This document shows, one piece after another, positions 1-64,000 of a DNA stretch of 64,000 bases. Location: the IMG/VR virus record IMGVR_UViG_3300049846_002130, positions 1 through 64,000 of that record; one strand, 5' to 3'. The position numbers and the translations under genes are program-made. Numbering within the stretch: the first letter of the stretch is position 1; every line of letters begins with the position of its first letter. The DNA is from a virus. The notes under the pieces were generated by a model, which worked only from the letters and a program-made list of their open reading frames with translations, searched no databases and was not told the DNA's origin.

Positions 1-595
1 CCTGGAGGTCAGCCCCCTGGAGGTAGGCGTCCCGAAGGTAGGCATCTTGGAGGTTGACATCTTGGAGGTTGGCATTCTGAAGGTAGGCCCACCGGAGGTA
101 GGCCCTCTGGAGGTTAGCCCCCCAGAGATCAGTTCTCTGGAGGATGGCCCACCGGAGGTCAGCCCCCTGGAGGTAGGCGTCCCGAAGGTAGGCATCTTGG
201 AGGTTGACATCTTGGAGGTTGGCATTCTGAAGGTAGGCCCACCGGAGGTAGGCCCTCTGGAGGTTAGCCCCCCAGAGGTTAGCTTCCTGGAGGATGGCCC
301 ACCGGAGGTCAGCTCTCTGGAGATTGGTTCTCTGGAGGTTGGCCCCCTGGAGGTTAGCCCCCCAGAGGTTAACTTCCTGGAGGTTGGCCCCCTGGAGGTT
401 GGCCCCCTGAAGGTCAGCCCCCTGGAGGTAGGCCCCCTGAAGGTCAGCTCCCTGGAGGTCAGCCCCCCGAAGGTTGGCTCTCTGAGGCACAACACTTTCT
501 TCAGCCGCCCCGGCTTCGAAACCCTGGTTTCGAAGCCAGGCTTGATGGGGCCCATACCAAGGAAAGCGAGCCATGAGGTTGTTATGATTAGTCAT
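1..595 (-). CDS. Pentapeptide repeat protein, paralogue 1 (3' end runs off the window; absent from ORF track)
   Basis: RBS AAGGAG then ATG at 595: MTNHNNLMARFPWYGPHQAWLRNQGFEA..., then continuous A(D/N/Y)L(Q/R)x repeats with no stop before base 1. Confidence 0.9.
   Translation of the reverse strand, partial: MTNHNNLMARFPWYGPHQAWLRNQGFEAGAAEESVVPQRANLRGADLQGADLQGAYLQGADLQGANLQGANLQEVNLWGANLQGANLQRTNLQRADLRWAILQEANLWGANLQRAYLRWAYLQNANLQDVNLQDAYLRDAYLQGADLRWAILQRTDLWGANLQRAYLRWAYLQNANLQDVNLQDAYLRDAYLQGADLQ
4..277. repeat. 150-bp-period internal tandem duplication within pentapeptide gene 1
   Basis: About 4-127 is essentially identical to 154-277 (period of 10 pentapeptides). Confidence 0.85.
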
Positions 596-607
596 ATGTT
601 CTCCTTT

Positions 608-1060
608 TTAAGTTACTACACCGATGGCCCCCTGGAGGTAGGCATCCCGGAGGTTAGCCCCTTCGAGGTTGGCCCCCCGAAGGTCAGCCCACCGGAGGTC
701 AGCCCCCTGGAGGTCAGCCCCCTGGAGGTAAGCTCCACGGAGGTAGGCCCACCGGAGGTCAGCCCCCCGGAGGTAAGCGTCCTGGAGGTTGGCCCCCTGG
801 AAGTCGGCATCCTGGAGGTAAGCGTTCTGGAGGTTGGCCCCCTGGAAGTCGGCGTCCTGGAGGTGGGCTCCCTGGAGGTTGGCCCACCGGAGGTCAGCCC
901 CCCGGAGGTTAGCTCCCCAGAGGTTAGCTCCCTGGAGGTTGGCCTGTTGAGGCACGACGTCCTCTCCGACAGGACCGGCTTCGAAGCCTTGGCTTCGAAG
1001 CCAAGCTTGGTGGGGTCCGTACCAGGGATACCTAGCTGAAATAGCAGCATGATCAACCAT
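608..1060 (-). CDS. Pentapeptide repeat protein, paralogue 2
   Basis: AGGAGG RBS; leader ARYPWYGPHQAWLRSQGFEA followed by ~22 A(D/N/Y)Lxx repeats. Confidence 0.92.
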   Translation of the reverse strand: MVDHAAISARYPWYGPHQAWLRSQGFEAGPVGEDVVPQQANLQGANLWGANLRGADLRWANLQGAHLQDADFQGANLQNAYLQDADFQGANLQDAYLRGADLRWAYLRGAYLQGADLQGADLRWADLRGANLEGANLRDAYLQGAIGVVT

Positions 1061-1238
1061 AATTGCCTCCTTTAAAAATAGTTACAATTTTCTGTTCTTG
1101 AGCTCTTGTAATAAATACTATAGGCATATTGTAAGTCTTTATAAGATACAGAGCGTCTCGAAATGCAGCCTTTAAGTACGGGTACTTCATGCACCTCATA
1201 AAGCTCCAACCACCAATATCATCCCAATGAACGTACAT
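1053..1238 (-). CDS. Hypothetical protein
   Basis: 61-aa ORF in a tightly packed leftward run. Confidence 0.55.
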   Translation of the reverse strand: MYVHWDDIGGWSFMRCMKYPYLKAAFRDALYLIKTYNMPIVFITRAQEQKIVTIFKGGNYG

Positions 1239-1246
1239 TTAGTTTC

Positions 1247-1567
1247 CTAAAACAAAATGAAGTCCTTCTTACAAGCTAAATCGGAGGCATTATCAATAAT
1301 CTTACACAAATCTGCGTTGAGTAGATAAAACCACTCCCATGCATCATTAAGATTCCCACACTTTGGAGTTAAAACTTGGCCAACCCACCTAATACAAAAG
1401 GCCTTATAGTCCCAAGTTCCAATATGTTTATTGTTCTTATAGGAACGAGAATCAACAAGATAAATCTTGTTTTGGTCGATACGAAACTCTAAAGAAGCTT
1501 CATAGCCACCTCCCTTATAAGTTGTTGTATAGGTGTTATCGTTCTTAATAAGATTATATTCACTCAT
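1247..1567 (-). CDS. Hypothetical protein
   Basis: Probable start MSEYNL overlapping the upstream stop; 106 aa. Confidence 0.65.
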   Translation of the reverse strand: MSEYNLIKNDNTYTTTYKGGGYEASLEFRIDQNKIYLVDSRSYKNNKHIGTWDYKAFCIRWVGQVLTPKCGNLNDAWEWFYLLNADLCKIIDNASDLACKKDFILF

Positions 1568-1778
1568 CCGCTTCAATCTCCGCAATTAAAGTAGTTACTT
1601 CGTAAGCTGTTAACACTGGTGTTGTTTTAAGATAGTCTTTAACCTTAGTAAGAATCCTATCTACTCTACGATATTCACTGTAGAGTTCTGCTAATACACC
1701 AGCCTCAGCTAGCATATCTGCTTCTTCTAAATGTTGACCAACAACTTGTAGTTCTTGGTCTTGGTACTCTGACCACAT
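1560..1778 (-). CDS. Hypothetical protein
   Basis: 72 aa, coupled to neighbours (TAATG overlap). Confidence 0.65.
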   Translation of the reverse strand: MWSEYQDQELQVVGQHLEEADMLAEAGVLAELYSEYRRVDRILTKVKDYLKTTPVLTAYEVTTLIAEIEADE

Positions 1779-2017
1779 TAGATGTTACTCAAACGTAAGC
1801 AACAATGAATAGCTTTACCAAGCTGATGAATAAAGAAGTCTTGCTCCTGCTTATTAGCCTGCTTATACCACTTTGTGTATCGATTAATATTTAATACAGT
1901 ATCAAGCTTAAGTGTATTAAGGAGTGCCTGGCCTTCAAACGATTCTTGCCCGGTAATCAAAGCAAGCCTAAGGTAGTTTAGTAACCTGTGCCAATAAAAA
2001 TACTCAAAGGAAGTCAT
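1778..2017 (-). CDS. Hypothetical protein
   Basis: AAGGAG RBS, 79 aa. Confidence 0.65.
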   Translation of the reverse strand: MTSFEYFYWHRLLNYLRLALITGQESFEGQALLNTLKLDTVLNINRYTKWYKQANKQEQDFFIHQLGKAIHCCLRLSNI

Positions 2018-2026
2018 GTTGGCTCC

Positions 2027-2230
2027 TTAGTCAGGACAAACTAGCTTAAAGTTTTGATCATTAGGACCATCCCATAAGATCCCTGTAATAGCATAGAGAT
2101 CATCATAGTCTGAAGAAGTGGTAGTCACTATGCCTTCATATGGTGAATGCTCATGAGTCTTGGGCCCAATAGTTAATACCATACCGATATATTCATAGCT
2201 CTTGCCATCATCATCAGTAAAGAAAAGCAT
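2027..2230 (-). CDS. Small protein ending in VCPD (family member 1)
   Basis: GAGGA RBS before MLFFTDDDGK...; ends NFKLVCPD*. Confidence 0.65.
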   Translation of the reverse strand: MLFFTDDDGKSYEYIGMVLTIGPKTHEHSPYEGIVTTTSSDYDDLYAITGILWDGPNDQNFKLVCPD

Positions 2231-2347
2231 TGGGTCCTCGCTCATAGTTCCAGATATCTGCAAGAATCCACTCTTCAAGCTCAGTCAGTAAAACAACTAC
2301 TGGACCACTAGGTGTCCATACAGCCCAACAGGTCATTGTTATCTCCT

Positions 2348-2506
2348 TTAATGACTAACTAAACTAGAAATTAAGTAGCCTATGCCCATTCCACCAATAA
2401 TAAAAGCCCAAGCATCTCTATCATCATAAGGTGCGCACTTCATTGGGTTTCTAAATGTAAGTAAAACAAATACTGCTATACCAAGAAGACCCGGGATTAT
2501 TGCCAT
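2348..2506 (-). CDS. Small membrane protein (52 aa, two hydrophobic segments)
   Basis: Manual translation MAIIPGLLGIAVFVLLTFRNP...AWAFIIGGMGIGYLISSLVSH*. Confidence 0.55.
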   Translation of the reverse strand: MAIIPGLLGIAVFVLLTFRNPMKCAPYDDRDAWAFIIGGMGIGYLISSLVSH

Positions 2507-2745
2507 CTGGTTTCCCAGCAATCTCTTGTAATCGAGATAAAGTCTTGTAACTCTTCTTCAGTAAGATTTCTTGCTAGCCAAGCTAACAGTAACGTACAGT
2601 TATGAGAACTTTCGTTAGTCAAAAACGGACGTAAGTTAATAATTCGGTCCTTATAAAACTCTGGATTAAATCCAATGGCAATTAAGTTAAAGCACTTAGC
2701 AACTTCTGTATAGAGCTGAAGCTCAATTGATGTAAAGTCTAACAT
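2497..2745 (-). CDS. Hypothetical protein
   Basis: 82-aa ORF, overlaps neighbours in operon style. Confidence 0.6.
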   Translation of the reverse strand: MLDFTSIELQLYTEVAKCFNLIAIGFNPEFYKDRIINLRPFLTNESSHNCTLLLAWLARNLTEEELQDFISITRDCWETRWQ

Positions 2746-2872
2746 TTGTCCATCCAGATATTAAGCCAATCAGGTGTCCACGCACATGGAATGCCAGGTC
2801 TTAACATCCAGGGAATAAAGACCTCGGGAACCTCTTGTTCTTGCATGCGAAAACCAAGATCACAATATGGAT

Positions 2873-3157
2873 TCACTTGAGTTCTCGCATCAATACACCA
2901 GGTTCATCAATCCATACCTGAGTATCATCAGAACCAGGTGAGTAAACTGGGATAGTAGCCTCTACCGGCACTTGAACTAAAACATAGCCAGCTGGAACAT
3001 CAAGAAGCCGACGAATATAAGCAGCATCTGCAATCCGCTGCTCATAAGGTCTGTCGGCACTAATATTTGTAGAACAAACAACCCAAGTAGTGTCCTTATC
3101 AGAATCATAAGCACAAACATCTGTCTCATCAGTACCAAGATGATAGGTAATAGGCAT
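2873..3157 (-). CDS. Hypothetical protein
   Basis: AGGAG RBS before MPITYHL. Confidence 0.6.
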   Translation of the reverse strand: MPITYHLGTDETDVCAYDSDKDTTWVVCSTNISADRPYEQRIADAAYIRRLLDVPAGYVLVQVPVEATIPVYSPGSDDTQVWIDEPGVLMRELK

Positions 3158-3350
3158 AGTAGCTCCTAGTAGTCTCATCAACAACAGAGCCGTCAGGCAC
3201 TAAGTTAATAAGCTTCTTTAGCTGCCTTCGCGCCCGCTTTCTAACCAAGTGCTTAACTGCTTTAGGATTATCAAACAAATGAATTGTTGGACTATCCATT
3301 AATGTGTAATCTACACCTGGTTTCAGTCCAGCTTTCTTAAAATCATCCAT
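3129..3350 (-). CDS. Hypothetical basic protein
   Basis: Start MDDFKK coupled to upstream TAA (TAATG). Confidence 0.55.
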   Translation of the reverse strand: MDDFKKAGLKPGVDYTLMDSPTIHLFDNPKAVKHLVRKRARRQLKKLINLVPDGSVVDETTRSYYAYYLSSWY

Positions 3351-3592
3351 TAGAAGTTCTTGATTAAATATTGATGAATTTGCACTACAATCGTAGTTAT
3401 TATCAGCCATATACTACTGGCAATTAACGGATAACGTATATACCATTGGTAATTATTAAAAACTTGTGGCATAGAATAAATTATATCAACAGTAAGTAGA
3501 CCTACTGGAACACTTAATATGGTTAGTATTTTTAATATTACTGGTAACCTATTTATATCTAACCACCAATACTTATCTGGTTGCTGCATCAT
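3350..3592 (-). CDS. Small membrane protein
   Basis: Two hydrophobic stretches in 80 aa. Confidence 0.55.
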   Translation of the reverse strand: MMQQPDKYWWLDINRLPVILKILTILSVPVGLLTVDIIYSMPQVFNNYQWYIRYPLIASSIWLIITTIVVQIHQYLIKNF

Positions 3593-3938
3593 ATTCTCTT
3601 TCTATTCTAAGTAAGTCAGTGTAGAACCGTTCATCTAGTTCTCTACCTGCTTGAAACTGAATAACCCATGCTTGATTTTCAGACATGATTAACCTATCAG
3701 CATGATACTGAGTAGCTATCTCGCGTCTACGAGTATGAAAGGCATCAGTCACAACTGCCCTATCAGCCAGATACTTGCTAATGGCTTGCTGAATATCTTG
3801 CTTAGGAGGTTCAATAATTATAGGAATATCTTCTGCTTGTAGTGGTAGCTCGCGGGGTGATTCAAACATTACAACACCTACTAGCCACATAAGAATAGCT
3901 ACTATAACTATGGTAATAATTAACATACTAAGCCCCAT
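3573..3938 (-). CDS. Membrane-anchored hypothetical protein
   Basis: N-terminal hydrophobic helix LIITIVIVAILMWLVGVVM, then helical domain. Confidence 0.6.
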   Translation of the reverse strand: MGLSMLIITIVIVAILMWLVGVVMFESPRELPLQAEDIPIIIEPPKQDIQQAISKYLADRAVVTDAFHTRRREIATQYHADRLIMSENQAWVIQFQAGRELDERFYTDLLRIEREYDAATR

Positions 3939-4060
3939 CTAAACAATATCTACTAAGCTTCTGTAGCTCAGTAAGTAGTCATTGCTGTTCTTCAGGAGTT
4001 GCATCCTTATCAATAGCTCCTATTTCTCTTCCTATTCCATATGTATTATTCATATTACTC

Positions 4061-4207
4061 CTAATCTGGACAAACCAGATTTGTATCAGTGCTTAGCCAG
4101 TACATGAAGTATCTGCCTGGCTGATCCTGTATATAAACGGTATCATGACAATTGTATATAACACTGGGTACTGCATGCCCATAGTACCGTCCGTATTTAA
4201 ATAGCAC
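4061..4207 (-). CDS. Small protein ending in VCPD (member 2, 48 aa)
   Basis: AGGAG RBS, GTG start: MLFKYGRYYGHAVP...TDTNLVCPD*. Confidence 0.6.
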   Translation of the reverse strand: MLFKYGRYYGHAVPSVIYNCHDTVYIQDQPGRYFMYWLSTDTNLVCPD

Positions 4208-4216
4208 GCTTCTCCT

Positions 4217-4390
4217 TTAGTCTGGACAAACTAACTTACAAAAGCCATTAACAATTCTCATTTCTGAGTAAGTGTTAAACATTGAACTACGGGTATTCAC
4301 TACCTGAATACAAACCCAATCAGGCAATGTATTCCACATGATGTTGTTGGTTACTACATGACCATAGTACTGGCCCTTAAAGAATACCAT
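4217..4390 (-). CDS. Small protein ending in VCPD (member 3, 57 aa)
   Basis: AAGGAG RBS; MVFFKGQYYGHVVTNNIMWN...NGFCKLVCPD*; close paralogue of 5093-5266. Confidence 0.7.
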   Translation of the reverse strand: MVFFKGQYYGHVVTNNIMWNTLPDWVCIQVVNTRSSMFNTYSEMRIVNGFCKLVCPD

Positions 4391-4527
4391 TACTTCTCCT
4401 TATACAGAGTAGGCTGATTACTGGGGCTCCGCGCGCCCTTTGAAGAGACTCTTCAATACACTTATCAAAAAAAATTCACGCTTGGTTTGACGCTTCCACT
4501 GAGCACGCTGATTGTGTCGAGCCATTG

Positions 4528-4893
4528 TTACTCCAATGGAATAGGAATAATTCCTGGTGGGCCACTTGGGGCCATTAAGCCACTTTCTGAATGCTCTAAT
4601 CCAAAGCAATGACCTAGTTCATGAGCTAGCGTACTAGTATCATACTTATATTGTAATAGTACTATGCAGTCAGTACCGTCAGGTACTGTGTAACCTAAAA
4701 TATTGGGAGGCAATGCATGTGGTGTCCATACCACTAGCACCTGCCCCCGCGCATTCTGATTACTAGTCTTATGGGCAGACCAACTATTAGCAGCTAGCTG
4801 AATAGTAAGTGAATCAATACTTACTGATTCAATCTGCTTATAACTACTAGCTGGATAATCTCTATAGAATATGGCGAGAAATAAGCAGAACAT
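4528..4893 (-). CDS. Small metzincin-type zinc metallopeptidase
   Basis: HELGHCFGLEH (HExxHxxGxxH) plus Met-turn GLMAP; AGGAG RBS before MFCLFLAIF. Confidence 0.8.
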   Translation of the reverse strand: MFCLFLAIFYRDYPASSYKQIESVSIDSLTIQLAANSWSAHKTSNQNARGQVLVVWTPHALPPNILGYTVPDGTDCIVLLQYKYDTSTLAHELGHCFGLEHSESGLMAPSGPPGIIPIPLE

Positions 4894-4900
4894 GTTGCTC

Positions 4901-5083
4901 CTACTCTGTGTGTCTAATCTTAGTAACCTGACGCCGCATAGGTAGTTCATCATCTCGCCACTGGCATTCAATGATAATAGCCTTGCGTGCAATTTCTTCA
5001 GCTTCAAAAACATCCTTGGCTTCTACTTCAATAGTAGCCAAACGCCTAGTAGTCTCAACTACTTGTACTTGATACTTATGCAT
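4901..5083 (-). CDS. Small protein, DpnD/PcfM-like
   Basis: KYQVQVVET..LATIEVEAKDVFEAEEIA pattern resembles this family (from memory). Confidence 0.45.
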   Translation of the reverse strand: MHKYQVQVVETTRRLATIEVEAKDVFEAEEIARKAIIIECQWRDDELPMRRQVTKIRHTE

Positions 5084-5092
5084 GTGGTGCTC

Positions 5093-5266
5093 CTAATCTG
5101 GACATACTAATCTACAAAAGCCATTAACTACTCTAAACTCAGAGTAAGTATTAAACATTGAGCTACGAGTATTTAGTACATGAATATATGCCCAATCAAG
5201 TAATGTATTCCACATAATGTTATTGGTTACTACGTGACCATAGTACTTGTTCTTAAAGAATACCAT
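5093..5266 (-). CDS. Small protein ending in VCPD (member 4, 57 aa)
   Basis: MVFFKNKYYGHVVTNNIMWN...NGFCRLVCPD*; recent duplicate of 4217-4390. Confidence 0.7.
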   Translation of the reverse strand: MVFFKNKYYGHVVTNNIMWNTLLDWAYIHVLNTRSSMFNTYSEFRVVNGFCRLVCPD

Positions 5267-5439
5267 GTCTTCTCCGGGCGAAATCAATACTTTACAAGTA
5301 TTCCAATTATTACGTCTACAACATATTGTAAATTAATATTCTCTATAAGCTAAGTACTAGCCTATATGAGGAGTTGAGAGCTAATGATTAGTACCCTGTT
5401 GAGCAGGATTACTACTACTGGCTCTAAAATCAAGCTTGC

Positions 5440-5868
5440 AGGCCCCTAACGGGGCCTATTTTTAATTTATGGTTTTGAAGGATGTTGTGCTATACTTGTA
5501 CTAAAGGAGTAAGTGTGGCCACTAGTGAGTATAGGGGAAGTCCTGCTGGACGCTACAGCAAGTATAAGGAGAAAGCCAAATGTAGAGACCTCAGCTTTGA
5601 CCTTACCTTTGAACAATTTATGGATTACTGGCAACAATCTTGTACATATTGTGGAGCTTCAATCTTAACTATTGGTTTAGATTGAATGGACTCTACTAAG
5701 GGATATACCTTAGATAATATTCTCTCCTGTTGTACTCAATGTAATCGTATGAAAAGTAACCTTTCAACAAAACAATTTTTAGATTGTGTTAAAAGGATTT
5801 ACGAAAACTCTTGTTCTTGAAACCTTCTTATTCCTTTGTCTAAAGGAAAGTGTTGCCCCTAACGGGGC
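5440..5868 (+). repeat. 14-bp direct repeat GCCCCTAACGGGGC (hairpin) flanking the HNH pseudogene
   Basis: Copies at 5442-5455 (within AGGCCCC-TAAC-GGGGCCT, 5440-5457) and 5855-5868. Confidence 0.8.
5482..5820 (+). pseudogene. HNH-family endonuclease interrupted by an in-frame TGA
   Basis: CTYCG...IGLD*MDSTKGYTLDNILSCCTQCNRMK; TGA at 5683-5685 falls where GLDR has Arg (CGA to TGA); frame continues to TGA at 5818-5820. Confidence 0.8.
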
Positions 5869-5881
5869 CCGCCTTGTGTCT

Positions 5882-5914
5882 TACTTCACTTAAATGCGAT
5901 ACTTAAGTGAAGTA
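5882..5914. promoter_or_regulatory. 12-bp inverted repeat directly upstream of the HTH gene RBS
   Basis: TACTTCACTTAA-N9-TTAAGTGAAGTA; right arm abuts AGGAG. Confidence 0.6.
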
Positions 5915-5924
5915 GGAGTAGAAC

Positions 5925-6152
5925 ATGAGACGACAATTTAAAAAGAGTCCGAAGCGTCATCAGCTCGGAGTACATTTGCGCTCCGTCAGGCGCACTATTA
6001 CAACACAGGAACTTGCTGATGCTTACGGGGTTAGCACTCGTACTATCAAGACTTGGTTCTCTACAGGTAAGTTAGTTTTTACTGGTAACCTGTTTGAGGA
6101 CTTAAAGATGTTGGAGACCCTTCGACAGGATCCCCAACACCCTAGTACGTGA
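5925..6152 (+). CDS. Helix-turn-helix DNA-binding protein (excisionase/MerR-like)
   Basis: TTQELADAYGVSTRTIKTWFSTGKL HTH pattern; AGGAG RBS. Confidence 0.8.
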   Translation: MRRQFKKSPKRHQLGVHLRSVRRTITTQELADAYGVSTRTIKTWFSTGKLVFTGNLFEDLKMLETLRQDPQHPST

Positions 6153-6312
6153 TCCTGGTGTAGCCACACTTGGTACACTTGAGACCTTGTGTAAAGCAAC
6201 CAGGTAATGAGCTGTTGATGCAGGCTCCTCGTGGGAGGATACCTTTCATGAGGGCGATATGGCCTGCTGGTACTAAGACCAGTCCAGGTTTCATGTTGTG
6301 TTCACATTGCAT
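6142..6312 (-). CDS. Small Zn-ribbon-like protein
   Basis: MQCEH...CTKCGY; GAGG RBS. Confidence 0.55.
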   Translation of the reverse strand: MQCEHNMKPGLVLVPAGHIALMKGILPRGACINSSLPGCFTQGLKCTKCGYTRITY

Positions 6313-6319
6313 TGTTGCC

Positions 6320-6523
6320 TCACATGTTGGTGTAAGCGGCGTAGGCGAGGCCGCCACAGAGAGTGACCAGCATGGCGATGAACCAGTTGGCCACGATCCA
6401 GTTGGCGGCGCTGAAGTACGGGTCGTTGTCGATGAGGTTGAGTAGCCCTGCGCAGAGCCCGTAGATGTTCATCATCCCCAGGAACACTGCTGGTACTCCG
6501 AAGAGTACGACGATGAAGATCAT
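6320..6523 (-). CDS. Small membrane protein
   Basis: 67 aa, hydrophobic; TGATG coupling to upstream pilin-like ORF. Confidence 0.65.
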   Translation of the reverse strand: MIFIVVLFGVPAVFLGMMNIYGLCAGLLNLIDNDPYFSAANWIVANWFIAMLVTLCGGLAYAAYTNM

Positions 6524-6666
6524 CACAGCACCCCGCTGGCAACACCGATGCAGTAGAGCAGGTACACCAGCACGGCACACCCGATGGCACCAAAGAACAG
6601 GGTGATGCTGACGATCATCAGCTCGATGACACTCACGCCCTGCTCGTCACGAAGGAACTTGATCAT
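6523..6666 (-). CDS. Type IV/Flp prepilin-like peptide (47 aa; not in ORF track)
   Basis: GAGGAG RBS; MIKFLRDEQG|VSVIELMIVSITLFFGAIGCAVLVYLLYCIGVASGVL*: G(-1), E(+5), long hydrophobic helix. Confidence 0.75.
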   Translation of the reverse strand: MIKFLRDEQGVSVIELMIVSITLFFGAIGCAVLVYLLYCIGVASGVL

Positions 6667-6931
6667 GCTCTCTCCTCGGCCAGTGGGCCTCCAGCCACTC
6701 GAACGCAGCTGGAATCTTGTTGTTGTCGTAGAAGCAGTCGTACGGCTTGTCGGAAGTGAAGTTGCGAGCCAAGCTCGGCTGACACAGAGAAGCCAGGTTC
6801 ACCAACGCCTGTCCGTCTCGCCACCCCATGCTCCTGAACCAGTGATGGAATTTGTTGGTCCAGTAGAAGTGTACGAACTCCAGGTAGGAACACCCTACGA
6901 GCTTCCCTGCGATGTCACGTAGGTTCTTCAT
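6647..6931 (-). CDS. Hypothetical protein
   Basis: AGGAG RBS before MKNLRD. Confidence 0.6.
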   Translation of the reverse strand: MKNLRDIAGKLVGCSYLEFVHFYWTNKFHHWFRSMGWRDGQALVNLASLCQPSLARNFTSDKPYDCFYDNNKIPAAFEWLEAHWPRREHDQVPS

Positions 6932-6938
6932 GTTGCTC

Positions 6939-7148
6939 CTAGTCGTGGACACTCAGAACGCCTTGGATGAACGCCCTGGTAGCCAACACCAGATCCTCGG
7001 TATTGGCGTTGAGCTTGATGATCACGCAGTTCACACCGGGCTTGACATCCGGCCAGAGCTGCACTTCTCCTTCTGCTACCACGAGGATTCCCTTGGCTTC
7101 CACCACAGGAGTCTCTGGGACAGGGAGTTCTTGACACACTGGGTTCAT
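6939..7148 (-). CDS. Hypothetical protein
   Basis: 69 aa, AGGAAGG RBS, ATGA overlap. Confidence 0.6.
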   Translation of the reverse strand: MNPVCQELPVPETPVVEAKGILVVAEGEVQLWPDVKPGVNCVIIKLNANTEDLVLATRAFIQGVLSVHD

Positions 7149-7393
7149 GGGCGACCTTCCTGCTTGCGCTTTTCACGAGCGCTCTTGCTACACCACTCCA
7201 TGTCGAGCTTGATCTGCTCGTTGGTACGATTGGTGCTGATGTCGATCATGCAGTAGTCTGGACCACCCAGGTCCTGCATGACGAACGCTTTCTTGCTTGG
7301 GCTGTAGACGGTTGGGCAGCTGTAGTGAATGTAGAGCATACACCCACCACAACAGAGGAGTAACAACACTACGAAGCCAATGTTGTTCTTCAT
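7145..7393 (-). CDS. Exported/membrane-anchored Cys-rich protein
   Basis: MKNNIGFVVLLLLCCGGC signal-like N-terminus. Confidence 0.6.
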   Translation of the reverse strand: MKNNIGFVVLLLLCCGGCMLYIHYSCPTVYSPSKKAFVMQDLGGPDYCMIDISTNRTNEQIKLDMEWCSKSAREKRKQEGRP

Positions 7394-7400
7394 GGCGTCT

Positions 7401-7565
7401 TTAATCTGGGCACACTGCTTTGTAGCAGTGGTCATAGGCGTCAAGGTTGATGTGAGTGCGGACCCCACACCATGAGATGATTACTGTGTTGCTTCTGGGG
7501 TAGAAGGTTATGATGGTCCCAATGTATCGGTCTTTGGGTGTCCACCCTTCGATAGTGAGAATCAT
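7401..7565 (-). CDS. Small protein ending in VCPD (member 5, 54 aa)
   Basis: AGGAGG RBS before MILTIEGW; ends CYKAVCPD*. Confidence 0.65.
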   Translation of the reverse strand: MILTIEGWTPKDRYIGTIITFYPRSNTVIISWCGVRTHINLDAYDHCYKAVCPD

Positions 7566-7573
7566 GTTTCCTC

Positions 7574-7723
7574 CTAGATGTACACGACGTGCTGGGGGCT
7601 GATCATGAACAGCACCTTGGGGTTTGTCCACGAAGCCAGTACAGCCTGGCCTCGAATGATGTGCGTCAGGTAGCCCAATCGATGAGCATGGGCGGGGGCG
7701 CTACCATGGACCTTGATGAGCAT
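7574..7723 (-). CDS. Hypothetical 49-aa protein
   Basis: GAGG RBS; MLIKVHG...PQHVVYI*. Confidence 0.5.
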   Translation of the reverse strand: MLIKVHGSAPAHAHRLGYLTHIIRGQAVLASWTNPKVLFMISPQHVVYI

Positions 7724-7940
7724 TCTGCACCTCGCTGCTTCTGTGTGGGTTTGGAGGCTTTTACCAATGCTTTACAGACCCCCGTGTTTTTTGCAAAACG
7801 TAGAGGTTTGTTGAGCACCAGTATGGGTTTGGGAGTAGGGAGTGTGGGCTTGAACCACCAACAGGTGTGACTATTTGCATTTTGTCACTTTTGTTGTTAG
7901 CCTGGGTAATGCACTACCCGTTCATGCTCCCCGTGAAGAA

Positions 7941-8022
7941 TGCGCCCTCCCGGACTCGAACCGGGACTCCTTTCGGAATTTGATTTTAAATCAAACGCGG
8001 CTACCAATTACGCCAAGGGCAC
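7941..8022 (-). tRNA. tRNA-Leu, anticodon UAA (reads TTA)
   Basis: Acceptor GTGCCCT/AGGGCGC, D-loop AATTGGTA, anticodon arm TTTGA-TTTAAAA-TCAAA, long variable arm, T arm CCCGG-TTCGAGT-CCGGG; CCA not encoded. Confidence 0.93.
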
Positions 8023-8093
8023 AGAGAAAGTTTGCTATTTAGTTATATTTCCTGATATAGTTAGGTTACCAATTTCGACAGAGGAGGAAAATT

Positions 8094-8588
8094 ATGATAG
8101 CCGAAGACTACTACTCAAGACGGGACATGGCGAGGAGATTACTGGGTGGGATTTGTGTGAGGTGTGGGACGGAGCAAGACTTGGAGTTTGATCATATTGA
8201 TCCGATGTTAAAGACTCATAGTGTTAATAAACTACTAGCTTCTGGATCAACAAAGTTGTTGAATGAGCTTGCTAAGTGCCAGCTTCTTTGTAAGGCTTGT
8301 CATTTAGCTAAGACAGTTGCTGAAAAAGAACCCTTTACTCATGGGACCATGTATGGGTGGATGAGACGTAAGTGTGGATGTACTGTTTGCTCAGGGGCGA
8401 AGAGAGCTTGGTATGATCTTCGAAATGAGAAACGTCGAGGACTTGGTACTGTTGTTAAGGGAGCTTATTCTAAAGATCCTGTTCATGGTACTAGTGCTAA
8501 GTATTCTCGTGGTTGTCGTTGCAGTGAATGTCGTGCAGCTAATGCTGATAAAGAACGTAAACGTAAGAAATCTAAGGCGATTATATAG
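8094..8588 (+). CDS. HNH endonuclease with two HGT..C.C..C zinc modules
   Basis: CVRCG..DLEFDHIDP...CQLLCKACHLAKT; AT-rich, opposite strand, next to tRNA. Confidence 0.88.
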   Translation: MIAEDYYSRRDMARRLLGGICVRCGTEQDLEFDHIDPMLKTHSVNKLLASGSTKLLNELAKCQLLCKACHLAKTVAEKEPFTHGTMYGWMRRKCGCTVCSGAKRAWYDLRNEKRRGLGTVVKGAYSKDPVHGTSAKYSRGCRCSECRAANADKERKRKKSKAII

Positions 8589-8617
8589 CCCCTGGCCTTG
8601 GGAACCAGGGGCTATAT
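8583..8617. terminator. Hairpin between convergent genes (probable bidirectional terminator)
   Basis: ATATAGCCCCTGG...CCAGGGGCTATAT 13-bp inverted repeat. Confidence 0.7.
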
Positions 8618-8645
8618 CTCTTATTTGACTTGTTGGCCTGGTTGT

Positions 8646-9110
8646 TTAGACCGGGACCTCGGGATCTGCGTCGGCATCCACCACACCGGCTTCCGTGGTG
8701 GTGGTGGTGGGAACCGTCCCACCCTTGAGCTTCGCGAGCGCCTCGAGCGCTTCCGCGAGCGGCACACCGGCCCCCAACATGGTCTTGAGGTACTCGGGGC
8801 CTGGGTCGACCACCGTGGTGGCTCCGGCCTCCGGAGGCGTCAAGAGCAGATGGAAGTACGACCTCCACACCGTGCTCTCGCTTCCCGGGATGGGTGGGTT
8901 GGAGGCCTTGAAGACCTCCTCGAACTCGTTGACCGGGAAGTTGGCGCCCTTGAGCTTTGCGTAGGCGTCCTTCATGACCTCGAACTTGGCGGCGTCCGTG
9001 GTGGAGGCCAGTAGGTCGCGGGCGATGCCCACGCTGATCTGACCATTCCGACGCGCGGTGACCTCGAACTTGGCTCCGAGGATCTTCTTGACACTGGCAA
9101 CGTTGAACAT
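8646..9110 (-). CDS. Hypothetical protein
   Basis: AAGGAG RBS before MFNVASVKK; GC3-rich codons. Confidence 0.8.
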   Translation of the reverse strand: MFNVASVKKILGAKFEVTARRNGQISVGIARDLLASTTDAAKFEVMKDAYAKLKGANFPVNEFEEVFKASNPPIPGSESTVWRSYFHLLLTPPEAGATTVVDPGPEYLKTMLGAGVPLAEALEALAKLKGGTVPTTTTTEAGVVDADADPEVPV

Positions 9111-9127
9111 GTACTCTCCTTTGGATG

Positions 9128-9397
9128 TTATCCGGAACACTCGGCTGCGTCAGCAGCCGACAGCGCCTCACGCCACTTCACCACTCGCTTTCGCAAATCC
9201 CCAATGAAGAAGCCGGTCACGGCTTGATGTGCCAGCGTCACCGAGCCCTCAGCCAGTAGACCAAGGGCAACGAACAACGCAATGGGAATCACGAAGAACC
9301 AGAAGAAGGTCTCGAGTAGGTCGAGAATTGGGGTGAGCAGGATGATGGTAAGCACCACCGCGGCACTGACCACCACCTGAGTGACAGTCCACCTCAT
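9128..9397 (-). CDS. Membrane protein
   Basis: GGAGG RBS before MRWTVTQ; two hydrophobic helices. Confidence 0.7.
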   Translation of the reverse strand: MRWTVTQVVVSAAVVLTIILLTPILDLLETFFWFFVIPIALFVALGLLAEGSVTLAHQAVTGFFIGDLRKRVVKWREALSAADAAECSG

Positions 9398-9708
9398 GCT
9401 GCCTCCTGCTCGACAAACAGGGCAGCGATTCGCTCCTGGATGTCCACAGCCTCGTTGAGCGTCTGAACGTACAATACGTTCTGGGCTGCGAACGCACTGG
9501 AGAGGGGATGGTGGCTGTTCTTGCTGTCTCGCAGAGCACATGCCCTGCTTAGGGTCGAGGCGAGCTTCTTCCGCAAGCTCTTGAGGCGAGCTGCGTCGTC
9601 ATTGTCTCGCTTCTTCCGAGCTTCTGGGCTTGGGATCTTCTCGAACCGGTCAGGCCACGCTCCATTGGGGTGCGGGGACTTGAACCGGTACCAGGGGGCT
9701 TCTTCCAT
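9394..9708 (-). CDS. Hypothetical protein
   Basis: AAGGAGG RBS. Confidence 0.75.
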   Translation of the reverse strand: MEEAPWYRFKSPHPNGAWPDRFEKIPSPEARKKRDNDDAARLKSLRKKLASTLSRACALRDSKNSHHPLSSAFAAQNVLYVQTLNEAVDIQERIAALFVEQEAA

Positions 9709-9839
9709 ATTACCTCCTTGACAACAGCGCTGTCAGGCGCTTGTTATGGGCTAGACTATAGGAAAGCTATCATTAAGGCTCTGTTAGCTATTACATGCTG
9801 GCTGCAATATGAGCCACCATGCCAAAACCTATAGTCTGC

Positions 9840-10103
9840 CTAGATGCCCATCACCCAGTAGGAGCCGTTCGCTTCACGGGGCATTGCGCGTCCCTGCGCG
9901 GCAAGCTCTTCCCAGATTGCTCTGGCCTTTGCCTGCCTGTCTGCTTCCAACTTCGCTGTGGTGCCGGCAATTCCCTTGACCTTGTCTCGGGATTCGCGCC
10001 CGTTCTGCGAGCCCTTACGGCCCACCATCTTTCGCTGCTCCTTGGTGTAGGAGCGATATGGGACGCCCGCTCCCTCACCCTTGCGTGCCTTTACTCCTGC
10101 CAT
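9840..10103 (-). CDS. Basic hypothetical protein (weak KGG-motif resemblance)
   Basis: AGGAGG RBS before MAGVKARK; SYTKEQRKMVGRKGSQ. Confidence 0.65.
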   Translation of the reverse strand: MAGVKARKGEGAGVPYRSYTKEQRKMVGRKGSQNGRESRDKVKGIAGTTAKLEADRQAKARAIWEELAAQGRAMPREANGSYWVMGI

Positions 10104-10111
10104 GGTACCTC

Positions 10112-10402
10112 CTACTTGCCAGCCATGAGCTTGCACCAGGCTTCACGTCCGAGTCCACCAGGCCTGTGAGTCGGACCCTTGTGGGCCGTGGTGCTCTTGG
10201 CAGCTGGTGCCTGCTGCATCTTTCGCCGAGCCTTGTTGGCCTCGTACTCGGGCTTGGTATACCGAGATGTGGCGAACGGTGTGGGCTTGGGGTCGTACTT
10301 GGTCAACCCCGGGTCACCCCGGAAGACCTTGCGCTTGATGACATGGGGCTTGAGCCCCTTGGCCTCTGCCCTCTTGGCCGGGTTGATGACGCAGCCCATC
10401 AT
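10112..10402 (-). CDS. Basic hypothetical protein
   Basis: AAGGAGG RBS; K/R-rich. Confidence 0.7.
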   Translation of the reverse strand: MMGCVINPAKRAEAKGLKPHVIKRKVFRGDPGLTKYDPKPTPFATSRYTKPEYEANKARRKMQQAPAAKSTTAHKGPTHRPGGLGREAWCKLMAGK

Positions 10403-10707
10403 TCCTCCTTCGTGTGGATGGTGATTCGGGTGTTGTTGGGCCCGAACTTGTAGAACACCGGACTTCCCTTCTCCCAGAAGGGATAGTCTTCTGGCAGGGC
10501 GACAGGTAGGGTGTCGGCCAGGGCCCAGGCAACCAACCTGTTCTTGGTGATGTCACGGAGGGCCACCTCCTTGACGATGTCCCGACGCTCCCGGAATTCC
10601 AGGCCCTGAATGGGAACCTGGTAGGTTCCCAGAATTTTGCCACTGTGGAAGATGCTGATGTCCAGCACATTGGTGGTGTGCTGGTACTTTCCCAGTACGT
10701 AGTACAT
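10399..10707 (-). CDS. Hypothetical protein
   Basis: AAGGAAAG RBS; 102 aa. Confidence 0.7.
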   Translation of the reverse strand: MYYVLGKYQHTTNVLDISIFHSGKILGTYQVPIQGLEFRERRDIVKEVALRDITKNRLVAWALADTLPVALPEDYPFWEKGSPVFYKFGPNNTRITIHTKEE

Positions 10708-10839
10708 GGTCTTTCCTTGTTTGAGTTAGTAGCTTCAGGCTACCTCTGGGTTGGTCGCTCGTCTCCAGTCTTTTGCGCCAGTTCAGGCAGGCGAATAAAG
10801 AGAGGAGGCGGGCGAAGCCCAACCTCCTCAACCGGACCG

Positions 10840-13740
10840 TCAGGTCCGGTTCAGTGACCTTGTCAGTGACGAAAGCCACTGGCTTTCTGCTGACGCCTTG
10901 CGGGTTCTGATGGTGTTGACCACTTCGGAGGTCAACTTGGCCATGCAGTCAGGGCAATCCCAGAGTGGGATTCCTTGATCGTTGGCGTCCTTGATTTCCA
11001 GTTGGTGCTGGCTGCTTTTGGACACAATCCACGTCAGCTTCTGCGTGGGGTCTGGGTCCTTGAGAGCCATGTCGACACATCGTTGGAGTCGTTGCTCCCG
11101 ATGGAGAAACTGACACTCGTAGGTGTGTTCGATTCCCAGAATCTCCATGATGGGAGAGCCTGGGTAGCACACTGCCCGGAATGCATTGTTCAGGTTGGGC
11201 CTGAAGCTTTCGCTTGTCTCAGAGGTCTCGTGCTCCCAGATTTCGACGAGAGCAGTGATGCGCTCGCTTTCCGGAAGCTGAGCAAGGAACAGCTGAAGCT
11301 CTTCTTCGAGCTTCTGCTGTGCCCCAAGTACCTGGTTTGCCCTACGCTCTTCGTTGGCGGAGAGCGATGAGAGCGCATCGTTGTACTTGCCAAGACCACA
11401 CTTGGCTCGAAGGCCTTGTTGGTACTTGGTGTGATTGACAACGATATGTGGTACTACCACGCCCTTTGCTGCCAACACAAGCCTCAACAGTGGGTTGAGG
11501 TCAATGTTGGTCTTGCTCTGGAACTGAGGCTCTTCCTCTTCCCAGAGCTTGAAGCAGTGGCGTGCAGCGATGTGCACGAGGTTCTCATGTTCGCTGACGG
11601 GTGGCAAGAACCACTCATCAACGTTCACTCGTTGACCTCGGCGTCTCCACCACAGAGGGTCCAGGGCCTTCATCTTCCCATCGTCCTGAGCTGCACAGCA
11701 GCCGGCTGCGATGAGTCGACCATCCACCCACTCTTTCAGTCTCTTCATGGGGATCTCTCCCCCTTCGAGCTGATCGGAGGTGTAGCGGATGGTGAAGTGC
11801 CACCCATCTTCACGCTGCTCCCAATTCGTTGGGTCAGCAGCCTTTTCGATGTTGGACCACTCTGGTACTCGCTTCTGACGGTCAATGCACTCCTGAATCG
11901 CGATGCTCAGCGCACGAGCACCGTTCAGGTCACCGACTGCCAGAAGCCGCGACCGCCACACGGTACACCGACCCACTGGGCCACGATGATCGTAGCGCAG
12001 GTACTCCAGGCCCTCTGGAGTATTGGTCATCAACGGACCACCATTCTTGGCAGTCAGTTCCACACCTTTTGGTTCGATGTGGAAGATGTCGTTGTCGTTC
12101 CGGTAGCTGAACAGCTCCAGAATGTCTGGGCTGTCACTGACGCCCAGAATATCTCCGTCATCGTCACCCTGCATCTTGATCGTCAAGTCTGCAGGGTTCA
12201 TGATGATTTGGAATGGAGGCAGCTCATCGTTTACCAGATGATGAGCTTTGGGCTTGATGGTCTTCATGACTACCAGACCCTGAGGCAGAATCATTGGAAA
12301 CCTGAATGCTGCCACCTGCTTGCCGGGTCGCATGCCTGCAACCACACAGTGGCCAGCAGGCACAGTGGCGTCCAGACGAGCAACGTAGCTCCTGAACTTA
12401 CCACCTCCGCCCTGTTCCGTTCTTCCCAGGGTTCTGGCGAGACGGTCCTTGACCGCCTCTGCCACTCTGGGAATGTCCATCGGGGACACTGCGTGGCCCT
12501 CGGAACGAATCACGTTCACGAAGTCCACGATGCCTTTGATGGTGGTGTCACGCCTGGCGATTTGATTCACCAGGCCATCAAGGCCCTTGGCGAACAGTTT
12601 ACCCATGGCCTTGTCGACCATGTTGCGTACGACCTCTGCCGTACGACCGTTCACCTGGATATTCTCCAGCATTTCGAAGCTGCCGGAGATCCGCCGCGGA
12701 CGGTCCCATGCCTGCAGGATGCCGACGTAGCAGCCTCCCACAGCCTTGACCCTGTTGTCGGCCCGACGCTGCTTTGCCTCGGGCTTCCAGCGGCCCTTGA
12801 TTTGCGTCCAGTCGAGTACGATGCCCTCGACCTTGTCGGACGGGAAGATCGTGCCCTTGGCGAATAGCCCACTCTCGGGCTGCAAGAGCCGGAACTGGCA
12901 GGGCACAGCTCCGTACTTGGCTACGAATGCAGCCATCTCAGGACAGGTTGGGTTGTAGATGCCCGACCCGTCTGTTTTCAAGTCCACACCCTCCGCGTCA
13001 CGCAGAGTGGTGAACGTGACATTGGCGTTCTCGATGAAGCCCTCGGGGAGCACCGGGGCATTGAGGCCATGACAGTACGCAGACATGTCGATGGCCTTCG
13101 GGAATGCCTTGAGCAACAACTTGTAGGCTGGGTGGTCCATGTTCCAGCCCAGACGCTCACCGGAGACAGCGATGTGGAGGCTGTTCAGCTCCGCAAGGCC
13201 GCCCTTGAAGGTTTCGCGCCCCTCTTCGTCCTCTCGCTTGTCGATGGTCGACAAGATGTTCATCGCTACGGCAGAGGACTGCTGACCGTGCAGAACCCCG
13301 CTGATGAGAGCAAGGAGCCCAAAGCTCCGCAGCTCTCGATCGTAGCGCCACCGACACCGCTCCTCGTTGAGTCGGTAGAAGGTGTACACTGGCTCACGGA
13401 TGTACGTGAGCCGATTTGCTGTCCGCTTCTCGAAGCGCACCAGGCGCTCTTGAAGCCTCTTGATGTCTTTGGTGGCCAAGGTCTCGTATGCCAAGGTCAC
13501 CAAGTCTTCGGCAAATACTTCGGCCAGCTCACTGAATCCCATGGACGTGAACACATCCACGAGGTCCTCGATCTTGGTCAGGGGCTTCGTTTGCACCCTG
13601 GCCACGTAGTCGCCCAGCATGTCGCCGGGCAACTCCTCCTCCGTCCCCCGAGGCTCGTCGAGAGTGATGGAGTTCAGAAACTCCAGAACCCTCCGCTCCT
13701 CGTTGCGGATCTCGAAGTTCTCAACACTGAGGTTGTTCAT
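10840..13740 (-). CDS. Single-subunit two-barrel RNA polymerase, YonO/QDE-1 (cellular RdRP)-like; probable non-virion RNAP, 966 aa
   Basis: Ordered motifs TDGSG, QFR..AKG, WTQIKG, RFP, catalytic GDDDGD (12151-12168), VG helix, QECIDRQK; start MNNLSV at 13740 after AGGAGG. Confidence 0.88.
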   Translation of the reverse strand: MNNLSVENFEIRNEERRVLEFLNSITLDEPRGTEEELPGDMLGDYVARVQTKPLTKIEDLVDVFTSMGFSELAEVFAEDLVTLAYETLATKDIKRLQERLVRFEKRTANRLTYIREPVYTFYRLNEERCRWRYDRELRSFGLLALISGVLHGQQSSAVAMNILSTIDKREDEEGRETFKGGLAELNSLHIAVSGERLGWNMDHPAYKLLLKAFPKAIDMSAYCHGLNAPVLPEGFIENANVTFTTLRDAEGVDLKTDGSGIYNPTCPEMAAFVAKYGAVPCQFRLLQPESGLFAKGTIFPSDKVEGIVLDWTQIKGRWKPEAKQRRADNRVKAVGGCYVGILQAWDRPRRISGSFEMLENIQVNGRTAEVVRNMVDKAMGKLFAKGLDGLVNQIARRDTTIKGIVDFVNVIRSEGHAVSPMDIPRVAEAVKDRLARTLGRTEQGGGGKFRSYVARLDATVPAGHCVVAGMRPGKQVAAFRFPMILPQGLVVMKTIKPKAHHLVNDELPPFQIIMNPADLTIKMQGDDDGDILGVSDSPDILELFSYRNDNDIFHIEPKGVELTAKNGGPLMTNTPEGLEYLRYDHRGPVGRCTVWRSRLLAVGDLNGARALSIAIQECIDRQKRVPEWSNIEKAADPTNWEQREDGWHFTIRYTSDQLEGGEIPMKRLKEWVDGRLIAAGCCAAQDDGKMKALDPLWWRRRGQRVNVDEWFLPPVSEHENLVHIAARHCFKLWEEEEPQFQSKTNIDLNPLLRLVLAAKGVVVPHIVVNHTKYQQGLRAKCGLGKYNDALSSLSANEERRANQVLGAQQKLEEELQLFLAQLPESERITALVEIWEHETSETSESFRPNLNNAFRAVCYPGSPIMEILGIEHTYECQFLHREQRLQRCVDMALKDPDPTQKLTWIVSKSSQHQLEIKDANDQGIPLWDCPDCMAKLTSEVVNTIRTRKASAESQWLSSLTRSLNRT

Positions 13741-13859
13741 GGACCTCCTAAAGCTTAGCATTGGCTGCGTCAGCAGCCATAAAAAAGGGAAGGCCACAAT
13801 AGGGCCTTCCGGATTCAAGACAGAACCTTGATGGTCTATCCTATCACTAACTTTCTTTC

Positions 13860-14252
13860 TTAGCCGTCGATGCCGATGGCCCACCGGAGCTTAGCCCCCT
13901 GGAGGTAAGCCCCACGGAGGTTGGCCCCCTGGAGATTGGCCCCCCAAAGGTCAGCCTCCCGAAGGTCAGCCCACCGGAGGTCAGCCCCCTGGAGGTCAGC
14001 CCCCTGGAGGTCAGCCTCCTGGAGGTAAACCCACTGGAGGTCAGCCCCCCAGAGGTCAGCCTCCCGGAGGTTAGCCCCCCGGAGGTCAGCCCACTGGAGG
14101 TCAGCCCCCCGGAGGTCAGCCCGCCGGAGGTCAGCCCTCTGGGGCACGACACTCTCTTCAACAGCATGGGCTTCGAAGCCCTGGCTTCGAAGCCAAGCTT
14201 GGTGAGGCCCGTACCAAGGGAAGCGGGCCATGAGCTCAGTGTGGTTGGTCAT
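13860..14252 (-). CDS. Pentapeptide repeat protein, paralogue 3 (130 aa)
   Basis: GGAGG RBS before MTNHTELMARFPWYGPHQAWLRSQGFEA; A(D/N)L(R/Q)x repeats. Confidence 0.92.
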   Translation of the reverse strand: MTNHTELMARFPWYGPHQAWLRSQGFEAHAVEESVVPQRADLRRADLRGADLQWADLRGANLREADLWGADLQWVYLQEADLQGADLQGADLRWADLREADLWGANLQGANLRGAYLQGAKLRWAIGIDG

Positions 14253-14316
14253 CTTGCCTCCGGAGCGCTTGCTCTGGGTCGCTCCAAAACAAAGGGGGCC
14301 GTCAGGCCCCCGCGCA

Positions 14317-14493
14317 TCAGAACTCAAACTCATCGGGAAATGTTTCTTCCACATCTCCCAAGTACACCAGACAAAGAATATTCTCTGTCAGATATGCAAT
14401 GCGGAGGGCTTCCGCATTGTCGGCCATGAGTCCCAGCTCGAAGGCAGCATCTGCTACCTCGAACCAGAACTCCACCTCATCATGAAGAGCCAT
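14317..14493 (-). CDS. Small very acidic protein (58 aa)
   Basis: AAGGAGG RBS before MALHDEVE; 15 D/E vs 1 R. Confidence 0.7.
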   Translation of the reverse strand: MALHDEVEFWFEVADAAFELGLMADNAEALRIAYLTENILCLVYLGDVEETFPDEFEF

Positions 14494-14684
14494 GGTTCCT
14501 CCTTTGGCTTTAAAAGGGTGGGAGCCTTCTGTGCTCAAGTCTTGAGTCTCTGCGGAGTGAGCCTGCCTGAAGGTGGTTTGCGGAGTCGTGGTATCCCTTG
14601 GGTCTTTACCACTTAAGTCTTCCAATCACAAATTAAAGGTTCAATAAAAGAAGGGCAGTTTATACTCTTGCCCAGGAGTCTATG

Positions 14685-15065
14685 CTAGTTGTTGTGCACC
14701 ACGAGCTTGATGACCCACGGAAGCAGGTTAAGCTCGTTGCCATCGATGGTGAAGGAGTTGTAGCAGGACTCCTCCAGCTTCTGCTTGCACCTCTCCAGCA
14801 GGAACTCGTAGGTATTCCGATCGTCGTAGCGGTACGGCCAGATGGCGTACATCGGATTGCTGTGCCGAGGCTTCCACTCCTCGTAGGTCAGGATGTGACG
14901 GTAGTACGTCGTGACCTTGATGGTCTCGTCCTCGATCTCGATCTGAACGTCCTGTCCAGGTCCACTCCTGCTACGATCCTTCAGGTAGCCATGGAAGGTG
15001 GTGGTCCCGCTGGTCTCCCAGATGAAGGCCCCCACCACGAACTCCACCCACTGCGCGTACGTCAT
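14685..15065 (-). CDS. Hypothetical protein
   Basis: AAGGAG RBS before MTYAQW. Confidence 0.75.
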   Translation of the reverse strand: MTYAQWVEFVVGAFIWETSGTTTFHGYLKDRSRSGPGQDVQIEIEDETIKVTTYYRHILTYEEWKPRHSNPMYAIWPYRYDDRNTYEFLLERCKQKLEESCYNSFTIDGNELNLLPWVIKLVVHNN

Positions 15066-15135
15066 TGTCTCTCCTTGTTGGTCACCATGACCATAAAAGA
15101 AGGGGTAGTTTATCCACATACCCCAGGTGGTTGGA

Positions 15136-15387
15136 CTAGAACGGGATGTCGTCGTCGTTCAGGCTGTCCACGAACATACGGATTTCCTCGGCCTCCTGTG
15201 CGGTCATCGGCTGTTCGTTCCTGCTCTTCCACTCCTGGTCCACACACCAGTCCTCGTACAGGCGCTGGTAGTGCTGAGCCTTCTGGTGAAGATCCAGATG
15301 CTGCTCCATCGGAACACTCTTGTCGAACGAAGCGTCGAACATCTGCCACCAGAAGTCAGCCAGGTCACGCGGATTCAGCTCACGCAT
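15136..15387 (-). CDS. Small helical protein with SSB-like C-terminal DDDIPF
   Basis: 83 aa ending LNDDDIPF*; GGGAG RBS. Confidence 0.75.
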   Translation of the reverse strand: MRELNPRDLADFWWQMFDASFDKSVPMEQHLDLHQKAQHYQRLYEDWCVDQEWKSRNEQPMTAQEAEEIRMFVDSLNDDDIPF

Positions 15388-15471
15388 TGTAGCTCCCTAT
15401 AGTGCTGTGTGCACCATAAAAGAAAGGGGAATACCTAGGTATTGGACCTAGTGCTATTCCCTACCAGCTAA

Positions 15472-16011
15472 TCAGTCGATACGACGCAGGTGCAGGTGGT
15501 CGTTCCGGAAGAACGCCTCCCACTTGATGGACCTGCGGCCCAAGGCCACGCTCCTGAGCTTGGCCAAGAACTCCTGACACTCCCCCCTATGGGAGATGTA
15601 GAAGCTCTTGTCGAACCACACGGCGAACTCCTCACGTTCCCGGGTCTGAGTGTGGTTGTTGCACTTGAGGTGCTCCCAGAGGGGATTGATGGGCTTGATG
15701 CCCAGCATGTCCAGCAACATGTTCACGTCGCAGTCGTACTCGGGTTCGACCTCCTCACCCGGGAGCTTGGGCATGCCCGACTCCAGGTCCGTGGTCTCGT
15801 TGGTGGACTTGGGCTTCTGGTAGAACGCCAGGGCCTCCTTGCACTGCTCCAGATCCTGGGTGATGCACTCCACCTTCTCCTGGAGCTTGGGCAGGAACGC
15901 CATGATGTCGTGCTCCATCTTCTCCTTGGTCACCCCCTGGTAGTCGATGGCCTTGCTCTCCACGATGGACGCAAGGACGTTGATGATCGCCAGGGTGTCG
16001 TTCTTGGTCAT
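15472..16011 (-). CDS. Hypothetical protein
   Basis: AAGGAG RBS, 179 aa, coiled-coil-like N-half. Confidence 0.75.
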   Translation of the reverse strand: MTKNDTLAIINVLASIVESKAIDYQGVTKEKMEHDIMAFLPKLQEKVECITQDLEQCKEALAFYQKPKSTNETTDLESGMPKLPGEEVEPEYDCDVNMLLDMLGIKPINPLWEHLKCNNHTQTREREEFAVWFDKSFYISHRGECQEFLAKLRSVALGRRSIKWEAFFRNDHLHLRRID

Positions 16012-16124
16012 GCTCTCTCCTTAGACCTATCGGGTCTTTGTTTTGGCTCTCACCTTATTGTGAGGCCATAAAAAGGAAAGAGAAAGAAAAGGGTAGGGGT
16101 TGGACCTACCAATTTCTTCCGGCT

Positions 16125-16340
16125 TTAGCGGTATCCCATGTAGTAGCAGATCCGCACCATGGCCTCCTCTGGGCCGACGAGCCGGAGGAGCACCCTCCAT
16201 GCTTCATCGGCCTCCCTCTCGGCCTCGGCGTATTCAGCGATCCACTCGGGATCGTCGCACGATACCGAGGGCCACGGGGCCCTGTTCTGGTCCGCCACGA
16301 GACGGGCCAAACGCGAAACCTCACTGCCGATGGTCTTCAT
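16125..16340 (-). CDS. Hypothetical protein
   Basis: AAGGAG RBS. Confidence 0.7.
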   Translation of the reverse strand: MKTIGSEVSRLARLVADQNRAPWPSVSCDDPEWIAEYAEAEREADEAWRVLLRLVGPEEAMVRICYYMGYR

Positions 16341-16401
16341 GTTCTCTCCTTTATGGCAGGTAGTTCTGCCGTAAAAGAAAAAGGGGCCAGGCCCCCGTCT
16401 C

Positions 16402-16542
16402 TCAGGTTTTGATCATGTTGTCCATGATCATCAACAACAGCCCATAGAGGGCTGCCAGTGCGCTCAGGAACAACGTTCCCATGTCGGGTGCATTGGTGAT
16501 GACGGCCAGTGAGACGATCGTACAAATGAACCCGATACGCAT
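16402..16542 (-). CDS. Small membrane protein (46 aa)
   Basis: GGAGG RBS; MRIGFICTIVSLAVITNAP...LYGLLLMIMDNMIKT*. Confidence 0.6.
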   Translation of the reverse strand: MRIGFICTIVSLAVITNAPDMGTLFLSALAALYGLLLMIMDNMIKT

Positions 16543-16642
16543 GTTGCCTCCAATCTTTGGTCTTGCTTCGTTGCCAGACCATAAAAGAGAGAAAAGAAAA
16601 GGGGACTACTCAGGTATTGGACCTGATGCTAATCCCTTCGCA

Positions 16643-16894
16643 CTAGTTCTCGTCCGGCAGCTCGATCTCGCCCGGGAACTCCTGGGCCCAGGCGGCCCAG
16701 CTCGTGTACGTCTCGTTGCCTTCCTCGTCCACCTCCGGATACCCGGTGAGGATAAGCAGGAATCCTCCCTCCCGTCCGATGATCGGGCCCGCCGGGTACT
16801 GCTCCTCTCCGATCAACACCTCCCCATCGCCCTCGGGCAGCCGGCTCGCGATCCGAGGGGAGAATGCCGACGGGGCGATGATCATCTTGAACAT
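16643..16894 (-). CDS. Acidic hypothetical protein
   Basis: AAGGAG RBS; E/D-rich C-half. Confidence 0.7.
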   Translation of the reverse strand: MFKMIIAPSAFSPRIASRLPEGDGEVLIGEEQYPAGPIIGREGGFLLILTGYPEVDEEGNETYTSWAAWAQEFPGEIELPDEN

Positions 16895-16979
16895 GTCTTC
16901 TCCTTAATGCCTTAGGGAAGTTATCTAAGGCCATAAAAGAAAGGGGTAGTTATACTCCACCCCCAGGAGTCAGACTTGA

Positions 16980-17435
16980 CTAGCTTTCGAGGCTAGCCAA
17001 GTCTCCCTGCCAGAAGAACAAGCTGGCGAGCCCGTCCTCCTCCACCTCCCGCTCGTTGTTCAGCTCATCGCAGAGCTGGTCGAGTGCGAGGGTTTCCTCG
17101 ACGATCTGGGCTGCCTTATCCATCTCGGACCAGAAGACCACCATGGCCCCATGGAGAGCGTTGATGCTAAACGCATGCTCCTCGCACACCTCCACTTCGA
17201 AGGCCGGGTCAATCTGGTCGAACCAGATCTCGGTCATGAGTTCCTCGCCCCAGAACACCATGTCCTCGGGGATCTCGAATACGTGGACCAGGTCAGCCTG
17301 CTCCTCCTCGTGGTACACGATCTGGACGCTCTCGGCACAGACCGGGTGGAGAGCGATGATGTCCTCGAAGGTCACGATGGCCCCGACGACGATGACGACG
17401 AGGAGGAACAACGACACCAGGGTGATGGCGAGCAT
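16980..17435 (-). CDS. Membrane-anchored extremely acidic protein (151 aa)
   Basis: GGAG RBS before MLAITL; N-terminal TM helix; about 33 D/E vs 2 K/R. Confidence 0.7.
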   Translation of the reverse strand: MLAITLVSLFLLVVIVVGAIVTFEDIIALHPVCAESVQIVYHEEEQADLVHVFEIPEDMVFWGEELMTEIWFDQIDPAFEVEVCEEHAFSINALHGAMVVFWSEMDKAAQIVEETLALDQLCDELNNEREVEEDGLASLFFWQGDLASLES

Positions 17436-17469
17436 GTTAGCTCCAAGCCTACTAGGTGTAGGCTGTTGT

Positions 17470-18149
17470 TGGTTGGTAGACTTAGAAACTAAGTCTGGTA
17501 GGTGGACTGGGACCACCACGGCCTAAGGTTCTGTGATTGTCCTTTTAGACCTTAAGGTCTGCCCATGGATATCGGGTTTGGCTAGTGGGTTGGTCTTACT
17601 GTCATGCCACGAGTATAGCCAGACTCGTTTGCACCAGATCCAGGTGCTTGGTTGACTTACTCAGTAAGTCAGAGGGTGTGTGTTATCCGCGTACACCAAG
17701 CGGGATGGTATGTTGTACTACAAGCACATGCTGGTAGTAGTGTAGGTCCCCACCTAGGTACCGTTCCCTATAGGGTGATGTCCCCTATGGTAGGTAGTAC
17801 CATGCCTAGGCTACTTGTCGTAGTGCCAACGCTAGGTGCCCCTAGAAGTCCTATGTCTCTTTACCGCATAGGAGATCGGTTGTTTCCATGGCGCATATAC
17901 CTAGTACGTATAGTGTACCCATCGTGGGCACCTATACGGGCTACTAGGTAGGCTACCTGGGGGATGTACCCCTTGCCTTCGTGTGGTGGACTCCACACTA
18001 GTATGCTGCCCAGCATACACCCGTATACACCCGCAGGCGTATACTTCTGCTACACGGTTAATACTTGCTTAAGCAAGTATTAACCTACTACATATCCAGT
18101 GATTGCTCTTCCCAGGTATGTAGGGACATGGTCATATCGCTATGACCAT
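17470..18149 (-). ncRNA. Candidate structured ncRNA or long 5' leader (tandem hairpin array)
   Basis: More than 15 consecutive stem-loops, no RBS-supported ORF, starts at a cassette copy; two stems pair via G-U only on the - strand. Confidence 0.5.
18056..18085. repeat. Perfect 30-bp palindrome
   Basis: GGTTAATACTTGCTT|AAGCAAGTATTAACC. Confidence 0.95.
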
Positions 18150-18178
18150 AAAAGAAAAGGGGGCCGAAGCCCCGATCA

Positions 18179-18277
18179 TCAGGCGATGCGCCCGATGATC
18201 AACCCAATACCGAATCCCACCATCGTCATGGCAATGATGGCAATGCAAGAAGCACACATAAGGATGATGATGCCCAT
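18179..18277 (-). CDS. 32-aa hydrophobic peptide
   Basis: GGAGG RBS directly after cassette; MGIIILMCASCIAIIAMTMVGFGIGLIIGRIA*. Confidence 0.55.
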   Translation of the reverse strand: MGIIILMCASCIAIIAMTMVGFGIGLIIGRIA

Positions 18278-18338
18278 GTTAACCTCCGTAAAAGAAAAGG
18301 GGGCTATATCTCCTATGGATATAGCCCACTAGTAGGTG

Positions 18339-18488
18339 TTAGTAGTCCTTGATAAGACTACCGAGCACCCACTCCTCGCCATCGATACCCTCGTTATTGA
18401 GAGCATGGAGATAGCGCACGAACATCCTCGTACACACGCTTCCCTTACGGTAGGCGTTAACGAGAACGAACAGAGCGGTGGTACGCAT
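18339..18488 (-). CDS. 49-aa hypothetical protein (first leftward gene)
   Basis: GGAGG RBS before MRTTALF. Confidence 0.55.
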   Translation of the reverse strand: MRTTALFVLVNAYRKGSVCTRMFVRYLHALNNEGIDGEEWVLGSLIKDY

Positions 18489-18745
18489 GGTACCTCCAAG
18501 ACATGTAGATGCTGAATGCATCATACAGAGGTCATAAAAAGAAAGAATAAAATAAAAAGAGGGGTCAATACTTTAGGCCGGTGGGCTCCGAACTCCGGAT
18601 TGGATAACCATGATATATCTACCTGGTCCACAAAATTATATATATAATATATTACATAATCCATAGCCACATATTGCTTATATCTATACCAACTACACCG
18701 ATGCTCCAGCTTAATCTGCACTATCTTCTACTTGCACTTGCACTA

Positions 18746-18754
18746 TGTTATACT
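18746..18754 (+). promoter_or_regulatory. Possible extended -10 promoter (TGnTATACT) before the first rightward gene
   Basis: TGTTATACT followed by TTTTACGGAG and ATG at 18770. Confidence 0.4.
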
Positions 18755-18769
18755 TTTTACGGAGACTGC

Positions 18770-19045
18770 ATGACCAAACCCCAGTTACTACGCTATAGCA
18801 TGGCACTCAATCAACATCGCAATGCACTTGCCACCACCTTGAACTCTCTTAGTTCTGTACCAGAGTTACAGTTCTCTGTGTTGGTGAAGTCGAGCCCAAA
18901 AGGACTTGACTGTACCTACGCCAACAAACTACATGCATTTCACTTACTTGATCCTCATAAAGAATTGCCAATATTACGAAAACTTGTTGAACAAACAACC
19001 TCCATGATAGAAGCACTAGAGCGAGAAGTAAATGAATCAGCTTGA
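18770..19045 (+). CDS. Hypothetical protein
   Basis: GGAG RBS before MTKPQL. Confidence 0.6.
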   Translation: MTKPQLLRYSMALNQHRNALATTLNSLSSVPELQFSVLVKSSPKGLDCTYANKLHAFHLLDPHKELPILRKLVEQTTSMIEALEREVNESA

Positions 19046-19751
19046 GCAACGTCAAGAACAGTATGTTCGAGAGCTACTTGAATCACAGCCAACTAAATAT
19101 GAACGGTGGTTTAATAAACTAAATAAGACCAAACAAGAGCGGGTGGTAAAGAAAAGCTCTTCTATTCGCCACGGCCTTACGCATATAGCGCCCCTACAGT
19201 GTCTTGGTCCAACTAAATGTCCGTTCTTTAACGCCTGTCCTATTCCCGAGGACCCCGATAGGCCGGGGCCAAATTCTGATTATCCAATCAACATGCCTTG
19301 TGTGTTAGAAAGTAATTATGTAGCTCAAAGAGTTGTAGACTATATGAAACAACTACAGGTTGATCCTCAGGACCCAATAGAGATGAGCCTTATTAATGAA
19401 CTGGCTATGATGGATTTGATGAAGAATCGTGCTGTGTTAGTTATGTCTAATGGTGACTCTCTTGGTCAGGGACGGGATTTGTTAGCAGTAGATGAGTTTG
19501 TAGATGCCGAGGGCAATACCAGGCACTCTATAAGGTCCCATCCAGCAGTAGATATACTAGATAAACTAGAACGTAGAAGGACCAAGCTACTTGATAAGTT
19601 CTTGGCAACAAGGGAATCTAAGGTACGTATAGTAGGTAGTCTAGAGGGCCAGTCTGCTCTTCAGCTAGAGATACAGAAGTTAACAGCATTTATTACCCAA
19701 CTACAGGCCAAGCCTCTTGAACTGGAGCTTATAAATGAAGACCTCGACTAG
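19032..19751 (+). CDS. Probable terminase small subunit
   Basis: Upstream of TerL; RHG motif, Cys cluster, HPA..ILDKLERRRTKLL helix like P27-type TerS. Confidence 0.5.
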   Translation: MNQLEQRQEQYVRELLESQPTKYERWFNKLNKTKQERVVKKSSSIRHGLTHIAPLQCLGPTKCPFFNACPIPEDPDRPGPNSDYPINMPCVLESNYVAQRVVDYMKQLQVDPQDPIEMSLINELAMMDLMKNRAVLVMSNGDSLGQGRDLLAVDEFVDAEGNTRHSIRSHPAVDILDKLERRRTKLLDKFLATRESKVRIVGSLEGQSALQLEIQKLTAFITQLQAKPLELELINEDLD

Positions 19752-20094
19752 CCGTGGGAGCCCCCGCCGCTCCAGTAATTACAGATCCACAAAGGTAAAG
19801 CCACAGGCACCTAAGCCAAAGGTAGAGCCGGTAGCTGTGCCTAAGCGAAAGGCTGTGCCATTGCCTGGTGCAGCTACTGGCGATACTGGTTCGCTACTTG
19901 CTGCTGCCCTTAAGGCCAAGGTGAGGTTGTTAAAGCATCTGCTAGATGTTGTTGGTAATCCAGTAAGTGTTAGTGTAGAGGTACACGATGACCAATGGGT
20001 ACTGCTTGTTCATGGGCCTAGGCCACCAATGAAGTACTTTGATGACTATAAGGTCTTTTGGGCTCGTAGCAAGGTATTAGCTGGACAAAAATAA
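19735..20094 (+). CDS. Hypothetical protein
   Basis: 119 aa, coupled to neighbours. Confidence 0.6.
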   Translation: MKTSTSRGSPRRSSNYRSTKVKPQAPKPKVEPVAVPKRKAVPLPGAATGDTGSLLAAALKAKVRLLKHLLDVVGNPVSVSVEVHDDQWVLLVHGPRPPMKYFDDYKVFWARSKVLAGQK

Positions 20095-23078
20095 TGCATA
20101 GCTTGGCTCAAAACTCGGTCATTCTGGACACGGAGACACTCGGACTTTCTAGAGGTGAGGGTCTACACGAGGTAGCTGTATATGATCTGGCTACCAACCA
20201 AGCACATGAGCTACTACTTACTCCCAATAGAGTGGTTGTGCAGGCAAAGACTAAGCAAGAGCATACTAGATTAGCTACCAGTGCATTAGACGAACATAAG
20301 CTAGAGAGAGCTAAAAAGTGGCTTAGTATAATCAGGCGCAACCTGATCAGCGAAGGCCAAGAGGTACCGTATAATAAGTTACTGTCGGTACTAAAGAGTA
20401 CAAAGCCATGGCTTTACGAGGCGTTGCAAAACCATCCACATCTACTTGGCAAGCCAGATGTTTCTGCAGATGAGCGAGCAAAGGCCTTGGGTTTGGTTAA
20501 GCTAAGTACCAGGACTATTGAGCCACATGAACTTTCAGCTGCTCTTAAACCTTTGGTTGCAGGCAAGACCATCTGGGGTGCCAACGTAGCATTCGATGCC
20601 AAGGCTCTTGGTGCAGTATTTGGTGGTGCTGCCGCTGCTGGCCATGTGCAAGACTTTAAAACCATGTTAGAAACTCATGGGCCTACTACCGATCCACTTT
20701 ACGTTACCGGCGTAGAGGTTAATAGGGCCAGAGCACTAGCTCAGGAGTCAGGAGACTGGACTGGAGTATGGAAGGCCTATAAGGCAAATGCGCCCAAAGC
20801 AGGGGAGACTGCAGTAAGAGATATACAGGATGTACTGCGGGCTATGATGAGCTATGGCAAAAAGCTCGGGCTTGTTCAGGCAGATGATGTCTACTGGGGT
20901 ACGGGTCTAGATGTCGTTTATAGGCTTATGGGTTCGGTGCATGACAAGAACTACCTTACTCACAAGGAAGCGCATAGAGCCGTAGAAGATTCAGTAAAAC
21001 ACAGTCGCTATATCTTAGAGCGGGCCCTGACCTGGACTGAGGCGCTAGAGAGTGTATTTGATGGTCAGAATGTTGGTCACGATCTGGTAAAGATGGCTAA
21101 GAGTAAGCAGGGGGCCCTATATGAGGTAGCTGCGTACTTCAATAAGTTACAGGTACTCAAACCAGAGCTACTCAGGTCTTCGTTGGTACAACGTATCGGG
21201 CGTGGGGCTGTCGATATAGTTGAGCAACAGGCTACGTGGCAACGAAATGGTATAGAGGCCACTAGGCTGTTGACTCAAACAACGCCTAGTGGTAAGCAGG
21301 TACAGGTACCAGTCAATATGAGCAAGCGGGTACGTCTTGGCTCGCTAGATGAACTAGGTGCATTTCTTACAGCTGAAAATCGATATGGCCAGGATCCTAC
21401 TGAACTTATAGAGCAGTTCAAGGGCCTGATCTCCTCTGGCACCTCAGCGCAAAAGAAGCAAGCAATAGCACAGCTACTACATACGGAAACATCAGGAGCT
21501 ATAGATAAGGCTATAGCTAAGCACATGCAGGTACTGGAGTCTAATGTTGTAGAACCGGGGCTTAGGTCTATCAGGGCCTCTCAGATGACCAAACAGCTGT
21601 CAACGTTGCCAATGCCCAAGATGGCTTCAGTCGCAGCTATGGCTGGGGTTAGTTTAGCAGCAGTATCAATAGTTGGTAGACTGTGGCAAGAGCAGGGTCG
21701 CCAAAGACAAACTCCTGGTAACCCATCGGTAGTTTCTTACAACTATCAACAGTGGTTAGCTCATCAACAAGAGTTCTATGACATGGATTCAGGAGACCAT
21801 GAGAATGGACTGCTGGCTCAGATGCGTCATCGCTCAACAGACTTTGGTTCCCCTTATCAAGGACCTGTTGGTTCCAGCATGGTGTTCCATGATCAGCAGC
21901 TGCTAGAAGAGCGGGAAAAGTGGTTACGGGCGCAGTATGGTGTACGTCACTTTGATCCAGAGGTTGGGCTTTTTGGTATCAACAGTGTGTTCAATCGTGC
22001 ACGACATCTAGGTTATAGGTATCTGCCAGGTGGCGAGTCTGTTAAGGACGGCTATGCGGGCTTAAGAGGCCGAAACCTGATGAGTGTAAATCTTGGACAG
22101 GGTAATTGGCGAATCTCTGTTCAAGATGCTGATACTGTTGTTGTCAAGAAGGCTGGAATTAGAGGTCGTATAGCAGATTTGTTTGGTATGAATGCTGGCT
22201 ATAGTTTTCGTTTAGCTGGTATTGACGCTCCAGAAACAGAACATGGTGGGCGCCGAGGTGGAGCACAGCCCCATGCAGAGCAGTCTATTCAAGGCCTTAA
22301 GGCCATGTTGGCACAGGCTGGTAGCCTTCAACTTGTTTTTGACCCTATGCAAACAACCTATGGTCGTGGCCTAGGTGTTCTTGTATCTGACAAGGGCAAC
22401 ATTAACTACGAGCTAGTTAGAAGAGGTTTAACTGGACACCTCCCATTCGGTAAGTCAGATGAGGCTATGATCGACTATCGGGCACTAAAATCTATGGAAA
22501 CACGAGCTGCCACCGCTCATCGGGGTATGTGGGCCCAGCCTTTTTGGCAAGCTATGTATGATGTGAGTGCAGCAAGTGGCAGTCGACCAACGTTCAACAC
22601 CCTTACACAGTCAGATAAGATTGTGCAAAACATAAGTACTATGGATACTGTGGCGTTAATGGAGCAGGCGCAAGCACAGGGAATGTATAGCACCGCCATG
22701 GCTTTAGAAGCATCTAGGATTGGTAAGTTCTCTCATCAGGGAGTAGATAATGTTAGGCCAGCGGTAACTGGCTCCAGTACAGCATTTTATAACTCTTATC
22801 TACATGAGGCACTAGTTGATACCAGTCAGTGGATGAAGACACATGGTAGTGGTAATAAGCCGAATCCTGTTAGTCGAAGGAATAACTATGGTAAGTTAGA
22901 TAAGGCTCTTGTTATTGATAGTATGGGCAACACAACTTCTTCTTGGAGTAGAAGGAGATATAATGCTATGAATCAGTATGGGCCAGACTTAGATCGTAAG
23001 TATAAGATGATGCTTGAGCAACAGCAAATTAACAACACGTTATTTGATTCACAAATTAACCACCATAGGATGCAATAA
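20094..23078 (+). CDS. DEDDh exonuclease - thermonuclease (SNase) fusion, 994 aa
   Basis: DTET, GANVAFD, H..ED motifs at N-terminus; DADT, RLAGIDAPE, YGR, NYELVRRGL, RGMW near C-terminus; central hydrophobic helix. Confidence 0.8.
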   Translation: MHSLAQNSVILDTETLGLSRGEGLHEVAVYDLATNQAHELLLTPNRVVVQAKTKQEHTRLATSALDEHKLERAKKWLSIIRRNLISEGQEVPYNKLLSVLKSTKPWLYEALQNHPHLLGKPDVSADERAKALGLVKLSTRTIEPHELSAALKPLVAGKTIWGANVAFDAKALGAVFGGAAAAGHVQDFKTMLETHGPTTDPLYVTGVEVNRARALAQESGDWTGVWKAYKANAPKAGETAVRDIQDVLRAMMSYGKKLGLVQADDVYWGTGLDVVYRLMGSVHDKNYLTHKEAHRAVEDSVKHSRYILERALTWTEALESVFDGQNVGHDLVKMAKSKQGALYEVAAYFNKLQVLKPELLRSSLVQRIGRGAVDIVEQQATWQRNGIEATRLLTQTTPSGKQVQVPVNMSKRVRLGSLDELGAFLTAENRYGQDPTELIEQFKGLISSGTSAQKKQAIAQLLHTETSGAIDKAIAKHMQVLESNVVEPGLRSIRASQMTKQLSTLPMPKMASVAAMAGVSLAAVSIVGRLWQEQGRQRQTPGNPSVVSYNYQQWLAHQQEFYDMDSGDHENGLLAQMRHRSTDFGSPYQGPVGSSMVFHDQQLLEEREKWLRAQYGVRHFDPEVGLFGINSVFNRARHLGYRYLPGGESVKDGYAGLRGRNLMSVNLGQGNWRISVQDADTVVVKKAGIRGRIADLFGMNAGYSFRLAGIDAPETEHGGRRGGAQPHAEQSIQGLKAMLAQAGSLQLVFDPMQTTYGRGLGVLVSDKGNINYELVRRGLTGHLPFGKSDEAMIDYRALKSMETRAATAHRGMWAQPFWQAMYDVSAASGSRPTFNTLTQSDKIVQNISTMDTVALMEQAQAQGMYSTAMALEASRIGKFSHQGVDNVRPAVTGSSTAFYNSYLHEALVDTSQWMKTHGSGNKPNPVSRRNNYGKLDKALVIDSMGNTTSSWSRRRYNAMNQYGPDLDRKYKMMLEQQQINNTLFDSQINHHRMQ

Positions 23079-23950
23079 TGAATTCATTTATAAGGCGAGC
23101 TGTTGGCAATAGTATGGAAGATATGCAGATTGGGCTTTTGCAGTCTATCGGTGGTGATTTACTTCGTCGCGAACCAGATGGTACAGTTGTTAGCTCTTTG
23201 TTTGGTTTTGAGGTTCCAGTAAAGCCCGGTGTGGGTATTGGTAAGGGCTCTTATACTGGGGCCGGTGGTAAGCTTGGAATGGGACTGGGAGCTGCTGCTC
23301 TGGGTGGAACTGTATGGGATGCTTATCATGGTTATCAAGATCGAGGGTTAGTCGGGGCTGGTAGAGCCATAGCACTTAATGTGGCTCTTAATGCTGCGCT
23401 AGCTAAGCATGGTCACACTATCGAGAATATAGCGGGGGTCGCAACCTATAATCCAGGTAGATTTATTACCGCCACGCAATTAGCTAAACTTGGTAAGGTG
23501 GGTAAGGTAGCTGGTAATGCTGCCAACCTTACAGACTTCTTATTGAGAGGCCTATGGGGTAGTGCTATTGGTGAAGGTGTAGCTGGAGCTTTAGGTGGAG
23601 GTTTATTTAGCACCCCCTTTGGTATGGCTGGATCTTCCATTGGCGCCCGTATAGGTCTAAGGGGAACGGTAGCCATGATGGGTGTTGGAGCTGTGGTTGG
23701 GACCGGATACTTGGCTGCTAAGGCTGGAGCCTCGGTACTTAAAGCTGGATACAGGCATACGCAAACAAAGAAGATGATAAATACAGATGGTGATATGAGT
23801 TCGTTCATGACGCAGAATGCATTTACTCAAAGAGCTAGGGCCGTCGCTGCAATAAGTAAGTCGCATATGAACGCTCGCTCGGCGCTCGGACAAGAGGCGA
23901 GTTTTTTGTCGATGCCTTCGCGTAACTATCACTCTAATTACAGGATGTAG
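23078..23950 (+). CDS. Gly/Ala-rich putative virion (ejection-type) protein
   Basis: Multiple glycine-zipper-like hydrophobic segments. Confidence 0.5.
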   Translation: MNSFIRRAVGNSMEDMQIGLLQSIGGDLLRREPDGTVVSSLFGFEVPVKPGVGIGKGSYTGAGGKLGMGLGAAALGGTVWDAYHGYQDRGLVGAGRAIALNVALNAALAKHGHTIENIAGVATYNPGRFITATQLAKLGKVGKVAGNAANLTDFLLRGLWGSAIGEGVAGALGGGLFSTPFGMAGSSIGARIGLRGTVAMMGVGAVVGTGYLAAKAGASVLKAGYRHTQTKKMINTDGDMSSFMTQNAFTQRARAVAAISKSHMNARSALGQEASFLSMPSRNYHSNYRM

Positions 23951-23953
23951 TAA

Positions 23954-26179
23954 ATGAATGCGCAGTTAGAAGAGCAAATAAAGAGTAAGCTATTTACAGC
24001 CAACGAATATGGCTATGTACATAGAGATCTAGATGCTGAATTAGATGCATCAGAAATTGATTATCTGGTAAAAGAGTATGGAATAGAAACGACTTATTCT
24101 TATAGTGGTGACACTCAAGTTCCCTTAAGGCCAATGTGTATTAACTGTAAGGCCAGCCATATCTTCAAATACAAGGATCATCCCAACACAACTACAAATC
24201 ATGGCTTTGAGATAGATTGTAAAGGGGTGCCAAGAGCTTTGCCACCGGGGACTGCACAACTAATTGATAAGTATGCTACAGAAAATGCAGTAGATAGAGA
24301 GAAAGCAAAGAAGATTATTTCTGCAACCATTGATCCTGTAGCTTGGTTTGAGTTGATGTTTAACTTTAATGTTGAGGGCCCAGATGGCGAGAAGGAAGAG
24401 GTTCGCTCATATCAAAAGGAAGAGCTACGGTGCACGGCAAAGAGAAGAGCACTAAGATGGGGACGTCGATCTGGTAAAACCTTTATTGCTTGTGCCATGT
24501 TGCTTTACTCTATTTTTAATAGAAAGTATTTAGATGGTTTTGATGAGCGAGGTGAGCCTAAGTATAGGGGGCCGGTTATTCTGGTAGCAACACCATTTCA
24601 GTCCCAGCTTGTAAACGTGTTTGAGCAGTTAGAGAAACTACTTAACAAGCAGATCTCTTTACGTGAACAGGTTACTACTGGTACAGCTGGTAACCTTTAT
24701 GTTCAGAGTCCATTCTTTAGGATGGAGTTTTCTAATGGTGGAAAGATCTACGGGTTTGTGACCGGTGTAGAGATCAAGCAAGATGGTAGTGCTGGTGGCA
24801 GTATCCGTGGTCAGAGCGGCGACATAGTTTATATTGACGAAATGGATATGATTCCAGAAGATATTATTAAAAAGGTTATCATACCCATTCTATTTACTCA
24901 TAAGCATACAGAATTTATAGTTAGTAGTACGCCTATTGGTAAGGCTGGCGAGTTTGCTAAATTCTGCAACGAAAGCCCCCGTTACCGTGAATCATACTTT
25001 CCGAGTACATGTTTGCCTTTCTGGGAAGATGTAAAGAAAGAACTTAGTGATGTAGATCCAAAAGACGACGGGTTTATCTCCGAATACATGGCTGGCTTTA
25101 TTGAAAGTTCGAGCGGGGTATTCAAGAGCCTGTATGTATATGATGCAATGAGAGACTATGTGTATGCAGATGCTAGGTTAGATAATGCTAACTGGTGGCG
25201 AAATTTTGCTTCTGTCCCGAATCGTTCTGATCTTGTACACATAATTGGTATCGACTGGAATAAAAATGCGGGCTCTGAGTTTGTTGTGGTGTCCTATCAT
25301 CCACCAAGTAATCAATATTGGATTTCTGAAGCTACGAATATTACAGCTAACTCGTTCTCATCGCTTAGCTTCAAAGATGAGGTTAAGAGACTAAATTATG
25401 TTTGGCAGCCGGCATATATATATGCTGACGAAGGATATGGCCATACAATTATCGAAGATCTTCTTTATGAATCACAACAGGTGTTACTCAAGGGACCAAA
25501 GACATTACTAGAACAACAGTTGGCTAAGCTTTCTACCAGGTTGAAGAGTTTTAACTTTTCTCAAAGGGTTGAGTTAAAAAATCCCTTTGACGGTACGGCT
25601 ATAGAAAGAACAGGCAAAGAGTTCTTAGTTGAGAATGCTGTTAGGGTATTTGAATCCGGGAACCTAAGAATACCTGTATCTGATAATGTGTTAAGAAAAC
25701 AATTGACCAACTACGTGGTGCTTCGTAGGCACCCCTCTAATAATCGTCCAGTATACGGTATGAAGTCTGAGAGTGTTGGCGACCATAGACTGGATGCCTT
25801 TATGTTGGCTCTTGGTGGTATATTCTTAGAGCTAAATCCACTATATTCTCGTAACTTTTGGCAAGGAAAGAATAACTTTAGGCAAATGGTTAGGACACCG
25901 TTGTCAGAAGAAAATCTTAGTGAGCAGCAATTCAATAATTATAGAATTCTGTCAAAGAAGCTTGGGGGCACTTCAGATCTTAATAGTCGAACCAGATCGG
26001 AAATCCCACAAAGTAAAGCCACCCAAAATGTTTATGAGACTTTTATAAGACAGGCAAATCACAATACGTATGACCCAGAAAAAACTAGACCTTCTAAATC
26101 GATACCTGTTAGTCCTGTAGCTAAAATAGGTATAATCAACAGGCAACGAATTAAACGGGGTGTCCCATGGCAAACTTAG
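23954..26179 (+). CDS. terL: Terminase large subunit
   Basis: Walker A GRRSGKT, Walker B YIDEMD, RNase H-like IGIDWN and DHRLDA. Confidence 0.93.
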   Translation: MNAQLEEQIKSKLFTANEYGYVHRDLDAELDASEIDYLVKEYGIETTYSYSGDTQVPLRPMCINCKASHIFKYKDHPNTTTNHGFEIDCKGVPRALPPGTAQLIDKYATENAVDREKAKKIISATIDPVAWFELMFNFNVEGPDGEKEEVRSYQKEELRCTAKRRALRWGRRSGKTFIACAMLLYSIFNRKYLDGFDERGEPKYRGPVILVATPFQSQLVNVFEQLEKLLNKQISLREQVTTGTAGNLYVQSPFFRMEFSNGGKIYGFVTGVEIKQDGSAGGSIRGQSGDIVYIDEMDMIPEDIIKKVIIPILFTHKHTEFIVSSTPIGKAGEFAKFCNESPRYRESYFPSTCLPFWEDVKKELSDVDPKDDGFISEYMAGFIESSSGVFKSLYVYDAMRDYVYADARLDNANWWRNFASVPNRSDLVHIIGIDWNKNAGSEFVVVSYHPPSNQYWISEATNITANSFSSLSFKDEVKRLNYVWQPAYIYADEGYGHTIIEDLLYESQQVLLKGPKTLLEQQLAKLSTRLKSFNFSQRVELKNPFDGTAIERTGKEFLVENAVRVFESGNLRIPVSDNVLRKQLTNYVVLRRHPSNNRPVYGMKSESVGDHRLDAFMLALGGIFLELNPLYSRNFWQGKNNFRQMVRTPLSEENLSEQQFNNYRILSKKLGGTSDLNSRTRSEIPQSKATQNVYETFIRQANHNTYDPEKTRPSKSIPVSPVAKIGIINRQRIKRGVPWQT

Positions 26180-26991
26180 CTAGTAGAGCACTTAGGTTGG
26201 CTGACCCAATGGCAGGTGTCATACCCTTTTCATCAAAACTTGGTATGGCAATATCTAGCGTAGCTGGCAATCAGCAGGCAGCTGGGCGCTCTGTAAGAGG
26301 GGCTATTGATGTGTTGCCAAGTCGCCCAGCAAGCCCTTCATTATTAGCCCGTGCAGGGCGAAGTGGTGCTAAGCAACCTCCGGTTCTTCCATCACAGCTA
26401 ACCCCAGCGAACTCTACAGCTTTGCCTCGTTCGTCACGACTGATGGGACGCCCTCGGCCTCAGACTCCTGCACGAATTGCCATGGGTGGGGCAGCTTTGC
26501 CTTTTTCTCCTCCCCCAATTGCTACACCGGCTCCAAGTGGTCTAGCTTATAAAAGAAACATGGGACCGCTCAATATGCCAAGACCTAGTATTGGAAAGCC
26601 AATTAGTGCAGCTGGGGTTCCTACCCTAGGTGCTAATTCTGGATTAGGATCTATCGCTTTGGCTGGGGCTCTTGGTGGAATAATTGGTGGATATTCTAGT
26701 GGTGATATGTGGGGGGCAGCTAAAGGTGCATTTGGTGGTGCTTTTTTGGGAGCGATAGCTGGTGGTGGCATTCCATATGCGTATAAGTATGGAGCAGATA
26801 TGGCTTTGTCTGTTAAGGGAGTTAGTCAGTATAGTGATAGTATTGTTCGGGTCGGACAAACTTTAAATACTGCAGATTCACGTAGAGCTTTATTTGCTGC
26901 TGGTGGTATGCTTGGTGGCGTTGCTTTTGGTGGCAGTCGTAATAGTCGGAGAGGGTTCAATAAGGATCGCGGGTCACGAATAGGGAGATAG
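26167..26991 (+). CDS. Pro-rich/Gly-rich putative virion membrane-active protein
   Basis: Pro-rich N-half, glycine-zipper C-half. Confidence 0.5.
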   Translation: MANLASRALRLADPMAGVIPFSSKLGMAISSVAGNQQAAGRSVRGAIDVLPSRPASPSLLARAGRSGAKQPPVLPSQLTPANSTALPRSSRLMGRPRPQTPARIAMGGAALPFSPPPIATPAPSGLAYKRNMGPLNMPRPSIGKPISAAGVPTLGANSGLGSIALAGALGGIIGGYSSGDMWGAAKGAFGGAFLGAIAGGGIPYAYKYGADMALSVKGVSQYSDSIVRVGQTLNTADSRRALFAAGGMLGGVAFGGSRNSRRGFNKDRGSRIGR

Positions 26992-26993
26992 AG

Positions 26994-27428
26994 ATGGGTC
27001 TTGGACTTTATAACTCAGATCAAGAATTGTTTACGGGTTCTCAAAAATTCAGACCCGTAATTGATGGCAATCTGGGTGGGACACACGAAGAAAAGATTTA
27101 TATAAGAAACGACAGTGTTACCCAGTATTTTATTGGCATTACTCTAGCGCTAATAAGTACTGCTTATGATGGTGTAGGAGAGAATGGCTATTCTGGAATA
27201 GGATTTAAGTTTATAAGTGGGGAGCGGCGCCCAACAGAGGCCGAATGGGATGAAGCCGTATCTGGAGCAACAATAACTATACCAGATATTGGTACAGTAG
27301 ATGCTGCTGACACCTATACATACTATCCTGTTTGGGTAAGAGTTTATGTTCCCGGTAATACAGACGCATCTGTAATTGAGAACTTTATTCTTAGACTCTA
27401 TTACTTTCCCAAGATAGTGGGGGCCTAG
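26994..27428 (+). CDS. Hypothetical virion protein (beta-rich)
   Basis: In-operon, 144 aa. Confidence 0.6.
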   Translation: MGLGLYNSDQELFTGSQKFRPVIDGNLGGTHEEKIYIRNDSVTQYFIGITLALISTAYDGVGENGYSGIGFKFISGERRPTEAEWDEAVSGATITIPDIGTVDAADTYTYYPVWVRVYVPGNTDASVIENFILRLYYFPKIVGA

Positions 27429-27949
27429 TGGGCACTATAGATACGGTTAAGAGAGAAAAGCTTAACTATCGTCTACTAACCAGTAACTATCCTTCTGATT
27501 TGGTCCCCCAAATTCTTGATATGCCGTCTTCTCTTGATCCCGAGGATATTGTTGCAACACCTAGCTCCAAACAAGCTTCTAGAGAAGTAGATACTAAGAT
27601 CACAAGAGGTGTTAATCCCAATGATATTCCCGTGCCCCTTACAGAGGCACAAGCAGCAGCTGCTGACTTAAGAATTAAAACTGCTCTTGCAAATATTGGT
27701 GTGGCTAGACAAAAAATAAAGGACCTAAGACTAGAATTAGATAAAAAGATTAAAGATCTTAATAATGAATCTACTTCCTTTTCTATAGATATTAAGGGCA
27801 AACCAAGATTGGTTCGTGCTATAAAGAAGCTCTGGGGAGAAAAGAAAACCGAGATTACTTTTGATATGTATAAGGAATTGCTAGAAGCAAAGCAGATTCT
27901 TGAAAAACAAGAGGTAAAGAATTTCTCTTCGGGTAAGATTAAGAGGTAG
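27428..27949 (+). CDS. Hypothetical protein
   Basis: In-operon, GTG start, coiled-coil. Confidence 0.6.
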   Translation: MGTIDTVKREKLNYRLLTSNYPSDLVPQILDMPSSLDPEDIVATPSSKQASREVDTKITRGVNPNDIPVPLTEAQAAAADLRIKTALANIGVARQKIKDLRLELDKKIKDLNNESTSFSIDIKGKPRLVRAIKKLWGEKKTEITFDMYKELLEAKQILEKQEVKNFSSGKIKR

Positions 27950-27951
27950 TT

Positions 27952-28245
27952 ATGGGATTTTTAGAACGTGGAATCAAAGGTGATGAAACCGATACCTCTG
28001 CAGATCTTGAAGAGCAGTACGAGCGACTCTTTCCGAAGATTGGCCGAGACTTCGTTTATCGTGAAGATCTTGAAGGTCTTCTAACTAAGATTATCCAAAT
28101 ACTTGATCCAACAGGTGTATTTGGTTTGTCTTTGGATGATTCTGCTGCAAAGAGTAAAGCTCATGAGTACAAAAGAGTTTTAGATAAGGGAAAAGATGGA
28201 ACTAAGATTTATAATGATCTTATTAAGCTAGATGAGGATGAATAA
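27952..28245 (+). CDS. Hypothetical protein
   Basis: In-operon, GAGG RBS. Confidence 0.6.
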   Translation: MGFLERGIKGDETDTSADLEEQYERLFPKIGRDFVYREDLEGLLTKIIQILDPTGVFGLSLDDSAAKSKAHEYKRVLDKGKDGTKIYNDLIKLDEDE

Positions 28246-29738
28246 TGTCTATTGATATAAGTGATCCCCTAGCTTATGAATACGTTTCGATGCTGGTTGG
28301 AGAGTATGAAGAATCTGCTTTAAGTGGTGGTAATCGCTCTGGTGTTATGGCTGTTATGTATGGTTCAACCTATACTCCAGAGCATGTTTTGGACGCTCAG
28401 GAAAGTTCTTTGTCTAGGGTAGATAAAACTCGTGAGTTCCTTTCTGGTAAGGGACAGGGAATTACGCTAGTTGATCAAGATGTAGACATGATGGAGCTTT
28501 TTGGTGGAGACGATACTGCATTTGCTAACTATATAGAAGAATGTTTAAACTGCAATCTTAGACTGCAGTTTGACTGGCAACTAAAGCCCTTCAATCTACT
28601 TGGACCAATAGAAGATTTCTTAAAAGATTTGCTAGCTAGTATTGACAGACTTAAAGCTAGATTAGATCCATGGAAGAATCTTGAAGAGATTTGCAATTTA
28701 TTAAATGCGCTAAAGCCATTTTGTCCACAAGATTTGATATTGCTTTTGATGTCTCTAAAGATGCTGTTAAAGAAATATCTGCTTAATGTTCTTCAGATTA
28801 AAATAGATTGGACTACATTGCTTGGCCCCTTATTAAAGGCACTGTTACAGGCCATTACAGATCTACTAGATAATCTATTTGCACTAATTGCAGCTCCAAT
28901 TGACTGTGCTCTTTCTGGCCTAAAGTTATCAAATGACCTGTATAAGCAAACACTTTCATTTATTAACGAAGTAAAGAATGCTGGCTCTCAGATAGGTGCT
29001 TCTTTTGAACAACTAAAATCAGAAGGAACAGATAGTGTTTTTAATGAAGACCTTAGTGGAATCCTCTATAAGGAAGCAGAGTGGGTGCCTCCGCATCAAG
29101 ATGCCGATCAAAACTACGAGGCATTACCTGGCCTTAAAGACCCTGAAGTAGGATATCTTGATGTCGATACTAGAGTTGATGGCAAGCCAGACTCTACTAA
29201 CAGTTTAGATATTCCTGCTGGATTTGTGTTAACCACAGATATGACTGTTCTTGATGGCCTCAAAGATCCTACTTTTATTAACAGTACACCTATTGATAAG
29301 ATAATTCTTCCAATCCAAGAAGCCCTTGCTTGGATTAAGGAGCTTTATCGTAATTTTGTTGGGGCTCTTGAGAGCCTTGCTTCTTTGTGTTCTGGAAGCA
29401 TTAGCGTCAACTTTGATAATCTTGGGGTTCTTCTATTCATTCTTGATATGATTAGCTTAATAATGATGATTATTAAGCTTTTAAAGACTAATAAGAATAT
29501 CAGTGATTGGTGTTCGCTCTTAGAAGACAATCCAGAAATACTTGAAAGTCAGCTTCGAAGTAAGTATGGTTCTAAGGTTAGTGTTACCAGTAATCCTACT
29601 GATAGTAAGGAGTTGCTTATTAGACAAGGTCCAGATATAGTTGGTGTGGTTAAAACTTGTGCGAACTCTCGCTCAAATGAAAATAGCGATCTCATTAACC
29701 AATGGATTAAACAACTTGATCAACGAGGGCTTGCGTAA
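28245..29738 (+). CDS. Helical hypothetical virion protein
   Basis: 497 aa Leu-rich with Cys motifs (ECLNC), immediately before portal. Confidence 0.6.
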   Translation: MSIDISDPLAYEYVSMLVGEYEESALSGGNRSGVMAVMYGSTYTPEHVLDAQESSLSRVDKTREFLSGKGQGITLVDQDVDMMELFGGDDTAFANYIEECLNCNLRLQFDWQLKPFNLLGPIEDFLKDLLASIDRLKARLDPWKNLEEICNLLNALKPFCPQDLILLLMSLKMLLKKYLLNVLQIKIDWTTLLGPLLKALLQAITDLLDNLFALIAAPIDCALSGLKLSNDLYKQTLSFINEVKNAGSQIGASFEQLKSEGTDSVFNEDLSGILYKEAEWVPPHQDADQNYEALPGLKDPEVGYLDVDTRVDGKPDSTNSLDIPAGFVLTTDMTVLDGLKDPTFINSTPIDKIILPIQEALAWIKELYRNFVGALESLASLCSGSISVNFDNLGVLLFILDMISLIMMIIKLLKTNKNISDWCSLLEDNPEILESQLRSKYGSKVSVTSNPTDSKELLIRQGPDIVGVVKTCANSRSNENSDLINQWIKQLDQRGLA

Positions 29739-31501
29739 TGTTAGCTGACTTATTGAATTATGTATTGGAGAAAAGAATTCCAGTTGAAGATGCTCCTACT
29801 AAAAACAGGAATAGTGTCCCAGCTGTTAAAGCAACGAGTTCATCATCCAAGCTAAAAAGAATTATTCCAAAAGTACTTACTTATGATAAGCCTAGAATGA
29901 CAGCAGATTGGATCAAGCCTGAGTATGATTTTACTGCTCTACAGGTTGCTCAGCAAGCGGACTCAATTTTACTGAGAAGTATCAAGAAAAAGATTGATCG
30001 ACTTTTAGTTGCTGGGTTTGAATTTGTAAGTACCAACAATGAGGAAGCGCTTTCATATATCAAGAGACGTATCTCCGAAATAGAGATTGTTTCCAACACT
30101 CCGTTTGAACTTCTTATTTCACAAACAGCAGAAGATTTATGTCGGCAAAAGAATGCTTTGTGGGTAAAAAGTAGAAGCCAAGATTCATCTAGTGGAAAGT
30201 CTAGAATAGATTTAGATGGTAAGACTCTTATACCTGTTGCGGCCTATACACTGGTTCCTTTTGGAACAGTAGAGTTTAAGCCTAATAAATGGGGTGGTAT
30301 TAAGAAGTTCCGGCAGGTTTTGCCAGATGGAGATACAAGAGAATATTTCCCAGCGGATGTCGTTTATTTTTATGCTGATAAGAAAGCTGGGTTTTTGGCT
30401 GGAACTCCTGATCTTTTACCAGCACTAGATGATATAGCTCTTCTTCGTCGGATTGAAGAGAATATTGAAGACCTTGTAGAAACGTCACTCTTTCCTGTTT
30501 ACCATTTTAAAATTGGTAACAATGATATGCCAGAACGAGTTAGTCCTGAAGGAAAGTTTGAATCTGAGATATTAGAGCGAAAGATTAAATATATGGATCC
30601 TGGCGGCGTGATTGTTTCTGACCACCGACTAGAGATAGAGGCCATTGGTTCTGAAGGGAAGGCTTTAAATATTGAAGCATATACAGCTTATTTCTTAGAT
30701 CGGGCGACTATTGCTGCGGGAACTACCAAGATTGACCTTGGTGTTGGTGGTGATGCTAATAAGAGTACAGCCAATACACTTTCCAAGACCACAATACTTG
30801 ATGTTGAAGCTATCCAGAGAATTCTAAAAATTTTCATTGAGTTTTATGTTATCCGAGAGCTTCTATTTGAAGGTGGGTTTAATCCACTTAATGAAGAAGA
30901 TATGGTACATATACGATTTGGGGTTATTGACAAGGATGAGCGACTAGCTTATGAAAATGCACAGGTGCAGGCTGTGACCAATAACCTTATTACTGTTAAT
31001 GAGGGTCGCAAGAATATCGGCTATGCCCCTTATGCAGAATCAGATATGGAGACTACTTATTATAAGTTATTCGAAGAGCCAGCTATTTTGGCAAAGAGTA
31101 TGGTAGCTGGTAGTGCAGCTGGCCAAGCTCTGTCTGGAATGAGTCAGTCTAATGTTACTCCTGAGCATGTTGCTTCTGAAAAGCAACATGCCATTAAGCT
31201 TGGAAAACAAAGTGCCCGATCTACGGGCCGACCGACTTCATCTAAATCTGGTGGAGCTGTAGCTAATCGTGCTAAACCAGCCAACCAGCATGGTTCTCGA
31301 CCAGCCCCAAAACTAAATCGTGATATTGGCTTGAGTATAGCTGGGGAACTTGTTAACATCTCCTTAGATTTTGAGCCTACTACTAAACAACTATTAGAGT
31401 GGGTTCAGGTTGTTGAAGATAGAGTCACTCTAATCAACAATCCAAATATTGCTGTGCAAACCATTGCAAACAACTTATTATATAGGCTTATAAATGAGTA
31501 A
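29738..31501 (+). CDS. Portal protein
   Basis: Position after TerL and before protease; GFLAGTP-like motif, ITVNEGRKNIGY C-terminal portal motif. Confidence 0.8.
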   Translation: MLADLLNYVLEKRIPVEDAPTKNRNSVPAVKATSSSSKLKRIIPKVLTYDKPRMTADWIKPEYDFTALQVAQQADSILLRSIKKKIDRLLVAGFEFVSTNNEEALSYIKRRISEIEIVSNTPFELLISQTAEDLCRQKNALWVKSRSQDSSSGKSRIDLDGKTLIPVAAYTLVPFGTVEFKPNKWGGIKKFRQVLPDGDTREYFPADVVYFYADKKAGFLAGTPDLLPALDDIALLRRIEENIEDLVETSLFPVYHFKIGNNDMPERVSPEGKFESEILERKIKYMDPGGVIVSDHRLEIEAIGSEGKALNIEAYTAYFLDRATIAAGTTKIDLGVGGDANKSTANTLSKTTILDVEAIQRILKIFIEFYVIRELLFEGGFNPLNEEDMVHIRFGVIDKDERLAYENAQVQAVTNNLITVNEGRKNIGYAPYAESDMETTYYKLFEEPAILAKSMVAGSAAGQALSGMSQSNVTPEHVASEKQHAIKLGKQSARSTGRPTSSKSGGAVANRAKPANQHGSRPAPKLNRDIGLSIAGELVNISLDFEPTTKQLLEWVQVVEDRVTLINNPNIAVQTIANNLLYRLINE

Positions 31502-33512
31502 GGTTAAAGAGTTAAATATAAAGAACTTTGTTACTGTAGATCTTCAAGATGCTAAGGAAAAGCTTGCTGGCAAAGATAAGCTCCGCCCACTTCTTGTTGA
31601 CCTAGAATTTAGTGCAAGTGGCAAGGTAATTAATCGTCGAATTTATCCTCCTGCTGGACATAAGGCTGGACTAGATAGCTGGCTTAAGCCATATCCGAAA
31701 CCAGTTTTGGTTCATCATGACTCCTCTAAAGATCCTATTGGTAGAGTTCACTCTATTAGATGGGAAGATACTGAGGATAAGGCACTTGCTTTTCTTGGTG
31801 GAGATTTGGGGGCGCTGGCAGAAATTAAGCGTGCTTTTGCAACAAATGATGCTAAAGTAATTAGCAAAACATTAAAGAGATACAATGCCTTAAGTGATAA
31901 ATGGCCAGGTCTCGGTCGGTTAGTCGGAAAGGTTAAGATCGTTGATCTTGAAGCGGTACAAAAGTTCTTAGATGAAAGATACTTAACCTTTTCTGCTGGC
32001 CAGAGTACAGATCAATGGGTATGTATGAGTTGTGGTAATGACTGGCAAGCTGGTGCTATCTGCGACCATCGCCCAGGTGAAAAAGATGAAGACGGAAACA
32101 CTGTTTTGTTCCTTTGTGGCAATATGCACGGAAAAGAAATTTCTGTAGAGCATGAACCAGCAAACGATACGAGTGTTGTTCTAAATATGGAATTTCAAGA
32201 TAATGATGGTAATGATGCGCAGATAGTATTAAATCTTACTGATGCTACAGAACCAGTAACAAAACTAGAAGTTAACTTTGAATTGGAGTCAGATATGAAT
32301 CTTAATGATCTAGCTATTCTAGAGATTAAGACTGTTATTGAGCTGCTTTCTGATGATGCTAAACTTCAAGAGTTTAAAGATGCCTTAAGTGGAGACTCTG
32401 CTTTTGAGGTATCTTGGCTTATTAAGATGCATGATGCTCTTCACAGTCAATATGATTATGAGCTTAAGTGGAGAGATCCTAAAGACCTAAGTGTCCCTGT
32501 TGGAGTATTCAAACTTCACGGACTACTACATGATCTCGCTATGGAGAAAAATTTTCGGGATGCGGTATCTAATGGTCAATTAGACTTTTATGGACCCGAT
32601 GGGACTAAGTCTGAAGAGTATCTAATTAAGATGCCTAGTGAGCAAACTGAAGATAAGTTTGACGAAGATAGTTTAGTCTCAAAGATAGTTGATCGGCTAA
32701 AATCTGAGGTGATTGGTGCGAAAGAAGAAGAAAAAGATGAAGTCGAGGTACTAGATGAGGAGTGTCCATCTGTAGAAGATGAAGATATTGATTGGGTTCT
32801 GATGGATCTTGCTCTTGATACTGAGGTTGGAGATGCAAAACTTTCCACAGAGAAAAGAAATGATTTGCCCAAGGGAAGTTTTTGTGGTCCAGATAGATCC
32901 TTTCCTGTACCAGACTGCGCTCATGTAACAGCTGCTCGTCGTTTGGTTGGCAGAGCCAAACTTACTGCTGATCAAAAGGCAAAAGTACTAGCCTGTGTTA
33001 ACAAAAAAGCAAAGAGCCTTGGGTGTGATTCTGAAGACTCTTCTGCGACTCCCGCTATTAAAGATTGCGAGTGTAAAGATTATGATAAGGTAGTTGCCGA
33101 TCATAATAATTTAAAGAATGATTATACCAAGGCACTTCAAGATATTGAGCAACTAACGGCACACTTAAATGCTTTTGGTAAGGCCCTTGCTCAAAAAGTT
33201 GAGCCATCTAAAAATATAGATGGAATAAAACTTGACGAATTGCTTGATTGGTTTAGTAATATTGTGGTATCTGACAATACTATAGAGAGTAAAGAGGAAG
33301 AAGTTCTTGAGCATCCTGCAAAAGAACTAAAGCCTCTAGACGATTCAAAACCACAAAAGAAGTCTTTGGACACTCTGGGTGGTTACGAAAAGAGAGTAGT
33401 AAGTTTCTATCGTAGAATACAACAAGACGAAAGTGCAGCAATTGCCGATAGGTATTTAGCTCAATGTCGTCAGTACCTACCAGATAATTTTAATCCAGAA
33501 GATTATGAGTAA
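31494..33512 (+). CDS. Prohead protease/scaffold with DUF6582-like insert
   Basis: PVLVHHD..PIGRV, TFSAG, CxxC..CxH, EISVEHEPAN; LSTEKRNDLP..F..PDRSFPVPDCAHV..A segment. Confidence 0.75.
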   Translation: MSKVKELNIKNFVTVDLQDAKEKLAGKDKLRPLLVDLEFSASGKVINRRIYPPAGHKAGLDSWLKPYPKPVLVHHDSSKDPIGRVHSIRWEDTEDKALAFLGGDLGALAEIKRAFATNDAKVISKTLKRYNALSDKWPGLGRLVGKVKIVDLEAVQKFLDERYLTFSAGQSTDQWVCMSCGNDWQAGAICDHRPGEKDEDGNTVLFLCGNMHGKEISVEHEPANDTSVVLNMEFQDNDGNDAQIVLNLTDATEPVTKLEVNFELESDMNLNDLAILEIKTVIELLSDDAKLQEFKDALSGDSAFEVSWLIKMHDALHSQYDYELKWRDPKDLSVPVGVFKLHGLLHDLAMEKNFRDAVSNGQLDFYGPDGTKSEEYLIKMPSEQTEDKFDEDSLVSKIVDRLKSEVIGAKEEEKDEVEVLDEECPSVEDEDIDWVLMDLALDTEVGDAKLSTEKRNDLPKGSFCGPDRSFPVPDCAHVTAARRLVGRAKLTADQKAKVLACVNKKAKSLGCDSEDSSATPAIKDCECKDYDKVVADHNNLKNDYTKALQDIEQLTAHLNAFGKALAQKVEPSKNIDGIKLDELLDWFSNIVVSDNTIESKEEEVLEHPAKELKPLDDSKPQKKSLDTLGGYEKRVVSFYRRIQQDESAAIADRYLAQCRQYLPDNFNPEDYE

Positions 33513-33524
33513 AAGGAGTAATTA

Positions 33525-34895
33525 ATGGCTCAAACTAGATATTCGGCCCAATTTAAAGTTCGGGAAGATATCCTTGATAGCATTACCCCTCTTAACATGG
33601 TCCAGGATGACGCTCAGCGTCCATCTGGACCATGGAGAGTAGCTGCATGGCTGCCAGTTCAGTTTACTAAGAGCAATACTAGTGCTGGTACTGATGCGTT
33701 TGTTATCTCGGCTTTCAAACCCGTTGCTTTTAGCACAGAGGGCCACGTTGTTCCAGCAGGTATGCGTACTGCACTTGGTGGAAATTCTTCGTCTGGCGTT
33801 TTTGCCGGTGATGTTCTGACATACACATCTGATGATGTTTCCTATGGTGTTATTGACCTTACAACTGGCGAGGCCGTAACAGCTCCCATTGCATATAGCG
33901 GTGAGGAAGTTTGTGATGCGCTAATAACTCGTGGACTTGTTCTAGAGTCTGATGCTACTGGTGCTGGTGCTACTGTTCCCGTTGCTGCAGACGCGGATGT
34001 CAACAAAGTAATCGATCTCTTTGTATCGGAAGCAATAGGGTTTGTTCTACAGGATGTTTATGTTTGGTCGGGTCGTCCAGAAGATGGTGATCAGGTCTTC
34101 TTAAACTACAGTATGCAAGATCGCATTATGTTCTACACTGAAGGTCAGTTGCGTCTTCCACAGCGTGTGGCGGGAAGTACCTCTAGCGATAGCTTTACTG
34201 TAGCTACACTAGATGGTGGTGGCTCTACTGTGTTCGCAGCTGGATCGATGATTGCAGCTGGTGAATACTGGGATGCATCAAACTTTACACAGCTAACACG
34301 TTATTCGGCGGTAGATTCTGCTGTTGATGTAGTCGCATTAGGTCTAGCACAGCGGCCAGTTGCCAAGATTACAGATCGTACACCAATGAGCTGCAATCGT
34401 TCTGGTGTGTTGGTTCGTGAACGGTCTAGCGTAACAGCGGTTACCAAAGAAGGTGACTTCTTCCTTGACGCTGAAGTTGGAGTATTGTTCCTACATCAGG
34501 ATACTTGGGATACCCTCGTTGCCCTAGGTGTTGTTGCTACAACATTTACATATAAGTACTACACTGATACTGGTCTTGCTACCGGTCAACGGTTCCCTCA
34601 CTTTGATGGTCCTTGCCGTCCTGGTGACTTCGTAACCGTAGATGCTCAGAGTAACTTTACAAAAGCGAGCAGTGCTGTAGTCAGTGCTGGTCTATCCTGT
34701 GGACGCGTTCTAGAGGTTCGTACAGAGCCATATGCAAATATGGACCTTGTTAAGAGTGCCTGGACCCAGACTGGGTTTAGCAAAACTTCTAAGATGCCCG
34801 GTTCAGCTACAAAAGGCTTTAGCGATCTCATTACTCTAAGTGATGAAGTAGTTGCTGACAAAGTAGTTGTAATTAACTTCAAGGCCCCTCACTAA
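33525..34895 (+). CDS. Head decoration / minor capsid protein
   Basis: Between protease and MCP; beta-rich with split decoration-type domain. Confidence 0.55.
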   Translation: MAQTRYSAQFKVREDILDSITPLNMVQDDAQRPSGPWRVAAWLPVQFTKSNTSAGTDAFVISAFKPVAFSTEGHVVPAGMRTALGGNSSSGVFAGDVLTYTSDDVSYGVIDLTTGEAVTAPIAYSGEEVCDALITRGLVLESDATGAGATVPVAADADVNKVIDLFVSEAIGFVLQDVYVWSGRPEDGDQVFLNYSMQDRIMFYTEGQLRLPQRVAGSTSSDSFTVATLDGGGSTVFAAGSMIAAGEYWDASNFTQLTRYSAVDSAVDVVALGLAQRPVAKITDRTPMSCNRSGVLVRERSSVTAVTKEGDFFLDAEVGVLFLHQDTWDTLVALGVVATTFTYKYYTDTGLATGQRFPHFDGPCRPGDFVTVDAQSNFTKASSAVVSAGLSCGRVLEVRTEPYANMDLVKSAWTQTGFSKTSKMPGSATKGFSDLITLSDEVVADKVVVINFKAPH

Positions 34896-34913
34896 AAAAG
34901 GAGATTCTAAAAA

Positions 34914-36224
34914 ATGTTTAATCTTAAATTAGTAGATGGCCAAGAATTTCCACTTCCTACAGATGAGAAGAAAGCTAGTAAGGCTTTAGCTCATGCTCTT
35001 TTGAATAAGGGTCGCGTTCCCGGTGCTGAGGTTTCTCTAGACTGGAAAGATTTTGCAAATAAAGTCTTTACAAGAGATACAGTTTCCGCATCGCATCTTC
35101 GCCCCCTTCTTCAGGTTTCTACCCAGGAGGCTATGAGAGAGCCGCTAGAGCCAATTCAGGTTCTAACTGGACTCTTTAATAGAGTTGCTGTTCAGGGTAT
35201 GGAAGTTCGAGTAATTCAAGGCGCTATTGGTGCAGCACTTTATGCTGATGATATTCCAGAAGCTGGTACATATCCTCAGGGCAATATTCAGGTTGGTGGC
35301 GGCATGCAGACTGCTGCTATCGGTAAGGCAGGTCTTCAGGTCTCCTTTACTGCTGAAGCTCTAAAGTACTGCACATGGGATATAATGAGCCTAAACCTTC
35401 GCTATATGAGAGATGCCCTTGTTCGTCACAAGGAGCGGAAGGCCTCTGCTATTCTTCGTGAGCTAGGAACCGAACTATTCAATAACACTTCTCCCAGCAC
35501 AAGCCTTTTTGGTACCTGTACTGGTCGTGGTTTGGATATGGCGGCTAATGGTTCTGCTACAGCTGATGATATCTTCCGTGCTGCCTCTCACATGGCAGAG
35601 GAAGGTTTCTGGCCAGATCTTTTGATCGTTCATCCTCAGACTGCATTTATGTGGCTACAAGACCCAGTTCTTCGTAACCTCTTTATGGTTGGTCAAGGTA
35701 GTGAGTGGTTTAATAGATGGCAGGGTGTTATCGGTCCAACCGATCCATGGAGCAATGGTTCTATGGGTATCTCTGGTCCTTCGCATGGTAATGCGATTAC
35801 ACCTGTTGGTGCTGTCTCTGGTGGCACTCCCAATGGTATTGCTGGTCGTGAATGGGGTATGAACTCTACTCCAACAATGCCAGGCTACTTTGGTTGGCCA
35901 ATGAGAGTAGTAGCATCTCCATTGATGCCTTACGATGTTGAAAGCGGGCTAACAGATATCTTCCTCGCTTCCAGTGGTAACATTGGTATTCTAATGCAGG
36001 AAGAGGACCCTGTTACAGCTAGCTGGACACAAGAAAGCAATGATGTTGTATACACAAAGATTATGGAGCGTTATGCATTCCATATTGGTAACGAAGGTCA
36101 GGCAGTCGGTCTAATCAAGAATGTACCTGCTCGGTCTCGTAACTACTGGGATGGTACAATTACTGCCCAGACTCTTGGTATTACTTCTGAAATTGATCAG
36201 ACAGTTGCTGTACCTGGTCTCTAA
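34914..36224 (+). CDS. Major capsid protein (HK97-type)
   Basis: 436 aa; DIPEAGTYP, KAGLQVSFTAEAL, PDLLIVHP, ERYAF; followed by strong terminator. Confidence 0.85.
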   Translation: MFNLKLVDGQEFPLPTDEKKASKALAHALLNKGRVPGAEVSLDWKDFANKVFTRDTVSASHLRPLLQVSTQEAMREPLEPIQVLTGLFNRVAVQGMEVRVIQGAIGAALYADDIPEAGTYPQGNIQVGGGMQTAAIGKAGLQVSFTAEALKYCTWDIMSLNLRYMRDALVRHKERKASAILRELGTELFNNTSPSTSLFGTCTGRGLDMAANGSATADDIFRAASHMAEEGFWPDLLIVHPQTAFMWLQDPVLRNLFMVGQGSEWFNRWQGVIGPTDPWSNGSMGISGPSHGNAITPVGAVSGGTPNGIAGREWGMNSTPTMPGYFGWPMRVVASPLMPYDVESGLTDIFLASSGNIGILMQEEDPVTASWTQESNDVVYTKIMERYAFHIGNEGQAVGLIKNVPARSRNYWDGTITAQTLGITSEIDQTVAVPGL

Positions 36225-36246
36225 GCTAAGTAAGTAAATCTTTAAG

Positions 36247-36279
36247 GGGGCCCGACTATTAAGTTGTGGCCCCCTTTTT
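36247..36279 (+). terminator. Intrinsic terminator after MCP
   Basis: GGGGCC...GGCCCC followed by TTTTTT. Confidence 0.8.
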
Positions 36280-36301
36280 GTATTATAGGTTAGGAGACAG
36301 A

Positions 36302-36487
36302 ATGAGTTGGTTCGTATTTGATGACTCGATATCTAAAGAAAATATAAATGATTTTGAATTAGAGCCAGAAGGCGGATTAATTTTTCGAGATATCAAGGTT
36401 GAGGAAGAGTTCTCTATTATCTTTTTAAAGCTTGAGGATGAACAACAAGATGGCAGCTCCGACACTACTAAGCACGTACCCAGCTGA
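36302..36487 (+). CDS. Small acidic hypothetical protein
   Basis: AGGAG RBS before MSWFVFDD. Confidence 0.45.
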   Translation: MSWFVFDDSISKENINDFELEPEGGLIFRDIKVEEEFSIIFLKLEDEQQDGSSDTTKHVPS

Positions 36488-37577
36488 TGGAGACTCTGGC
36501 ATTCCTACCGGCACCCCTATTGTTTTACAGTTTGATCGGGGTGTTGATTTACTTAGTATTAAAGACTATATAGTTCTATATGGCCCTGATTTTGATCAGA
36601 CCAGTGGAGCTGATAGTGTTTTATTTGTAGATCAAGATACCGGAGATAACCCGTTTTTCCTTCGCTCTCCCGGATTTAAAGGTCTTGTTGATATCAGAAT
36701 TATAGCAGAGTATCTAGATTTAGATACCCAAACTGTTGTTAATCAAGTCATTACTAGCGAGGTTGATGAGACTAGCTATGGGGCTGCTGGGATAGGACAT
36801 AAGATTTCAATCTTACCGGTAACTGGATTGTTTGCTCCTGATACCACTTATGTTTTGCATATTCTTGGTGATCCAGATTCTCAAGGAACTGGTGTTAGTT
36901 CAAGAACAGTCTTCGATGTTGTTCCTAATGGTGGAAATCTTTCGGATACCGGAAAGGTATATATTGATGGTTCCTATACTGGTCCAGACGTAGACACTCT
37001 TAATATTCAAATAACTACTGCTGGTGATATTGGTATAGCTAAGTATAAGTATTGGTTTACTTCTGAGGGGGAGCCAAGTTCAGTTTATGATAAGTTAACA
37101 AATCGGAGAAACCGATCACTATCTAAAGGGCTACAGGTTCGATTTGGTGGTGAAGGTTTTGCTTTGGGAGATACATTTGAGATCAATGTTGAGCCCGCGC
37201 AAAGACTAGCAACTAATACTCAAGTAACCTTTACTACCAATGACGGTAGTTATACTGCTGCTCCAAGTAGCCCAAGTACACCAGCTACAAGTGAGCCTCC
37301 AAGTACAGTACTTCCTCCCGCACCAGGAGAAGAGACTACAAGCAGCCGGCTTCAGATAGAGGAGATGATACCTGCTGATGGTGCCTTTAATGTCTCAACA
37401 AATACCAGACAAATTATTGTTATTTTTAGCGAGCCATTAGATTCATCAACTGTAAGTGGACAAAGTATTAGATTGTGGAGGTATCCAGTTTTGGGTTATT
37501 TTGAAGGTGAAAATGAACCAGTTGAGTTACAGAAAAAAGTTACTGTTAGTAGCAATATCTTAACTATTGATTTCTAG
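36450..37577 (+). CDS. Virion protein with Ig-like (Big_5-type) domains
   Basis: STYPADG..IPTGTPIVLQFDRGVD and IPADGAFNV..IIVIFSEPLD. Confidence 0.7.
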   Translation: MAAPTLLSTYPADGDSGIPTGTPIVLQFDRGVDLLSIKDYIVLYGPDFDQTSGADSVLFVDQDTGDNPFFLRSPGFKGLVDIRIIAEYLDLDTQTVVNQVITSEVDETSYGAAGIGHKISILPVTGLFAPDTTYVLHILGDPDSQGTGVSSRTVFDVVPNGGNLSDTGKVYIDGSYTGPDVDTLNIQITTAGDIGIAKYKYWFTSEGEPSSVYDKLTNRRNRSLSKGLQVRFGGEGFALGDTFEINVEPAQRLATNTQVTFTTNDGSYTAAPSSPSTPATSEPPSTVLPPAPGEETTSSRLQIEEMIPADGAFNVSTNTRQIIVIFSEPLDSSTVSGQSIRLWRYPVLGYFEGENEPVELQKKVTVSSNILTIDF

Positions 37578-37588
37578 GAGATTAAGCA

Positions 37589-38650
37589 ATGGCTTACTAT
37601 GGGCGATATGGAACCTTAGATGGTAATACCGTAACTCTAAGGGCAGTATTTACTGATGATACTGGAGCATTCGTTACTCCTAGTTCTCCGGTAGTCTATA
37701 TTTATGACTCTACTGTAGACTCAGATCTTATTGATCAGGAGGCTGAAGCTTCTACTTTTACTTCTGCTTATGCAGGCCCCCTCACACCAACTCAGATGGC
37801 GCTTGGACTATACCAACTACAATACGATATCCCAGTTGATGCTGAGGCTGGCACCTGGCATGATGTTTGGGTCGGGTCTATAAATAGTACAACAGAATAC
37901 TCAATCTTAAATTTCTCTGTTATTAATGGAGCTATTCCAAGTGAACAAAAGATTGTAGAAAATGACTTTGTCATTGTTGAGTTTGATGAGACTGTTGCTA
38001 GTTATACTGGATTGACTCTTGGAGAGGATATTCAGATGGGGTTTACCACCAGACTAACTCCCTACTATGCATCTATCGATCTTGTTCGTATGGAAGTTGG
38101 CCCCTGGATAGATTTTATTCCAGATATTACACTGGCAATGATGATTCACTGGGCCAGTAAAGAAGCCGATTTTACAGTTTGCAAATCCCCAAATGATTCC
38201 GAAAGATTAAGATTTGCTCTTGCTAAGTTTGTAATCTTTGATACTGCTTTAAGAACATTGTTCTTACCTGGAGCCAGTAACTATCAGCCAACTGCGGGCT
38301 CTGGAGCCACAAAGTGGCTTGGAGATCTTCGTATTGTTGCTGGTGCTGGAAGTCAGCTAGCTAAAACAGCAAGTGGTATAGATATGGAGACTATTGGACA
38401 TATGCGCAAAGAGCGTAGCGAGTGGTTCCGGGTTATTAATGCTGGTGCAAATATTACTTACGGGCAATCTTATGGTTATTCTACTCCTGTAAAAGGTGAG
38501 TGGAATCCAGATAAAAGGCTTACTGGAAGGCTTTGGCTGGACCCTGATTGCTATACATATAGTAAGCCTGGTATTAATACGAAGGTATTACCATATGGTT
38601 CGAAGAAGGGTAAATTCTATTATCAAAATAGATCTACAATGGTAGGGTAG
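37589..38650 (+). CDS. Ig-like domain plus head-tail adaptor
   Basis: N-terminal Ig-like pattern, C-terminal helical adaptor-like region; neck position. Confidence 0.5.
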   Translation: MAYYGRYGTLDGNTVTLRAVFTDDTGAFVTPSSPVVYIYDSTVDSDLIDQEAEASTFTSAYAGPLTPTQMALGLYQLQYDIPVDAEAGTWHDVWVGSINSTTEYSILNFSVINGAIPSEQKIVENDFVIVEFDETVASYTGLTLGEDIQMGFTTRLTPYYASIDLVRMEVGPWIDFIPDITLAMMIHWASKEADFTVCKSPNDSERLRFALAKFVIFDTALRTLFLPGASNYQPTAGSGATKWLGDLRIVAGAGSQLAKTASGIDMETIGHMRKERSEWFRVINAGANITYGQSYGYSTPVKGEWNPDKRLTGRLWLDPDCYTYSKPGINTKVLPYGSKKGKFYYQNRSTMVG

Positions 38651-38652
38651 TT

Positions 38653-39282
38653 ATGTTTCAGAGCAAGCGGTCTTTATTCCCAACAACTACTAATGATCCT
38701 GGTCGACTATGGCAGCAACCTTATTCACAAGCAGGGGGTAACTCTCCCAGCACCCCTACTAGTGCAGAGATAGATCTTCGTGCGGAACTAGATGAGTTAT
38801 TCTTTGGATATAAAAGTGGGATTCGGCATGGCTATCCATGTTTAATTAGACACCTTCGCCGCGATGCTAATAACAAGCCCATTGCTTGCACATGCTTGAA
38901 TTCTTTAACCAGAGAGGCTGATCCTGATTGTAGTTACTGTTATGGGGAAGGATATCTTTTTGATGAAGAGTGGCATTGGACCTACAGTACCTATGGTGGA
39001 GCTGATGGTGGATTAATTAATCGTAATACTTGGATGCCTCCTGGAGCGGTAAGGGTAGACTTTAAGGTTTTCTACTTTCGCTACGATACGTCTATCTTTT
39101 ATGGGGATAAGGTAGTTGAGGTAAAGATGGACGAAGAAGGAAATATCTTACAGCCAGTAGTTCGTTCAATTATCTATAGTCCACAGACAATTAATAAATT
39201 AAGAGCAGACAATTCTCGTATAGAGTTTATTACTGTATACTGTAGAGAAGAGTCTGCACTGAGGCTAGATGATGTCGATTAG
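38653..39282 (+). CDS. Neck / head-closure protein
   Basis: CxC..PDCxxCxGEG Zn motif, beta-barrel pattern GDKVVE; synteny. Confidence 0.55.
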   Translation: MFQSKRSLFPTTTNDPGRLWQQPYSQAGGNSPSTPTSAEIDLRAELDELFFGYKSGIRHGYPCLIRHLRRDANNKPIACTCLNSLTREADPDCSYCYGEGYLFDEEWHWTYSTYGGADGGLINRNTWMPPGAVRVDFKVFYFRYDTSIFYGDKVVEVKMDEEGNILQPVVRSIIYSPQTINKLRADNSRIEFITVYCREESALRLDDVD

Positions 39283-40021
39283 AGAAGACTCTGTTCTTAG
39301 TGAAAGTGTCCGACCAGATCTACTCGAAGAGGTAGATAATAACTTTTTAGTTGCTATCGCAGACGGTGGTAGCTTCAATTTTATTGAAGCTAGTGAGCTT
39401 AGTGATCCGTACTCCTTAGACATTAGCAGATATATTCCAAACCCACCAATTACTTATGAGGGATTTATAGACTTAGCTACACAGGTTATTGAGAATGCTC
39501 AGGAGCGAGCACAGATAAAGGTAGCTGAGCGTATAAAACTTGTCAAAGAATTTAACCCTGAGCAGTTTGGTGAGGGAGATGAGGTAGTTACTGTTAAACT
39601 TATGAATCGTGCACCGGCAAAAATGAGTGCAGATGGGACTAAGTTTAAGACCTCTACCTTTCGTCCTTATGATCAATTAATGGACCCTCGTTATCCTAAT
39701 AAGGTTCTTGAGATTCAGTCTCGTCCGCTAGATCATAAAGTTCAGTTTGCAGTGTGGGCTAAAACATCTACCCTTGCTGATGCTAGGGCATTATGGCTAG
39801 AAAGACTTTTTATTCAGGAAACTTGGGTTTTCAAAAGTAAAGGTGCTAGTCTATTTCTCTGGGAAGATAGAAGCACAGATACATTCTGGCAACATGCTGG
39901 AGCTAGACTTCAGCAAAGAATTCTAAACTTCAAAGTAAGACTTCATGAATATCTTGTAGTTTTACATCCAACAATCAAACAGTTTAAACTTCAAATATCT
40001 AATAACATTAATTCCGATTAG
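39269..40021 (+). CDS. Tail terminator / completion protein
   Basis: VQFAVWAKT..ADARA pattern; directly before sheath. Confidence 0.5.
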   Translation: MMSIREDSVLSESVRPDLLEEVDNNFLVAIADGGSFNFIEASELSDPYSLDISRYIPNPPITYEGFIDLATQVIENAQERAQIKVAERIKLVKEFNPEQFGEGDEVVTVKLMNRAPAKMSADGTKFKTSTFRPYDQLMDPRYPNKVLEIQSRPLDHKVQFAVWAKTSTLADARALWLERLFIQETWVFKSKGASLFLWEDRSTDTFWQHAGARLQQRILNFKVRLHEYLVVLHPTIKQFKLQISNNINSD

Positions 40022-40030
40022 GAGGAATAA

Positions 40031-42346
40031 ATGCTTTTTAAAAATTCTCCTGGAGTACCAGCTGCATATTTAGATGGCAATCTAAAGCAAGTCGGTACAA
40101 CTACCCAGCCAAAGATTCTTGTCTTGGGTTCCGGTACTAGTGGTATTTCATACGATGTGTATGATGTAACCAGTGCTGGTGCAGCCGAGAAAGAATTCGG
40201 AGCAAGTACCGAGCTTGCAAAAGGCATGCACGAGCTTCTAGGGCAGGATGCTAACAATATCTCTTTAATGAGAATTGGTGGCAAACAGGGTAGTTTTGTC
40301 TTTACTGACTCGGGTGCCAAAACATTAACAATTGTTCCAGAGAGTAGAGATAATACTATTCTTGATAGCTATGCTCTAATTATAGAGACAGTTGATGATG
40401 AGAATAGATATCTTATCTGGGATATCGATAATGAAGAGTGGGTTTTCGACAGTCTAGAAATTTTCTGTCTAAATGGTGATACTTTATCTGTAGTAGATAC
40501 GGGTATTGATCTATTTACCATTGGTGACAAGACCGCACCAAGAGATGCAATCTCTCTTGGAGATGTACTTAGTGGTGACTTTACTCCTGCTGGAGTAGCT
40601 ACTGTAACCTCTGTGGTTAAAGTAGATGGCACAGACGGTACATCTATGACTCTAGTTGAAAGATATGCCGCACTATCTCATGCTTATTTTAATCTAGACT
40701 ACGAGGATGCCGATATGGTTGTAGCCAAAGGTGTCTATGTAGATGATCAAAATAAAGCTGATGGTGACACCGCAGATTACTTTAAGGGTGTCCCACCTGT
40801 TGGTAGTACAATCGATACTCTTGGCTATGTTTGGCAGTATGTCCATCAGGGCAAGGTCTACACATACTTTGTGGACCGTTCAGACTTTTTCTCTGCTGTA
40901 GATGCAGCTGCGACTGTTACTGTCAATACAAACTTAACAGTCACCGCAGATAAGACAGGTACTGGCGGGAATAAGATTTATGTCCAGATCAATGCTGCTG
41001 GGGCGGCTGGTCCAACTGTAACTATAAGTGAACCAGCTGTCGATCAGCTTAAGATTCTAGTTACTGATGATGGTACAAGTACAACCTCTGCAGCGGTAAC
41101 AGCAATCAATGCTGCCCTTGCTCTCTACACAACAAATACAGGTGTTCTTGCTAGCACCCTAGCTACAGCATCTGGTGGATCGGGTACCTTCCTTGTTACC
41201 GTAGCTTCGACTCCTCTTGCTGGGGGAACTGGTGGCCACGTTCTTACTCACGAAGATCTGACTGGAGATGATATTCCTTCTGTGGTTAGCACTGCTTTTG
41301 CAGCCGGATCTGATAGCCAGCTACGTGAGGTTAATTTTGGACATCAGCTTGCTACATTCCTACATCAGGCATCTACTACCTGGAAGTCGATGCAGGGAAG
41401 CATTTCTGTAAAGGCTCCAACAGACTTTAGCCGCACTGGTATCGCTTCTTGGGTTGGCGTTCCTCCTGTTGAGACAGCCTTTGGTTCTGATCTCGGTATT
41501 GACGCTCCCGCTGATAATGGTACTGGGTTATTCAGTATTAAGCTTATGACAGGCCTATCTGTTTCTTCGAACGGATACCGCTCTGCAATGCTAGAAGATG
41601 CTACCTCTACAGATTCTTATCTGTATGGTGGATTCATTGCTACTACTGGAGCTTCTCTACCAAATGGCGTGGAAGAATATGCCTATGGTGTTGATGATGG
41701 AGATGAGCTTTTGGACGAAGGGGGTCAGCCAGTAGATATTGGTAAACACCTTTGGGTTACTATAGATTGGCCAATTCATCGGAATGCCTTTAATGGTAGT
41801 ACTCAGTATCGTGGGTCGATTGAGACAGTTATGCTTGGTAGACTTGCTACTGTTCCAATTAATGAAGAGCCTATTGGTCAAGATTTTCCTCTAAAGAAAA
41901 TTACTTCTCTCCCAAGAATACATAGTTCTCAACGTGATTCGCTTTCTAAGTTTAGGTTCGCAAACCTAAGGTTTGAAGATGGGGTTGGCTATGTCTTTAA
42001 TACAGTTAAGACTGCCGCCCATAAAGTAGATAGTGACTATACCCGTGGTTCTACTATTCGGTGCAGCAATAGAATGCTTACTGGATTGCGTACAATAGGG
42101 AAGGCCTATATTGGTAAACCATTTAGTCCAACTCGGCTTGCGGCACTTCAATCAGAAGTTGATAAGTATATTGCTGCAGAAAGAAGCAATGGAATACACG
42201 AGGGTGCTGGGGCTCGGTTAAGTTACACAAGAGCTGGTAAAATTCTTGGAAATCTAGATATACTCTTCCAGATGGTACCGCCCTTTACTGTTGAGCGAAT
42301 CACAACCAAACTTTCGCTAGCAGCTGATGAAACTGAGTTAACATAA
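40031..42346 (+). CDS. Tail sheath protein
   Basis: SPGV..YLD N-terminus; C-terminal IGKP.....AALQSEVD...LDILFQMVPPFTVERI. Confidence 0.88.
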   Translation: MLFKNSPGVPAAYLDGNLKQVGTTTQPKILVLGSGTSGISYDVYDVTSAGAAEKEFGASTELAKGMHELLGQDANNISLMRIGGKQGSFVFTDSGAKTLTIVPESRDNTILDSYALIIETVDDENRYLIWDIDNEEWVFDSLEIFCLNGDTLSVVDTGIDLFTIGDKTAPRDAISLGDVLSGDFTPAGVATVTSVVKVDGTDGTSMTLVERYAALSHAYFNLDYEDADMVVAKGVYVDDQNKADGDTADYFKGVPPVGSTIDTLGYVWQYVHQGKVYTYFVDRSDFFSAVDAAATVTVNTNLTVTADKTGTGGNKIYVQINAAGAAGPTVTISEPAVDQLKILVTDDGTSTTSAAVTAINAALALYTTNTGVLASTLATASGGSGTFLVTVASTPLAGGTGGHVLTHEDLTGDDIPSVVSTAFAAGSDSQLREVNFGHQLATFLHQASTTWKSMQGSISVKAPTDFSRTGIASWVGVPPVETAFGSDLGIDAPADNGTGLFSIKLMTGLSVSSNGYRSAMLEDATSTDSYLYGGFIATTGASLPNGVEEYAYGVDDGDELLDEGGQPVDIGKHLWVTIDWPIHRNAFNGSTQYRGSIETVMLGRLATVPINEEPIGQDFPLKKITSLPRIHSSQRDSLSKFRFANLRFEDGVGYVFNTVKTAAHKVDSDYTRGSTIRCSNRMLTGLRTIGKAYIGKPFSPTRLAALQSEVDKYIAAERSNGIHEGAGARLSYTRAGKILGNLDILFQMVPPFTVERITTKLSLAADETELT

Positions 42347-42362
42347 GGAGTGAGATAAGAAA

Positions 42363-42992
42363 ATGGCTACATCTTCTGTAGAACTTAGTAGACAATTCAC
42401 TAGCTTTTCTGGGGTCGACTGTAGAGTAGTCATCGCCGGCGAAACCATTGCTTCTATTCAAGCTCTTTCTTACGCAGTTCAGCGCGAGAAGGGACCTGTT
42501 TATGTAATGGGCCACGTTGATCCTAGAAGCTTTAGTAGAGGTAAGCGTGGTATTGCTGGTACTATGATTACCCTTATGCTTGATAGACATCCTCTATATA
42601 CAGAGCCATTCGTTAGCATGCAGTTTCTTGCTGATAATGATGAGCTTATTGCTCGTAATGGTAATATTCAGGATGCAACAAATACTGTCGATCTAGAGAC
42701 AGTTGGTCCGACCAACTTCTTTGCTGGCGACATTAGTGATAACTACACAGTTACTAGTGCATGGTATTTTGATCAGTTGCCTCCAATGGACTTTGTTGTT
42801 GTTGCTGCTAATGAATATGGGCAGGCTGCAACAATGAGAATATATGGTGGTGAAATTCTTAATGAGGGCTCCGGCTTTAGTGTTGATGATATGGTTATCG
42901 AAAACCAAACAACCTACATAGCTTTAACCTTACTTCCTTGGCAGAAGCTTGGGGAATGGGATTTGGGGTCGGGACTATTTACTGCTGCTTAA
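42363..42992 (+). CDS. Tail tube protein
   Basis: FSGVD..IQALSYAVQREKGPVYVMG...RGIAGT; follows sheath; strong terminator after. Confidence 0.82.
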   Translation: MATSSVELSRQFTSFSGVDCRVVIAGETIASIQALSYAVQREKGPVYVMGHVDPRSFSRGKRGIAGTMITLMLDRHPLYTEPFVSMQFLADNDELIARNGNIQDATNTVDLETVGPTNFFAGDISDNYTVTSAWYFDQLPPMDFVVVAANEYGQAATMRIYGGEILNEGSGFSVDDMVIENQTTYIALTLLPWQKLGEWDLGSGLFTAA

Positions 42993-43013
42993 GTCTCCGA
43001 GTAGCAGTTCTAA

Positions 43014-43050
43014 GGGAGGTGGACTTTTGTTTCCACCTCCCTTTATACTT
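43014..43050 (+). terminator. Intrinsic terminator after tube gene
   Basis: GGGAGGTGG...CCACCTCCC followed by TTTATACTTTAT. Confidence 0.75.
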
Positions 43051-43066
43051 TATGGGTGAGAATTAA

Positions 43067-43939
43067 ATGGCACTTTTTTCAACTAGTCCACAACCAATAG
43101 GATCCTCAGCATACTATGGTAAGTACTCTTATAGTGGTGCTGATGTTCGTGCATATGGATACTTTCCAGGGCATGGTGAACTAATTTCCTGGTTAGATTC
43201 AATGCACACTATTAGTTATTCCATCCATGAATCAAAGGGAGATGCTAGATCTTTTGGATTTCGTGGGGTTAAGGGGTTTACTAGAGGGATCCGTTTAATA
43301 GCGGGTTCCTTAATAATGGTTGTCGTCCAAGACAACCCCTTTTCTCCCTTAATGAACCAACTTCAAGAGCTTGGTCGACCAACACCTGGGTGGAGCTTTG
43401 ATAGAGATATCAATGGGGTGGGTAGAGCTTTAAATGAACTGGACTTTACAAGACGGATAACAACCTCATTGCCACCTTTTAATATTTTGCTTCAACTTGC
43501 AGGAGAGGTTAATAACTGGCAAATCTTTAAAGAGGAGAAACCGTTTGCAACTGAAGAAGCTAATCAGCAATTTGGTTCTAACAATATTTCGACAAAGACA
43601 GTTGTTGATGGTGCAGCTGTATTGCTTACGGGTATTGATATTGTTGATGAAGGTACAGTAGTTTCTGTGAATGATGCTTATATGGAAGTTAGTTATACCT
43701 TTAAAGCTCTTGACTGCAAGCCTATTAGTTTGCAGCAATTTATTAATAATGGTATTAGAGAGCCATTGGCAGAACAGGATCCCGCTGCTCTTGCAGATAT
43801 TGAGTTAGCTGCAGAGTTGTGGAGACTGGAAAATCCAGGACGCGCTCCTGGTCCACTAGAGATACCTGATCCATTTGTCCGTACAAGTCCGATAGAGGCC
43901 ACCGCTATACTATACCCAGAACCTGAACCCAAAGAGTAA
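43067..43939 (+). CDS. Tail tube-like protein 2 (baseplate-proximal / tube initiator)
   Basis: YSGAD..ISYSIHESK...G.RLIAGSL, paralogous to the tube. Confidence 0.7.
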   Translation: MALFSTSPQPIGSSAYYGKYSYSGADVRAYGYFPGHGELISWLDSMHTISYSIHESKGDARSFGFRGVKGFTRGIRLIAGSLIMVVVQDNPFSPLMNQLQELGRPTPGWSFDRDINGVGRALNELDFTRRITTSLPPFNILLQLAGEVNNWQIFKEEKPFATEEANQQFGSNNISTKTVVDGAAVLLTGIDIVDEGTVVSVNDAYMEVSYTFKALDCKPISLQQFINNGIREPLAEQDPAALADIELAAELWRLENPGRAPGPLEIPDPFVRTSPIEATAILYPEPEPKE

Positions 43940-43943
43940 ATTA

Positions 43944-44669
43944 ATGCCAACTGACTATGGTTACGAATATTTTTGTGGCGCCAACATTCTTCTTGAAATT
44001 GAAAGTATGCCAATTTTAGAGTGTGCTGGACTAAGTTATAGCTTGAATGAAAGTAAACGTCCTTTATATGGTTATAGTAGTCGACATTTTGATGCTGTTT
44101 CTGCCGGACAGGTTCTTATTTCTGGAACTATATTAATCAACTATGTTAGTCACAATTATTTATTTCAAGCTATTAAAATGGGTCTTTCTAGAAATACTGC
44201 CCCAACCTCTCCTACACTATCTGCTCAATCTAATGAGTTAAGAGACTTTTTGAATAATCCAGATCAAACAGATGCTGCTCTTCAGGAGTTTTTACAAGAT
44301 CCCAATAATGCTAGTTTATTGCCACCTGCTCTTAAAGAAAAACATTATGATCTATTTAAGGTCCAACCACCAGAACAATTAATGTTGAATCCTCATGATA
44401 GTTATGGTGGCTTGGATATAAAGATTTCTTTTGGTAATAGAGCACCTGAAAATCTTTATAGTGGTTCCACTGGGTATACAATTAATGATGTTCACTTTAC
44501 TGGTAGGTGTATGCAGATAACTGTTAGCGAAGATGCTATAGTAGAGGAGTATCCATTCTTTGCTAGGAATATAAGTCAAAGAGCGGTGCCCTATAGGGCT
44601 TTATATACTCCGGTCTATACCGTTAGTGGTATCGAGACCCAGACAACAATCGTTAAAGGAGACCAATAA
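43944..44669 (+). CDS. Tail tube-like protein 3
   Basis: FCGAN..LSYSLNESKRPLYGY...LISGTILIN. Confidence 0.7.
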   Translation: MPTDYGYEYFCGANILLEIESMPILECAGLSYSLNESKRPLYGYSSRHFDAVSAGQVLISGTILINYVSHNYLFQAIKMGLSRNTAPTSPTLSAQSNELRDFLNNPDQTDAALQEFLQDPNNASLLPPALKEKHYDLFKVQPPEQLMLNPHDSYGGLDIKISFGNRAPENLYSGSTGYTINDVHFTGRCMQITVSEDAIVEEYPFFARNISQRAVPYRALYTPVYTVSGIETQTTIVKGDQ

Positions 44670-45187
44670 TGCACAATCATGAAGAGGTACTTTTTTCATT
44701 AGATCAAGAGTTAGAAAAAGAACTAGAAACCTTAGACAAAGTAGTTGAAGAGCAAGCTCCCGCTCCTGCTCCCTCAATCGAGGACAGTATGAGAGATGAG
44801 ATCCTTAGACATTTACAGCAACATCCCAAGGCCCCATCTGAATCAGATATTAAAGGCTGGAAGGCCAAGTATGGAGAGTCTGGTATACAAGTAAGTGCTT
44901 TCGACTCAGAGAATGTGTTTGTTTACACCCACTTAACTTTAGCACAATGGGAAAAAATTGATGCGCTTCGTAAGAAGATGGCTACTACATCTGGAGCTGA
45001 ACAAGATGCTACTGAAAAGCGAGTTCGTGAAGCTGTGTTAAAGGGTTGTGTTCTTTGGCCTAAGTTAGATGAACAATTCTTTCAAACATGTCGAGCAGGG
45101 CTTCCTACAACTTTGTTTGATTTAGTTATGATTAATAGCTATTTCTTGACTCCACAACAGGCATTAACTTTAACTACAAAGTTATAA
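44669..45187 (+). CDS. Tail assembly chaperone
   Basis: Position; WKAKYG, GCVLWP, AGLPTTL pattern. Confidence 0.6.
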   Translation: MHNHEEVLFSLDQELEKELETLDKVVEEQAPAPAPSIEDSMRDEILRHLQQHPKAPSESDIKGWKAKYGESGIQVSAFDSENVFVYTHLTLAQWEKIDALRKKMATTSGAEQDATEKRVREAVLKGCVLWPKLDEQFFQTCRAGLPTTLFDLVMINSYFLTPQQALTLTTKL

Positions 45188-45188
45188 G

Positions 45189-45869
45189 ATGGTTGAGATA
45201 TCTACTCTCTTAAAGCATGAGGATCTGTTCTTAACAGAGTTTCCTAATGGAACTAGTTTCTATTGGAGACTACTCTCTTTAAGAGAGTATTATCTTTTTA
45301 AAACTCTGCTTAATAGTGATCCCTATGCTTTTGATATTTATATGCAAATATTTAAGCAGGCGGTCCTATTAGAGGCTGAGTTAATCAACCCAAGGCTACC
45401 CCTGGGATATTTTGTTAGCGTTGCTAAAGCAATAATGTATCTATCTGGTGATGGTTCTCAGGAGACATTACAAGATGAAGTGGTGCTAGCTAAACAGCTC
45501 TACCCTAGTAATTCAATAGATGAGATTATGAAGGGAAGGATCTATACTGCTTTCCCTACCTATACTCCTAAAGATTTAATGAATATGAGTCGTTCACAAA
45601 TAATACGACTCTTTGCTCAGGCCGAGAATGTTCTAGCTACACGCATACAAGGTTTCCAGCCTGTAGATTTTTCTCAAGTAAAGTACAAGGATGATAATTC
45701 TTCTAGGACTTCTGAAACTCCTATCTCAATAGATTTTGATCAAGATGCGGCCCTACAAAGACAACAGCTTCATCCATGGGAGGCTTTTGAGGAGCCCAGT
45801 GAGAGTCCCGTTGGTATTAGTAGATCTGTGGCCCGAAAGCTGGATGCTAGAAGAAATCTTCAGTCATAA
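45189..45869 (+). CDS. Second tail assembly chaperone
   Basis: Position before tape-measure-like gene. Confidence 0.5.
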   Translation: MVEISTLLKHEDLFLTEFPNGTSFYWRLLSLREYYLFKTLLNSDPYAFDIYMQIFKQAVLLEAELINPRLPLGYFVSVAKAIMYLSGDGSQETLQDEVVLAKQLYPSNSIDEIMKGRIYTAFPTYTPKDLMNMSRSQIIRLFAQAENVLATRIQGFQPVDFSQVKYKDDNSSRTSETPISIDFDQDAALQRQQLHPWEAFEEPSESPVGISRSVARKLDARRNLQS

Positions 45870-45885
45870 TAATATAGGAGGGTAA

Positions 45886-48800
45886 ATGTTCGAACCATAT
45901 GGCTCGATGGTTTGGAGTAATCAGCCTACTCAGCCCTCTGAAAATCGTCCTAATCGGTATCTAAATTTAGGCTTAGCATCTGTTGCTATGGGTGGTGCTT
46001 TTGCTTATGGCTTACACTCACGTCCTGACGATACTCGGCCGATAGATGCTCTTATTAGTGTAGCTAGGAATGTAGGCAATCTTACACCTTATCAGATTGG
46101 GAATACTTTTCGTGTTCCTGAGTTCTTAAGTCCCTTTGCTTCTCCTAAGTATCACAGACTTACTGCAAAGGGTGGGCAGTATACTCATACTTGGGATGCT
46201 GCTAGTCTATCTAATTCTAGTACCTATAGTTACCTTAAAGAATTAACTGGACTATCTGATAGCCAATTACATTCTTTTGGTATAGGTTCTAGATCATCTA
46301 AAGCTAATTTAGTATTCAAGAAAGATGCTACTGCTGTTCATGGACAGCTATATAGTGTCTTAAACGGTAAGGAGAGCCTGCTTCGTTCCAATGTTATGCT
46401 TATGCAGTATACTGGTGAGCGGAATGAAGTTCTAACATCACTAGGTAAGGCTCCTGAGTTTACTCCTGTTAATAAAGCGATCAAGTCTGTTTTTGCTGCT
46501 ATGGATATGTGGCGGTATAAGGACTTTAAAGAAGGCAATGTCTTGCTTTCTGGGAAGAACAGACCGTCGTTAATACCTGTGCCTGGTATTGAAGCCAGTT
46601 ATTCTGGCACAACATATCTTAGGTCTATTGGTGCTTTTCAAATGGAGAGGTTTAACCATCTACTGGGTAATATTGGTGGTGAACTATTTGGCTCTTCACT
46701 TGATAAAGTTTTTAAGCGGATACTGGGTACGGGAGTTGGAGTGGCTTCTGGGCCAGCTTCGAGTATGTTCTTTCGATTTGGTGGTAAGGCTGCTCTAGCT
46801 GGAGCAATAGGTATTGGAGCAGTAGCAGAGACAGATTGGATTAGGCGTAGGTTTGGAACTCCGGGACATATGATTGCAAGCACAGCAATTGCTGGTGGGC
46901 TTGGAGTGTTAGCTACTAGGGCTGGGTTTAAAGGTAAGACTGGGGCATTAATCGCTGGGGGAGCTTTTATTGGCCAAATGCTTTTACCTGGGTTTAATAA
47001 AGGTGTCGTGCCAGGACTTGCTACGTCGTATACTAATCTTCAGCTAGCAAGAGCCAGTAGCTTAAATCCCTTTAATTATTATCGTAGAACGGTAGAGGGT
47101 TTCTTACCCGGTATTAGTGGATTTGGTGTAGCAGCTGGTATTGGTATTGCTATGGCGACAGCTCCACATCTAAAGATTCCTGGTACAGGCAGACGAGTGC
47201 CTCAAATTCTTTTAGATCAACTTGGTCGCACTACTCTTGGGTTTAAACCAAAGACTCTCAGTGGTCTTTCTGTTGAAGTCCCCAAAACAGTACGTGATAT
47301 TTTTTGGGACAAAATGATGTCTCATGGTCTTCAAGAACTAAATGGTCCTAAGTTTGCAAAGATATATCAGCAGTATGCTGCTAATGGCCACTACTCTACC
47401 ATGAGTATGAGAAATAGGTTAATGAGAGAATTCTATACTCAACGACCAGTTGAAGAAACGAGTCGAGCTATGGAGCATCTCTTTGCTGCTGCAGAAACAG
47501 AGTATGACGAGTTAGCAAAAAGAAATCCGATTAATCACCATATGGTTGATGAGCTAACAGCTATTGCTACTAGATATTCTGGTAAAGGTGACTTTATATC
47601 TCGTGCCACAATGCAGGCAGAGGGTTTGGTTAGCCAGCTTAAGCATAGCTTTTTTGGAGCTGTACTTCACGAAGAAAGTACAGCTAAAGCCATGGCTTCC
47701 CTTGGGTTCAAATCTCCTCTTGGCTCTTTCGGATTATTGTTTGCAGCTGGAGCAACTGCCTTTGGTATAGCAAGTGGTGGTCTCTTGGGTTCAATGCGAA
47801 CAAAAGAAGAGCTTGAAGATATTTATTCTGGCAGACAACTTGTTGAAGTTAAGAAGGGTAGATTTTGGGAAGCGGGTGGTACCCCGTGGGAAGGTGGACT
47901 AACTTCTCAGTTAAGGCCTCATTGGTATCCAATAATGATGTCTCGGGCTCAACAAGCCGGAACATGGGGATCTGATGAAGACAATCTAGATCCTATTAGC
48001 AAGTGGGCTCTTTCTAATTTTACATATGAGCTAGAAAGAAGAAACTATTATGATCGACCCTATCCCATTAGTGGGGCAGCTTTTGCTAATGTTCCTATCA
48101 TTGGAGGACTATTAAGTTCTACGATTGGACGATTAATTAAGCCTCCAAAGATTATGCATGCTAATGAGTGGGCTCGTATGGGGGCTGGGGGTGCAGAGTA
48201 TGCTTCTTTGTATGAGGGTTGGAAGCGTGAACCATCATATGCAATGGGCGCATCTATGCCTGGTATACCTATAAGTCCATATAGTGCAGCACATGCTTTG
48301 AGTCAAGTTAACTATCAGGCTCAAGAGTTAGCAGGTTTGACTGGGTGGGTTGGCTCTCTAATTCAGGAGGGTTTAACCGGTAAACCATATTGGCATGGGG
48401 ACTCACCTGTCTTGGCAGATGCTTCGATACTCTCTAGTGCCAGAAGGACATTATGGGATGCACAGTTGGGCGGTATGGGTCCTTTAGGTGAAATAATTCG
48501 ACGGGTTCTTCCAAGCTATCCAAAAGATGTTGAGAGAACCAATCCCCTACTAAACACGATGCCCAGCTGGCTACCAGATCAATTTGCATATGGTGACCCA
48601 TATGCGCAGATCCCATATGGAGAGGCTGTTTTACCAGGACCTGGTTATGCAGCTTTACATCCAGAACTTAGAGGCGTAAGCCCAGAAGATTATCCCTTGT
48701 TACACAGATATAATATTCTGTCGCAGGTATCACCTTTAAGTAAAGAATTTAGAAGTACAAAAGATAAGGTCTATCGAGCACGAGCTGCTGGTTTATTAAC

Positions 48801-49905
48801 TTCTGAACAAGAAGCATATGTAGATAGATTGGATTATCTAACTAATAAGCGGTGGGCTGGATATGTTGATCAAGAGTTTGATCCAAATGCTATTCGTCTT
48901 CCTGGAAGTTCTTTTATTGCGGAGGGCAAGAGAGAAATCTTTAAGATGGCTAGGAAGGGTTTGGGGCCATTAGAATATCTAACACCATTCCGTCCACTAC
49001 AAAAACTTCTTGGCGATAGAGATCCAATTGAACAGTATGAATATGAAAGACTATATGGTAGCTCTGTTGCTTTCTGGGACAAACCATTTAGAGATTTCTT
49101 AAGACCAGCTATGTACTCCTTAGCTAACTATATGGGTTTTAGTGGTAAGCCCATATGGAGGCATGATGCTGATGCGACTAATGAACTATTTGATAAGGCA
49201 GAGTTTTACAAATGGATGTCTCTTGCAGAGCAGGCAGCAGCTCAAGGAGATACTCGAGATAAAATTCGATATGAGTATTTAGCAAGTAATACTCGTATGG
49301 GGGTAAACCCATACGGCAACCCATTAAGTATATACTGGTCTCTTCCTAATGAAGACCGAACTTATTTTAGTGCTTTTGCAACAGCAACTGGTAAGGACCG
49401 AGAACGTATTTTACAGATGGTTCCGGCAGACCAGGTACACCTTTATAAAGCTATGTGGTCTAGAGAAGATGCTGAAGATCCTAGTTTATGGACTGGGCTT
49501 AATACATCTCCCGACCAACAATACTTGTTTTCACAATACAATCAGTTAGATCGGAGTCAGTTGCCCGCCGATGATTGGATAGGCTATAACCAAGATGTCG
49601 ATATGCGGGACATCAAAGTTAGGTATGTTAATCAACAAGGTAAGGAGCTGCGTGACTTTGGTTTATGGGAGCAGGAACTTAAAAAAGCATATTCTCAACC
49701 ATACCTAGAAGGTTCTGAAACAGCAATTAGTTCTACGGAAATCAAAAGAGGCTGGTTAATGCATAGTATGAATAAGGTTTTTGATACTAGCGATATAAGC
49801 TTAATTAGTGGTAGTTCTCGCTATGGCACGATGGATTTAAATTATAATGATGATCGCCAAGTAGATATCGATAGGGCATTATTAGGGCAAATGAATGGCT
49901 ACTGA
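45886..49905 (+). CDS. Tape-measure-like large virion protein (1339 aa)
   Basis: Position after chaperones; Gly/Ala-rich hydrophobic blocks; helical C-terminus. Confidence 0.55.
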   Translation: MFEPYGSMVWSNQPTQPSENRPNRYLNLGLASVAMGGAFAYGLHSRPDDTRPIDALISVARNVGNLTPYQIGNTFRVPEFLSPFASPKYHRLTAKGGQYTHTWDAASLSNSSTYSYLKELTGLSDSQLHSFGIGSRSSKANLVFKKDATAVHGQLYSVLNGKESLLRSNVMLMQYTGERNEVLTSLGKAPEFTPVNKAIKSVFAAMDMWRYKDFKEGNVLLSGKNRPSLIPVPGIEASYSGTTYLRSIGAFQMERFNHLLGNIGGELFGSSLDKVFKRILGTGVGVASGPASSMFFRFGGKAALAGAIGIGAVAETDWIRRRFGTPGHMIASTAIAGGLGVLATRAGFKGKTGALIAGGAFIGQMLLPGFNKGVVPGLATSYTNLQLARASSLNPFNYYRRTVEGFLPGISGFGVAAGIGIAMATAPHLKIPGTGRRVPQILLDQLGRTTLGFKPKTLSGLSVEVPKTVRDIFWDKMMSHGLQELNGPKFAKIYQQYAANGHYSTMSMRNRLMREFYTQRPVEETSRAMEHLFAAAETEYDELAKRNPINHHMVDELTAIATRYSGKGDFISRATMQAEGLVSQLKHSFFGAVLHEESTAKAMASLGFKSPLGSFGLLFAAGATAFGIASGGLLGSMRTKEELEDIYSGRQLVEVKKGRFWEAGGTPWEGGLTSQLRPHWYPIMMSRAQQAGTWGSDEDNLDPISKWALSNFTYELERRNYYDRPYPISGAAFANVPIIGGLLSSTIGRLIKPPKIMHANEWARMGAGGAEYASLYEGWKREPSYAMGASMPGIPISPYSAAHALSQVNYQAQELAGLTGWVGSLIQEGLTGKPYWHGDSPVLADASILSSARRTLWDAQLGGMGPLGEIIRRVLPSYPKDVERTNPLLNTMPSWLPDQFAYGDPYAQIPYGEAVLPGPGYAALHPELRGVSPEDYPLLHRYNILSQVSPLSKEFRSTKDKVYRARAAGLLTSEQEAYVDRLDYLTNKRWAGYVDQEFDPNAIRLPGSSFIAEGKREIFKMARKGLGPLEYLTPFRPLQKLLGDRDPIEQYEYERLYGSSVAFWDKPFRDFLRPAMYSLANYMGFSGKPIWRHDADATNELFDKAEFYKWMSLAEQAAAQGDTRDKIRYEYLASNTRMGVNPYGNPLSIYWSLPNEDRTYFSAFATATGKDRERILQMVPADQVHLYKAMWSREDAEDPSLWTGLNTSPDQQYLFSQYNQLDRSQLPADDWIGYNQDVDMRDIKVRYVNQQGKELRDFGLWEQELKKAYSQPYLEGSETAISSTEIKRGWLMHSMNKVFDTSDISLISGSSRYGTMDLNYNDDRQVDIDRALLGQMNGY

Positions 49906-52900
49906 ATCTTTAGAGAACCAGGGTAATCCATACGGAAATATTATTAAAACAGCTATTGGTTTAGCTCCCTTAGCTGTAGGAGGCTATATTGCTTTCAATA
50001 AAATTAAAGGTAATACAGCTCTAAACCCAGCTATACCTTTGGGGGTTGGAGGTTCCGGTAATCTTATTTCGGTTGCATCTGAACTTGGTAAAGAAATTAA
50101 AGTTAATGTTGGGAAATCTAGAGCTGCAGATCTATCTCGTATAGATAAAGTTTCTAAAGAAATAATGAAAGCTGATGGACTAAAAAAGTTGTTCTCCACA
50201 GTAGAAGAACAGCGAGTTCTTGTCCAAAGTCTACTAGATACACTTTCAGATCCCACTAGTGGTGTAAGCCAAGATGTGCTTCTCTCTTACAGAGAGAAGC
50301 TTTTAAACTTAGCTACCAATGCACCAGATTCTGACGATATGAGGGAGTCCATAAAGGCTGTTGTTAAGGCTATTGATACCCAAGGGACTGATAATGCTAA
50401 GGTTCGGTTAGCTAAGAATCTTAGAGAATATAAGAAATTAGGACCAAGCTTAGTCCCACCGGGACAGGCATTAACTCCTGAGCGAGGCTATATTGATCTT
50501 AACTTTTCTGGTCTTAAAGGTCATGTGTCTGATTCGAATACATACAAAGCTATTAAGAGAAGATATAAGGCATTAGAGAATGCCTTAGGTGGTGGAGGTA
50601 GGCAACGTATTCAACTAGTTGGTAAAGAGTTTGATGGAGCCTTTTCTGTATACGCTCGTGTTTCAACAGGTAGTAGGTTTACTGCAACAGTACCCCTTCA
50701 TGTTGGTACTAGTACTTCAGGGGTTAGAGGGTTGTTCTTAAATGAAGGTATGACCACTGGCTATGCAGCACCTAGACAGTTTTTAAGCGCACAAAAACTT
50801 CATAGTCTCGGACCTGGGTTAAAGGCCGGTGCCGGGACTGCTGAAGTTGCTATGGAAGATGTGTTCTTAAATGAATTCGTTTCTCGCTTAAAAAATGTTA
50901 ATGGCAGGACTATGCTTGAAAATACAAATGCATATGGGGCTTGGCAGCGACAGTTTTTAACTGTTATGCCAAGAGGGGCATATTCTGCTGATCGTTCAGG
51001 CCATTTACTAGGTACCATAGCTCAGGCTCAAAATTATGCAACTGTTGTTGGTTGGCAAGGTCTTGGTAAAGAAGCTCAATATGACATTATGACTAGATTA
51101 GGTGCTGCTGCTGGTTATGAGGCCAATGCACCTGGCTACCAGATGATTGTTCGGGGTATTGATGATGAAACTATTGGCCGAATGGGTATGGCTAGTGGGA
51201 GCGCATTGCATTCTTTAATGCCATCTCAGTCAGCTGATAGATTTTACTTTCCAGTAGAATCTCGTATTGAGCAGATGATTGGTCGGACAGCACAGTTTGT
51301 AGACGATAAGCCTATGAGAATGGGAAGAGGAGGAGTTTTTTCTGCTGGAGCTATGCATGCTGGTGGATTAAGTGCCACCAATATGGTCGGTCAAAATATC
51401 GAATGGGCGAATAATTTGACAGGAGCAACTAATAAGGCTGTCGTTATGGTCTTTAACAAAGACAATCCAATCTATAAAACTATGGAGGGTAGTGGTGCTG
51501 CACTCTATGCTGGTAGAGATAAAGTTGTAGACTTTATCTCTAAACCAGTCCTAGACCCCACGGCGACAAAACAAATGAGTAGCAAACTATTTCAGCATCT
51601 AACTACTACTTATAAGCCAGGTGAAGAGTTTACTATCTCTAGGGAAATGCTAAAGGAGCATGGAGCCTTTCTTGGATTTAGTGGTAATGGCCCCCAGCAT
51701 CTACGGCTAGATCCCCGAACCGATAGTATGCAGGCTATCTATAATGTCACTGAAACAAATGGTAAAAGAAATATTAACTTTATGATTAAGCATCAGCGAG
51801 ATATGGAGACATGGAAAGCATTTTCTCTTTCCCATAAAGGTATGTTACAGCAGATTGGAGGGCGGCGATTTATTCAGCACCTTGAAGATCTTGGTTTGTC
51901 AAAAGCCCGTCGTCAGTCTCTTGGTATACCAACAAGACATACTGTTATAGCTACACCAGATATGCTCAAGAAGGGAGCTGGATTATTAGACCTTCAAATG
52001 TCTGGTGCTTATGCTATGGTAACTGGTGATACTAATTATTTGTCTAGTATTCGTAAAGCTGGTATGGCCTTTGGTCAAGGTCTAGACGATTCTCGATTAG
52101 CTAGAACATTTGGTGGAGTAACAAGTCTACTCTCTAAGCAATTTCAAGCAGGAAAAGTTTCTGCTGAAGATATTGGTTTGGTGCTTTCTGGGGCTTGGTT
52201 TATGGGGGACAAGCATAAACGTTTTGGACTGACTCAAGATCTTCAGAAAGGTTTGATAGAGAAGCATTTTGGTAATGATTCTGGACAGGTGCTAGCTGCG
52301 ATACAGAAAGGTGTTGGTCTGTCACCAACTTCTATGGTACAGGGCATGGGGCCTGGAGACTATGGATTGGGAAGAGGTTCAATAGAGCCAAGATTTCTTC
52401 AAATGCTTCAGCAACAGTTACAGAATATGGGTATGACATCTGTACAGTCAGCTAAAGTATTAGCTGATATATATGGTCGAAAGCTTGGCGGAGCCAATGC
52501 TATAAAAGCTTCACAGGGAATGATGAAGTTCTTAGAGAGTGTTGGTGGACATCAAGGCCTAGCAACTGGTATCGAGCAACTTGTTAAAGGTGTTCCTGAA
52601 TATACACTTGCCGATCTAGGAAAAATAACCTCACAGGATTTTGCTAACTTCTTATCTGAACATAAGAATGGCTTTACTCTTAATCTAACTTCTGGTGTTG
52701 ATAGTGTCGCAAAGTCTGCAATTGCGGCAGCTGCTACCGATGTACTTGGACAGGGAAATGTTTATTTTCCTGGCTTGGAAATGACCGAAGCAATGAGAGA
52801 TGTCTTTATCAAAAATTCTGGTGAGATGGATACTGTTGTTCATGGCGAGTGGATGCGGAACTCAGAGAATTTCTTAAAGTCTATTCATGGTATTAGTACC

Positions 52901-54901
52901 CAGACTGTTGGAGCTTCTGATGCAGCTCGTGGAGCGATTGAGGGATTTGTTAAGCGAGGCAGAAAGATGGCGGCTGATACTATCCACAATATCCATCGTG
53001 GGAAGATTCGTGGCATGCAGGCAATGATAGCCGCTCCATTTGCTCTTGAATCTAATGTTGGTTTTGCTAAATCTTCACAGTTTAAGTTTGCTCGCAATAT
53101 TATGAGAAAGACTCGTGGCCAAGCTGTATTCTTTGACTCTACAGCTTTTATTAGTCAGCTTGCTGACTACATGGGCACCAAAGATGGTAATGTCGGTCAT
53201 GCTGCCCGCCAGGCTGAAATGTTTTTCTTGAGCCCAGAACTAGCTATGTCTAGTGGAAAGATGGGCAAGGTTAAGGGATTGGCACAAATTGGTCAGCGCC
53301 ACCCGACAGCATCTCTTGGTAATATATTTGTTACTCAAGTTTATCGAGATCCTAGAGAATTGGGAAAGAGTAACGATTATCTTAATACCTTTCTTGAGAC
53401 AGAGGTTGGTAAAGGATGGGCGGCCAAAAAGATTCGTCGATTCAAAGATCTAGAACAGCTAAGTGCTGGTAAGCGTCGGGCCTTTTTCACTGACTTTGTT
53501 AGAGAAATTGATTCGTTTGCTCCAGAGGGTGGGGGCATTGCATATCTTCCTGTAGCTAAAGCAAAAGTAAATCTTATTGGTGCCAATGAGCCATCTATGA
53601 ATGTTGATATAGGATTTTCTGCTGCAGCCATTGGTGACTTCGACGGAGATACATTTATGTTCACCCCTGTAAATAGTGATACAGGTAAGTTACTTCTTGG
53701 GCGAATGGGCAAGAAGTCTATGGACGAATGGGCTGCTAGTAATGCACTGTACAAGATTAAATCAGAACTCTTTACGAAGGAAGCCAAGGCAGGGTTAGAT
53801 AGACAAGCAGGGTCTGTAGTAGATATTGATGAGGCTATCAAGCAGGGGCTACTAAAAGAACAGGCAGCTAAGGCTGCTGTTGGAAGTCTAGATACTAGAC
53901 TTAATAAACTTAGGTTATCCTTGGTTGATATGCACCTTTCAGGACAAGCTAGCAGAGATCAGGTTTCTGAAGCATTGAGCTTACTAAAGGTCTTACAAGA
54001 GCACACAACTATTAAGGGTAAAAAGCTTCCTGTTTACAAACCATTTGCAGAAAGTTTAACAGCTGCCGTAGATAGAGTATTCGATTCTGGTGACTGGGGT
54101 TCGTTTGAACGAGTGCTCAATGAAGATATTTTTAAAGGAAGCCAACTACTTGAAGGCGGAGTTACTATAGATAGTGTAAGTTCTGATGGGTTTGGCTTTT
54201 TCGGTCGCGGAGTTCAAAAGCAACAAGTAAGTCTTGCGCAGACAGTGGCTACGATGAAGCAAGCTGTTAGTCGATCGCAGGTAACTGGTATAGCTAATGC
54301 CCCATCAGCAAACTGGATGGTAAAAGGTTTAGCTTCACAAGACCCAGTAGAAGCTGAGCGAATGATGACGCTAATGACTAGTGGGCAGCTTCAAGCTACA
54401 GCTACTTTGATGTCAGCTACGGAGGATGCTGGCCAGATAACAAAGACAGCTCTTGCTCGGGGCCAGTCTATATTACAAAATATAGGCCATTATATTTCTG
54501 GTTTAGACAATAAGACTACGGGTATTATTGCTGGAGGTATATTGGCGGCAACTGCCACGATGGCAATGATTGGTAATAGAGGGTATAGTAGTCAAGCTCT
54601 TACAATGCCTGGAGAGATTGCTGGTAACGATATAGATAAACAAATTTCTAGCGGACAGCTTTTGGGGCCGCCGCGAAAGAATTATCCTACAGCAACCCCA
54701 CAACAAATTGGAACCACCTATGTACAAGGTAGAAGTACATATTCGGTTCGTGGTATTTTACATGGAATTGGTGACGTAGCTAACGCAACTAACTATCTAA
54801 GTACTATTAGTGGTGGGAATATGAGAGGCTCTGTAAGTATCAATGATAATCGTAGACCCATCAGTGGCAGTTATGTAGATCGTTTCTTTGGAGTATACTA
54901 G
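49895..54901 (+). CDS. Candidate virion-packaged two-barrel RNA polymerase (1668 aa)
   Basis: AAIGDFDGD (53636-53650) preceded by QRHPT and AYLP; K......HKG upstream; VG helix and QEHTTIKGK downstream; C-terminal hydrophobic helix. Confidence 0.78.
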   Translation: MATESLENQGNPYGNIIKTAIGLAPLAVGGYIAFNKIKGNTALNPAIPLGVGGSGNLISVASELGKEIKVNVGKSRAADLSRIDKVSKEIMKADGLKKLFSTVEEQRVLVQSLLDTLSDPTSGVSQDVLLSYREKLLNLATNAPDSDDMRESIKAVVKAIDTQGTDNAKVRLAKNLREYKKLGPSLVPPGQALTPERGYIDLNFSGLKGHVSDSNTYKAIKRRYKALENALGGGGRQRIQLVGKEFDGAFSVYARVSTGSRFTATVPLHVGTSTSGVRGLFLNEGMTTGYAAPRQFLSAQKLHSLGPGLKAGAGTAEVAMEDVFLNEFVSRLKNVNGRTMLENTNAYGAWQRQFLTVMPRGAYSADRSGHLLGTIAQAQNYATVVGWQGLGKEAQYDIMTRLGAAAGYEANAPGYQMIVRGIDDETIGRMGMASGSALHSLMPSQSADRFYFPVESRIEQMIGRTAQFVDDKPMRMGRGGVFSAGAMHAGGLSATNMVGQNIEWANNLTGATNKAVVMVFNKDNPIYKTMEGSGAALYAGRDKVVDFISKPVLDPTATKQMSSKLFQHLTTTYKPGEEFTISREMLKEHGAFLGFSGNGPQHLRLDPRTDSMQAIYNVTETNGKRNINFMIKHQRDMETWKAFSLSHKGMLQQIGGRRFIQHLEDLGLSKARRQSLGIPTRHTVIATPDMLKKGAGLLDLQMSGAYAMVTGDTNYLSSIRKAGMAFGQGLDDSRLARTFGGVTSLLSKQFQAGKVSAEDIGLVLSGAWFMGDKHKRFGLTQDLQKGLIEKHFGNDSGQVLAAIQKGVGLSPTSMVQGMGPGDYGLGRGSIEPRFLQMLQQQLQNMGMTSVQSAKVLADIYGRKLGGANAIKASQGMMKFLESVGGHQGLATGIEQLVKGVPEYTLADLGKITSQDFANFLSEHKNGFTLNLTSGVDSVAKSAIAAAATDVLGQGNVYFPGLEMTEAMRDVFIKNSGEMDTVVHGEWMRNSENFLKSIHGISTQTVGASDAARGAIEGFVKRGRKMAADTIHNIHRGKIRGMQAMIAAPFALESNVGFAKSSQFKFARNIMRKTRGQAVFFDSTAFISQLADYMGTKDGNVGHAARQAEMFFLSPELAMSSGKMGKVKGLAQIGQRHPTASLGNIFVTQVYRDPRELGKSNDYLNTFLETEVGKGWAAKKIRRFKDLEQLSAGKRRAFFTDFVREIDSFAPEGGGIAYLPVAKAKVNLIGANEPSMNVDIGFSAAAIGDFDGDTFMFTPVNSDTGKLLLGRMGKKSMDEWAASNALYKIKSELFTKEAKAGLDRQAGSVVDIDEAIKQGLLKEQAAKAAVGSLDTRLNKLRLSLVDMHLSGQASRDQVSEALSLLKVLQEHTTIKGKKLPVYKPFAESLTAAVDRVFDSGDWGSFERVLNEDIFKGSQLLEGGVTIDSVSSDGFGFFGRGVQKQQVSLAQTVATMKQAVSRSQVTGIANAPSANWMVKGLASQDPVEAERMMTLMTSGQLQATATLMSATEDAGQITKTALARGQSILQNIGHYISGLDNKTTGIIAGGILAATATMAMIGNRGYSSQALTMPGEIAGNDIDKQISSGQLLGPPRKNYPTATPQQIGTTYVQGRSTYSVRGILHGIGDVANATNYLSTISGGNMRGSVSINDNRRPISGSYVDRFFGVY

Positions 54902-57900
54902 TGACAATTAGTGTAAGGTCCCCCACTGATATTGGTGGTAAGAATGTCTTTGTTCTTAATGATATAGATCTTAATATTCCTCCCACACAGATAGAGGTTC
55001 GAAATGAAAACCTTATCTATCAGTACAAGACTTTAAGAACAAAGGTAAGCACTAAGGTACCTACTGGACATGGGCAGGCTGTTATTACAGCCCGCATACC
55101 TTTTACTCCCAGTACACTATTAGACCTACATAGATTAATAGTTCAGTTTAGATATAGCCCGTTCTTTTATCTAGATAACAGATATGTAAGAGAGACATTG
55201 GTACCAGATTGGCCATGGTCTCAAAACATGGCTGTAACAATTACTGGACTTAATGTTTCTAGTATGCCCGGCAGTTCAGATACACTTGTAGCTGATCTTG
55301 ATATGTTGTGGTTTAATTACTTCCCGTATCTTCACAACTTCTACTTTAGGGAAGATTGGCAGACGAATTGGATTCGAGATGAAAAGAATCCGGCAAAGTC
55401 TCATACCTTTTCAGTAGGCTGGACCTTAGATAAAGATAGCTATAAGCGGAACCATGCTCCTTCTATCTTGGCTTCTCGTGATTTCGAAGAAACATCTAAT
55501 GCTTTGGTAAGTTCTGATATCTATACTGCTAAGAAGCCAACCTGGAGCATCTCTGAAGGTAGTTATAAGTCTAGTACTAATAGGACTATCTTTGAGATGG
55601 AAGCAGCTCATCCTGGTATAGAGTTTGATCTGCTGCCAGTTCCAGGCAATATGCAGCCAGCCCGTATAGTTACTCAACCAAGAAATAGTTATATCTTTGT
55701 TAGATTTATGAATCTCTTACAAAGAGATTCATTATTTAAGAATTTTGGTATCGACGTCGATCAGGATTTGCGAGATTACGAGCGTAACCATAACCTAACT
55801 GGACTCTGGGATAGATTCTTTTCTATAGGTAAAGATCTTGAAGGTAATCCATTTGTAGCTGGTTTACATAGTATTTCTGTACCACTAGAGTTGAGAAATA
55901 AATGGATTTCTCAAATGCGTCAGTTCAATCATAGAATTAAATTTCTTTACAATGGTTATAAAGAGATACGATTACCGCAAAAGTTTGTAGAGGCTACTCA
56001 AAATAGACGTAACAATGCTGTTATTAGCCTTGCTCAAAGGGCTAGCTATTGGTCTAAGTATGGTACGGGTAACTACATCCCCACCGTTCAAGATGATCCT
56101 GTTACCACCGTTCTTGTAGGAAGGCCAGCAAGGATTACAGACGTGTTTGGTTCGACTGGCAGCGTAAATGGCAAGCCTAGGCCTAGACCACATGGTGGCT
56201 TGGATATTGGTGTCCCAGTAACCACCCCTCTATATGCTCCTATAAATGGAACTATTTCCAGTGTTAAAACCAGTGCTGATGGATCTGGTGGAAGGCAAAT
56301 AGTACTAAGGGGAGACGATGGGAGTATGTGGTGGTTCTTACACTTGGAATTAATTCAGGCTGGTAAGAATCAGTCTGTCCAGGCTGGCCAGCGAATTGGG
56401 TTTACTGGTGCGACAGGGGAAGGTATTAGTGGCCCGCACCTTCATGTAGAATACATTGCTCCTGGGTCTAGTACAAAGTCAGATCCGTATTTAGTCCTTC
56501 AACGTATTTATGAGAGTCAGCAATATGGCTTACAGACTCAGTCTGAAGATATTTATGAGTTCTTACCAAATACAGAACAACAATCAACAGCACAAGAAGA
56601 TTTTATTAATGCAGCTAAGTATGAAGCTCAGGCTGCATTAAAGGCGACTGATGAGGAGGCGGAGGCCCTAGTTGAACTCTTTCAGCTTCTAAGTGAAGAG
56701 GGCTGGTACTTTTACGATAAAGATTCAAGTGTTACAAATGTTTGGCAGAAGACAATTGTTTTAGATATAAATCATTCTGGTTTAGACCGAGTAACTGGAA
56801 TAGCTCAAGAGCCCGAAGTGTTTAGACAGGCCGGCATTATCTGTACAGCTATTAATGGTAGTATCTCACATATTGTATCAAAGATACCTATTCTTTCTCA
56901 TGAATGGCCTACCCATCAGCATCTTGGCTCAATTGAGCCTAAGTATGAGCTAGAGTTTATGGTACTAGATGACCAAACCGATCTTGAAGGCATCGGCTCT
57001 ATGGCACAACTTGTTCAGGGAATGCGTAGTGTGGCCCAGTCTAATAGCCGTAAGTTTCGGCCCATTATTGATGGTCACTGCATTGCTACAGACACTTTTA
57101 TCACAAGGTTACTTGGTACATATCAAAATAATGATCTAAAGGTCTTGGAAGCTCTTAATGAAATTGCAGATATAGACCTAAAGAAAAAGACAGTTATTAG
57201 TAGCTCCTACTCTGGAACAGTAGATGGAAATCCTGGTCTTAGTGTAATTAATTACACTTTAGAAGAAACAAATCCTTATGAGCCAGAGAAGCTTTTTAGT
57301 ACTGCCCCATCTCTACAAGATAAAGAAACCAGTAGAAAGCAGGTGCTGCAAAAGATCTACGACCTAGATGTCGTTGCACAGTATAAGCCCATTGTTGTTG
57401 GATTGTTTGTTGGCTCAAAGATTAATCCGAACTTGATAGATCCAAGATCTGATTCCTTTGGAAAGTTTCTTCTAAAAAAGAATCCCGCAGAGAACTTTAA
57501 TCAACCATACTTATATGTTGATACTGTATCTGATGAGCGACTTGCTGAGAATATTATTGTCTTCCCTTATGGTAGTCCTTCAGAGTTAGATTGGTTGAAT
57601 ACACTTGGTATAGATTATGATGATACAAGTTGGGGTCAAGGATGGGCCTCTATACCAAGCACCTATTTAGACACGGCTAGTACTCAATCTAATTATCAGC
57701 TTCCTGGATATGTTGCTGGTATGTCTGGTTATGCTTACGTAGCACCAGATGATATTACATTACCACCATTAGAGGAATCAGTTAGCTATAACCTCCTCGA
57801 TATGGCCAAGATAAATAATAATTCTGATATCGACTTTGCAGCTTTTCAAAGATTTGCTGATTACTATGTTGCTATAAAGCAAACCTTGGAAACAGGCGAA

Positions 57901-60900
57901 CGTATTATGGCAGAGGCAGAAGCTGGAGGCCTTACCAAAGAGTTTATTAGCAGCTTCCTTTATGATCTTCCTATTAAGAACAATATGTGGAAGATTTGGG
58001 AAATGTTTTTAGAAGAGTTTGTTCAAGAGCGAGCACTCTATCCAGACTCTACTGTTAAGGCCGGTGCTTTAGAGCAATTACATGAAAACTCTGCTTGGCC
58101 CTATGTAGGTAAAGCAACTTGGGCAGACCCTGTCCCCGAACAATATCGACCAGCACTAAGAACAAATATCCAAACTACACTCATTCAACATGGGTGGAAT
58201 ATTCTTGGTTATTTAGATGAACCACTAATTAAGGCTGGTTATAATGTTGGAGCGGCACTTAGTAGCTCTATAGATCTTGCCACCTATCAAAGAGAAAAAA
58301 GAAAAACTGCTATTAGCAGATTGGTAAATTACTATCTTTGGACTTTGCCCATAAGTTTTTCTTTGCCTGACTGGGTCAAAGCAACATATGGCACTTATAT
58401 TGGTGAAGTGATTAGCAGTGATAACTTAGATTCTCCTTCTGCTACTGCGCCAGCACTACGTTCTACGTATCAATCATTTTTTGACAATGCAGATAGCTGT
58501 GGAAATATAACCCAGAACTATTTCTCTGCTACACCTGAGCCTGTCTGGGTTGTAACTAATGAATCTATTGGACAGAGAGGTGGGGTACTAGGTCACAACC
58601 TAGATAGTCTTTTGGCACCAGCTACAACACAAGCCGATATATTTTTACAGGGTCCCTATTATCTATTTGGTTCTAGTAGGAAAATAGACACTTATAAATA
58701 TGCTGACAGTCTAGTTAGTAAACCTTTGCAACTTACTGGAACAGAAGAGTTTTTAAGACCTTATCAGCAGATAGGCAATACTCCTGGTAGTCCATTTGTG
58801 TACCACACCGACCAAGCTACCGAGCAACAAAAGGCTTACTATCTTAAAAATATTTTTGCTACTTTTGCAGATGGTATTCTTGCTGACTATGCTGTATTAA
58901 AAATAATAGGACTTGAAAGCTTAATGTTTCTGGATCCTGCCGCCATCGAAGGTAAGGAATGCTATCCAGATATAGATTTGCCAGCTCACCCCTACTATGG
59001 AAGCACTAAACTAGTTTCTCCTGACTTTTTTATGTGGAACATATACGAAGATGCAGATGCTTTAAATATAGAGCAGCAAGAAAAGATTCAGGTTCAGGTT
59101 GATGCTGTAATTCTTAACTCTTATCAGAGTATGAAGCGTTTGGAACAGGGAGATACTTTTGATACAAATTCAGATACAGTCTTATCTGAAAATAGTATTA
59201 ATAGTGACTTTAAGATAGATACTAAGCTTTCTGCTGAAGGTACTGATGGCAATGCACAGAACGGTGTAAGTACCACACCGTTCTATCCGGTCCAAGCAGC
59301 TGCGAAAGATACAGAAGATTGGGTGAGTGCTTTAACCCAAGCCAAGGGTGGATCGGGAAATATTAGACAAATTGGTAATGGTATTAGACCAATAGGTTTT
59401 AATAGTAGCAAGAAAGATTACTATAGTACGAAGCCTTCTGATTTTCTTCATGGGCTTCGAGTATCAAATGCTGAAAGTGTATTTGGTGGTGGACAGACTG
59501 GATTCCAATATCCAGCTAGACTTAGTAATGAACAGTATGCTCAGCTTAAGGTAGAGTTTGAAGCAACAACTCAGATGTTTGGTTCTGTTGAAGGTTATAT
59601 GAATCAACAGCTTAACGAAACAAACTTCCCAACAGTAGCTAGTGAACTAACAGGTACAAGCCTAGAGCGGCCTTTTGAAATAGCTCATACATTCGATATC
59701 AAGTCTTTACAAAAGTTAAGCAAAGATAGTGCCAAGGATCTAATATCTCATAAGATGACTCTTCGTGGAGCATTTCCAACATATAAGCTTTTCTTTATTG
59801 AAGAAGATGAATTCGAAACTAGGTTTATCAACTTTGATGATTTTTATAGCTATAATGCTGTAAAGAGTTTTTCTGTTGTTTTGAGCCGGAAGATACCAGC
59901 TGATACTGCAATTATTTCTTTACAGAACGTTCAAGGTTCTCTTGATGGAACACGAAGAAGTACTGTTACTGATCTAGATTACTTTTCTGGTGACACTGTT
60001 AAGAAAAAACTCCAAGCCAATGGTGATACTGATGCTAGTTTATTGTCTGGAGAGCCAGTAACAACTGGTACTAGTTCAGAGCAGCCTTTCTCTGCTGTAG
60101 TGCTTAGACCGGGGTTAAATGTTCAGTTACGAGCTGGCTACTCTAATGATCCTGATAATCTTCATGTTCTTTTGAGTGGAAGAATTGTTGATGTTACATA
60201 TAACCAAACTGGTGACCTTGCAGAAATAATGGTTCAAAGTTTTGGAACAGAGCTTGCTCAAGTCCTAAAGGGAACTTCTAGAGACTCTAATATAGTCACC
60301 TACACCACAACACATCAGTTACTGGCGTCTATGATGTTGGAGCCAGAGGTTACCCACTTCGGTAGATGGGAGTTCGGACAAACTTACTTTATTGGTGAAG
60401 CTAAAGATCATAAATTAGATTTCGTAGATTACTCTAGAGCTGGCTATCTTGGAAGATTTAAGAATACAGAAGGTATAACTCGTTGGATAATTGACCATCC
60501 AAAGACTGTGTTGGCTATAGGCGTTGGTGTAACAGCTTTGAGCTTTTTGCCCTTGGGCGCGGTAGGTAAAGTTCTCGGGAAGAGTAAGATAGGAAGGTCT
60601 TTGTTTGGAGTGGGTGGTAATACAGCTCTTTGGGAGTCTGGCTATCGTGCAATTTGGGGTGGTGCGCCCCAGGGAGTAGTAACTGGTGCCGAGGCTATCT
60701 CGCAGGGTGTGGCTAGAACAGGTCTTGCTAGAGCTATAGATCAAAGCCTTGATAAACTCGGTGCTGCTGCTGTTAAAGCAGCAGCCGATGCTCCAGAGAT
60801 GGCCTTGCTTGTAGCTCAAAGAACTGCAGCAACTAAAGGAGAAATTGTTGGCAAGCTTTTAGCAGGTCAAGCTGATGATGCAATTGCTATTGCGGCCAGC

Positions 60901-63261
60901 ACAGAGAAATATTTGCAAGGTCTTGCGTTTAAGTCTAGGTGGATGACTAAGCCATGGGTAAGTGCTGGTGAAGCTGGTTTTATTTCTGCTATTGGTTCCA
61001 AACCATTTACGACAGGGTTAAATGTTTTTCTAGGCACACAAGCCAAACTAATCGCAGCCGGTATTGCAGCTGGAGCCGCTCTTGATATAGGGAGTCTAAT
61101 TAGTGATTGGTATGGCCCAGGGTTAATTGGACGGTGGGTCAAGAACTTCTTTGGTCGTAAACAAGCTACAATGTTCCTGACTCCACAAGATGATAACTTG
61201 TTTCCACCACATCCAAAAGACTATATGAATCTAGACCAAGGTATTGCCGAGACTGTATTTAAATTTACCACTCGTAGTTTAGGTGCAATTGGATTCAGTG
61301 ATCCGGATGCATTTGATAATGCCTATCGAATGGTTTTCCCAGATTCATTGTTAAGTAAGAAGGCGTCGCCAGCAGCCTATAGGTATCAACCAGTTACAAG
61401 TACGATCTGGGATATTTTTGAAGAGATGAGTATACGTCACCCAGGCTGGATCTTTGGAACTAGACCTTATGGCAATGCATTTAGATACACAATGTTCTTT
61501 GGATTACCAGCCCAAAGATACTGGGCTCGGCCCGCTACAAATGGCTTTATATATAGAGCTAATCAGCTACGAAAGGTTCTTGATGATAGTAACAACCTTA
61601 TGATTAGTGAAGCTCAGTTCAAACAGCTTTATGGCGAGACTGTTTTAAATGAAATACTTTTGAATCTTGAAGCAAATTCAGTAGCTCCAATAGATTCTAA
61701 TATGTCTGTTGATCTCTCACTTGTCGAAGAAGTAGAACGTATTCGTAGAGAACAAATATTTGGGTCCTATGCAATCAAGGAATATCTCAGAGCACTAGAG
61801 GTTCGATTTGAACCGTTTCGCCGCTATCACTTACTTACTAGTGATAGAGATATTGTTTGGAATGGAATTATGGGTACAGAAAATGCTGTATCGAATGCTG
61901 TAGATGTTACTTATTTCGCAGATGAAAATATTAAAGACATCTATGATTTTGGTGCTGTTGTTCAAACTGCAGTGTTCAAAGCTCATGCTTTTATTCCAGA
62001 AGACCAACTACGTATAGCTCCTGTGCGCTGGCCCAACTGTAAAGGCTATGCGTTGGCTATGCGCTATGGTATGGGTGAGCTTTTAGCGCGAATCAAAGAC
62101 ATGTATCGTGGGGAGATTATTCTTAGAGGTAACCCTAGAATCCGTCCTTGGGATATAGCTATTCTTGTAGATAACTACAACGATATGGTTGGCCCTGTTG
62201 AGATTGAACAAGTTGTTCATACCTTTAGCCACGAGACAGGATTTATTACAGAAATTAAACCTTCGGCTGTTGCATTTGCTAATGAGATTAGTGGTTGGCC
62301 TCTTATTGAGGGCATGAAATTATTTGCTATGGCTATCGAGGATATTCACAGTAGATACCAGGGGCTCTCAGCTAGTACTGCAGATCGAGGCTTAGGTGAT
62401 CCTGGGATTCTTAGTGCTATTGCAAACCAAATAGCTACTGCTGGCAGCTTGCCTAGAGATACCTTAATAGCAGCTACTGATAATATTGAAGAGAGTATTA
62501 CGGGCCGGTCTATTTCGGATCACCACTCTAAACTTGACTCATTCTTAAAAGAAAAGTATAGCCGTATCTTTGGTACTCAGGGCGCTACTGTTAAGAGTGT
62601 CTTCGGGGACACAGCCCCTCCAAACCTGAATATGTTAGATGGTATGGGAACGGACATCTTCCAAGATCTTGGAATTGGTGTCGGTATTGCTGGAAGTGTC
62701 TTGGCACTTGGAGGAGCTGTAGCAACATTTAGTCAACTTGAAGCTACAGCTGCAGCCGCAACAAATGCTACCGGTCTGTTACAAACAATAAAGGCAGCTA
62801 AAGCAGCACCAGGAACTGTAGCAAAGGCTTTTATTAAAAATCCGTATGGCTTAGCTGCTGTTGCTGCTACTGTTGCTGCTGGGGCTGCTGCGGTAGCCGG
62901 ATTTGGTTCTGCTGTAGCTGTCAGTAAGATGGGGCTTCCTTCTATTGGTTGGCTAATGGGCTCTAGTGTATTGTTCCTACAATGTTTAAGAACTGATGCA
63001 ATAATGTTAGTACCTTTAATTAAAGGTGGAACTCCTATAGTTGCTGGGCTAGCTACAAATGATCCTGCTATGATTTGGAAAACTTTTAGAGGTCGGATTG
63101 AAAGAGTTGCTCAGGAAACTATTAAAGGTACGACCGATATGCTTACTTTGTACAGTCGGTATGGTTCGGCTCTTTGGGAGCAAGCAAAAAATGATGGGAT
63201 TTGGGACACAGATGCCCCACCCAACCTAACTGGTGAGCAGCAGGGGATAGTGTCTCAATGA
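54901..63261 (+). CDS. Giant baseplate hub / tail-associated lysin with M23 peptidase (2786 aa)
   Basis: HGGLD...FLHL...GPHLH at about 56190-56445; hub motifs GLNVQLRAGYSN, RGEIILRGNPRIRPWD; Ala/Gly hydrophobic inserts. Confidence 0.8.
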   Translation: MTISVRSPTDIGGKNVFVLNDIDLNIPPTQIEVRNENLIYQYKTLRTKVSTKVPTGHGQAVITARIPFTPSTLLDLHRLIVQFRYSPFFYLDNRYVRETLVPDWPWSQNMAVTITGLNVSSMPGSSDTLVADLDMLWFNYFPYLHNFYFREDWQTNWIRDEKNPAKSHTFSVGWTLDKDSYKRNHAPSILASRDFEETSNALVSSDIYTAKKPTWSISEGSYKSSTNRTIFEMEAAHPGIEFDLLPVPGNMQPARIVTQPRNSYIFVRFMNLLQRDSLFKNFGIDVDQDLRDYERNHNLTGLWDRFFSIGKDLEGNPFVAGLHSISVPLELRNKWISQMRQFNHRIKFLYNGYKEIRLPQKFVEATQNRRNNAVISLAQRASYWSKYGTGNYIPTVQDDPVTTVLVGRPARITDVFGSTGSVNGKPRPRPHGGLDIGVPVTTPLYAPINGTISSVKTSADGSGGRQIVLRGDDGSMWWFLHLELIQAGKNQSVQAGQRIGFTGATGEGISGPHLHVEYIAPGSSTKSDPYLVLQRIYESQQYGLQTQSEDIYEFLPNTEQQSTAQEDFINAAKYEAQAALKATDEEAEALVELFQLLSEEGWYFYDKDSSVTNVWQKTIVLDINHSGLDRVTGIAQEPEVFRQAGIICTAINGSISHIVSKIPILSHEWPTHQHLGSIEPKYELEFMVLDDQTDLEGIGSMAQLVQGMRSVAQSNSRKFRPIIDGHCIATDTFITRLLGTYQNNDLKVLEALNEIADIDLKKKTVISSSYSGTVDGNPGLSVINYTLEETNPYEPEKLFSTAPSLQDKETSRKQVLQKIYDLDVVAQYKPIVVGLFVGSKINPNLIDPRSDSFGKFLLKKNPAENFNQPYLYVDTVSDERLAENIIVFPYGSPSELDWLNTLGIDYDDTSWGQGWASIPSTYLDTASTQSNYQLPGYVAGMSGYAYVAPDDITLPPLEESVSYNLLDMAKINNNSDIDFAAFQRFADYYVAIKQTLETGERIMAEAEAGGLTKEFISSFLYDLPIKNNMWKIWEMFLEEFVQERALYPDSTVKAGALEQLHENSAWPYVGKATWADPVPEQYRPALRTNIQTTLIQHGWNILGYLDEPLIKAGYNVGAALSSSIDLATYQREKRKTAISRLVNYYLWTLPISFSLPDWVKATYGTYIGEVISSDNLDSPSATAPALRSTYQSFFDNADSCGNITQNYFSATPEPVWVVTNESIGQRGGVLGHNLDSLLAPATTQADIFLQGPYYLFGSSRKIDTYKYADSLVSKPLQLTGTEEFLRPYQQIGNTPGSPFVYHTDQATEQQKAYYLKNIFATFADGILADYAVLKIIGLESLMFLDPAAIEGKECYPDIDLPAHPYYGSTKLVSPDFFMWNIYEDADALNIEQQEKIQVQVDAVILNSYQSMKRLEQGDTFDTNSDTVLSENSINSDFKIDTKLSAEGTDGNAQNGVSTTPFYPVQAAAKDTEDWVSALTQAKGGSGNIRQIGNGIRPIGFNSSKKDYYSTKPSDFLHGLRVSNAESVFGGGQTGFQYPARLSNEQYAQLKVEFEATTQMFGSVEGYMNQQLNETNFPTVASELTGTSLERPFEIAHTFDIKSLQKLSKDSAKDLISHKMTLRGAFPTYKLFFIEEDEFETRFINFDDFYSYNAVKSFSVVLSRKIPADTAIISLQNVQGSLDGTRRSTVTDLDYFSGDTVKKKLQANGDTDASLLSGEPVTTGTSSEQPFSAVVLRPGLNVQLRAGYSNDPDNLHVLLSGRIVDVTYNQTGDLAEIMVQSFGTELAQVLKGTSRDSNIVTYTTTHQLLASMMLEPEVTHFGRWEFGQTYFIGEAKDHKLDFVDYSRAGYLGRFKNTEGITRWIIDHPKTVLAIGVGVTALSFLPLGAVGKVLGKSKIGRSLFGVGGNTALWESGYRAIWGGAPQGVVTGAEAISQGVARTGLARAIDQSLDKLGAAAVKAAADAPEMALLVAQRTAATKGEIVGKLLAGQADDAIAIAASTEKYLQGLAFKSRWMTKPWVSAGEAGFISAIGSKPFTTGLNVFLGTQAKLIAAGIAAGAALDIGSLISDWYGPGLIGRWVKNFFGRKQATMFLTPQDDNLFPPHPKDYMNLDQGIAETVFKFTTRSLGAIGFSDPDAFDNAYRMVFPDSLLSKKASPAAYRYQPVTSTIWDIFEEMSIRHPGWIFGTRPYGNAFRYTMFFGLPAQRYWARPATNGFIYRANQLRKVLDDSNNLMISEAQFKQLYGETVLNEILLNLEANSVAPIDSNMSVDLSLVEEVERIRREQIFGSYAIKEYLRALEVRFEPFRRYHLLTSDRDIVWNGIMGTENAVSNAVDVTYFADENIKDIYDFGAVVQTAVFKAHAFIPEDQLRIAPVRWPNCKGYALAMRYGMGELLARIKDMYRGEIILRGNPRIRPWDIAILVDNYNDMVGPVEIEQVVHTFSHETGFITEIKPSAVAFANEISGWPLIEGMKLFAMAIEDIHSRYQGLSASTADRGLGDPGILSAIANQIATAGSLPRDTLIAATDNIEESITGRSISDHHSKLDSFLKEKYSRIFGTQGATVKSVFGDTAPPNLNMLDGMGTDIFQDLGIGVGIAGSVLALGGAVATFSQLEATAAAATNATGLLQTIKAAKAAPGTVAKAFIKNPYGLAAVAATVAAGAAAVAGFGSAVAVSKMGLPSIGWLMGSSVLFLQCLRTDAIMLVPLIKGGTPIVAGLATNDPAMIWKTFRGRIERVAQETIKGTTDMLTLYSRYGSALWEQAKNDGIWDTDAPPNLTGEQQGIVSQ

Positions 63262-63680
63262 TGATTCCAAATAGTAAGTGGCAGCGTAGCCAACAATCCG
63301 TAGAGCGCCAACGGTTTAAGCCAGGTGCGGGTGAGAGACATGTAGCCATTGGACTCCTTCTAGAGGTTTGGGATCGAGAAAAGTTAGCCTTAACAGACCC
63401 TCCAGAAGATTTATTAACCAGAATACAGCTTTCCCCGGGTATACTATTTGGCCTTGTTCAAGTTGGGCAGACTCAAATGTATTTGGGTTTTAATGATACT
63501 GAAGATCTTGTGTATTTAGTTTACGGAAATCATTCTCAGCTTGAGGGTAGAAAGGTTAGAATAGAATACGAAAACACCAGTATTGAAAATGGTAGAATCT
63601 TTTTGCATAAGGTTATTGAACAACCACACTTAAATCTTGATACGGATCTAAAAATTCTTGATATTGGGGGAATTATTTAA
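63258..63680 (+). CDS. Baseplate-region hypothetical protein
   Basis: In-operon after hub. Confidence 0.6.
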   Translation: MMIPNSKWQRSQQSVERQRFKPGAGERHVAIGLLLEVWDREKLALTDPPEDLLTRIQLSPGILFGLVQVGQTQMYLGFNDTEDLVYLVYGNHSQLEGRKVRIEYENTSIENGRIFLHKVIEQPHLNLDTDLKILDIGGII

Positions 63681-64000
63681 TGGTAAGACCAAGTAAGACA
63701 CTGAGATTGAATTACTGGAAACTAGATCCAACTATGGCAGCTAATATTCAGATCTTGGGCAAGCCTGCTGAGGTAAAGCTGTCTTCTAGTGATAAAACAT
63801 TTTTATCTGTTAGGCAAAGTGGAATCACTCTCAGCCCCGGTATAGGAAACAATATTAACCTTCAAGCCTTACCTCAAAATCTAAGATATGGTGGCATGTT
63901 AAGTGATCTTCCGTTTCCCTTAAGTATCTTGCCAACAACTCCCTTTACGCCTTTCCCTAAACAAATATTTAATCCACCTCTAGCTAAGATAGTTCCCTTT
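63680..64000 (+). CDS. Baseplate/spike-region protein, partial (runs off window)
   Basis: TAATG coupling; open frame MVRPSKTLRLNYWKLDP... to the window end. Confidence 0.6.
   Translation, partial: MVRPSKTLRLNYWKLDPTMAANIQILGKPAEVKLSSSDKTFLSVRQSGITLSPGIGNNINLQALPQNLRYGGMLSDLPFPLSILPTTPFTPFPKQIFNPPLAKIVPF

Follow-up and report, generated by a model that had tools for sequence, protein, structure and literature searches.

The window analysed here was a 64,000-nucleotide stretch (positions 1 to 64,000 of IMG/VR record IMGVR_UViG_3300049846_002130) of the 183,528-bp genome of an uncultured freshwater phage. Five small open reading frames (ORFs) ending in Val-Cys-Pro-Asp directly before the stop codon (VCPD-stop) were located within 5.5 kb, all on the minus strand, and none were found elsewhere in the genome. 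These were v2027 (2027-2230, 67 aa, ending KLVCPD-TAA), v4061 (4061-4207, 48 aa from a GTG start, ending NLVCPD-TAG), v4217 (4217-4390, 57 aa, ending KLVCPD-TAA), v5093 (5093-5266, 57 aa, ending RLVCPD-TAG), and v7401 (7401-7565, 54 aa, ending KAVCPD-TAA). Both the coordinates and the common ending given for them in a first-pass annotation were borne out.

The VCPD genes were interspersed among other genes rather than arranged strictly in tandem, and were situated in the ORFan-rich accessory part of a leftward block, downstream of an early RNA polymerase gene (10840-13884). This position suggests that they are expressed before the late genes. Reading leftward, an AT-rich intergenic stretch (5267-5440) was followed by v5093 as the first gene, and between 5266 and 4061 gene packing was tight, on one strand. 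Between v5093 and v4217 lay a 121-aa ORF (4528-4893, minus strand) containing the metzincin-type motif HELGHCFGLEH and then SGLM. The v7401 gene was located in a GC-rich early block (GC3 of 0.62 vs 0.31-0.41 for the other four members). The region was letter-for-letter identical in three DNA runs from two studies, leaving no population variants to analyse, and no RNA run was listed as carrying it.

Shine-Dalgarno (SD) sites were present at the right spacing upstream of all five members, including GAGGA 4 nt before the v2027 ATG at 2230, AGGAG before the v4061 GTG, and AGGAGG before the v7401 ATG. In one public pipeline, v2027 was called as a 72-aa protein from an ATG at 2245 (the form present in the protein collection), and v4061 was not called by public pipelines; v7401 was absent from public protein collections. 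The next gene started 7-10 nt after the stop codon of every member, with an SD site there too in four of the five; v4061 itself starts 9 nt past the v4217 stop. A candidate sixth member at 137999-138265 was rejected as an antisense ORF within a 562-aa gene. A link to pre-early promoter cassettes was likewise rejected, as no CTTTTAYGG site (≤ 1 mismatch) was found below 12.5 kb.

VCPD-stop ended 5 of the 2,441 stop-to-stop frames of at least 30 aa in the whole genome, where approximately 0.015 would be expected for any given tetrapeptide. A search of the genome with the pattern GTNTGYCCNGAYTAR returned five matches on the reverse strand, zero on the forward strand, and zero in the control, and [VIL]CPD occurred in no other ORF of the genome. 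Within the tail, Val was encoded by GTT (three members), GTA, or GTG, Cys by TGT (four) or TGC, Pro by CCT (one) or CCA (four), and Asp by GAC or GAT; the Leu preceding VCPD was encoded by CTA, CTG, TTA, and TTA. Five of the 15 tail-plus-stop positions were variable and all were synonymous third positions; random placement of variable sites would yield this arrangement with a combinatorial probability of 1 in 3003. The synonymous-only codon variation noted in the first-pass annotation was thus confirmed, and with it the claim that selection acts on the peptide, not on the DNA. Cys, Pro, and Asp were invariant in all five tails, with Leu or Ala at the position preceding VCPD. The tail Cys was the only Cys common to all five proteins (and the single Cys of v2027). 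Although the proteins differed in length (48 to 67 aa), every member had its stop codon immediately after Asp, as expected if the free carboxylate matters.

A second common motif, new in this analysis, was identified near the N-terminus, approximately 40 residues upstream of the tail. The loose pattern described earlier (F..(Y)Y(I)G) was real and could be sharpened to Y-[YI]-G-x-[VAI]-[VIL]-[TP]. Among 1,246 genome ORFs, the regular expression Y[YI]G.[VILA][VIL][TP] matched only the five members, and a 7-mer matrix built solely from v4061, v4217, and v5093 (the trio) ranked v2027 and v7401 in approximately the top 1% of these ORFs. A His after the motif Gly was found in the trio only.

The proteins v4217 and v5093 were 82% identical (84% at the DNA level) with a dS of 0.71 and unrelated flanks. 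Because of this dS and these flanks, they cannot be regarded as the recent duplicates they had been taken for. Over their whole length dN/dS was 0.13, and since this sole measurable pair is under purifying selection, the term "diversifying" applied earlier to the family is not supported either; no evidence of positive selection was found. The dN/dS ratio and the SD sites upstream of all five members support their description as real, related protein-coding genes. With the tail removed, v4061 matched v4217 and v5093 at E values of 0.006 and 0.047, respectively (1,246 genome ORFs), and the bodies of v2027 and v7401 had no significant similarity to other members (E > 1). Of the three members described earlier as highly diverged, v4061 is the only one with statistical homology to the v4217/v5093 pair outside the tail. 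At the level of protein sequence, homology beyond the tail is demonstrable for the trio, and v2027 and v7401 appear to share just the two motifs with other members (the tail plus YIGMVLT in v2027 and YIGTIIT in v7401).

In all five proteins, V, I, Y, F, W, and T made up 36-44% of residues and helix formers 16-19%, and the pI ranged from 4.1 to 8.7. An AlphaFold2 model of v4217 was all-beta with approximately five strands, at low confidence (mean pLDDT 53, pTM 0.35). Strands were assigned by DSSP in this low-confidence model at residues 2-4, 7-13, 26-31, and 42-46, and residues 52-53 formed either a further short strand or a bridge. For v2027, the ESM Atlas model was very poor (pLDDT 0.38), and every cluster that ESM Atlas returned was unnamed and had a low count of shared features.

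Searches for relatives returned no Pfam family at E ≤ 1, no PHROGs match at E ≤ 0.01 (v5093 only gave two stray matches to unnamed families at E 0.07-0.18), no PADLOC match, and no PDB sequence at E ≤ 10 using the family profile. Nothing beyond self matches was recovered by a word-indexed search of 5.8 billion clusters (v4217 and v7401), a HMMER profile search of 1.84 billion protein representatives, a search of IMG/VR using a single member protein, a search of JGI metagenome contigs using the trio alignment, or searches of GenBank phages by tblastn (v2027 and v7401) and blastn (the region). Ten related phage records were selected by the terminase TerL (42-52% identity). The family profile, run on five of them, and the VCPD-stop DNA pattern, also run on five, found no relative, and the CPD-stop pattern had one match across all ten, a 5-codon chance ORF. 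Two junction patterns searched in IMG/VR gave only an off-frame match within another gene, no IMG/VR locus was found for the early RNA polymerase, and a literature search for "VCPD" retrieved only papers on contact-potential physics. The VCPD family is known only from this genome and, judging by the collections searched, appears to be private to this phage lineage.

The ORF at 4528-4893 carried the only HExxHxxGxxH instance in the genome. Its matches to the Pfam families Reprolysin, M66, and Matrixin covered the motif region only and were all below curated cut-offs, and it matched PDB sequences of matrix metalloproteinases (MMPs), karilysin, and ADAM17 at E values of 0.2-0.8. It was an orphan by word search, was absent from the 10 related phage records, and was modelled by AlphaFold2 at a pLDDT of 45. 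Besides this ORF, the only enzyme-like neighbours of the VCPD genes were HNH nucleases.

Our preferred explanation, which is offered tentatively and as plausible rather than probable, is that the VCPD proteins are small beta domains in which the first and last strands form a conserved tip for docking on a shared partner. The five genes would encode small, beta-rich cytoplasmic proteins defined by an N-terminal strand (Y-[YI]-G-x-h-h-[T/P]) and a C-terminal strand and end ([L/A]-V-C-P-D-COOH), with the sequence between them diverged beyond recognition. If the first hairpin lies beside the last strand, as in five-stranded small beta-barrels, then the Tyr, the only invariant thiol, and the free carboxylate of the terminal Asp would be brought together in one tip. 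Against this reading, the fold model is poor (v4217, pLDDT 53), which leaves the juxtaposition tentative, and homology of the v2027 and v7401 bodies to the trio lacks statistical support. The tip may plug into one partner of host or phage origin, and the variable bodies, with their wide range of pI, may provide different second surfaces.

The conserved residues could instead be purely structural, an alternative that we consider possible although somewhat doubtful. VCPD would then be the last beta-strand and its cap, forming a folding nucleus with the N-terminal Tyr and Gly, and function would reside in the variable surfaces, the tail having neither a docking nor a chemical role of its own. Such an arrangement fits the restriction of conserved positions to the two ends of the chain (in many small beta domains these ends pair), the beta-rich composition and all-beta low-confidence model, and the purifying selection across the whole body of v4217 and v5093. 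However, core positions usually tolerate exchange among Val, Ile, and Leu, as the N-terminal motif does, whereas Cys, Pro, and Asp are invariant here, and no member extends past Asp though every other position has changed. The metzincin-motif gene inside the cluster also allows a "cysteine-switch" reading in trans, which we regard as unlikely, in which the tail thiolate, perhaps with the carboxylate, would cap the zinc of the 4528-4893 product. The VCPD proteins would be detachable subunits conferring latency or specificity on a mini-peptidase that has no pro-domain, and the five different bodies would hold this mini-metzincin in a latent state or direct it to different host targets. To our knowledge, this latency mechanism occurs only in the form of fused pro-domains or tails of the enzyme's own chain. 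The peptidase reading draws on the placement of the genome's only HExxHxxGxxH...M gene between members in what is apparently one tightly packed unit (5266-4061), and on two precedents: MMP latency involves the Cys of PRCGVPD, a motif of the form C...PD that every MMP shares (PMC2989691), and among the minimal zincins one is known whose own C-terminal carboxylate contacts a zinc-site histidine (PMC3890501). Weighing against it, VCPD differs from PRCGxPD, the peptidase assignment depends on a motif with Pfam scores below cut-off and a poor fold model, five paralogues face one enzyme with v2027 and v7401 being 2-3 kb off in other neighbourhoods, and the co-occurrence is known from a single genome.

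Three further readings give the tail a chemical, translational, or nucleic acid role. Heme regulatory motifs are built around a Cys-Pro (CP) dipeptide, so the tail could be a motif of this type, or a metal or persulfide site, by which the family senses or sequesters a cofactor; we consider this quite improbable. Cys-Pro is invariant and includes the only shared Cys, but a motif of two residues, even when present in all five members, is very weak evidence. The residue after a CP motif is usually hydrophobic and the surrounding segment disordered, whereas here Asp and the chain end come next, and no second ligand is conserved (the motif His being confined to the trio). A cis-acting nascent-peptide signal, in which Pro-Asp-stop slows termination and tunes reinitiation on the gene 7-10 nt downstream, is highly improbable. 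Termination efficiency is indeed influenced by the final two residues of the nascent chain, and the close downstream starts and their SD sites would suit such a signal. The same stop-SD-start junction, however, follows a non-VCPD gene in this block, and any ribosome stalling at the stop codon would itself occlude the next SD site. Pro, rather than Asp, is the final residue of known termination-stall peptides. TnaC- or SecM-type arrest or leader peptides are constrained only in their C-terminal segment inside the tunnel, with Pro in the stalled P-site; with selection purifying over the whole 57-aa body, a second motif too far upstream to lie within the exit tunnel, and Asp as the last residue, the genes do not have this character. 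Lastly, the idea that the shared ending reflects chance, or a repeat acting at the DNA or RNA level as a regulatory site or recombination junction, is effectively refuted. A 15-nt near-repeat does occur at the five gene ends, but its variable sites are synonymous, the preceding Leu codons swap between CTN and TTA, and the flanks are unrelated; no conserved RNA fold was found at the junctions (consensus of only -0.38 kcal/mol, without covariation), and the expected number of such ORFs argues against chance.

Large phages encode many small early proteins of unknown function, and some of those studied are precise inhibitors of host machines or defences. The pattern described here is extreme, in that the last four residues and a strand of seven residues are fixed and the rest has changed, which marks where function must lie. 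Should the tip prove to bind a host hub or to cap the neighbouring mini-peptidase, a new short motif would be defined, and perhaps also a novel form of metallopeptidase control, although the single uncultured phage limits the reach of any result for now.

The family was also compared with known systems. Analogies with CP12, TusA, rubredoxin knuckles, microcin C, and AviCys were set aside as their defining residues or positions did not fit. A ribosomally synthesized and modified peptide (RiPP) precursor role found no counterpart in a Pfam scan of the larger ORFs at 608-9140, which contained no maturase family (radical SAM, YcaO, LanM, and the like). A five-stranded small beta-barrel (SH3/Sm-like), in which five antiparallel strands are arranged with the first and last adjacent, is a tentative candidate fold, the v4217 model being all-beta with approximately five strands but at a pLDDT of only 53. 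Short linear docking tails of bacterial and phage proteins, such as the SSB DDDIPF tip and the ClpX IGF loop, are likewise very short invariant C-terminal peptides with a conserved free end on unrelated or variable bodies, although VCPD matches no described docking motif of this kind; it resembles no C-terminal docking motif that we know of for the clamp, SSB, ClpX, or PDZ domains. As in the MMP pro-domain cysteine switch, a Cys is closely followed by Pro-Asp and a metzincin-motif gene adjoins, and the tail would likewise serve to cap zinc if the trans reading is true, but the switch is PRCG[V/N]PD in a fused N-terminal pro-domain, whereas the tail here is [L/A]VCPD-COOH at the C-terminus of separate small proteins (PMC2989691). 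The 4528-4893 product resembles mini-zincins and snapalysin, the smallest zincin peptidases (PMC3890501), in its size (~110-130 aa) and minimal C-terminal subdomain, but has HExxHxxGxxH plus Met (metzincin type) in place of HExxHxxGxxD, and no detectable sequence relation beyond the motif. The VCPD genes, although confined to one phage and unrelated in sequence, are also like the widespread multi-copy families of small ORFan proteins that large phages carry in early or accessory regions, with several old paralogues of 50-100 aa in one accessory block that combine a conserved terminal motif with diverged bodies.

The window covers the first 64 kb of a phage record of 183,528 bp. Genes for the large terminase, the portal, and the sheath are present, and the phage is contractile-tailed. 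All five minus-strand ORFs for which a shared end had been reported, named here by their lower coordinate as v2027 (2027-2230), v4061 (4061-4207), v4217 (4217-4390), v5093 (5093-5266) and v7401 (7401-7565), were found to end in VCPD followed by a stop codon. This end was present in five of 2,441 stop-to-stop frames of at least 30 aa, against roughly 0.015 expected for any given tetrapeptide. Across the whole genome, a degenerate DNA pattern for VCPD-stop matched the reverse strand five times and neither the forward strand nor the control, and [VIL]CPD was absent from all other ORF positions.

Shine-Dalgarno sequences at normal spacing (GAGGA, AGGAG, AGGAG, GGAG, AGGAGG) precede all five starts, and the genes lie head to tail with their neighbours, with 7-10 nt from each stop to the next start. 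Public pipelines call three of the five members, with v2027 in a 72-aa form, and v4061 and v7401 were not found in the public protein collection. Codon differences between v4217 and v5093 (12 synonymous, 10 non-synonymous) gave a dS of 0.71, a dN of 0.092 and a dN/dS of 0.13 using the Nei-Gojobori method, and their flanks (80 nt each side) are unrelated. Given these values and flanks, the pair, previously described as recent duplicates, is instead an old, retained duplication under purifying selection along its entire length. GC3 was 0.62 in v7401 versus 0.31-0.41 in the other four; v7401 is located in a GC-rich early block and its composition matches that block. It has ameliorated to its surroundings, which again points to old copies.

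Within-genome homology was determined after stripping the last four residues from every ORF. Among 1,246 ORFs, the best matches of v4061 were v4217 (E 0.006) and v5093 (E 0.047), while v2027 and v7401 matched neither this trio nor one another (E >1); HMMs, hhalign, and BLASTP were concordant on the lack of body similarity in these two. Of the three members that the first-pass annotation called highly diverged, only v4061 is statistically homologous to the v4217/v5093 pair once the tail is stripped. Using a 7-mer matrix built from the trio only (YYGH[VA]V[TP]), YIGMVLT and YIGTIIT, the versions of the trio's N-terminal strand motif carried by v2027 and v7401, scored within roughly the highest 1% among the ORFs. 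The loose N-terminal pattern proposed earlier was recovered in all five as Y[YI]G.[VILA][VIL][TP], which matched only these five among the genome ORFs. Since N-terminal motif and tail are common to all five, the family signature is bipartite, and this signature is new. At the sequence level, homology is proven for the trio only, although the five members probably all share one ancestry.

The five genes are transcribed leftward and follow, in that direction, the gene for the early RNA polymerase (10840-13884) and tRNA-Leu(UAA); their neighbours are ORFans almost throughout. The cluster falls outside the pre-early promoter cassette zone, and no CTTTTAYGG site was found below 12.5 kb, even with one mismatch allowed. 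Between v5093 and v4217, within one densely packed gene run, sits a 121-aa ORF (4528-4893, -) carrying HELGHCFGLEH then SGLM, a metzincin zinc-site and Met-turn signature found in no other gene of the genome. This ORF is an orphan and was not found in ten related phage records (chosen by TerL, 42-52% identity). Its Pfam matches cover the motif region only and score under the curated cut-offs, and the predicted fold is of poor quality; the product is therefore best described as a metzincin-motif protein, not an established peptidase.

Several other features were observed nearby. An HNH-endonuclease-like ORF (5482-5820, +), on the strand opposite to the surrounding operon, is broken by one in-frame stop (...TIGLD-stop-MDSTKGY...CCTQCNRMK), and so is either a homing-endonuclease gene in decay or a case of read-through; each half alone was below Pfam significance. 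A GC-rich hairpin followed by a T-run (AGGCCCC-TAAC-GGGGCCT, 5440-5457) lies between it and the AT-rich stretch that precedes v5093, as a possible terminator between the two units. Just upstream of v7401, an intact HNH endonuclease gene (8094-8588, +; phrog_4234, E 7e-31) lies 70 nt from tRNA-Leu(UAA) (7940-8023, -). Translationally coupled to v7401 is a gene (7145-7393, -) whose 82-aa product has a lipoprotein-like N-terminus (MKNNIGFVVLLLLCCGGC...), after which more small hydrophobic ORFs occur (6320-6666). A 144-aa early ORF (14685-15119, -) starting MWINYPFFYGHG is faintly like the family FF..YYGH start, a resemblance that is probably chance (E 0.45 against the family profile). At the record ends, a 127-bp "direct terminal repeat" (window 1-127, genome 183402-183528) falls within sequence coding for pentapeptide repeats (608-1060, -; Pfam Pentapeptide, E 3e-41), and might have arisen where the assembly of a circularly permuted genome overlaps itself, in which case it would not be a physical end. 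Seven off-frame ORFs with a PPGG end come from repeat-like DNA of high G+C content: five are located at the ends of the genome, within or next to the pentapeptide-repeat region, and two elsewhere (13895-14074 and 177672-177806).

The residues V, I, Y, F, W, and T make up 36-44% of all five VCPD proteins, and helix-formers are few. AlphaFold2 with the five-sequence alignment returned an all-beta model of v4217 at a pLDDT of only 53, with strands at 2-4, 7-13, 26-31 and 42-46; the DSSP line adds a brief strand or a bridge at 52-53. For v2027, the Atlas model was poorer. By eye, five putative strands can be assigned to each sequence.

Within the 12 nt of the tail plus stop, there are five variable sites, all third positions and all synonymous (P = 1/3003 by simple combinatorics for the five third positions among 15), and the Leu before the tail switches between CTA, CTG, and TTA. 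No common RNA fold was detected at the tail junctions (-0.38 kcal/mol, covariation absent), and a 60-aa ORF in the same block (4901-5083) ends in an identical TAGGAG-spacer-ATG junction without VCPD. The constraint on the tail therefore acts at the peptide level, as the first-pass annotation had claimed; a termination-context device is very unlikely, and a DNA-level repeat or chance hardly credible. We tentatively favour a small beta domain whose first hairpin and last strand, both conserved, would join into one partner-docking tip, bearing the invariant thiol and the free Asp carboxylate. This tip would dock onto one partner common to all VCPD proteins, with differing functions supplied by the variable bodies, which differ widely in charge (pI 4.1-8.7). 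That the end of the chain is itself important is argued chiefly by the stop placed strictly after Asp across proteins of 48 to 67 residues. A structural reading, with the same architecture but a tail lacking any role of its own, is rather doubtful.

The only Cys common to all five is that of the tail, and v2027 has no other; a heme or metal CP motif is given a slim probability. The tail might also act in trans as a cysteine switch on the neighbouring mini-metzincin, given that MMP latency relies on the Cys in PRCGVPD (PMC2989691) and that minimal zincins exist with a terminal carboxylate reaching the zinc site (PMC3890501). However, VCPD differs from PRCGVPD, the co-occurrence comes from one genome and two of the five members are located elsewhere, and we consider this decidedly unlikely.

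The family is without a relative in any collection searched. Profile libraries (Pfam, PHROGs, PADLOC) and PDB sequences gave nothing, protein collections gave self matches only, and no relative was found in IMG/VR, JGI metagenomes, or GenBank phages. The family profile had zero matches in five of the TerL-related records, and no VCPD- or CPD-stop ORF was detected, apart from one 5-codon chance match, with the shorter pattern applied to all ten. Two junction patterns searched across IMG/VR matched only off-frame, within another gene. The region was identical in three DNA runs from two studies (0 differences), and no RNA runs holding it were listed. Found in a single genome, the family is a well-defined, cheap target for experiments and not a surprise. 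The metzincin-motif ORF would be shorter than snapalysin. Small phage proteins that are old paralogues and keep a frozen motif at one end are a kind already known.

Follow-up and report, generated by a model that had tools for sequence, protein, structure and literature searches.

The closest described counterpart of the repeated element examined here is found in the Thermus siphovirus P23-45, where transcription starts of the virion RNA polymerase (RNAP) located by ONT-cappable-seq follow the motif TTATTCYTTTA with an A at +1, and where termination sites lie 6-40 nt upstream of the starts in hairpins with a T tract running into the promoter (Chaban et al. 2024, PMC10770324). The P23-45 pre-early block contains the gene for the non-virion RNAP (nvRNAP), and the virion RNAP is the TMP-fused gp96 (PMC10770324). 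In the P23-45 genome TG(G) follows the motif, whose final A doubles as the first base of the start codons annotated for gp77, gp75 and gp73, and the mRNAs are leaderless as a result. Promoter-early stem-loops (PeSLs) of T4-like phages, which carry host sigma-70 early promoters, are likewise small composite terminator/promoter cassettes that flank many short, variable early ORFs and form sequence subfamilies that could act as recombination points (Arbiol et al. 2010, PMC2839356; Comeau et al. 2014, PMC4122927).

The window analysed here is a stretch of 64,000 nucleotides (positions 1 to 64,000 of IMG/VR record IMGVR_UViG_3300049846_002130) from the 183,528-base genome of an uncultured, freshwater, contractile-tailed phage. 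Its - strand holds 10 strong copies of (C/T-tract)CTTTTA(T/C)GG at 13.7-18.6 kb, which are probably composite terminator/promoter units of a pre-early block read by an injected RNAP. The locus resembles that of P23-45 in its pyrimidine-rich motif ending in TTTA at the start (TTATTCYTTTA there, CTTTTCTTTTA at the putative start here) followed by TG(G), in the terminator hairpins immediately upstream whose T tract continues into the promoter (putative here), and in having one unit per short gene. In both genomes the block holds a non-virion two-barrel RNAP gene, the motif is absent elsewhere, and two very different DxDGD proteins are encoded, one of them in the tail module. The P23-45 variant TTATTCTTTTATGG mismatches CTTTTCTTTTATGG of the window at 2 of 14 positions. 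An AT-rich upstream motif of P23-45 early genes had been cited in a sequence-only reading of the window, correctly, and became the key comparison.

The two systems differ in that the ATGG here is non-coding, lies 12-58 nt ahead of a start served by an SD and forms part of a 5' stem, and in that the candidate virion enzyme is a separate protein, adjoining a tape-measure-like gene and unfused. P23-45 is a Thermus siphovirus with experimentally mapped starts, whereas the cassettes of this 183-kb contractile-tailed freshwater phage are known from sequence alone. The A that is invariant at -8 in P23-45 is also missing, and a matrix built from P23-45 promoters consequently picked the window sites poorly, with only 3 strong sites in its top 10. 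The likeness to the P23-45 promoters may be convergent; it suggests that this transcription strategy extends far beyond a single group of thermophilic phages. The cassettes share with PeSLs their composite form, short genes and subfamilies, but no -35/-10 pair was found in them, and their putative promoter, of about 14 nt, partly coincides with the tail of the terminator.

Coliphage N4 offers a further parallel, as an injected polymerase (here proposed) serves the first genes from unusual hairpin-associated promoters. The N4 virion RNAP is T7-like rather than two-barrel, and there the hairpin is itself the promoter; it lies upstream of the start and has a 3-nt loop on a conserved stem. The hairpins of the window, by contrast, vary in stem, loop and distance or are absent, and it is the linear tract that is conserved.

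Occurrence and anatomy of the cassettes

The exact word CTTTTAYGG occurs nine times in the window against 1.16 expected, a number reached in none of 100 shuffles, and seven of the nine are on the - strand at 15.1-18.3 kb, the interval that also holds seven of the eight - strand matches genome-wide. A weight matrix was built from the 10 copies, with the putative +1 A at 18535, 18289, 18149, 16934, 16582, 16372, 16069, 15417, 15094 and 13780, and both strands of the genome were scanned. The ten sites scored about 18-29 bits and the best other site on either strand 13.9 bits; since the matrix was trained on these same sites, the scores show that nothing else resembles them and are not independent finds. 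A repeat finder recovered the cassette families D3, D4, D5, D7 and D8 unaided.

About 13 copies in front of most early genes had been proposed from the sequence. Ten stand as strong cassettes and three are degenerate, those listed at 14645, 10795 and 14287 scoring 7.4, 7.6 and 2.7 bits, the last without AYGG. Proposed rightward variants did not hold up, with 3.3 bits at 5469, 0 bits at 18759, where only TTTTTACGG is kept, and nothing present at 5925. The reference to most early genes was too broad, as cassettes precede only a run of 12 genes extending from 18488 to the polymerase gene and none were found among the ~14 tightly packed leftward genes from 10707 to 6142. Each strong copy precedes one short GC-rich gene, the last the 966-aa RNAP gene, and the genome-wide matrix scan found no strong cassette downstream of the polymerase gene.

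Cassette 1 (18492..18565, as all those below on the - strand) lies in the AT-rich divergent region before the first leftward gene (18488-18339) and has a long T/C tract ending TTTTTATGA, its +1 A at 18535, and a downstream stem from +4 (18-20 bits; fold z -3.3); at this head of the block no abutting upstream hairpin was found. Cassette 2 (18278..18327) has a 10-bp hairpin and then CCTTTTCTTTTACGG (+1 A 18289) before the gene 18277-18179, and its 12-nt leader is occupied by the SD (ACGGAGG), leaving no space for a second stem. Cassette 3 (18128..18173) combines a GGGGC-UUCG-GCCCC hairpin with CTTTTCTTTTATGG (+1 A 18149) and a stem of 9-10 bp, perfectly paired, that starts at +1 (27-32 bits; z -4.5), and is followed by an ORF-free stretch of ~700 nt. 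Cassette 4 (16909..16964; gene 16894-16643) has a hairpin, CCCCTTTCTTTTATGG (+1 A 16934) and a 7-bp stem that begins at +4.

In cassettes 5 and 7 the T tract of the terminator and the tract carrying ATGG are distinct, the second lying after the first, and the terminator and putative promoter functions are thus separable. In cassette 5 (16558..16638; gene 16542-16402) a long hairpin of the D8 family and a first T tract are followed by CTCTCTTTTATGG (+1 A 16582; z -3.0), and in cassette 7 (16044..16110; gene 16011-15472) a hairpin and a first T/C tract by CCTTTTTATGG (+1 A 16069; z -3.2); in both the second stem begins at +2. Cassette 6 (16355..16396; gene 16340-16125) has a GGGGGCC..GGCCCC hairpin, TTTTTCTTTTACGG (+1 A 16372) and a 5-bp stem that begins at +3. 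The long hairpin of cassette 8 (15399..15463; gene 15387-15136), 82% like that of cassette 5 and of the same D8 family, is followed by CCCCTTTCTTTTATGG (+1 A 15417) and by a stem of 7-9 bp that begins at +1 (z -3.9). A D4-family hairpin precedes CCCCTTCTTTTATGG (+1 A 15094) in cassette 9 (15079..15124; gene 15065-14685), where the second stem has 6 bp and begins at +2.

A second D4-family hairpin heads the degenerate copy at 14640..14675, in which CCCTTCTTTTATTG carries ATTG for ATGG and no second stem is present (7.4 bits; z -0.4); the 191-nt leader that follows, before the gene 14493-14317, carries two ACTCCGCA words. In the degenerate copy at 14262..14311 (2.7 bits) a strong 7-bp GC hairpin and CTTTGTTTTGGAGCG are present with no A(T/C)GG, and a stem GGAGCG..CGCTCC follows before the gene 14252-13860, which encodes a pentapeptide-repeat protein. 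Cassette 12 (13762..13810), ahead of the polymerase gene, has an 8-bp hairpin, CCCTTTTTTATGG (+1 A 13780) and a second stem of 7 bp beginning at +2 (z -5.4). Directly 3' of the polymerase gene, a strong hairpin followed by TCTCTTTATTCGCC (10790..10829; weak motif score, 7.6 bits) looks like a terminator closing the cassette-bearing block.

The anatomy of hairpin, single-stranded pyrimidine tract and second hairpin, noted in the earlier reading, was predicted for most copies (z = -1.8 to -5.4 against dinucleotide shuffles), and the second stem begins at +1 to +4 in nine of the ten strong copies of the window. These four positions carry 1.0-2.0 bits each in the ten-copy matrix, with ACGG in place of ATGG in two copies, and are non-coding, as the true starts lie 12-58 nt further downstream behind strong SDs. 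A T tract after a GC-rich hairpin is a feature of any intrinsic terminator; this explains part of the motif and speaks to that extent against a promoter reading.

The two polymerase genes

The gene at 10840..13740 (- strand) encodes the nvRNAP, a product of 966 aa from an SD-backed ATG (973 aa in another gene call) in which QGDDDGD is invariant among 16 homologues. Its AF2 model (pLDDT 86.7) is that of a two-barrel RNAP of the QDE-1 / P23-45 gp64 kind, with Foldseek matches to QDE-1 (1e-12) and to gp64/gp62 of the P23-45 group (3e-10 and 1.5e-9), and weaker ones to gp96 (1e-5) and phi14:2 gp66 (2.5e-4). As this gene has a cassette of its own, the enzyme that reads the cassettes must pre-exist the nvRNAP.

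A candidate for a virion RNAP is the 1668-aa product of a tail-module gene (49895..54901, + strand) directly upstream of that for a 2786-aa tape-measure-like protein. It conserves, in order, K641..K648, R1135-x-P1137 and D1248-x-D1250-G-D1252, the Asp triad being invariant in 41 diverse homologues, and a homologue is present in four of the five IMG/VR records carrying the nvRNAP. The predicted model was poor (pLDDT 54), and structural and profile searches gave no match to any RNAP.

Reading of the cassettes

In the arrangement that we infer, the GC-rich hairpin and T-rich tail would end the upstream transcript, and the 3' part of the same pyrimidine tract together with A(T/C)GG, roughly YTCTTTTA(T/C)GG, would form a compact promoter at which transcription begins at the conserved A. 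The reader would be an RNAP present before any phage gene is expressed, most likely the virion-packaged 1668-aa protein encoded beside the tape-measure gene, taken as two-barrel. Each pre-early gene would yield a monocistronic mRNA with a 5'-terminal stem-loop from +1 to +4 and a 3' terminator hairpin, and a stem would therefore close each end. Besides protecting the transcript, the 5' stem would hide the non-coding 5' AUG. The nvRNAP gene would be driven by the last unit, and its product would then take over the cassette-free downstream genes. The start site, the polymerase used, termination and the role of the 5' stem are all deduced from the sequence.

It is conceivable, but unlikely, that the motif serves another enzyme, either the host RNAP through an unusual sigma or promoter type or the nvRNAP amplifying its own block after low-level expression. 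Structural searches did not confirm the candidate virion RNAP, and T7-type phages use the host RNAP for the genes preceding their own polymerase gene. However, no -35/-10-like pair common to the copies was found, and sigma-70-like promoters showed no excess in the cassette region (9 found against 8.9 expected, with a consensus that may not be of the host's type). Several copies have too short a leader (12-30 nt), and the 35 nt before them are taken up by a variable hairpin. A promoter of the nvRNAP would be expected before the downstream genes and elsewhere, yet no other site exceeds 13.9 bits, and the nvRNAP gene itself stands behind a cassette.

The U-rich tract between hairpins could instead be a site at which an RNase E-like or phage endonuclease cuts a polycistronic pre-early RNA into stable units, each beginning with the second hairpin and ending with the first. 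The AU-rich unpaired segment fits known sites, the new ends would both carry stems, and T7 early RNA is processed between genes. This appears improbable, as the copy heading the block lacks a preceding gene from which a cut could release it, an AYGG conserved among distant phages suits a phage-specific reader better than a host RNase of loose specificity, and the like motif of P23-45 marks cap-able, and hence primary, 5' ends.

Cassettes in related phages

The motif search across the genome and relatives confined the ten sites to one block and recovered the same strand-specific family (TTTTATGG, TTTTAATGG, TTTCTATGG, TTTACGG) in ten related phage loci, with all copies on the RNAP strand and upstream of the RNAP gene. 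Two complete relatives were searched genome-wide, and 5/7 and 6/7 of the exact matches fell inside a 3-5-kb block. By unbiased word counts, motif variants were the commonest 9-mers in eight of nine IMG/VR loci, the exception (L011) having a top word from a hairpin. Two relatives, L001 and L003, fit less well, with different bases after the T tract (AGGAGAGA, AGAGAAG).

Ordinary intrinsic terminators, with a tail and second stem conserved through recent duplication of cassettes and small genes at recombination hot spots and with read-through from one upstream promoter, would account for the GC-rich stem and T tract seen in 11 of the 13 listed elements and for the hairpin subfamilies D3, D4 and D8, which suggest duplication. 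This explanation has little probability, as the distal genes of one operon, that for the polymerase among them, would go unexpressed with a terminator after every gene. The stems on both sides vary while ATGG/ACGG is kept, and the family is retained at RNAP identities of 26-39%, at which duplicated DNA would have diverged long before. An abutting upstream hairpin is missing from 26 of 84 copies across ten phages, so that the motif cannot be just the tail of a terminator.

The proposal of a phage-RNAP promoter overlapping a terminator, with stem-protected 5' ends, gains comparative support from this autonomy of the motif, from its strand-specific confinement, here and in relatives, to the block upstream of and including the RNAP gene, from the conserved though non-coding +1 to +4, and from a core matching the mapped P23-45 virion-RNAP promoters. 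By a strict rule a positioned 5' stem was found in 30/84 copies against 7.4% of random positions (p ~1e-13), and only 1-11/84 passed the same rule with the frame slid; the stem is weak or missing in L002, L005, L013, L015 and L017. 5'-terminal stem-loops stabilise mRNA in the E. coli ompA and T7 phi10 leaders, which similarly have a stem within a few nt of the 5' end (putative here) and then an SD-led start. Those are single genes, whereas the stem described here recurs in most units of the block and across related phages.

The repeated element and its gene block

The record was a single contig of 183,528 bases, the first 64 kb of which are covered by the window. It is a phage genome, with genes for a tail sheath, a large terminase and a giant protein that resembles tape-measure proteins. 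The sequence was present in three DNA runs, all freshwater metagenomes, and in no RNA run, and a near-identity DNA search of public phage records gave no match. The leftward block at approximately 6.1-18.5 kb had a G+C content of 55-60% versus about 38% for the genome, and twenty-six leftward genes were called within it with GC3 and Shine-Dalgarno support, GC3 being 0.7-0.9 across this pre-early/early region (6100-18500). High G+C was also found at 1-1040 of the window and at 177529-178000 of the genome.

All 12 genes from 18488 down to 10840 had one intergenic element each, typically a minus-strand unit of hairpin, pyrimidine tract CTTTTA(T/C)GG and second hairpin that we term a cassette and number 1-12 from 18.5 kb leftward. 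The genes from 10707 to 6142 were overlapping or 0-17 nt apart, except for two longer gaps that had no cassette, one of 131 nt (9839-9709) and one of 922 nt (8645-7724). The second gap contains a tRNA-Leu gene (anticodon TAA, 7940-8023, minus strand), which lies inside the leftward early operon, and an adjoining 164-aa open reading frame on the plus strand (8094-8588), which breaks up the GC-rich block and has a low GC3 of 0.32. One of the pre-early genes, immediately upstream of that for nvRNAP, a non-virion RNA polymerase, codes for a 130-aa pentapeptide-repeat protein (13860-14252, minus strand; Pfam PF00805, E 2e-36) with 14 copies of a 15-nt DNA repeat. The remaining pre-early products had no Pfam match.

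The exact word CTTTTAYGG occurred 9 times in the window versus 1.16 expected, seven of these being on the minus strand at 15.1-18.3 kb, with one more minus-strand match in the whole genome. Ten copies were aligned on the A of A(T/C)G(G/A), here called +1 (18535, 18289, 18149, 16934, 16582, 16372, 16069, 15417, 15094 and 13780), all within 13.7-18.6 kb and the last preceding the nvRNAP gene. Information content was 0.7-1.5 bits per position in the T/C tract (about -12 to -1) and 1.5, 1.0, 2.0 and 1.6 bits at +1 to +4. A weight matrix built from these copies scored the same ten sites at 18-29 bits, the next best position in the genome on either strand reaching 13.9, and a repeat finder independently recovered the cassettes as subfamilies with a common hairpin sequence. 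The sequence-only reading had described about thirteen copies with further variants ahead of rightward genes. Taken together, the matrix, count, repeat and fold results indicate that this observation was real for the ten copies and overstated beyond them, as the copies at 14645, 14287 and 10795 were degenerate by matrix score and the rightward variants scored 3.3, 0 and -12 bits.

Hairpins, tract and the non-coding A(T/C)GG

Eleven of the thirteen listed elements folded better than chance relative to dinucleotide-shuffle controls (z -1.8 to -5.4), most of them as hairpin, unpaired tract and hairpin. The exceptions were cassette 2, where a second stem would not fit, and cassette 1, where no first hairpin abuts the tract. 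A GC-rich stem-loop followed immediately by a T run, as in intrinsic terminators, was present in 11 of the 13, and a hairpin of -10 kcal/mol or below abutted upstream in 8 of the ten window copies. For the genome-wide terminator scan a lenient version gave 744 matches and was replaced by a stricter one.

These features would fit elements that are terminators only, a reading that we consider improbable for several reasons. The A(T/C)GG is conserved and yet non-coding, the true starts being located 12-58 nt downstream behind GGAG-type sites. Use of the ATGG as the start codon of a small open reading frame was considered and rejected, as the frames either end after 4-10 codons or extend across the following cassette, and as ACGG replaces ATGG in two copies. 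Two successive tracts follow the hairpin in cassettes 5 and 7, a first T tract and, approximately 10-15 nt on, a second tract with ATGG, which suggests that termination and motif functions can sit side by side rather than overlapped. The copy heading the block, in the AT-rich divergent region, consists of the tract and ATGA without an abutting hairpin.

In 9 of the ten window copies the predicted leader opened with a hairpin having its first base pair at +1 to +4, and the tenth has only a 12-nt leader. The second stems vary in sequence, but each has CCAT or CCA at the end of its 3' arm and so pairs with the conserved ATGG. A looser rule for the 5' stem was dropped because 42% of random positions passed it. 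With a stricter rule that demanded at least 5 perfectly paired bp starting at +1 to +4, the stem was found in 30 of 84 copies from ten phages versus 7.4% of random positions (p ~1e-13), and sliding the frame lowered the count to 1-11 of 84. It was strong in the window phage and in the related loci L006, L009 and L014 and weak in L002, L005, L013, L015 and L017. We infer that the second stem is a protective 5'-terminal stem that also hides the non-coding 5' AUG. That the elements, with a tract between two stems, are instead processing sites seems to us a poor prospect.

A genome-wide signal of hairpin plus TTTATG at 108464, 123126 and 165015 (minus strand, outside the window) was discarded as a different feature, since these are start codons after Shine-Dalgarno-hairpin arrangements. 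At each, the ATG follows a strong hairpin by about 10 nt with GGAGG-like bases directly before the hairpin, which may bring a distant Shine-Dalgarno site beside the start codon. The word GACTGGAG was likewise rejected as a second repeated promoter word, having a single relevant copy in this genome.

Related phages and known promoter systems

Homologues of nvRNAP with 26-60% identity were located on contigs of 147-194 kb sharing a layout of terminase, SNase-domain protein and divergent early region. The commonest 9-mers were motif variants in eight of nine IMG/VR loci (TTTTTAATGGCA, TCTTTTATGGC, TTTCTATGG and TTTCTTTAC/TTTTTACGG), while that of the ninth, L011, was a hairpin word. The motif copies in relatives were all on the polymerase strand, with 0-1 matches on the opposite strand, and all upstream of the polymerase gene, though the loci reach 4-12 kb past it. 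Each of two complete genomes had seven exact matches, of which five and six, respectively, fell within a 3-5-kb region immediately upstream of the polymerase gene. A strong abutting hairpin was missing in 26 of the 84 copies, nine of these in L005. This strand-specific distribution and the hairpin-less copies argue that neither a terminator tail alone nor recent duplication is sufficient as an explanation.

In L006, three hairpin-less copies (approximately 990-1030, 1405-1445 and 3180-3220) each follow the same element of about 32 nt, ATTGACYCGATCGAAAAAAGCAAYATGTTCTC, element and motif forming tandem units behind a first cassette. The pre-early blocks of relatives likewise exceeded their flanks in G+C content (L002, 0.55-0.62 versus 0.45-0.49; L005, 0.50-0.67 versus 0.40; L007, 0.53-0.61 versus 0.41-0.48).

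The closest likeness was to Thermus phage P23-45, whose virion RNAP makes up the N-terminal portion of gp96, its tape-measure protein, and transcribes a pre-early block including the nvRNAP gene gp64, as mapped by ChIP-seq and ONT-cappable-seq (PMC10770324). Its promoters are AT-rich, the 30 nt before 14 start sites ending in TTATTCYTTTA (supplementary tables, PMC10770324), and its transcripts terminate in hairpins situated 6-40 nt before start sites, as with TTS1 at 340 and TSS2 at 346, where the T tract of the hairpin continues into the promoter (PMC10770324). In the P23-45 genome the motif goes on as TG(G) and its final A opens the annotated start codons of gp77, gp75 and gp73, so that transcription starts at that A and the mRNAs are leaderless.

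The 3' part of the window motif (TTCTTTTATGG) was identical to several P23-45 promoters, and the variant TTATTCTTTTATGG of that phage differs from the window consensus CTTTTCTTTTATGG at two positions. Only three window sites were among the ten best of a P23-45 matrix because the invariant P23-45 A at -8 is not shared by the window sites. As in P23-45, the motif in the window and in relatives was confined to a block of short genes including nvRNAP, and terminator hairpins were directly upstream of or overlapping the putative promoter. Unlike the leaderless P23-45 mRNAs, those predicted for the window phage have leaders and 5' stems. The ATG after the motif is the start codon in P23-45 and is non-coding yet still conserved in the window, which would separate promoter from coding requirements.

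Other known arrangements were less similar. The promoter-early stem-loop (PeSL) cassettes of T4-like phages mark indel or replacement borders between close relatives and combine a stem-loop with a host sigma-70 early promoter. Such a promoter was not found in the window cassettes: 9 sigma-70-like sites (-35/-10) were present versus 8.9 expected, none common to the cassettes. Promoters of the N4 type have a conserved hairpin upstream of the start, with a 5-7-bp stem and a 3-nt loop, that is read by a T7-like virion RNAP. In contrast, stems and loops in the window and its relatives vary widely, and the hairpin is at times absent. No T7-like RNAP was seen, and both polymerase candidates are DxDGD proteins.

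Candidate polymerases and the proposed reading

The nvRNAP gene (13740-10840, minus strand) was the last cassette-led gene, and its 966-aa product has an invariant QGDDDGD. The AlphaFold (AF2) model was confident (pLDDT 86.7), and Foldseek matched it to QDE-1 (E 1e-12), to the P23-45-group non-virion RNAPs gp64 and gp62 (8f72 and 8f5m, 3e-10 and 1.5e-9) and also to gp96 and phi14:2 gp66. On this predicted structure the protein is a two-barrel RNA polymerase with a double-psi beta-barrel fold and a DxDGD metal loop. As its gene is itself behind a cassette, whatever reads the cassettes must act before nvRNAP exists.

A candidate for that earlier enzyme is encoded in the tail module, where three giant open reading frames are arranged head to tail (45886-63261, plus strand; 1339, 1668 and 2786 aa). 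The 1668-aa frame (49895-54901) sits between the 1339-aa protein and the tape-measure-like 2786-aa protein, its last base being the first base of the latter, which has metallopeptidase and lysozyme-type matches typical of tape-measure proteins. The 1668-aa protein carries GDFDGD, and D1248, D1250, D1252, K641 and P1137 were invariant in 41 homologues down to 18% identity, with K648 and R1135 nearly so. The motif order, a beta-like K..KG and then a beta'-like RxP..L and DxDGD, is the one expected of a single-chain two-barrel enzyme by comparison with bacterial beta and beta'. The family comprises about 130 sequence clusters, with a member in four of five IMG/VR records that carry nvRNAP.

Residues 800-1668 gave a poor model (pLDDT 54). 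A Foldseek search against the PDB gave nothing below E = 0.1, and the matches from VIA wide were limited to helical bundles and to weak rows for RNAPs (Z 4.6-5.8). No significant match came from PDB sequences searched with profiles of 9 and 41 homologues, from Pfam and ESM Atlas features, or from hhalign against the N-terminal 1200 aa of P23-45 gp96 and against the nvRNAP family. The best hhalign segment paired the ..QEH..IKGKK helix with the nvRNAP ..IQE.ID.AKR helix at 0.25% probability. As the fold was not confirmed by model or profile searches, the 1668-aa protein is regarded as a candidate virion two-barrel RNAP on the strength of its residues and motif order. The motif could instead be a promoter for another polymerase, which we think unlikely.

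The reading that we favor, as the probable one, is a variant of the P23-45 system in which each cassette serves a pre-early block as a combined terminator and promoter and an injected two-barrel RNAP is the enzyme that reads it. The injected enzyme would read each unit to give mRNAs with leaders and 5' stems, and the candidate enzyme would be unfused, whereas virion RNAP and tape measure are one protein in P23-45. To our knowledge, promoters of a virion RNAP that is two-barrel and tail-associated have so far been mapped in one group of Thermus phages only. New here would be that a large family of uncultured jumbo phages from fresh water has nearly the same start-site motif, terminator overlap and gene-block organization, a strategy that would be widespread given the number of clusters of the candidate virion enzyme. 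The motif offers a testable promoter for a candidate enzyme that has never been assayed and, if the polymerase is active, the unit of about 50-70 nt (terminator, promoter and 5' stem) would be a useful insulated expression part.

A bolder and rather doubtful extension is that Y-tract-TTTA(+1)-TGG represents an ancient specificity shared by tail-associated virion two-barrel RNAPs in phages as far apart as Thermus siphoviruses and mesophilic jumbo myoviruses of fresh water, the enzymes having diverged beyond recognition. The initial AUGG would then be a polymerase requirement, doubling as a leaderless start codon in P23-45 and here freed from coding and buried in the 5' stem, where burial may help a clamp-less enzyme release RNA during DNA entry.

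Other elements of interest included a region of about 700 nt directly downstream of cassette 3 (17440-18140, minus strand) with dense hairpins, no credible open reading frame and no Rfam match at E <= 1, which, if cassette 3 is a promoter, would form a long transcript or leader rich in structure. The word GACTGGAGAC was common to the window (10761-10770, minus strand) and L001 (approximately 5150), a relative with 60% identity, in the leader after the polymerase gene. The word ACTCCGCW was paired in the window at 14551-14558 and 14579-14586 (minus strand), two genes upstream of nvRNAP, and was likewise paired in relatives, where it is on the polymerase strand and for the most part in the long leader that immediately precedes the nvRNAP gene (L002, 9853/9943; L012 and L014, 9520/9547; L013, 9458/9494), with further sites in L007 (9904), L010 (9790) and L011 (9668). 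Possible roles are those of an operator, an RNA-binding site or a promoter of a second class.

Follow-up and report, generated by a model that had tools for sequence, protein, structure and literature searches.

By carrying an RNA polymerase (RNAP), a phage can begin its programme independently of the host enzyme; the known enzymes of this kind are the T7-like enzyme of N4, the multisubunit enzymes of phiKZ and AR9, the crAss enzyme gp66 and the tape-measure fusion of P23-45. To our knowledge, an injected RNAP from the tail-ruler slot has been proved experimentally in only one, very different, Thermus phage. In P23-45 the tape-measure-fused virion RNAP transcribes the pre-early genes, that of the non-virion RNAP included (PMC10770324); its gp96 (virion) and gp64 (non-virion) are our first references (Chaban et al. 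2024; PDB 8H2M/8H2N, 8F72). The second is the Bacillus phage 0305phi8-36 (Hardies et al. 2007, PMC2147016; Iyer et al. 2021, PMC7824862), which, by terminase, ranks with the three cultured relatives nearest to the phage described here and is the only one of them matched by sheath.

The phage described here is contractile-tailed, with a 183-kb genome, and has two single-chain RNAPs, one encoded among the early genes and the other in the tail "ruler" gene position; both genes lie in the window (the whole 64,000-nt stretch of DNA analysed). Given the second position, the phage probably injects its own enzyme to start transcription. We found no paper describing such a pair in a contractile-tailed phage, in keeping with the novelty that the original prediction had claimed. 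The tail RNAP family would extend tail-borne polymerases to contractile-tailed phages, alongside a second, unrelated polymerase, and contributes a highly divergent branch to the tree of two-barrel polymerases.

Two single-chain polymerases unrelated in sequence

The early polymerase gene and its catalytic segments are as follows.

10840..13740, minus strand: early (non-virion type) single-chain two-barrel RNAP, 966 aa, with ATG at 13740
12151..12165, minus strand: DDDGD metal-binding loop of the early RNAP, invariant residues
12853..12897, minus strand: QFR...FAKG segment of the first barrel, with basic residues R291 and K302, invariant residues

The likely start at ATG 13740 is preceded by AGGAGG; the frame is open from GTG 13884, and the database gene call starts at ATG 13761 (973 aa). 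For this protein and the tail polymerase alike, Pfam and PHROGs gave nothing meaningful, tblastn against 50,697 phage records gave no match, and PDB sequence searches (single proteins, and a tail-core profile) returned only spurious matches, to HisRS and myosin light chain. The early protein gave a confident AF2 model (pLDDT 84.9, pTM 0.73), which Foldseek matched to QDE-1 (E 1e-13), P23-45 gp64 (1e-11), RDR2 (2e-10), gp96 (8e-8) and phi14:2 gp66 (7e-6); all 28 matches at E <= 1e-3 are two-barrel RNAPs, and the TM score against QDE-1 is 0.48-0.50 over ~1000 columns. Its GDDDGD aligns by fold with the catalytic regions of QDE-1, gp64 and RDR2. This DxDxD loop, and a fold that matches solved two-barrel RNAPs along most of its length, place the modelled early enzyme in the two-barrel (DPBB) RNAP superfamily.

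The early enzyme had been predicted to be YonO-like, and this agrees both with QDE-1 and gp64 as its best solved fold matches and with remote homology to the RdRP/YonO-like gp99 of 0305phi8-36, seen as a 67-residue profile match (E 3e-4 per genome, 1.4e-6 single protein) in which the catalytic loop aligns with the gp99 DTDGD at the equivalent position. None of ten early-family members matches Pfam PF05183 (RdRP/YonO-like) at E <= 0.1; the relation to that family is drawn from the fold and from the profile match to gp99, a recognised member.

The features of the tail polymerase are as follows.

49895..54901, plus strand: candidate virion RNAP in the tape-measure slot, 1668 aa (gene order, homolog family)
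49940..49996, plus strand: N-terminal hydrophobic helix, residues 16-34 (Kyte-Doolittle window 1.64)
51527..54334, plus strand: folded polymerase core, residues 545-1480 (AF2 model)
51815..51838, plus strand: K641...K648-G, candidate basic pair of the beta-like barrel, invariant in 42 sequences
53297..53305, plus strand: RHP (R1135-H-P1137), counterpart of the beta' R-x-P (homolog alignment)
53636..53650, plus strand: DFDGD catalytic loop (D1248, D1250, D1252), all three Asp invariant in 42 sequences
54518..54574, plus strand: C-terminal hydrophobic helix, residues 1542-1560 (Kyte-Doolittle window 1.63)
54692..54898, plus strand: conserved C-terminal module of ~65 aa, ending IND-x-RRP...DR..G-x-Y, conserved across the family

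The 1668-aa ORF has no Pfam, PHROG or PDB sequence match, and its family, which neither Pfam nor PHROGs annotates, comprises at least 164 representative clusters at 50% identity in a search of 1.84 billion proteins. The AF2 model of its core is confident (pLDDT 88.4, pTM 0.85). In VIA-align, every one of the best 16 of 48,161 solved chains is either the largest subunit of an RNAP or a single-chain two-barrel RNAP (Z 9.3-7.0, 234-387 residues aligned), among them Pol II (9.3), Pol I (9.2), RDR2 (9.1), QDE-1 (9.1), vaccinia (8.4), Mtb beta' (7.9), phiKZ (7.9), P74-26 gp62 (7.7) and AR9 (7.0); a Z of ~9 is only moderate for a 936-residue model. After these RNAPs come isolated DPBB domains (Z 6.0-6.6), aligned on model residues 494-720, a segment that contains RHP and DFDGD and also aligns to Rpb1/beta'. 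Foldseek against the PDB found nothing at E <= 1e-3 (best E 0.06), with beta' chains dominating the weak list, and among the ten ESM Atlas rows seven carry Rpb1 Pfam domains, with PF05183 (RdRP) on 23% of the members of one further row.

Of the two barrels expected in the 1668-aa protein, the beta'-type one bearing DFDGD was recovered in the model; the beta-type side amounts to the invariant K641 and K648, which occupy the final two strands of a block of six. Alignments to RDR2, QDE-1, gp62, gp96 and gp66 start within model residues 1-94, ahead of both lysines, and these ranges together with the lysines suggest a beta-like barrel. With a DxDxD loop following R-x-P in a beta'-type barrel, and an overall RNAP fold, the modelled tail enzyme would likewise be a DPBB RNAP.

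Both ORFs and every motif quoted for them in the original prediction are present and conserved. Among ten homologs of the early enzyme (29-60% identity), DGSG, QxR, FxKG, RxP and GDxDGD are invariant or nearly so; in the numbering of the 973-aa call, G532, D533, D535, G536 and D537 never vary, nor do Q289, R291, G298, F300, K302 and G303. Across 42 homologs of the tail enzyme (21-67% identity), K641, K648 (HKG), P1137 (RHP) and D1248/D1250/D1252 are invariant, as are R833 and K1037, down to 21% identity, and R1135 is at least 90% conserved. Such invariance at these identities is not due to chance. The predicted 'VG' helix followed by QE..K elements is also conserved within each family (early, V596/G597 and Q623/D627/K630; tail, G786 in core numbering, residue 1330, and E1369/K1374/K1376). 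Fold comparisons of the predicted models and the homolog alignments both identify the two proteins as single-chain two-barrel RNAP homologs with intact catalytic motifs, as had been proposed, and the two families are indeed unrelated in sequence, with no profile-level similarity between them (hhalign, family versus family, probability 0.1%).

One or both proteins might be polymerase relics that have lost catalysis and persist in a structural role, and the variant loop DHDQD of the cultured relative ME3_36 could be read in that way. We consider this very improbable, because in both families conservation is strongest at the Asp triad and the basic residues, the pattern expected under selection for catalysis.

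The tape-measure slot

The tail polymerase is encoded within a tail module with the following neighbours.

40031..42992, plus strand: tail sheath (771 aa) and tail tube (209 aa) (PHROG tail sheath 3e-31; tblastn to the 0305phi8-36 sheath)
44669..45869, plus strand: a pair of small genes (172 and 226 aa) where 0305phi8-36 has its two-gene tail chaperonin (synteny with gp143/gp144 only)
45886..49905, plus strand: 1339-aa homolog of 0305phi8-36 gp145 (blastp E 2e-18, 2e-17 and 6e-14, collinear segments)
54901..63261, plus strand: 2786-aa baseplate-hub homolog (blastp to gp147 E 2e-16, 4e-13; PHROG matches)

The sheath and tube genes indicate a contractile tail. The 172- and 226-aa genes have no family match, and megablast of the tail region gave no match. 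The hub homolog contains an M23 peptidase domain at residues 430-520 (Pfam PF01551, E 8.5e-16) and six hydrophobic segments in its C-terminal half. The order sheath, tube, chaperone-position genes, gp145 homolog, RNAP, gp147 hub homolog is the same around the tail RNAP in five metagenomic loci, and around the slot occupant in 0305phi8-36 and ME3. The RNAP gene is overlapped by 11 nt by the 1339-aa gene; start and stop codons overlap on either side of it, which suggests coupled translation.

The 1668-aa ORF had been placed between tape-measure-like and hub genes. The hub is indeed downstream, but the upstream gene is a gp145 homolog and the RNAP itself fills the gp146 tape-measure slot, since its neighbours are homologs of gp145 and of hub gp147; on the same identities both flanking genes were rejected as tape measures. 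In 0305phi8-36, gp145 and gp146 are annotated as virion proteins by mass spectrometry. Equivalence of slot does not prove the same location, since gp146 has no DxDxD and no detectable homology to the 1668-aa protein beyond a weak match of the C-terminal 80 residues (E 0.026).

The ends of the 1668-aa protein do resemble those of its neighbours. A GG(Y/A)xAF helix like its N-terminal one is found at the N-termini of the 1339-aa protein and gp145, and its C-terminal module weakly resembles the C-termini of the 1339-aa protein, gp145 and gp146. Inspection by eye suggests a C-terminal module common to the 1339-aa and 1668-aa families (hhalign probability 4.8%, E 0.008). Pfam found no peptidase domain in the 1668-aa protein, the M23 domain being in the next gene. 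Seven longer relatives (2045-3265 aa) were considered as tape-measure or peptidase fusions and rejected, Pfam giving one HhH motif only.

Perhaps the 1668-aa protein is not packaged, and is a late RNAP co-transcribed with the tail genes for late transcription while a separate protein measures the tail. The globular polymerase core (pTM 0.85), awkward for a tail lumen, would fit this. We nevertheless judge it quite improbable: the gene overlaps both neighbours, which are homologs of two virion proteins, and the slot occupant in 0305phi8-36 is a virion protein; the terminal hydrophobic helices and C-terminal module are like those of virion-protein neighbours; all nine loci for which a flanking gene was read show this gene order; and the rest of the genome offers no other tape-measure candidate.

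Conversely, the protein could be a tail-lumen or tape-measure protein whose core has no promoter-specific early role, with host RNAP reading the early genes; the core might then pull DNA in by non-specific transcription, make primers, or be an RNA-dependent polymerase. The slot itself is consistent with this, as is the weak resemblance to gp146 across the final ~60 residues, the only conserved part of the slot protein (PMC2147016). Pfam and PHROGs gave no tape-measure match for the 1668-aa protein; a language-model search with residues 40-545 gave tape-measure clusters at scores of 0.79-0.81, below the level that counts, and these serve as a lead only. The high rank of QDE-1 and RDR2, equal to that of DNA-dependent enzymes, points the same way. 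We regard this alternative as unlikely, for reasons that lie largely in the early region.

Leftward cassettes and the proposed order of transcription

13777..18327, minus strand: array of nine cassettes, one ahead of each leftward gene (motif count)

Each cassette consists of a GC hairpin with a T tract, YTTTTAYGG, a second hairpin starting ATGG or ACGG, a Shine-Dalgarno sequence and the start codon, and the last one precedes the early RNAP gene. The minus strand has nine copies in these 4.5 kb (13.8-18.3 kb) versus four in the remaining 179 kb. In other phages, 3-4 cassettes that keep the hairpin layout lie within 3 kb upstream of early-RNAP homologs only 26-30% identical (~0.05 expected). 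A search for a second promoter type by 11-mer enrichment found only pentapeptide-repeat genes and was set aside.

The first half of the cassette has the shape of an ordinary intrinsic terminator, and terminator-like hairpins are enriched ahead of early genes (20 versus 7.3 expected), so the cassettes may be terminators usable by any polymerase. A tail-lumen protein with host-read early genes would fit cassettes that are mainly intrinsic terminators with 5' stabilising hairpins. However, termination needs neither the ATGG/ACGG core nor the second hairpin, yet both are kept across phages whose RNAPs are so divergent, and sigma-70-like sites are not enriched ahead of the early genes. The pairing of the two RNAPs is also conserved, mirroring the P23-45 cascade: both occur together in four of five other IMG/VR contigs tested that have an early-RNAP homolog, including both that are at least 99% complete.

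We therefore favour, as fairly probable, a reading in which two different single-chain DPBB RNAPs act in sequence, the tail-carried 1668-aa enzyme reading the leftward block and the 966-aa enzyme taking over later. The 1668-aa protein would be made with the tail, its gene lying where the related 0305phi8-36 encodes the tape measure, and would travel in the tail, its terminal hydrophobic helices and conserved C-terminal module probably keeping it in place. A folded core of 936 residues would be too big for the lumen of the tail tube, which counts against this reading. On infection the protein would enter or span the host envelope and then transcribe the leftward block (18.3 to 10.8 kb), which is GC-rich and made up of single-gene units with a cassette ahead of each. 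The last of these units would yield the 966-aa QDE-1/YonO-like polymerase, which would take over later phage transcription. The cassette is a candidate promoter open to direct testing.

A possible but more doubtful reading goes further. The phage may represent a large unannotated lineage of 0305phi8-36-like contractile-tailed phages in which an RNAP took over the tape-measure slot. As a tail-lumen component, anchored in the membrane by its terminal helices, it would use hairpin-type promoters (the YTTTTAYGG cassette) to transcribe the DNA as it enters, coupling transcription to genome entry; the block that enters first would have retained its high GC content and host-like codon usage because its reading precedes the appearance of phage tRNAs.

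Comparison with known systems

The early enzyme is a single chain whose loop is GDxDGD and whose best solved matches are Neurospora QDE-1 (E 1e-13, TM 0.48) and plant RDR2. Its likeness to SPbeta YonO is by clade, the RdRP-like single-chain two-barrel group to which YonO, QDE-1 and RDR2 belong; the PF05183 profile matched none of its 10 family members. The crAss-like phage phi14:2 has in gp66 (PDB 6VR4) a virion-delivered single-chain two-barrel RNAP, matched weakly by both enzymes (early, E 7e-6; tail, Z 5.4) and well below their likeness to other RNAPs; its phage is of podovirus type, and gp66 itself, a multi-domain protein with 2166 residues in the solved chain, is far larger.

Phage 0305phi8-36 shares the tail gene order and the homologs of gp145 and gp147, and its gp99-type RNAP gene lies leftward of the structural module, in matching place and orientation to the early gene here (PMC2147016). 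Its gp146 has neither DxDxD nor a profile match to the RNAP core, so that 0305phi8-36 appears to have the early enzyme only. The tail-core profile found nothing in the genomes of 0305phi8-36, MTATph1 and ME3, the early-RNAP profile found nothing in MTATph1 and ME3, and hmmsearch against gp142-gp147 and ME3_35-37 gave marginal matches only.

In Acinetobacter phage vB_AbaM_ME3, ME3_36 (annotated hypothetical) occupies the same slot, from gp145 homolog to hub, and is of similar length (1603 aa); it has R-E-P and, 43 residues later, DHDQD at residue 1217, versus 1248 in the 1668-aa protein, but the loop is a variant and there is no sequence-profile match to the tail RNAP. BFVD includes a model of a suitably sized fragment of an ME3 protein, which its length suggests is ME3_36; this model matches the tail core at E 1.4e-6, and the gene is a possible cultured handle on the tail RNAP family. 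ME3_309 (798 aa), in the right position for an early RNAP and with a weak BFVD match, was rejected, having no DxDxD and no profile match.

P23-45 differs in being a siphovirus, whereas the phage here is contractile-tailed. Its RNAP is the N-terminal part of a 5002-aa tape measure, and gp96-type proteins carry tape measure and metallopeptidase in one polypeptide; here a separate 1668-aa gene has the core mid-protein, and it is the adjacent hub protein that carries the M23 domain. The tail enzyme aligns to gp96 at Z 6.1, below the Rpb1-type subunits and RDR2/QDE-1 (Z ~9), and gp96 and gp64 are paralogs, whereas the two enzymes here show no sign of paralogy. In other respects the systems are alike: each phage has two single-chain two-barrel RNAPs, one in the tape-measure position with a DFDGD loop, hydrophobic segments and an adjoining M23 peptidase, and the other encoded among the first-transcribed genes behind a phage-specific motif, and the early enzyme has gp64 among its best structural matches.

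Genome setting and the early enzyme

The IMG/VR virus record from which the window comes is 183,528 bp long and rated complete; the window covers its first 64 kb. The ends of the record share an exact 127-bp repeat, listed as a 'direct terminal repeat', which looks like an assembly overlap or artefact and not like a true terminal repeat of the phage, so the zero point of the record is arbitrary. A myovirus structural module runs rightward from 19 kb (terminase, portal, major head protein, 771-aa sheath, tube and tube paralogs). Judged by its terminase and sheath, the phage has its closest cultured relatives, at 24-30% identity, in Moorella phage MTATph1, Bacillus phage 0305phi8-36 and Acinetobacter phage ME3. 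The features discussed are:

8094-8588, plus strand: HNH endonuclease gene (PHROG E 7e-31)
10840-13740, minus strand: early RNA polymerase (RNAP), 966 aa
18520-18770: AT-rich intergenic stretch of ~230 bp
20094-23078, plus strand: 994-aa protein with a staphylococcal-nuclease domain (Pfam E 2.5e-12), directly upstream of the terminase gene
42363-44669, plus strand: two tube paralogs after the tube gene, matching the same PHROG (compare 0305phi8-36 gp140 and gp141)
45886-49905, plus strand: 1339-aa protein
49895-54901, plus strand: tail RNAP, 1668 aa
54901-63261, plus strand: 2786-aa protein bearing an M23 domain

Both RNAP ORFs, and all the motifs quoted for them in the original prediction, are present in the sequence. 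The ATG at 13740, with AGGAGG ahead of it, is the likeliest start of the minus-strand ORF, and DGSG, QxR, FxKG, RxP and GDxDGD are invariant across nine homologs (29-60% identity). Its AlphaFold model (pLDDT 84.9, pTM 0.73) significantly matched, by Foldseek against the PDB, QDE-1 (E 1e-13, TM 0.48-0.50), P23-45 gp64 and P74-26 gp62 (about 1e-11), RDR2 (2e-10), P23-45 gp96 (8e-8) and phi14:2 gp66 (7e-6). Pfam PF05183 matched none of the family members. Searched with the family profile, the 0305phi8-36 genome gave a single site (E 3e-4), gp99, which is annotated as an RdRP-family DNA-directed RNAP (PMC2147016) and has been termed YonO-like (PMC7824862). The two proteins align over FRxP...IMNP...DxDGD, and their loops stand at residue 573 (gp99) and residue 576 (early enzyme). 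Each phage has its RNAP gene of this type oriented leftward, immediately left of the structural module. Together, the QDE-1/gp64-type fold matches and the gp99 profile match, loop and placement make the early enzyme a new, divergent addition to an already known RNAP type.

Family and fold of the tail enzyme

Homologs of the 1668-aa ORF are about equal to it in length; a profile of its core (residues 545-1480) found 164 representative clusters in 1.84 billion proteins, mostly of 1650-1830 aa. Distant relatives can be 2400-3265 aa long, and the position of the polymerase match varies among them; one (P0120) has a helix-hairpin-helix motif, and the extra domains of the long forms had no Pfam match. 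Invariant in a 42-sequence alignment (identity down to 21%) are G594, K641, K648, R833, G846, G1036, K1037, F1085, P1137, D1248, D1250, D1252 and E1369.

The tail enzyme had no match in Pfam, PHROG, PDB sequences or phage tblastn. The core model is confident (pLDDT 88.4, pTM 0.85), and Foldseek against the PDB returned no significant match, beta' chains dominating the weak list. Exhaustive VIA-align against 48,161 chains placed RNAPs at all of ranks 1-16; below these came isolated double-psi beta-barrel domains, on core-model residues 494-720, which hold RHP and DFDGD.

VIA-align Z values for the tail core, which are individually only moderate
Pol II Rpb1, 9.3; Pol I, 9.2
RDR2, 9.1; QDE-1, 9.1
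Archaeal A', 8.8; vaccinia, 8.4; Pol IV, 8.3
Mtb beta', 7.9; phiKZ non-virion RNAP, 7.9
P74-26 gp62, 7.7; AR9, 7.0
gp96, 6.1; gp66, 5.4

Among ESM Atlas rows, 7 of 10 carry Rpb1 Pfam domains and one further row PF05183 (RdRP), in 23% of its members. Because the top rows are uniformly RNAPs and the invariant Asp triad lies in the matched barrel, the model argues strongly for a two-barrel RNAP homolog. The beta-type barrel is less secure, a candidate in the model: K641 and K648 lie inside a six-strand block, and the single-chain RNAP alignments start upstream of both lysines. Compared with each other, the two RNAP families have no profile similarity.

The tape-measure slot

The tail genes of 0305phi8-36 run in the order sheath gp139, tube gp140, chaperonins gp143 and gp144, gp145, gp146 and gp147, where gp145 and gp146 are both virion proteins by mass spectrometry, gp146 is the hypothetical tape measure and gp147 the baseplate hub. 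Here the 1339-aa protein is homologous to gp145 (E 2e-18, 2e-17, 6e-14) and the 2786-aa protein to gp147 (E 2e-16, 4e-13); the tail RNAP therefore does not adjoin the tape measure, as had been proposed, and itself occupies the gp146 slot. No other long tape-measure candidate was found elsewhere in the genome. Gene order is identical in five metagenomic loci and in ME3, whose slot gene ME3_36 (1603 aa) encodes R-E-P and then DHDQD at residue 1217. In BFVD, the model of a size-matched ME3 fragment matches the tail core at E 1.4e-6; the core is also matched, at about 5e-6, by a protein of Microcystis phage MaMV-DC and by one named 'minor tail protein'.

Hydrophobic helices occupy residues 16-34 and 1542-1560 of the tail RNAP. 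At both termini, in the N-terminal helix and in the C-terminal motif IND-x-RR...DR..G-x-Y, it is like the 1339-aa protein, gp145 and gp146: a similar motif (N-x-D-D/N-R, then G-x-Y) ends all four (at 49696-49902 in the 1339-aa protein and 54692-54898 in the tail RNAP), and a GG(Y/A)xAF hydrophobic helix begins three of them. These likenesses, statistically weak (hhalign E 0.008; hmmsearch E 0.026), may represent a common tail-loading signal. The slot protein is conserved in this lineage over its last 60 residues only (Hardies et al., PMC2147016), which fits the C-terminal likeness.

Pairing of the enzymes and the early region

The tail RNAP is also present on four of the five IMG/VR contigs with an early-RNAP homolog, including both of those with a completeness of 99% or more; the single contig without it is a fragment (33% complete). 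We found no paper on the tail-RNAP family or on such a pairing in a contractile-tailed phage. ME3_309 (ME3 6454-8850, minus strand; 798 aa), near the right genome end, is not claimed as an RNAP: in BFVD it matched the tail core weakly (E 0.01), and it has no DxDxD motif. A 2OG-Fe(II) oxygenase gene lies downstream of it, and such a gene also follows the early-RNAP homolog of another phage (L008).

The leftward block, from ~18.3 to ~6 kb, is 52-60% GC, against 32-47% for the remaining genome, and four other phages with both RNAPs differ in the same direction (53-57% vs 47-48%). Possibly, we propose, this reflects host-like codon usage in genes read before phage tRNAs exist. The HNH gene lies within the block on the opposite strand. 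Three paralogous pentapeptide-repeat genes of A-D-L-x-G type (13860-14354 and 1-1040, both minus strand, and genome about 177600-177960) make up most repeated 11-mers of the genome and account for its GC-rich first 1.2 kb; of the three, one directly precedes the early RNAP gene and another spans the record ends.

From 18.3 down to 13.7 kb, nine leftward-pointing genes, the early RNAP gene being the last, each have one cassette ahead of them: in order, a GC hairpin and its T tract, YTTTTAYGG, and a second hairpin beginning ATGG or ACGG. The other 179 kb contain just four more copies on the minus strand. The same cassette and layout recur three to four times within 3 kb upstream of RNAP homologs only 26-30% identical (~0.05 expected by chance), and the cassette is present once upstream in three further homologs. 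Terminator-like hairpins are enriched in the leftward block (20 vs 7.3 expected) and sigma-70-like sites are not (3 vs 4.7). Between the leftward early genes and the rightward genes lies the AT-rich stretch, which could serve as a divergent control region or lie close to the physical genome end; a plus-strand copy of the motif, TTTTTACGG at 18754, stands ahead of the first rightward gene (ATG at 18771).

Folds, catalytic motifs and pairing largely bear out the two-RNAP interpretation, corrected as to the tail enzyme's place, and we infer that the tail RNAP is delivered in the virion. In P23-45, a virion RNAP fused to the tape measure reads a special motif ahead of pre-early genes, the non-virion RNAP gene among them (PMC10770324). 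The present phage parallels this with an RNAP in the tail slot and motif-headed early genes that include a second RNAP gene, and by this analogy its arrangement would be a variation on the P23-45 scheme.

Follow-up and report, generated by a model that had tools for sequence, protein, structure and literature searches.

A ~640-nt conserved structured element in a narrow phage lineage, best read as a previously uncatalogued large RNA

Genomic setting of the element

The stretch analyzed here, referred to as the window, comprises positions 1-64,000 of an IMG/VR virus record of 183,528 bp, and coordinates are those of the window unless another source is named. The record derives from an uncultured freshwater phage of 183.5 kb with a genome GC content of ~38%. 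Its large terminase is only remotely related to those of isolated phages, with 24-29% identity to Moorella phage MTATph1, Bacillus phage 0305phi8-36, and others. A structural module on the plus strand, including terminase and portal, runs rightward from ~18.7 kb, and a minus-strand block of mostly small genes, at 55-60% GC, runs leftward from ~18.5 kb to 6 kb. Inside this leftward block, between the gene for a 32-aa peptide and that for a 151-aa protein, lies an element that is present as a single copy in the genome. Its conserved core of structured RNA, ~640 nt assigned to the minus strand, spans 17495-18132, and its parts are collected in Table 1.

Table 1 Parts of the element and adjoining features, listed from upstream to downstream on the minus strand
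Feature	Coordinates	Strand	Description
Upstream gene	18179-18277	-	32-aa hydrophobic peptide; stop precedes the cassette
Upstream cassette	18146-18175	-	5-bp GC hairpin with 4-nt loop (18160-18173); pyrimidine tract ending CTTTTATGG (18146-18159); from terminator scan
P0 hairpin	18128-18149	-	9-bp stem, 4-nt loop, starts at the cassette ATGG; every homologue has a hairpin of unrelated sequence there (alignments by reading)
Helix H2 and mini-hairpin with GYAA (GNRA) tetraloop	18088-18123	-	H2, five pairs changed on both sides; mini-hairpin, two covarying pairs
Variable site V1	18056-18085	-	30-nt perfect palindrome in the window; short hairpin with GCAA/GUAA loop in four lineages
Variable site V2	18022-18049	-	Optional hairpin, sequence differs by lineage; absent from L066 and L076
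Central domain (model R1)	17885-18023	-	Hairpins H5, H6, and H7; long stem H8/H9 around an inner hairpin
Hairpins H11, H12, and H13	17809-17873	-	Both-side changes in three pairs of H11 and two of H12; H12 loop invariant GGCA
Variable site V3	17759-17794	-	Covarying stems; 7-nt loop conserved (GACAYYA-like); not present in L066 or L076
H16 and H17	17684-17754	-	Most conserved block (89% to L065); invariant flanking single strands; three both-side pairs in H16
Variable site V4	17629-17675	-	Window has two hairpins; other lineages carry different ones or a longer insert
3' domain	17497-17628	-	H18; V6 (17547-17560 in the window); 32-nt block invariant in six sequences
Window-specific hairpin	17478-17496	-	8 bp, just past the conserved core; absent from all homologues
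Linker region	17436-17477	-	CA-rich linker (17465-17477); hairpin with compensatory changes (17446-17464); GGAG ribosome-binding site (17441-17444)
Downstream gene	16980-17435	-	151 aa, N-terminal hydrophobic helix; ATG at 17433-17435; adjoins the RNA wherever a contig reaches

The high-GC block covers 12.5 kb (6000-18500), with third-position GC of up to 0.9 and every gene on the minus strand. A compositional step to high GC is also present in the relative L065, and two smaller high-GC patches occur elsewhere in the genome (1-1000, and genome positions 177501-178000). The window contains only one tRNA (7940-8023), 9.5 kb from the element. Neither the 151-aa protein nor most other proteins of the island found a match in PHROGs or Pfam, and an Atlas look-up of the 151-aa protein returned no usable lead. 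A pentapeptide-repeat protein (PF00805, E 1e-35) is encoded at 13860-14354 on the minus strand, just upstream of the gene for a 1014-aa protein (10840-13884, minus strand). The latter has a GDDDGD motif at residue 574, and the proteins that resemble it in the Atlas bear an RdRP-type (PF05183) annotation (features score 0.95, TM-scores 0.44-0.53). In the structural module, a 1668-aa protein (49895-54901, plus strand) presents GDFDGD at residue 1248. Sequence searches of Pfam, PHROG, and PDB gave no match for either protein, and we regard both as candidate two-barrel RNA polymerases. Between the small genes and the large terminase lies the gene for a 994-aa protein with a staphylococcal-nuclease domain (PF00565; 20094-23078, plus strand), which is conserved in the relatives L078 and L079. 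Further down the leftward block of relatives, a gene encodes an L7/L12 ribosomal protein domain (PF00542; L065:10232-10321, L078:31-450, and one ENA contig).

The record ends in a 127-bp repeat (1-127 and 183402-183528) that looks like the k-mer overlap an assembler leaves when a genome is circular or circularly permuted, rather than a physical terminal repeat. Since a circular assembly is the best reading of the record, position within the window is uninformative as to the physical genome end, and the first-pass suggestion of a genome-entry signal is left without a basis. An AT-rich stretch at 18600-18680, where overlapping palindromes coincide with the divergent strand switch and with the lowest cumulative GC skew, is more plausible than the flagged region as a site of divergent promoters or of an origin.

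The cassette at the upstream edge of the element looks like an intrinsic terminator, and may also serve as a phage promoter or start signal. Six strong copies of its motif, a hairpin with the invariant word CTTTTAYGG, occur within 15417-18327, each in minus orientation, where they separate the leftward genes. In two copies a ribosome-binding site follows directly after the YGG, an arrangement suggestive of a start function besides termination. The cassette is present in all homologous contigs (L065, L066, L070, L074, L075, and L078) and recurs in the more distant relatives L045-L048, L006, L052, and L012; the window copy at 18146 retains 27 of 28 nt in L046/L047, whose terminase is only ~43% identical. 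The first-pass annotation had the flagged region begin at this cassette, and a hairpin at 18128-18149 does abut it there. Should the 1014-aa and 1668-aa proteins both be two-barrel RNA polymerases, the cassette word would become a candidate promoter for one of them.

Homologues, coding capacity, and covarying structure

Homologues of the element reside on seven further distinct metagenome contigs of related phages, and copies identical to the window were found in three more assemblies. Among 5.8 billion proteins, just four are related to the 151-aa protein (45-50% identity), and each of their contigs (L065, L066/L067, L074, and L075) bears a long gene-free stretch before the gene that can be aligned to the window as DNA—for instance, at 70% identity over 943 nt in L066 and 86% over 339 nt in L065. 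A 19-nt invariant word identified the public metagenome contig L070 (71% over 784 nt), the one true homologue in a metagenome pattern scan that otherwise returned two chance matches. A better-conserved 239-aa neighbor across the strand switch led to two more lineages, L076/L077 and L078, the last from a GenBank metagenome assembly and aligned by nhmmer over the first 180 nt only. The nhmmer profile covers L065, L066, L070, and L074 at full length, ~530 nt of L076/L077, the 3' part of L075, and the 5' part of L078. Contigs from four further runs, of which two are labeled activated sludge and wastewater, one is unlabeled, and one is coded, match the most conserved parts at 80-95% identity and map to the block containing H16 and H17. 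Wherever contigs are long enough, gene order is constant: divergent switch, small gene or genes, cassette, element, and 151-aa homologue.

Beyond this set, searches were consistently negative. No match was obtained when the region was compared by blastn with 50,697 phage records, when IMG/VR was scanned under the guidance of the neighboring 151-aa and 994-aa proteins, or when IMG/VR was searched for exact patterns drawn from invariant blocks; a pattern scan of GTDB genomes yielded three chance matches only, and a profile of the 151-aa family found no further members. The nhmmer profile and the covariance model R1 detected nothing in 59 loci around the TerL of relatives, whose TerL is 41-52% identical (a set that includes one 138-residue TerL fragment at 65%). 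Likewise, profile and covariance model gave no match in 10 virus records of TerL relatives, six of them at least 99% complete, in whole-record searches that carried no positive control. The element family thus seems to be confined to a narrow lineage from freshwater, sediment, and wastewater-type samples.

Within its neighborhood the element is the best-conserved stretch. In a 2.7-kb pairwise alignment of the window with L065, identity is 85-93% per 100 nt across the element, compared with 44-81% in the flanking coding sequence. No open frame is conserved across it. The longest, of 110 codons on the plus strand, is kept in no homologue and shrinks there to 31-66 codons, several 1-nt indels punctuate the alignment of the core, and codon-phase GC is flat over 17.4-18.3 kb, whereas the flanking genes are strongly three-base periodic. 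The description of the region as free of open reading frames accordingly holds, for conserved frames, across 17440-18150. Because the best-conserved stretch keeps no frame, the element is non-coding and under purifying selection. One homologue, L074:275-901, is L065-like in the 5' two-thirds of the RNA and of the window/L075 type in the 3' third, a mosaic that would indicate recombination inside the element.

The element folds far better than expected by chance: for 711 nt compared with dinucleotide shuffles, z = -6.7 on the minus strand and -7.0 on the plus strand, and the homologues L065 and L078 score -5.1 and -4.0, respectively. The element contains six perfect hairpins (stems of 7 bp or more) per 700 nt, against a genome mean of 1.4, although hairpin density is enriched about two-fold over the whole high-GC island (6-18.5 kb) and one coding stretch is denser than the element. 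All hairpins listed in the first-pass annotation occupy their assigned places (17478-17496, 17547-17560, 17653-17671, nested at 17898-17950, 17981-17998, and 18001-18018), and to these can be added the perfect 30-nt palindrome at V1 and P0 itself. The element is 52% GC. Its word usage is also unusual, with CTAG at 12.6 per kb in 17495-18130 versus 1.2 in the surrounding block, TAG at 35 per kb, and an abundance of GTAC, TATA, and CCTA/TAGG words.

RNAalifold, applied to four and then six sequences, predicts about twenty helices, and these covary among the homologues. Over the whole element (six-sequence MAFFT alignment), 98.8% of the cells in 127 pairs are standard pairs, and 23 of the 127 have changed on both sides. 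Column shuffling never attained these values in 500 trials; with the 3' partners slid by 1-3 columns, 0-3 double changes and 27-41% pairing are left. In the central domain, where seven sequences were aligned by fitting to the R1 model, 21 of 45 pairs have changed on both sides with 96.4% of cells paired, again unmatched in 500 shuffles, and slid registers give 0-4. The sequences amount to only ~5 independent lineages and the shuffle control ignores their shared ancestry, so these statistics are inflated. With the R1 covariance model, which describes the 139-nt central domain, the window obtains 166 bits, L076 obtains 109, and L078 obtains 54.6 (E 1e-11). L078 matches R1 over its full length even though its stems are almost entirely different in sequence.

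The long-range helices H1, H14, and H19 have no both-side changes, varying on one side or not at all, and L076 lacks the 3' partner of H14. The 3' arm of P0 overlaps the 5' arm of the predicted helix H1, with five bases shared. Loops and joining strands stay unchanged over long distances (as much as 39 nt with two transitions, or 32 nt without a change), a pattern that speaks for tertiary contacts or a binding partner. The loop of the H2 mini-hairpin is GCAA or GUAA in all sequences, while the GGCA loop of H12 is not a GNRA loop. The terminal block of the 3' domain is replaced in L076/L077. An exhaustive search for extra helices and pseudoknots produced too many alternatives to trust, owing to the richness in GUAC-, CUAG-, and ACAC-type words and to the presence of only ~5 lineages.

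Interspersed with the conserved helices are sites V1-V6, at which the sequence and length of the hairpin depend on the lineage or the hairpin is absent. The zero-loop palindromes of the window are lineage-specific expansions and not the conserved part. The V1 palindrome expands a short GNRA-capped hairpin, and the palindromes at 17547-17560 and 17653-17671 are the window versions of V6 and V4. A near-identical small hairpin (CUUGC/GCAAG-type stem with a UUA/UUAA center) occurs at V1 of the window and at V6 of L074 and L075, as if hairpin modules might move between variable sites. What had been described as a tandem array of independent hairpins is therefore better viewed as one multi-domain fold with variable hairpin sites. 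The broader proposal of an undescribed structured RNA or leader fared well: homologues exist, they are better conserved than the flanks, their helices covary, and no Rfam family matches.

Strand, transcription, and competing explanations

Which strand is functional cannot be read from folding, since fold z-scores, alifold energies, and counts of G-U versus A-C are about equal on both. Two stems had been singled out in the first-pass annotation as closing with G-U on the minus strand only; these read as described, but the systematic G-U/A-C count does not separate the strands. Gene context and tetraloops are more telling. The minus strand carries all neighboring genes as well as cassette, ribosome-binding site, and start codon, whereas no gene, promoter-like site, or terminator-like site for a plus-strand unit was found flanking the element. 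The tetraloops of two hairpins are GNRA only when read on the minus strand, and remain GNRA while switching between GCAA and GUAA; several internal wobble pairs of covarying helices are likewise G-U on this strand. On this basis the functional strand is probably the minus strand, an assignment we make with good confidence. A plus-strand RNA, either an antisense or a convergent transcript, would fold equally well (z = -7.0), has a slightly lower alifold energy and more G-U cells, and would turn a few stem intermediates that are A-C on the minus strand into G-U. Yet the plus strand is rich in G+T, which by itself creates more G-U pairs, and with neither flanking signals nor GNRA loops to its credit a plus-strand molecule is very improbable.

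The account we lean toward is that the element is a functional minus-strand RNA made as a leader. Transcription would proceed leftward, with the hairpin and U-tract of the cassette ending the upstream unit; CTTTTAYGG may mark the start of the next unit, in which case the P0 hairpin would form the 5' end of the transcript. No terminator was found by scan between the element and the 151-aa gene, which suggests that the element is co-transcribed as the 5' part of the transcript of that gene. The RNA may then serve during infection as a scaffold, a decoy, or a partner in a ribonucleoprotein, perhaps once processing has released it. As the element is far better conserved than the 151-aa protein, an RNA function of its own appears more likely than a mere switch for the gene, although co-transcription with the 151-aa gene fits a purely cis-acting leader equally well, and within the leader account action in trans is only moderately favored. 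A more ambitious version, which we offer tentatively, would make the element a new ornate RNA class of ~150-190-kb environmental phages, apparently those with two-barrel polymerases. Produced from the first leftward units, such an RNA would work in trans, whether by assembling from RNA alone or by serving as decoy or scaffold for a factor of host or phage such as polymerase, nuclease, or ribosome, and not as a regulator of the next gene. If the element is indeed a functional RNA, the long gene-free gap of this phage lineage is a gene product and not spacer DNA, a possibility for which annotation should allow.

Several other explanations merit weighing against a minus-strand RNA with its own function. 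The element could be purely a cis-acting leader, a folded 5' UTR that controls stability, termination, or translation of the 151-aa mRNA and does nothing besides. The lack of a terminator before the gene would be expected of such a leader, as would the conserved CA-rich linker, hairpin, and ribosome-binding site that come after the element and the linkage to the 151-aa gene wherever a contig reaches; moreover, the five bases common to P0 and H1 would permit a conformational switch. Nevertheless, ~640 nt kept at 85-93% identity ahead of a protein that is only 45-50% identical are hard to explain as the regulator of that protein, no known riboswitch or leader family matches, and the core does not visibly sequester the ribosome-binding site, which comes with a small hairpin of its own. 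We consider a purely cis-acting role unlikely. At the other extreme, the idea of a gene in decay, or of functionless hairpins lined up by chance, could claim only the small open frames (99 aa on the plus strand and 51 aa on the minus strand); these are unconserved, in a stretch more conserved than the flanking genes, with covariation and with folds far better than shuffles, so that this explanation is scarcely credible.

A function at the level of DNA—as a replication origin, a packaging signal, or extruded hairpins serving as N4-like promoters for a virion RNA polymerase—is a further alternative. The element lies 0.5-1 kb from the divergent strand switch and the minimum of cumulative GC skew, contains several perfect palindromes with loops of 0-3 nt that would suit cruciforms, and shares its genome with a gene for what is apparently a large virion-module protein with GDFDGD (a lead only); compensatory changes would preserve DNA hairpins as well as RNA helices. 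For an origin, as the first-pass annotation had also proposed, or a packaging signal, however, support falls away: the element has no iterons or direct repeats other than a 1.9-copy 10-mer, and at 52% GC it is not AT-rich, the AT-rich stretch being elsewhere (18600-18680). For extruded promoters, the zero-loop palindromes are lineage-specific and not the conserved part, and hairpin sequences vary where N4-type promoters require conservation. Finally, loops and single strands are conserved across 640 nt together with nested and long-range helices, and no known origin or promoter needs such an arrangement. We judge a DNA-level role improbable.

Comparison with known RNAs and DNA elements

To our knowledge, RNA classes longer than 500 nt are very scarce once ribosomal RNA, RNase P, and introns are set aside. 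Only recently were ROOL, GOLLD, and OLE shown to be self-assembling RNA machines of unknown purpose. The element belongs to no family in Rfam: cmscan returned no match at gathering score on the window and none at E up to 1 in five homologous contigs, and with E relaxed to 10 over 17200-18700 the only two hits were chance-level matches to eukaryotic families (E 6.9 and 8.5), outside the element. ROOL (RF03087) and GOLLD (RF01998), the two families named for comparison in the first-pass annotation, were no exception; like OLE (RF01071), they are unmatched in the window at E up to 10 and in the five homologous contigs at E up to 1. Riboswitches, ribosomal-protein leaders, and small ribozymes of Rfam also found no match to the element in the window or homologues. 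Introns were considered and rejected. The group I model (RF00028) gave no match at E up to 10, and the flanks consist of a terminator-like cassette and a separate ribosome-binding site with ATG; the group II models (RF00029 and domain models) gave none either, and the conserved 5' end is without GUGYG.

OLE, a bacterial RNA of the Bacillota with the partners OapA, OapB, and OapC, resembles the element in being ornate, ~600 nt long, and situated beside a membrane-protein gene, but these partners are absent here and its model does not match. The RNA II pre-primer of ColE1 is a multi-hairpin molecule of ~550 nt that functions as an RNA close to a region controlling replication. It is akin to the ~640-nt element in size and in its many hairpins; none of the results on the element speaks for priming, and the element differs in having no iterons and no adjacent AT-rich unwinding element, and in a probable direction of transcription away from the AT-rich switch. 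The early promoters of phage N4 are short, sequence-conserved DNA hairpins with 3-nt loops that stand at the start of the early region and serve the virion RNA polymerase. Hairpins with 3-nt loops are found here too, and this phage may likewise encode a virion RNA polymerase, but the sequences of the hairpins vary between homologues while the 640-nt architecture is kept.

The closest parallel is offered by ROOL and GOLLD, large ornate RNAs of phages and prophages whose homo-oligomer contacts are marked by palindrome-switching loops (Nature 2025, PMC12286853). With these RNAs the element shares its ~0.6-0.8 kb size class, its encoding by a phage, many covarying helices, highly conserved loops and joining strands, and the lack of a known protein partner. 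Loops that switch between palindromes, the oligomer signature of ROOL and GOLLD, were not seen by eye in the element, which moreover lies outside a tRNA island, forms a 5' leader before a protein gene, and is known from a narrow phage lineage only. On balance, the element is best read as a large structured phage RNA, previously uncatalogued and, by Rfam models, unrelated to ROOL, GOLLD, or OLE. At 640 nt, the family presents a tractable case—amenable to in vitro transcription, chemical probing, and cryo-EM—through which the role of large phage RNAs may be approached.
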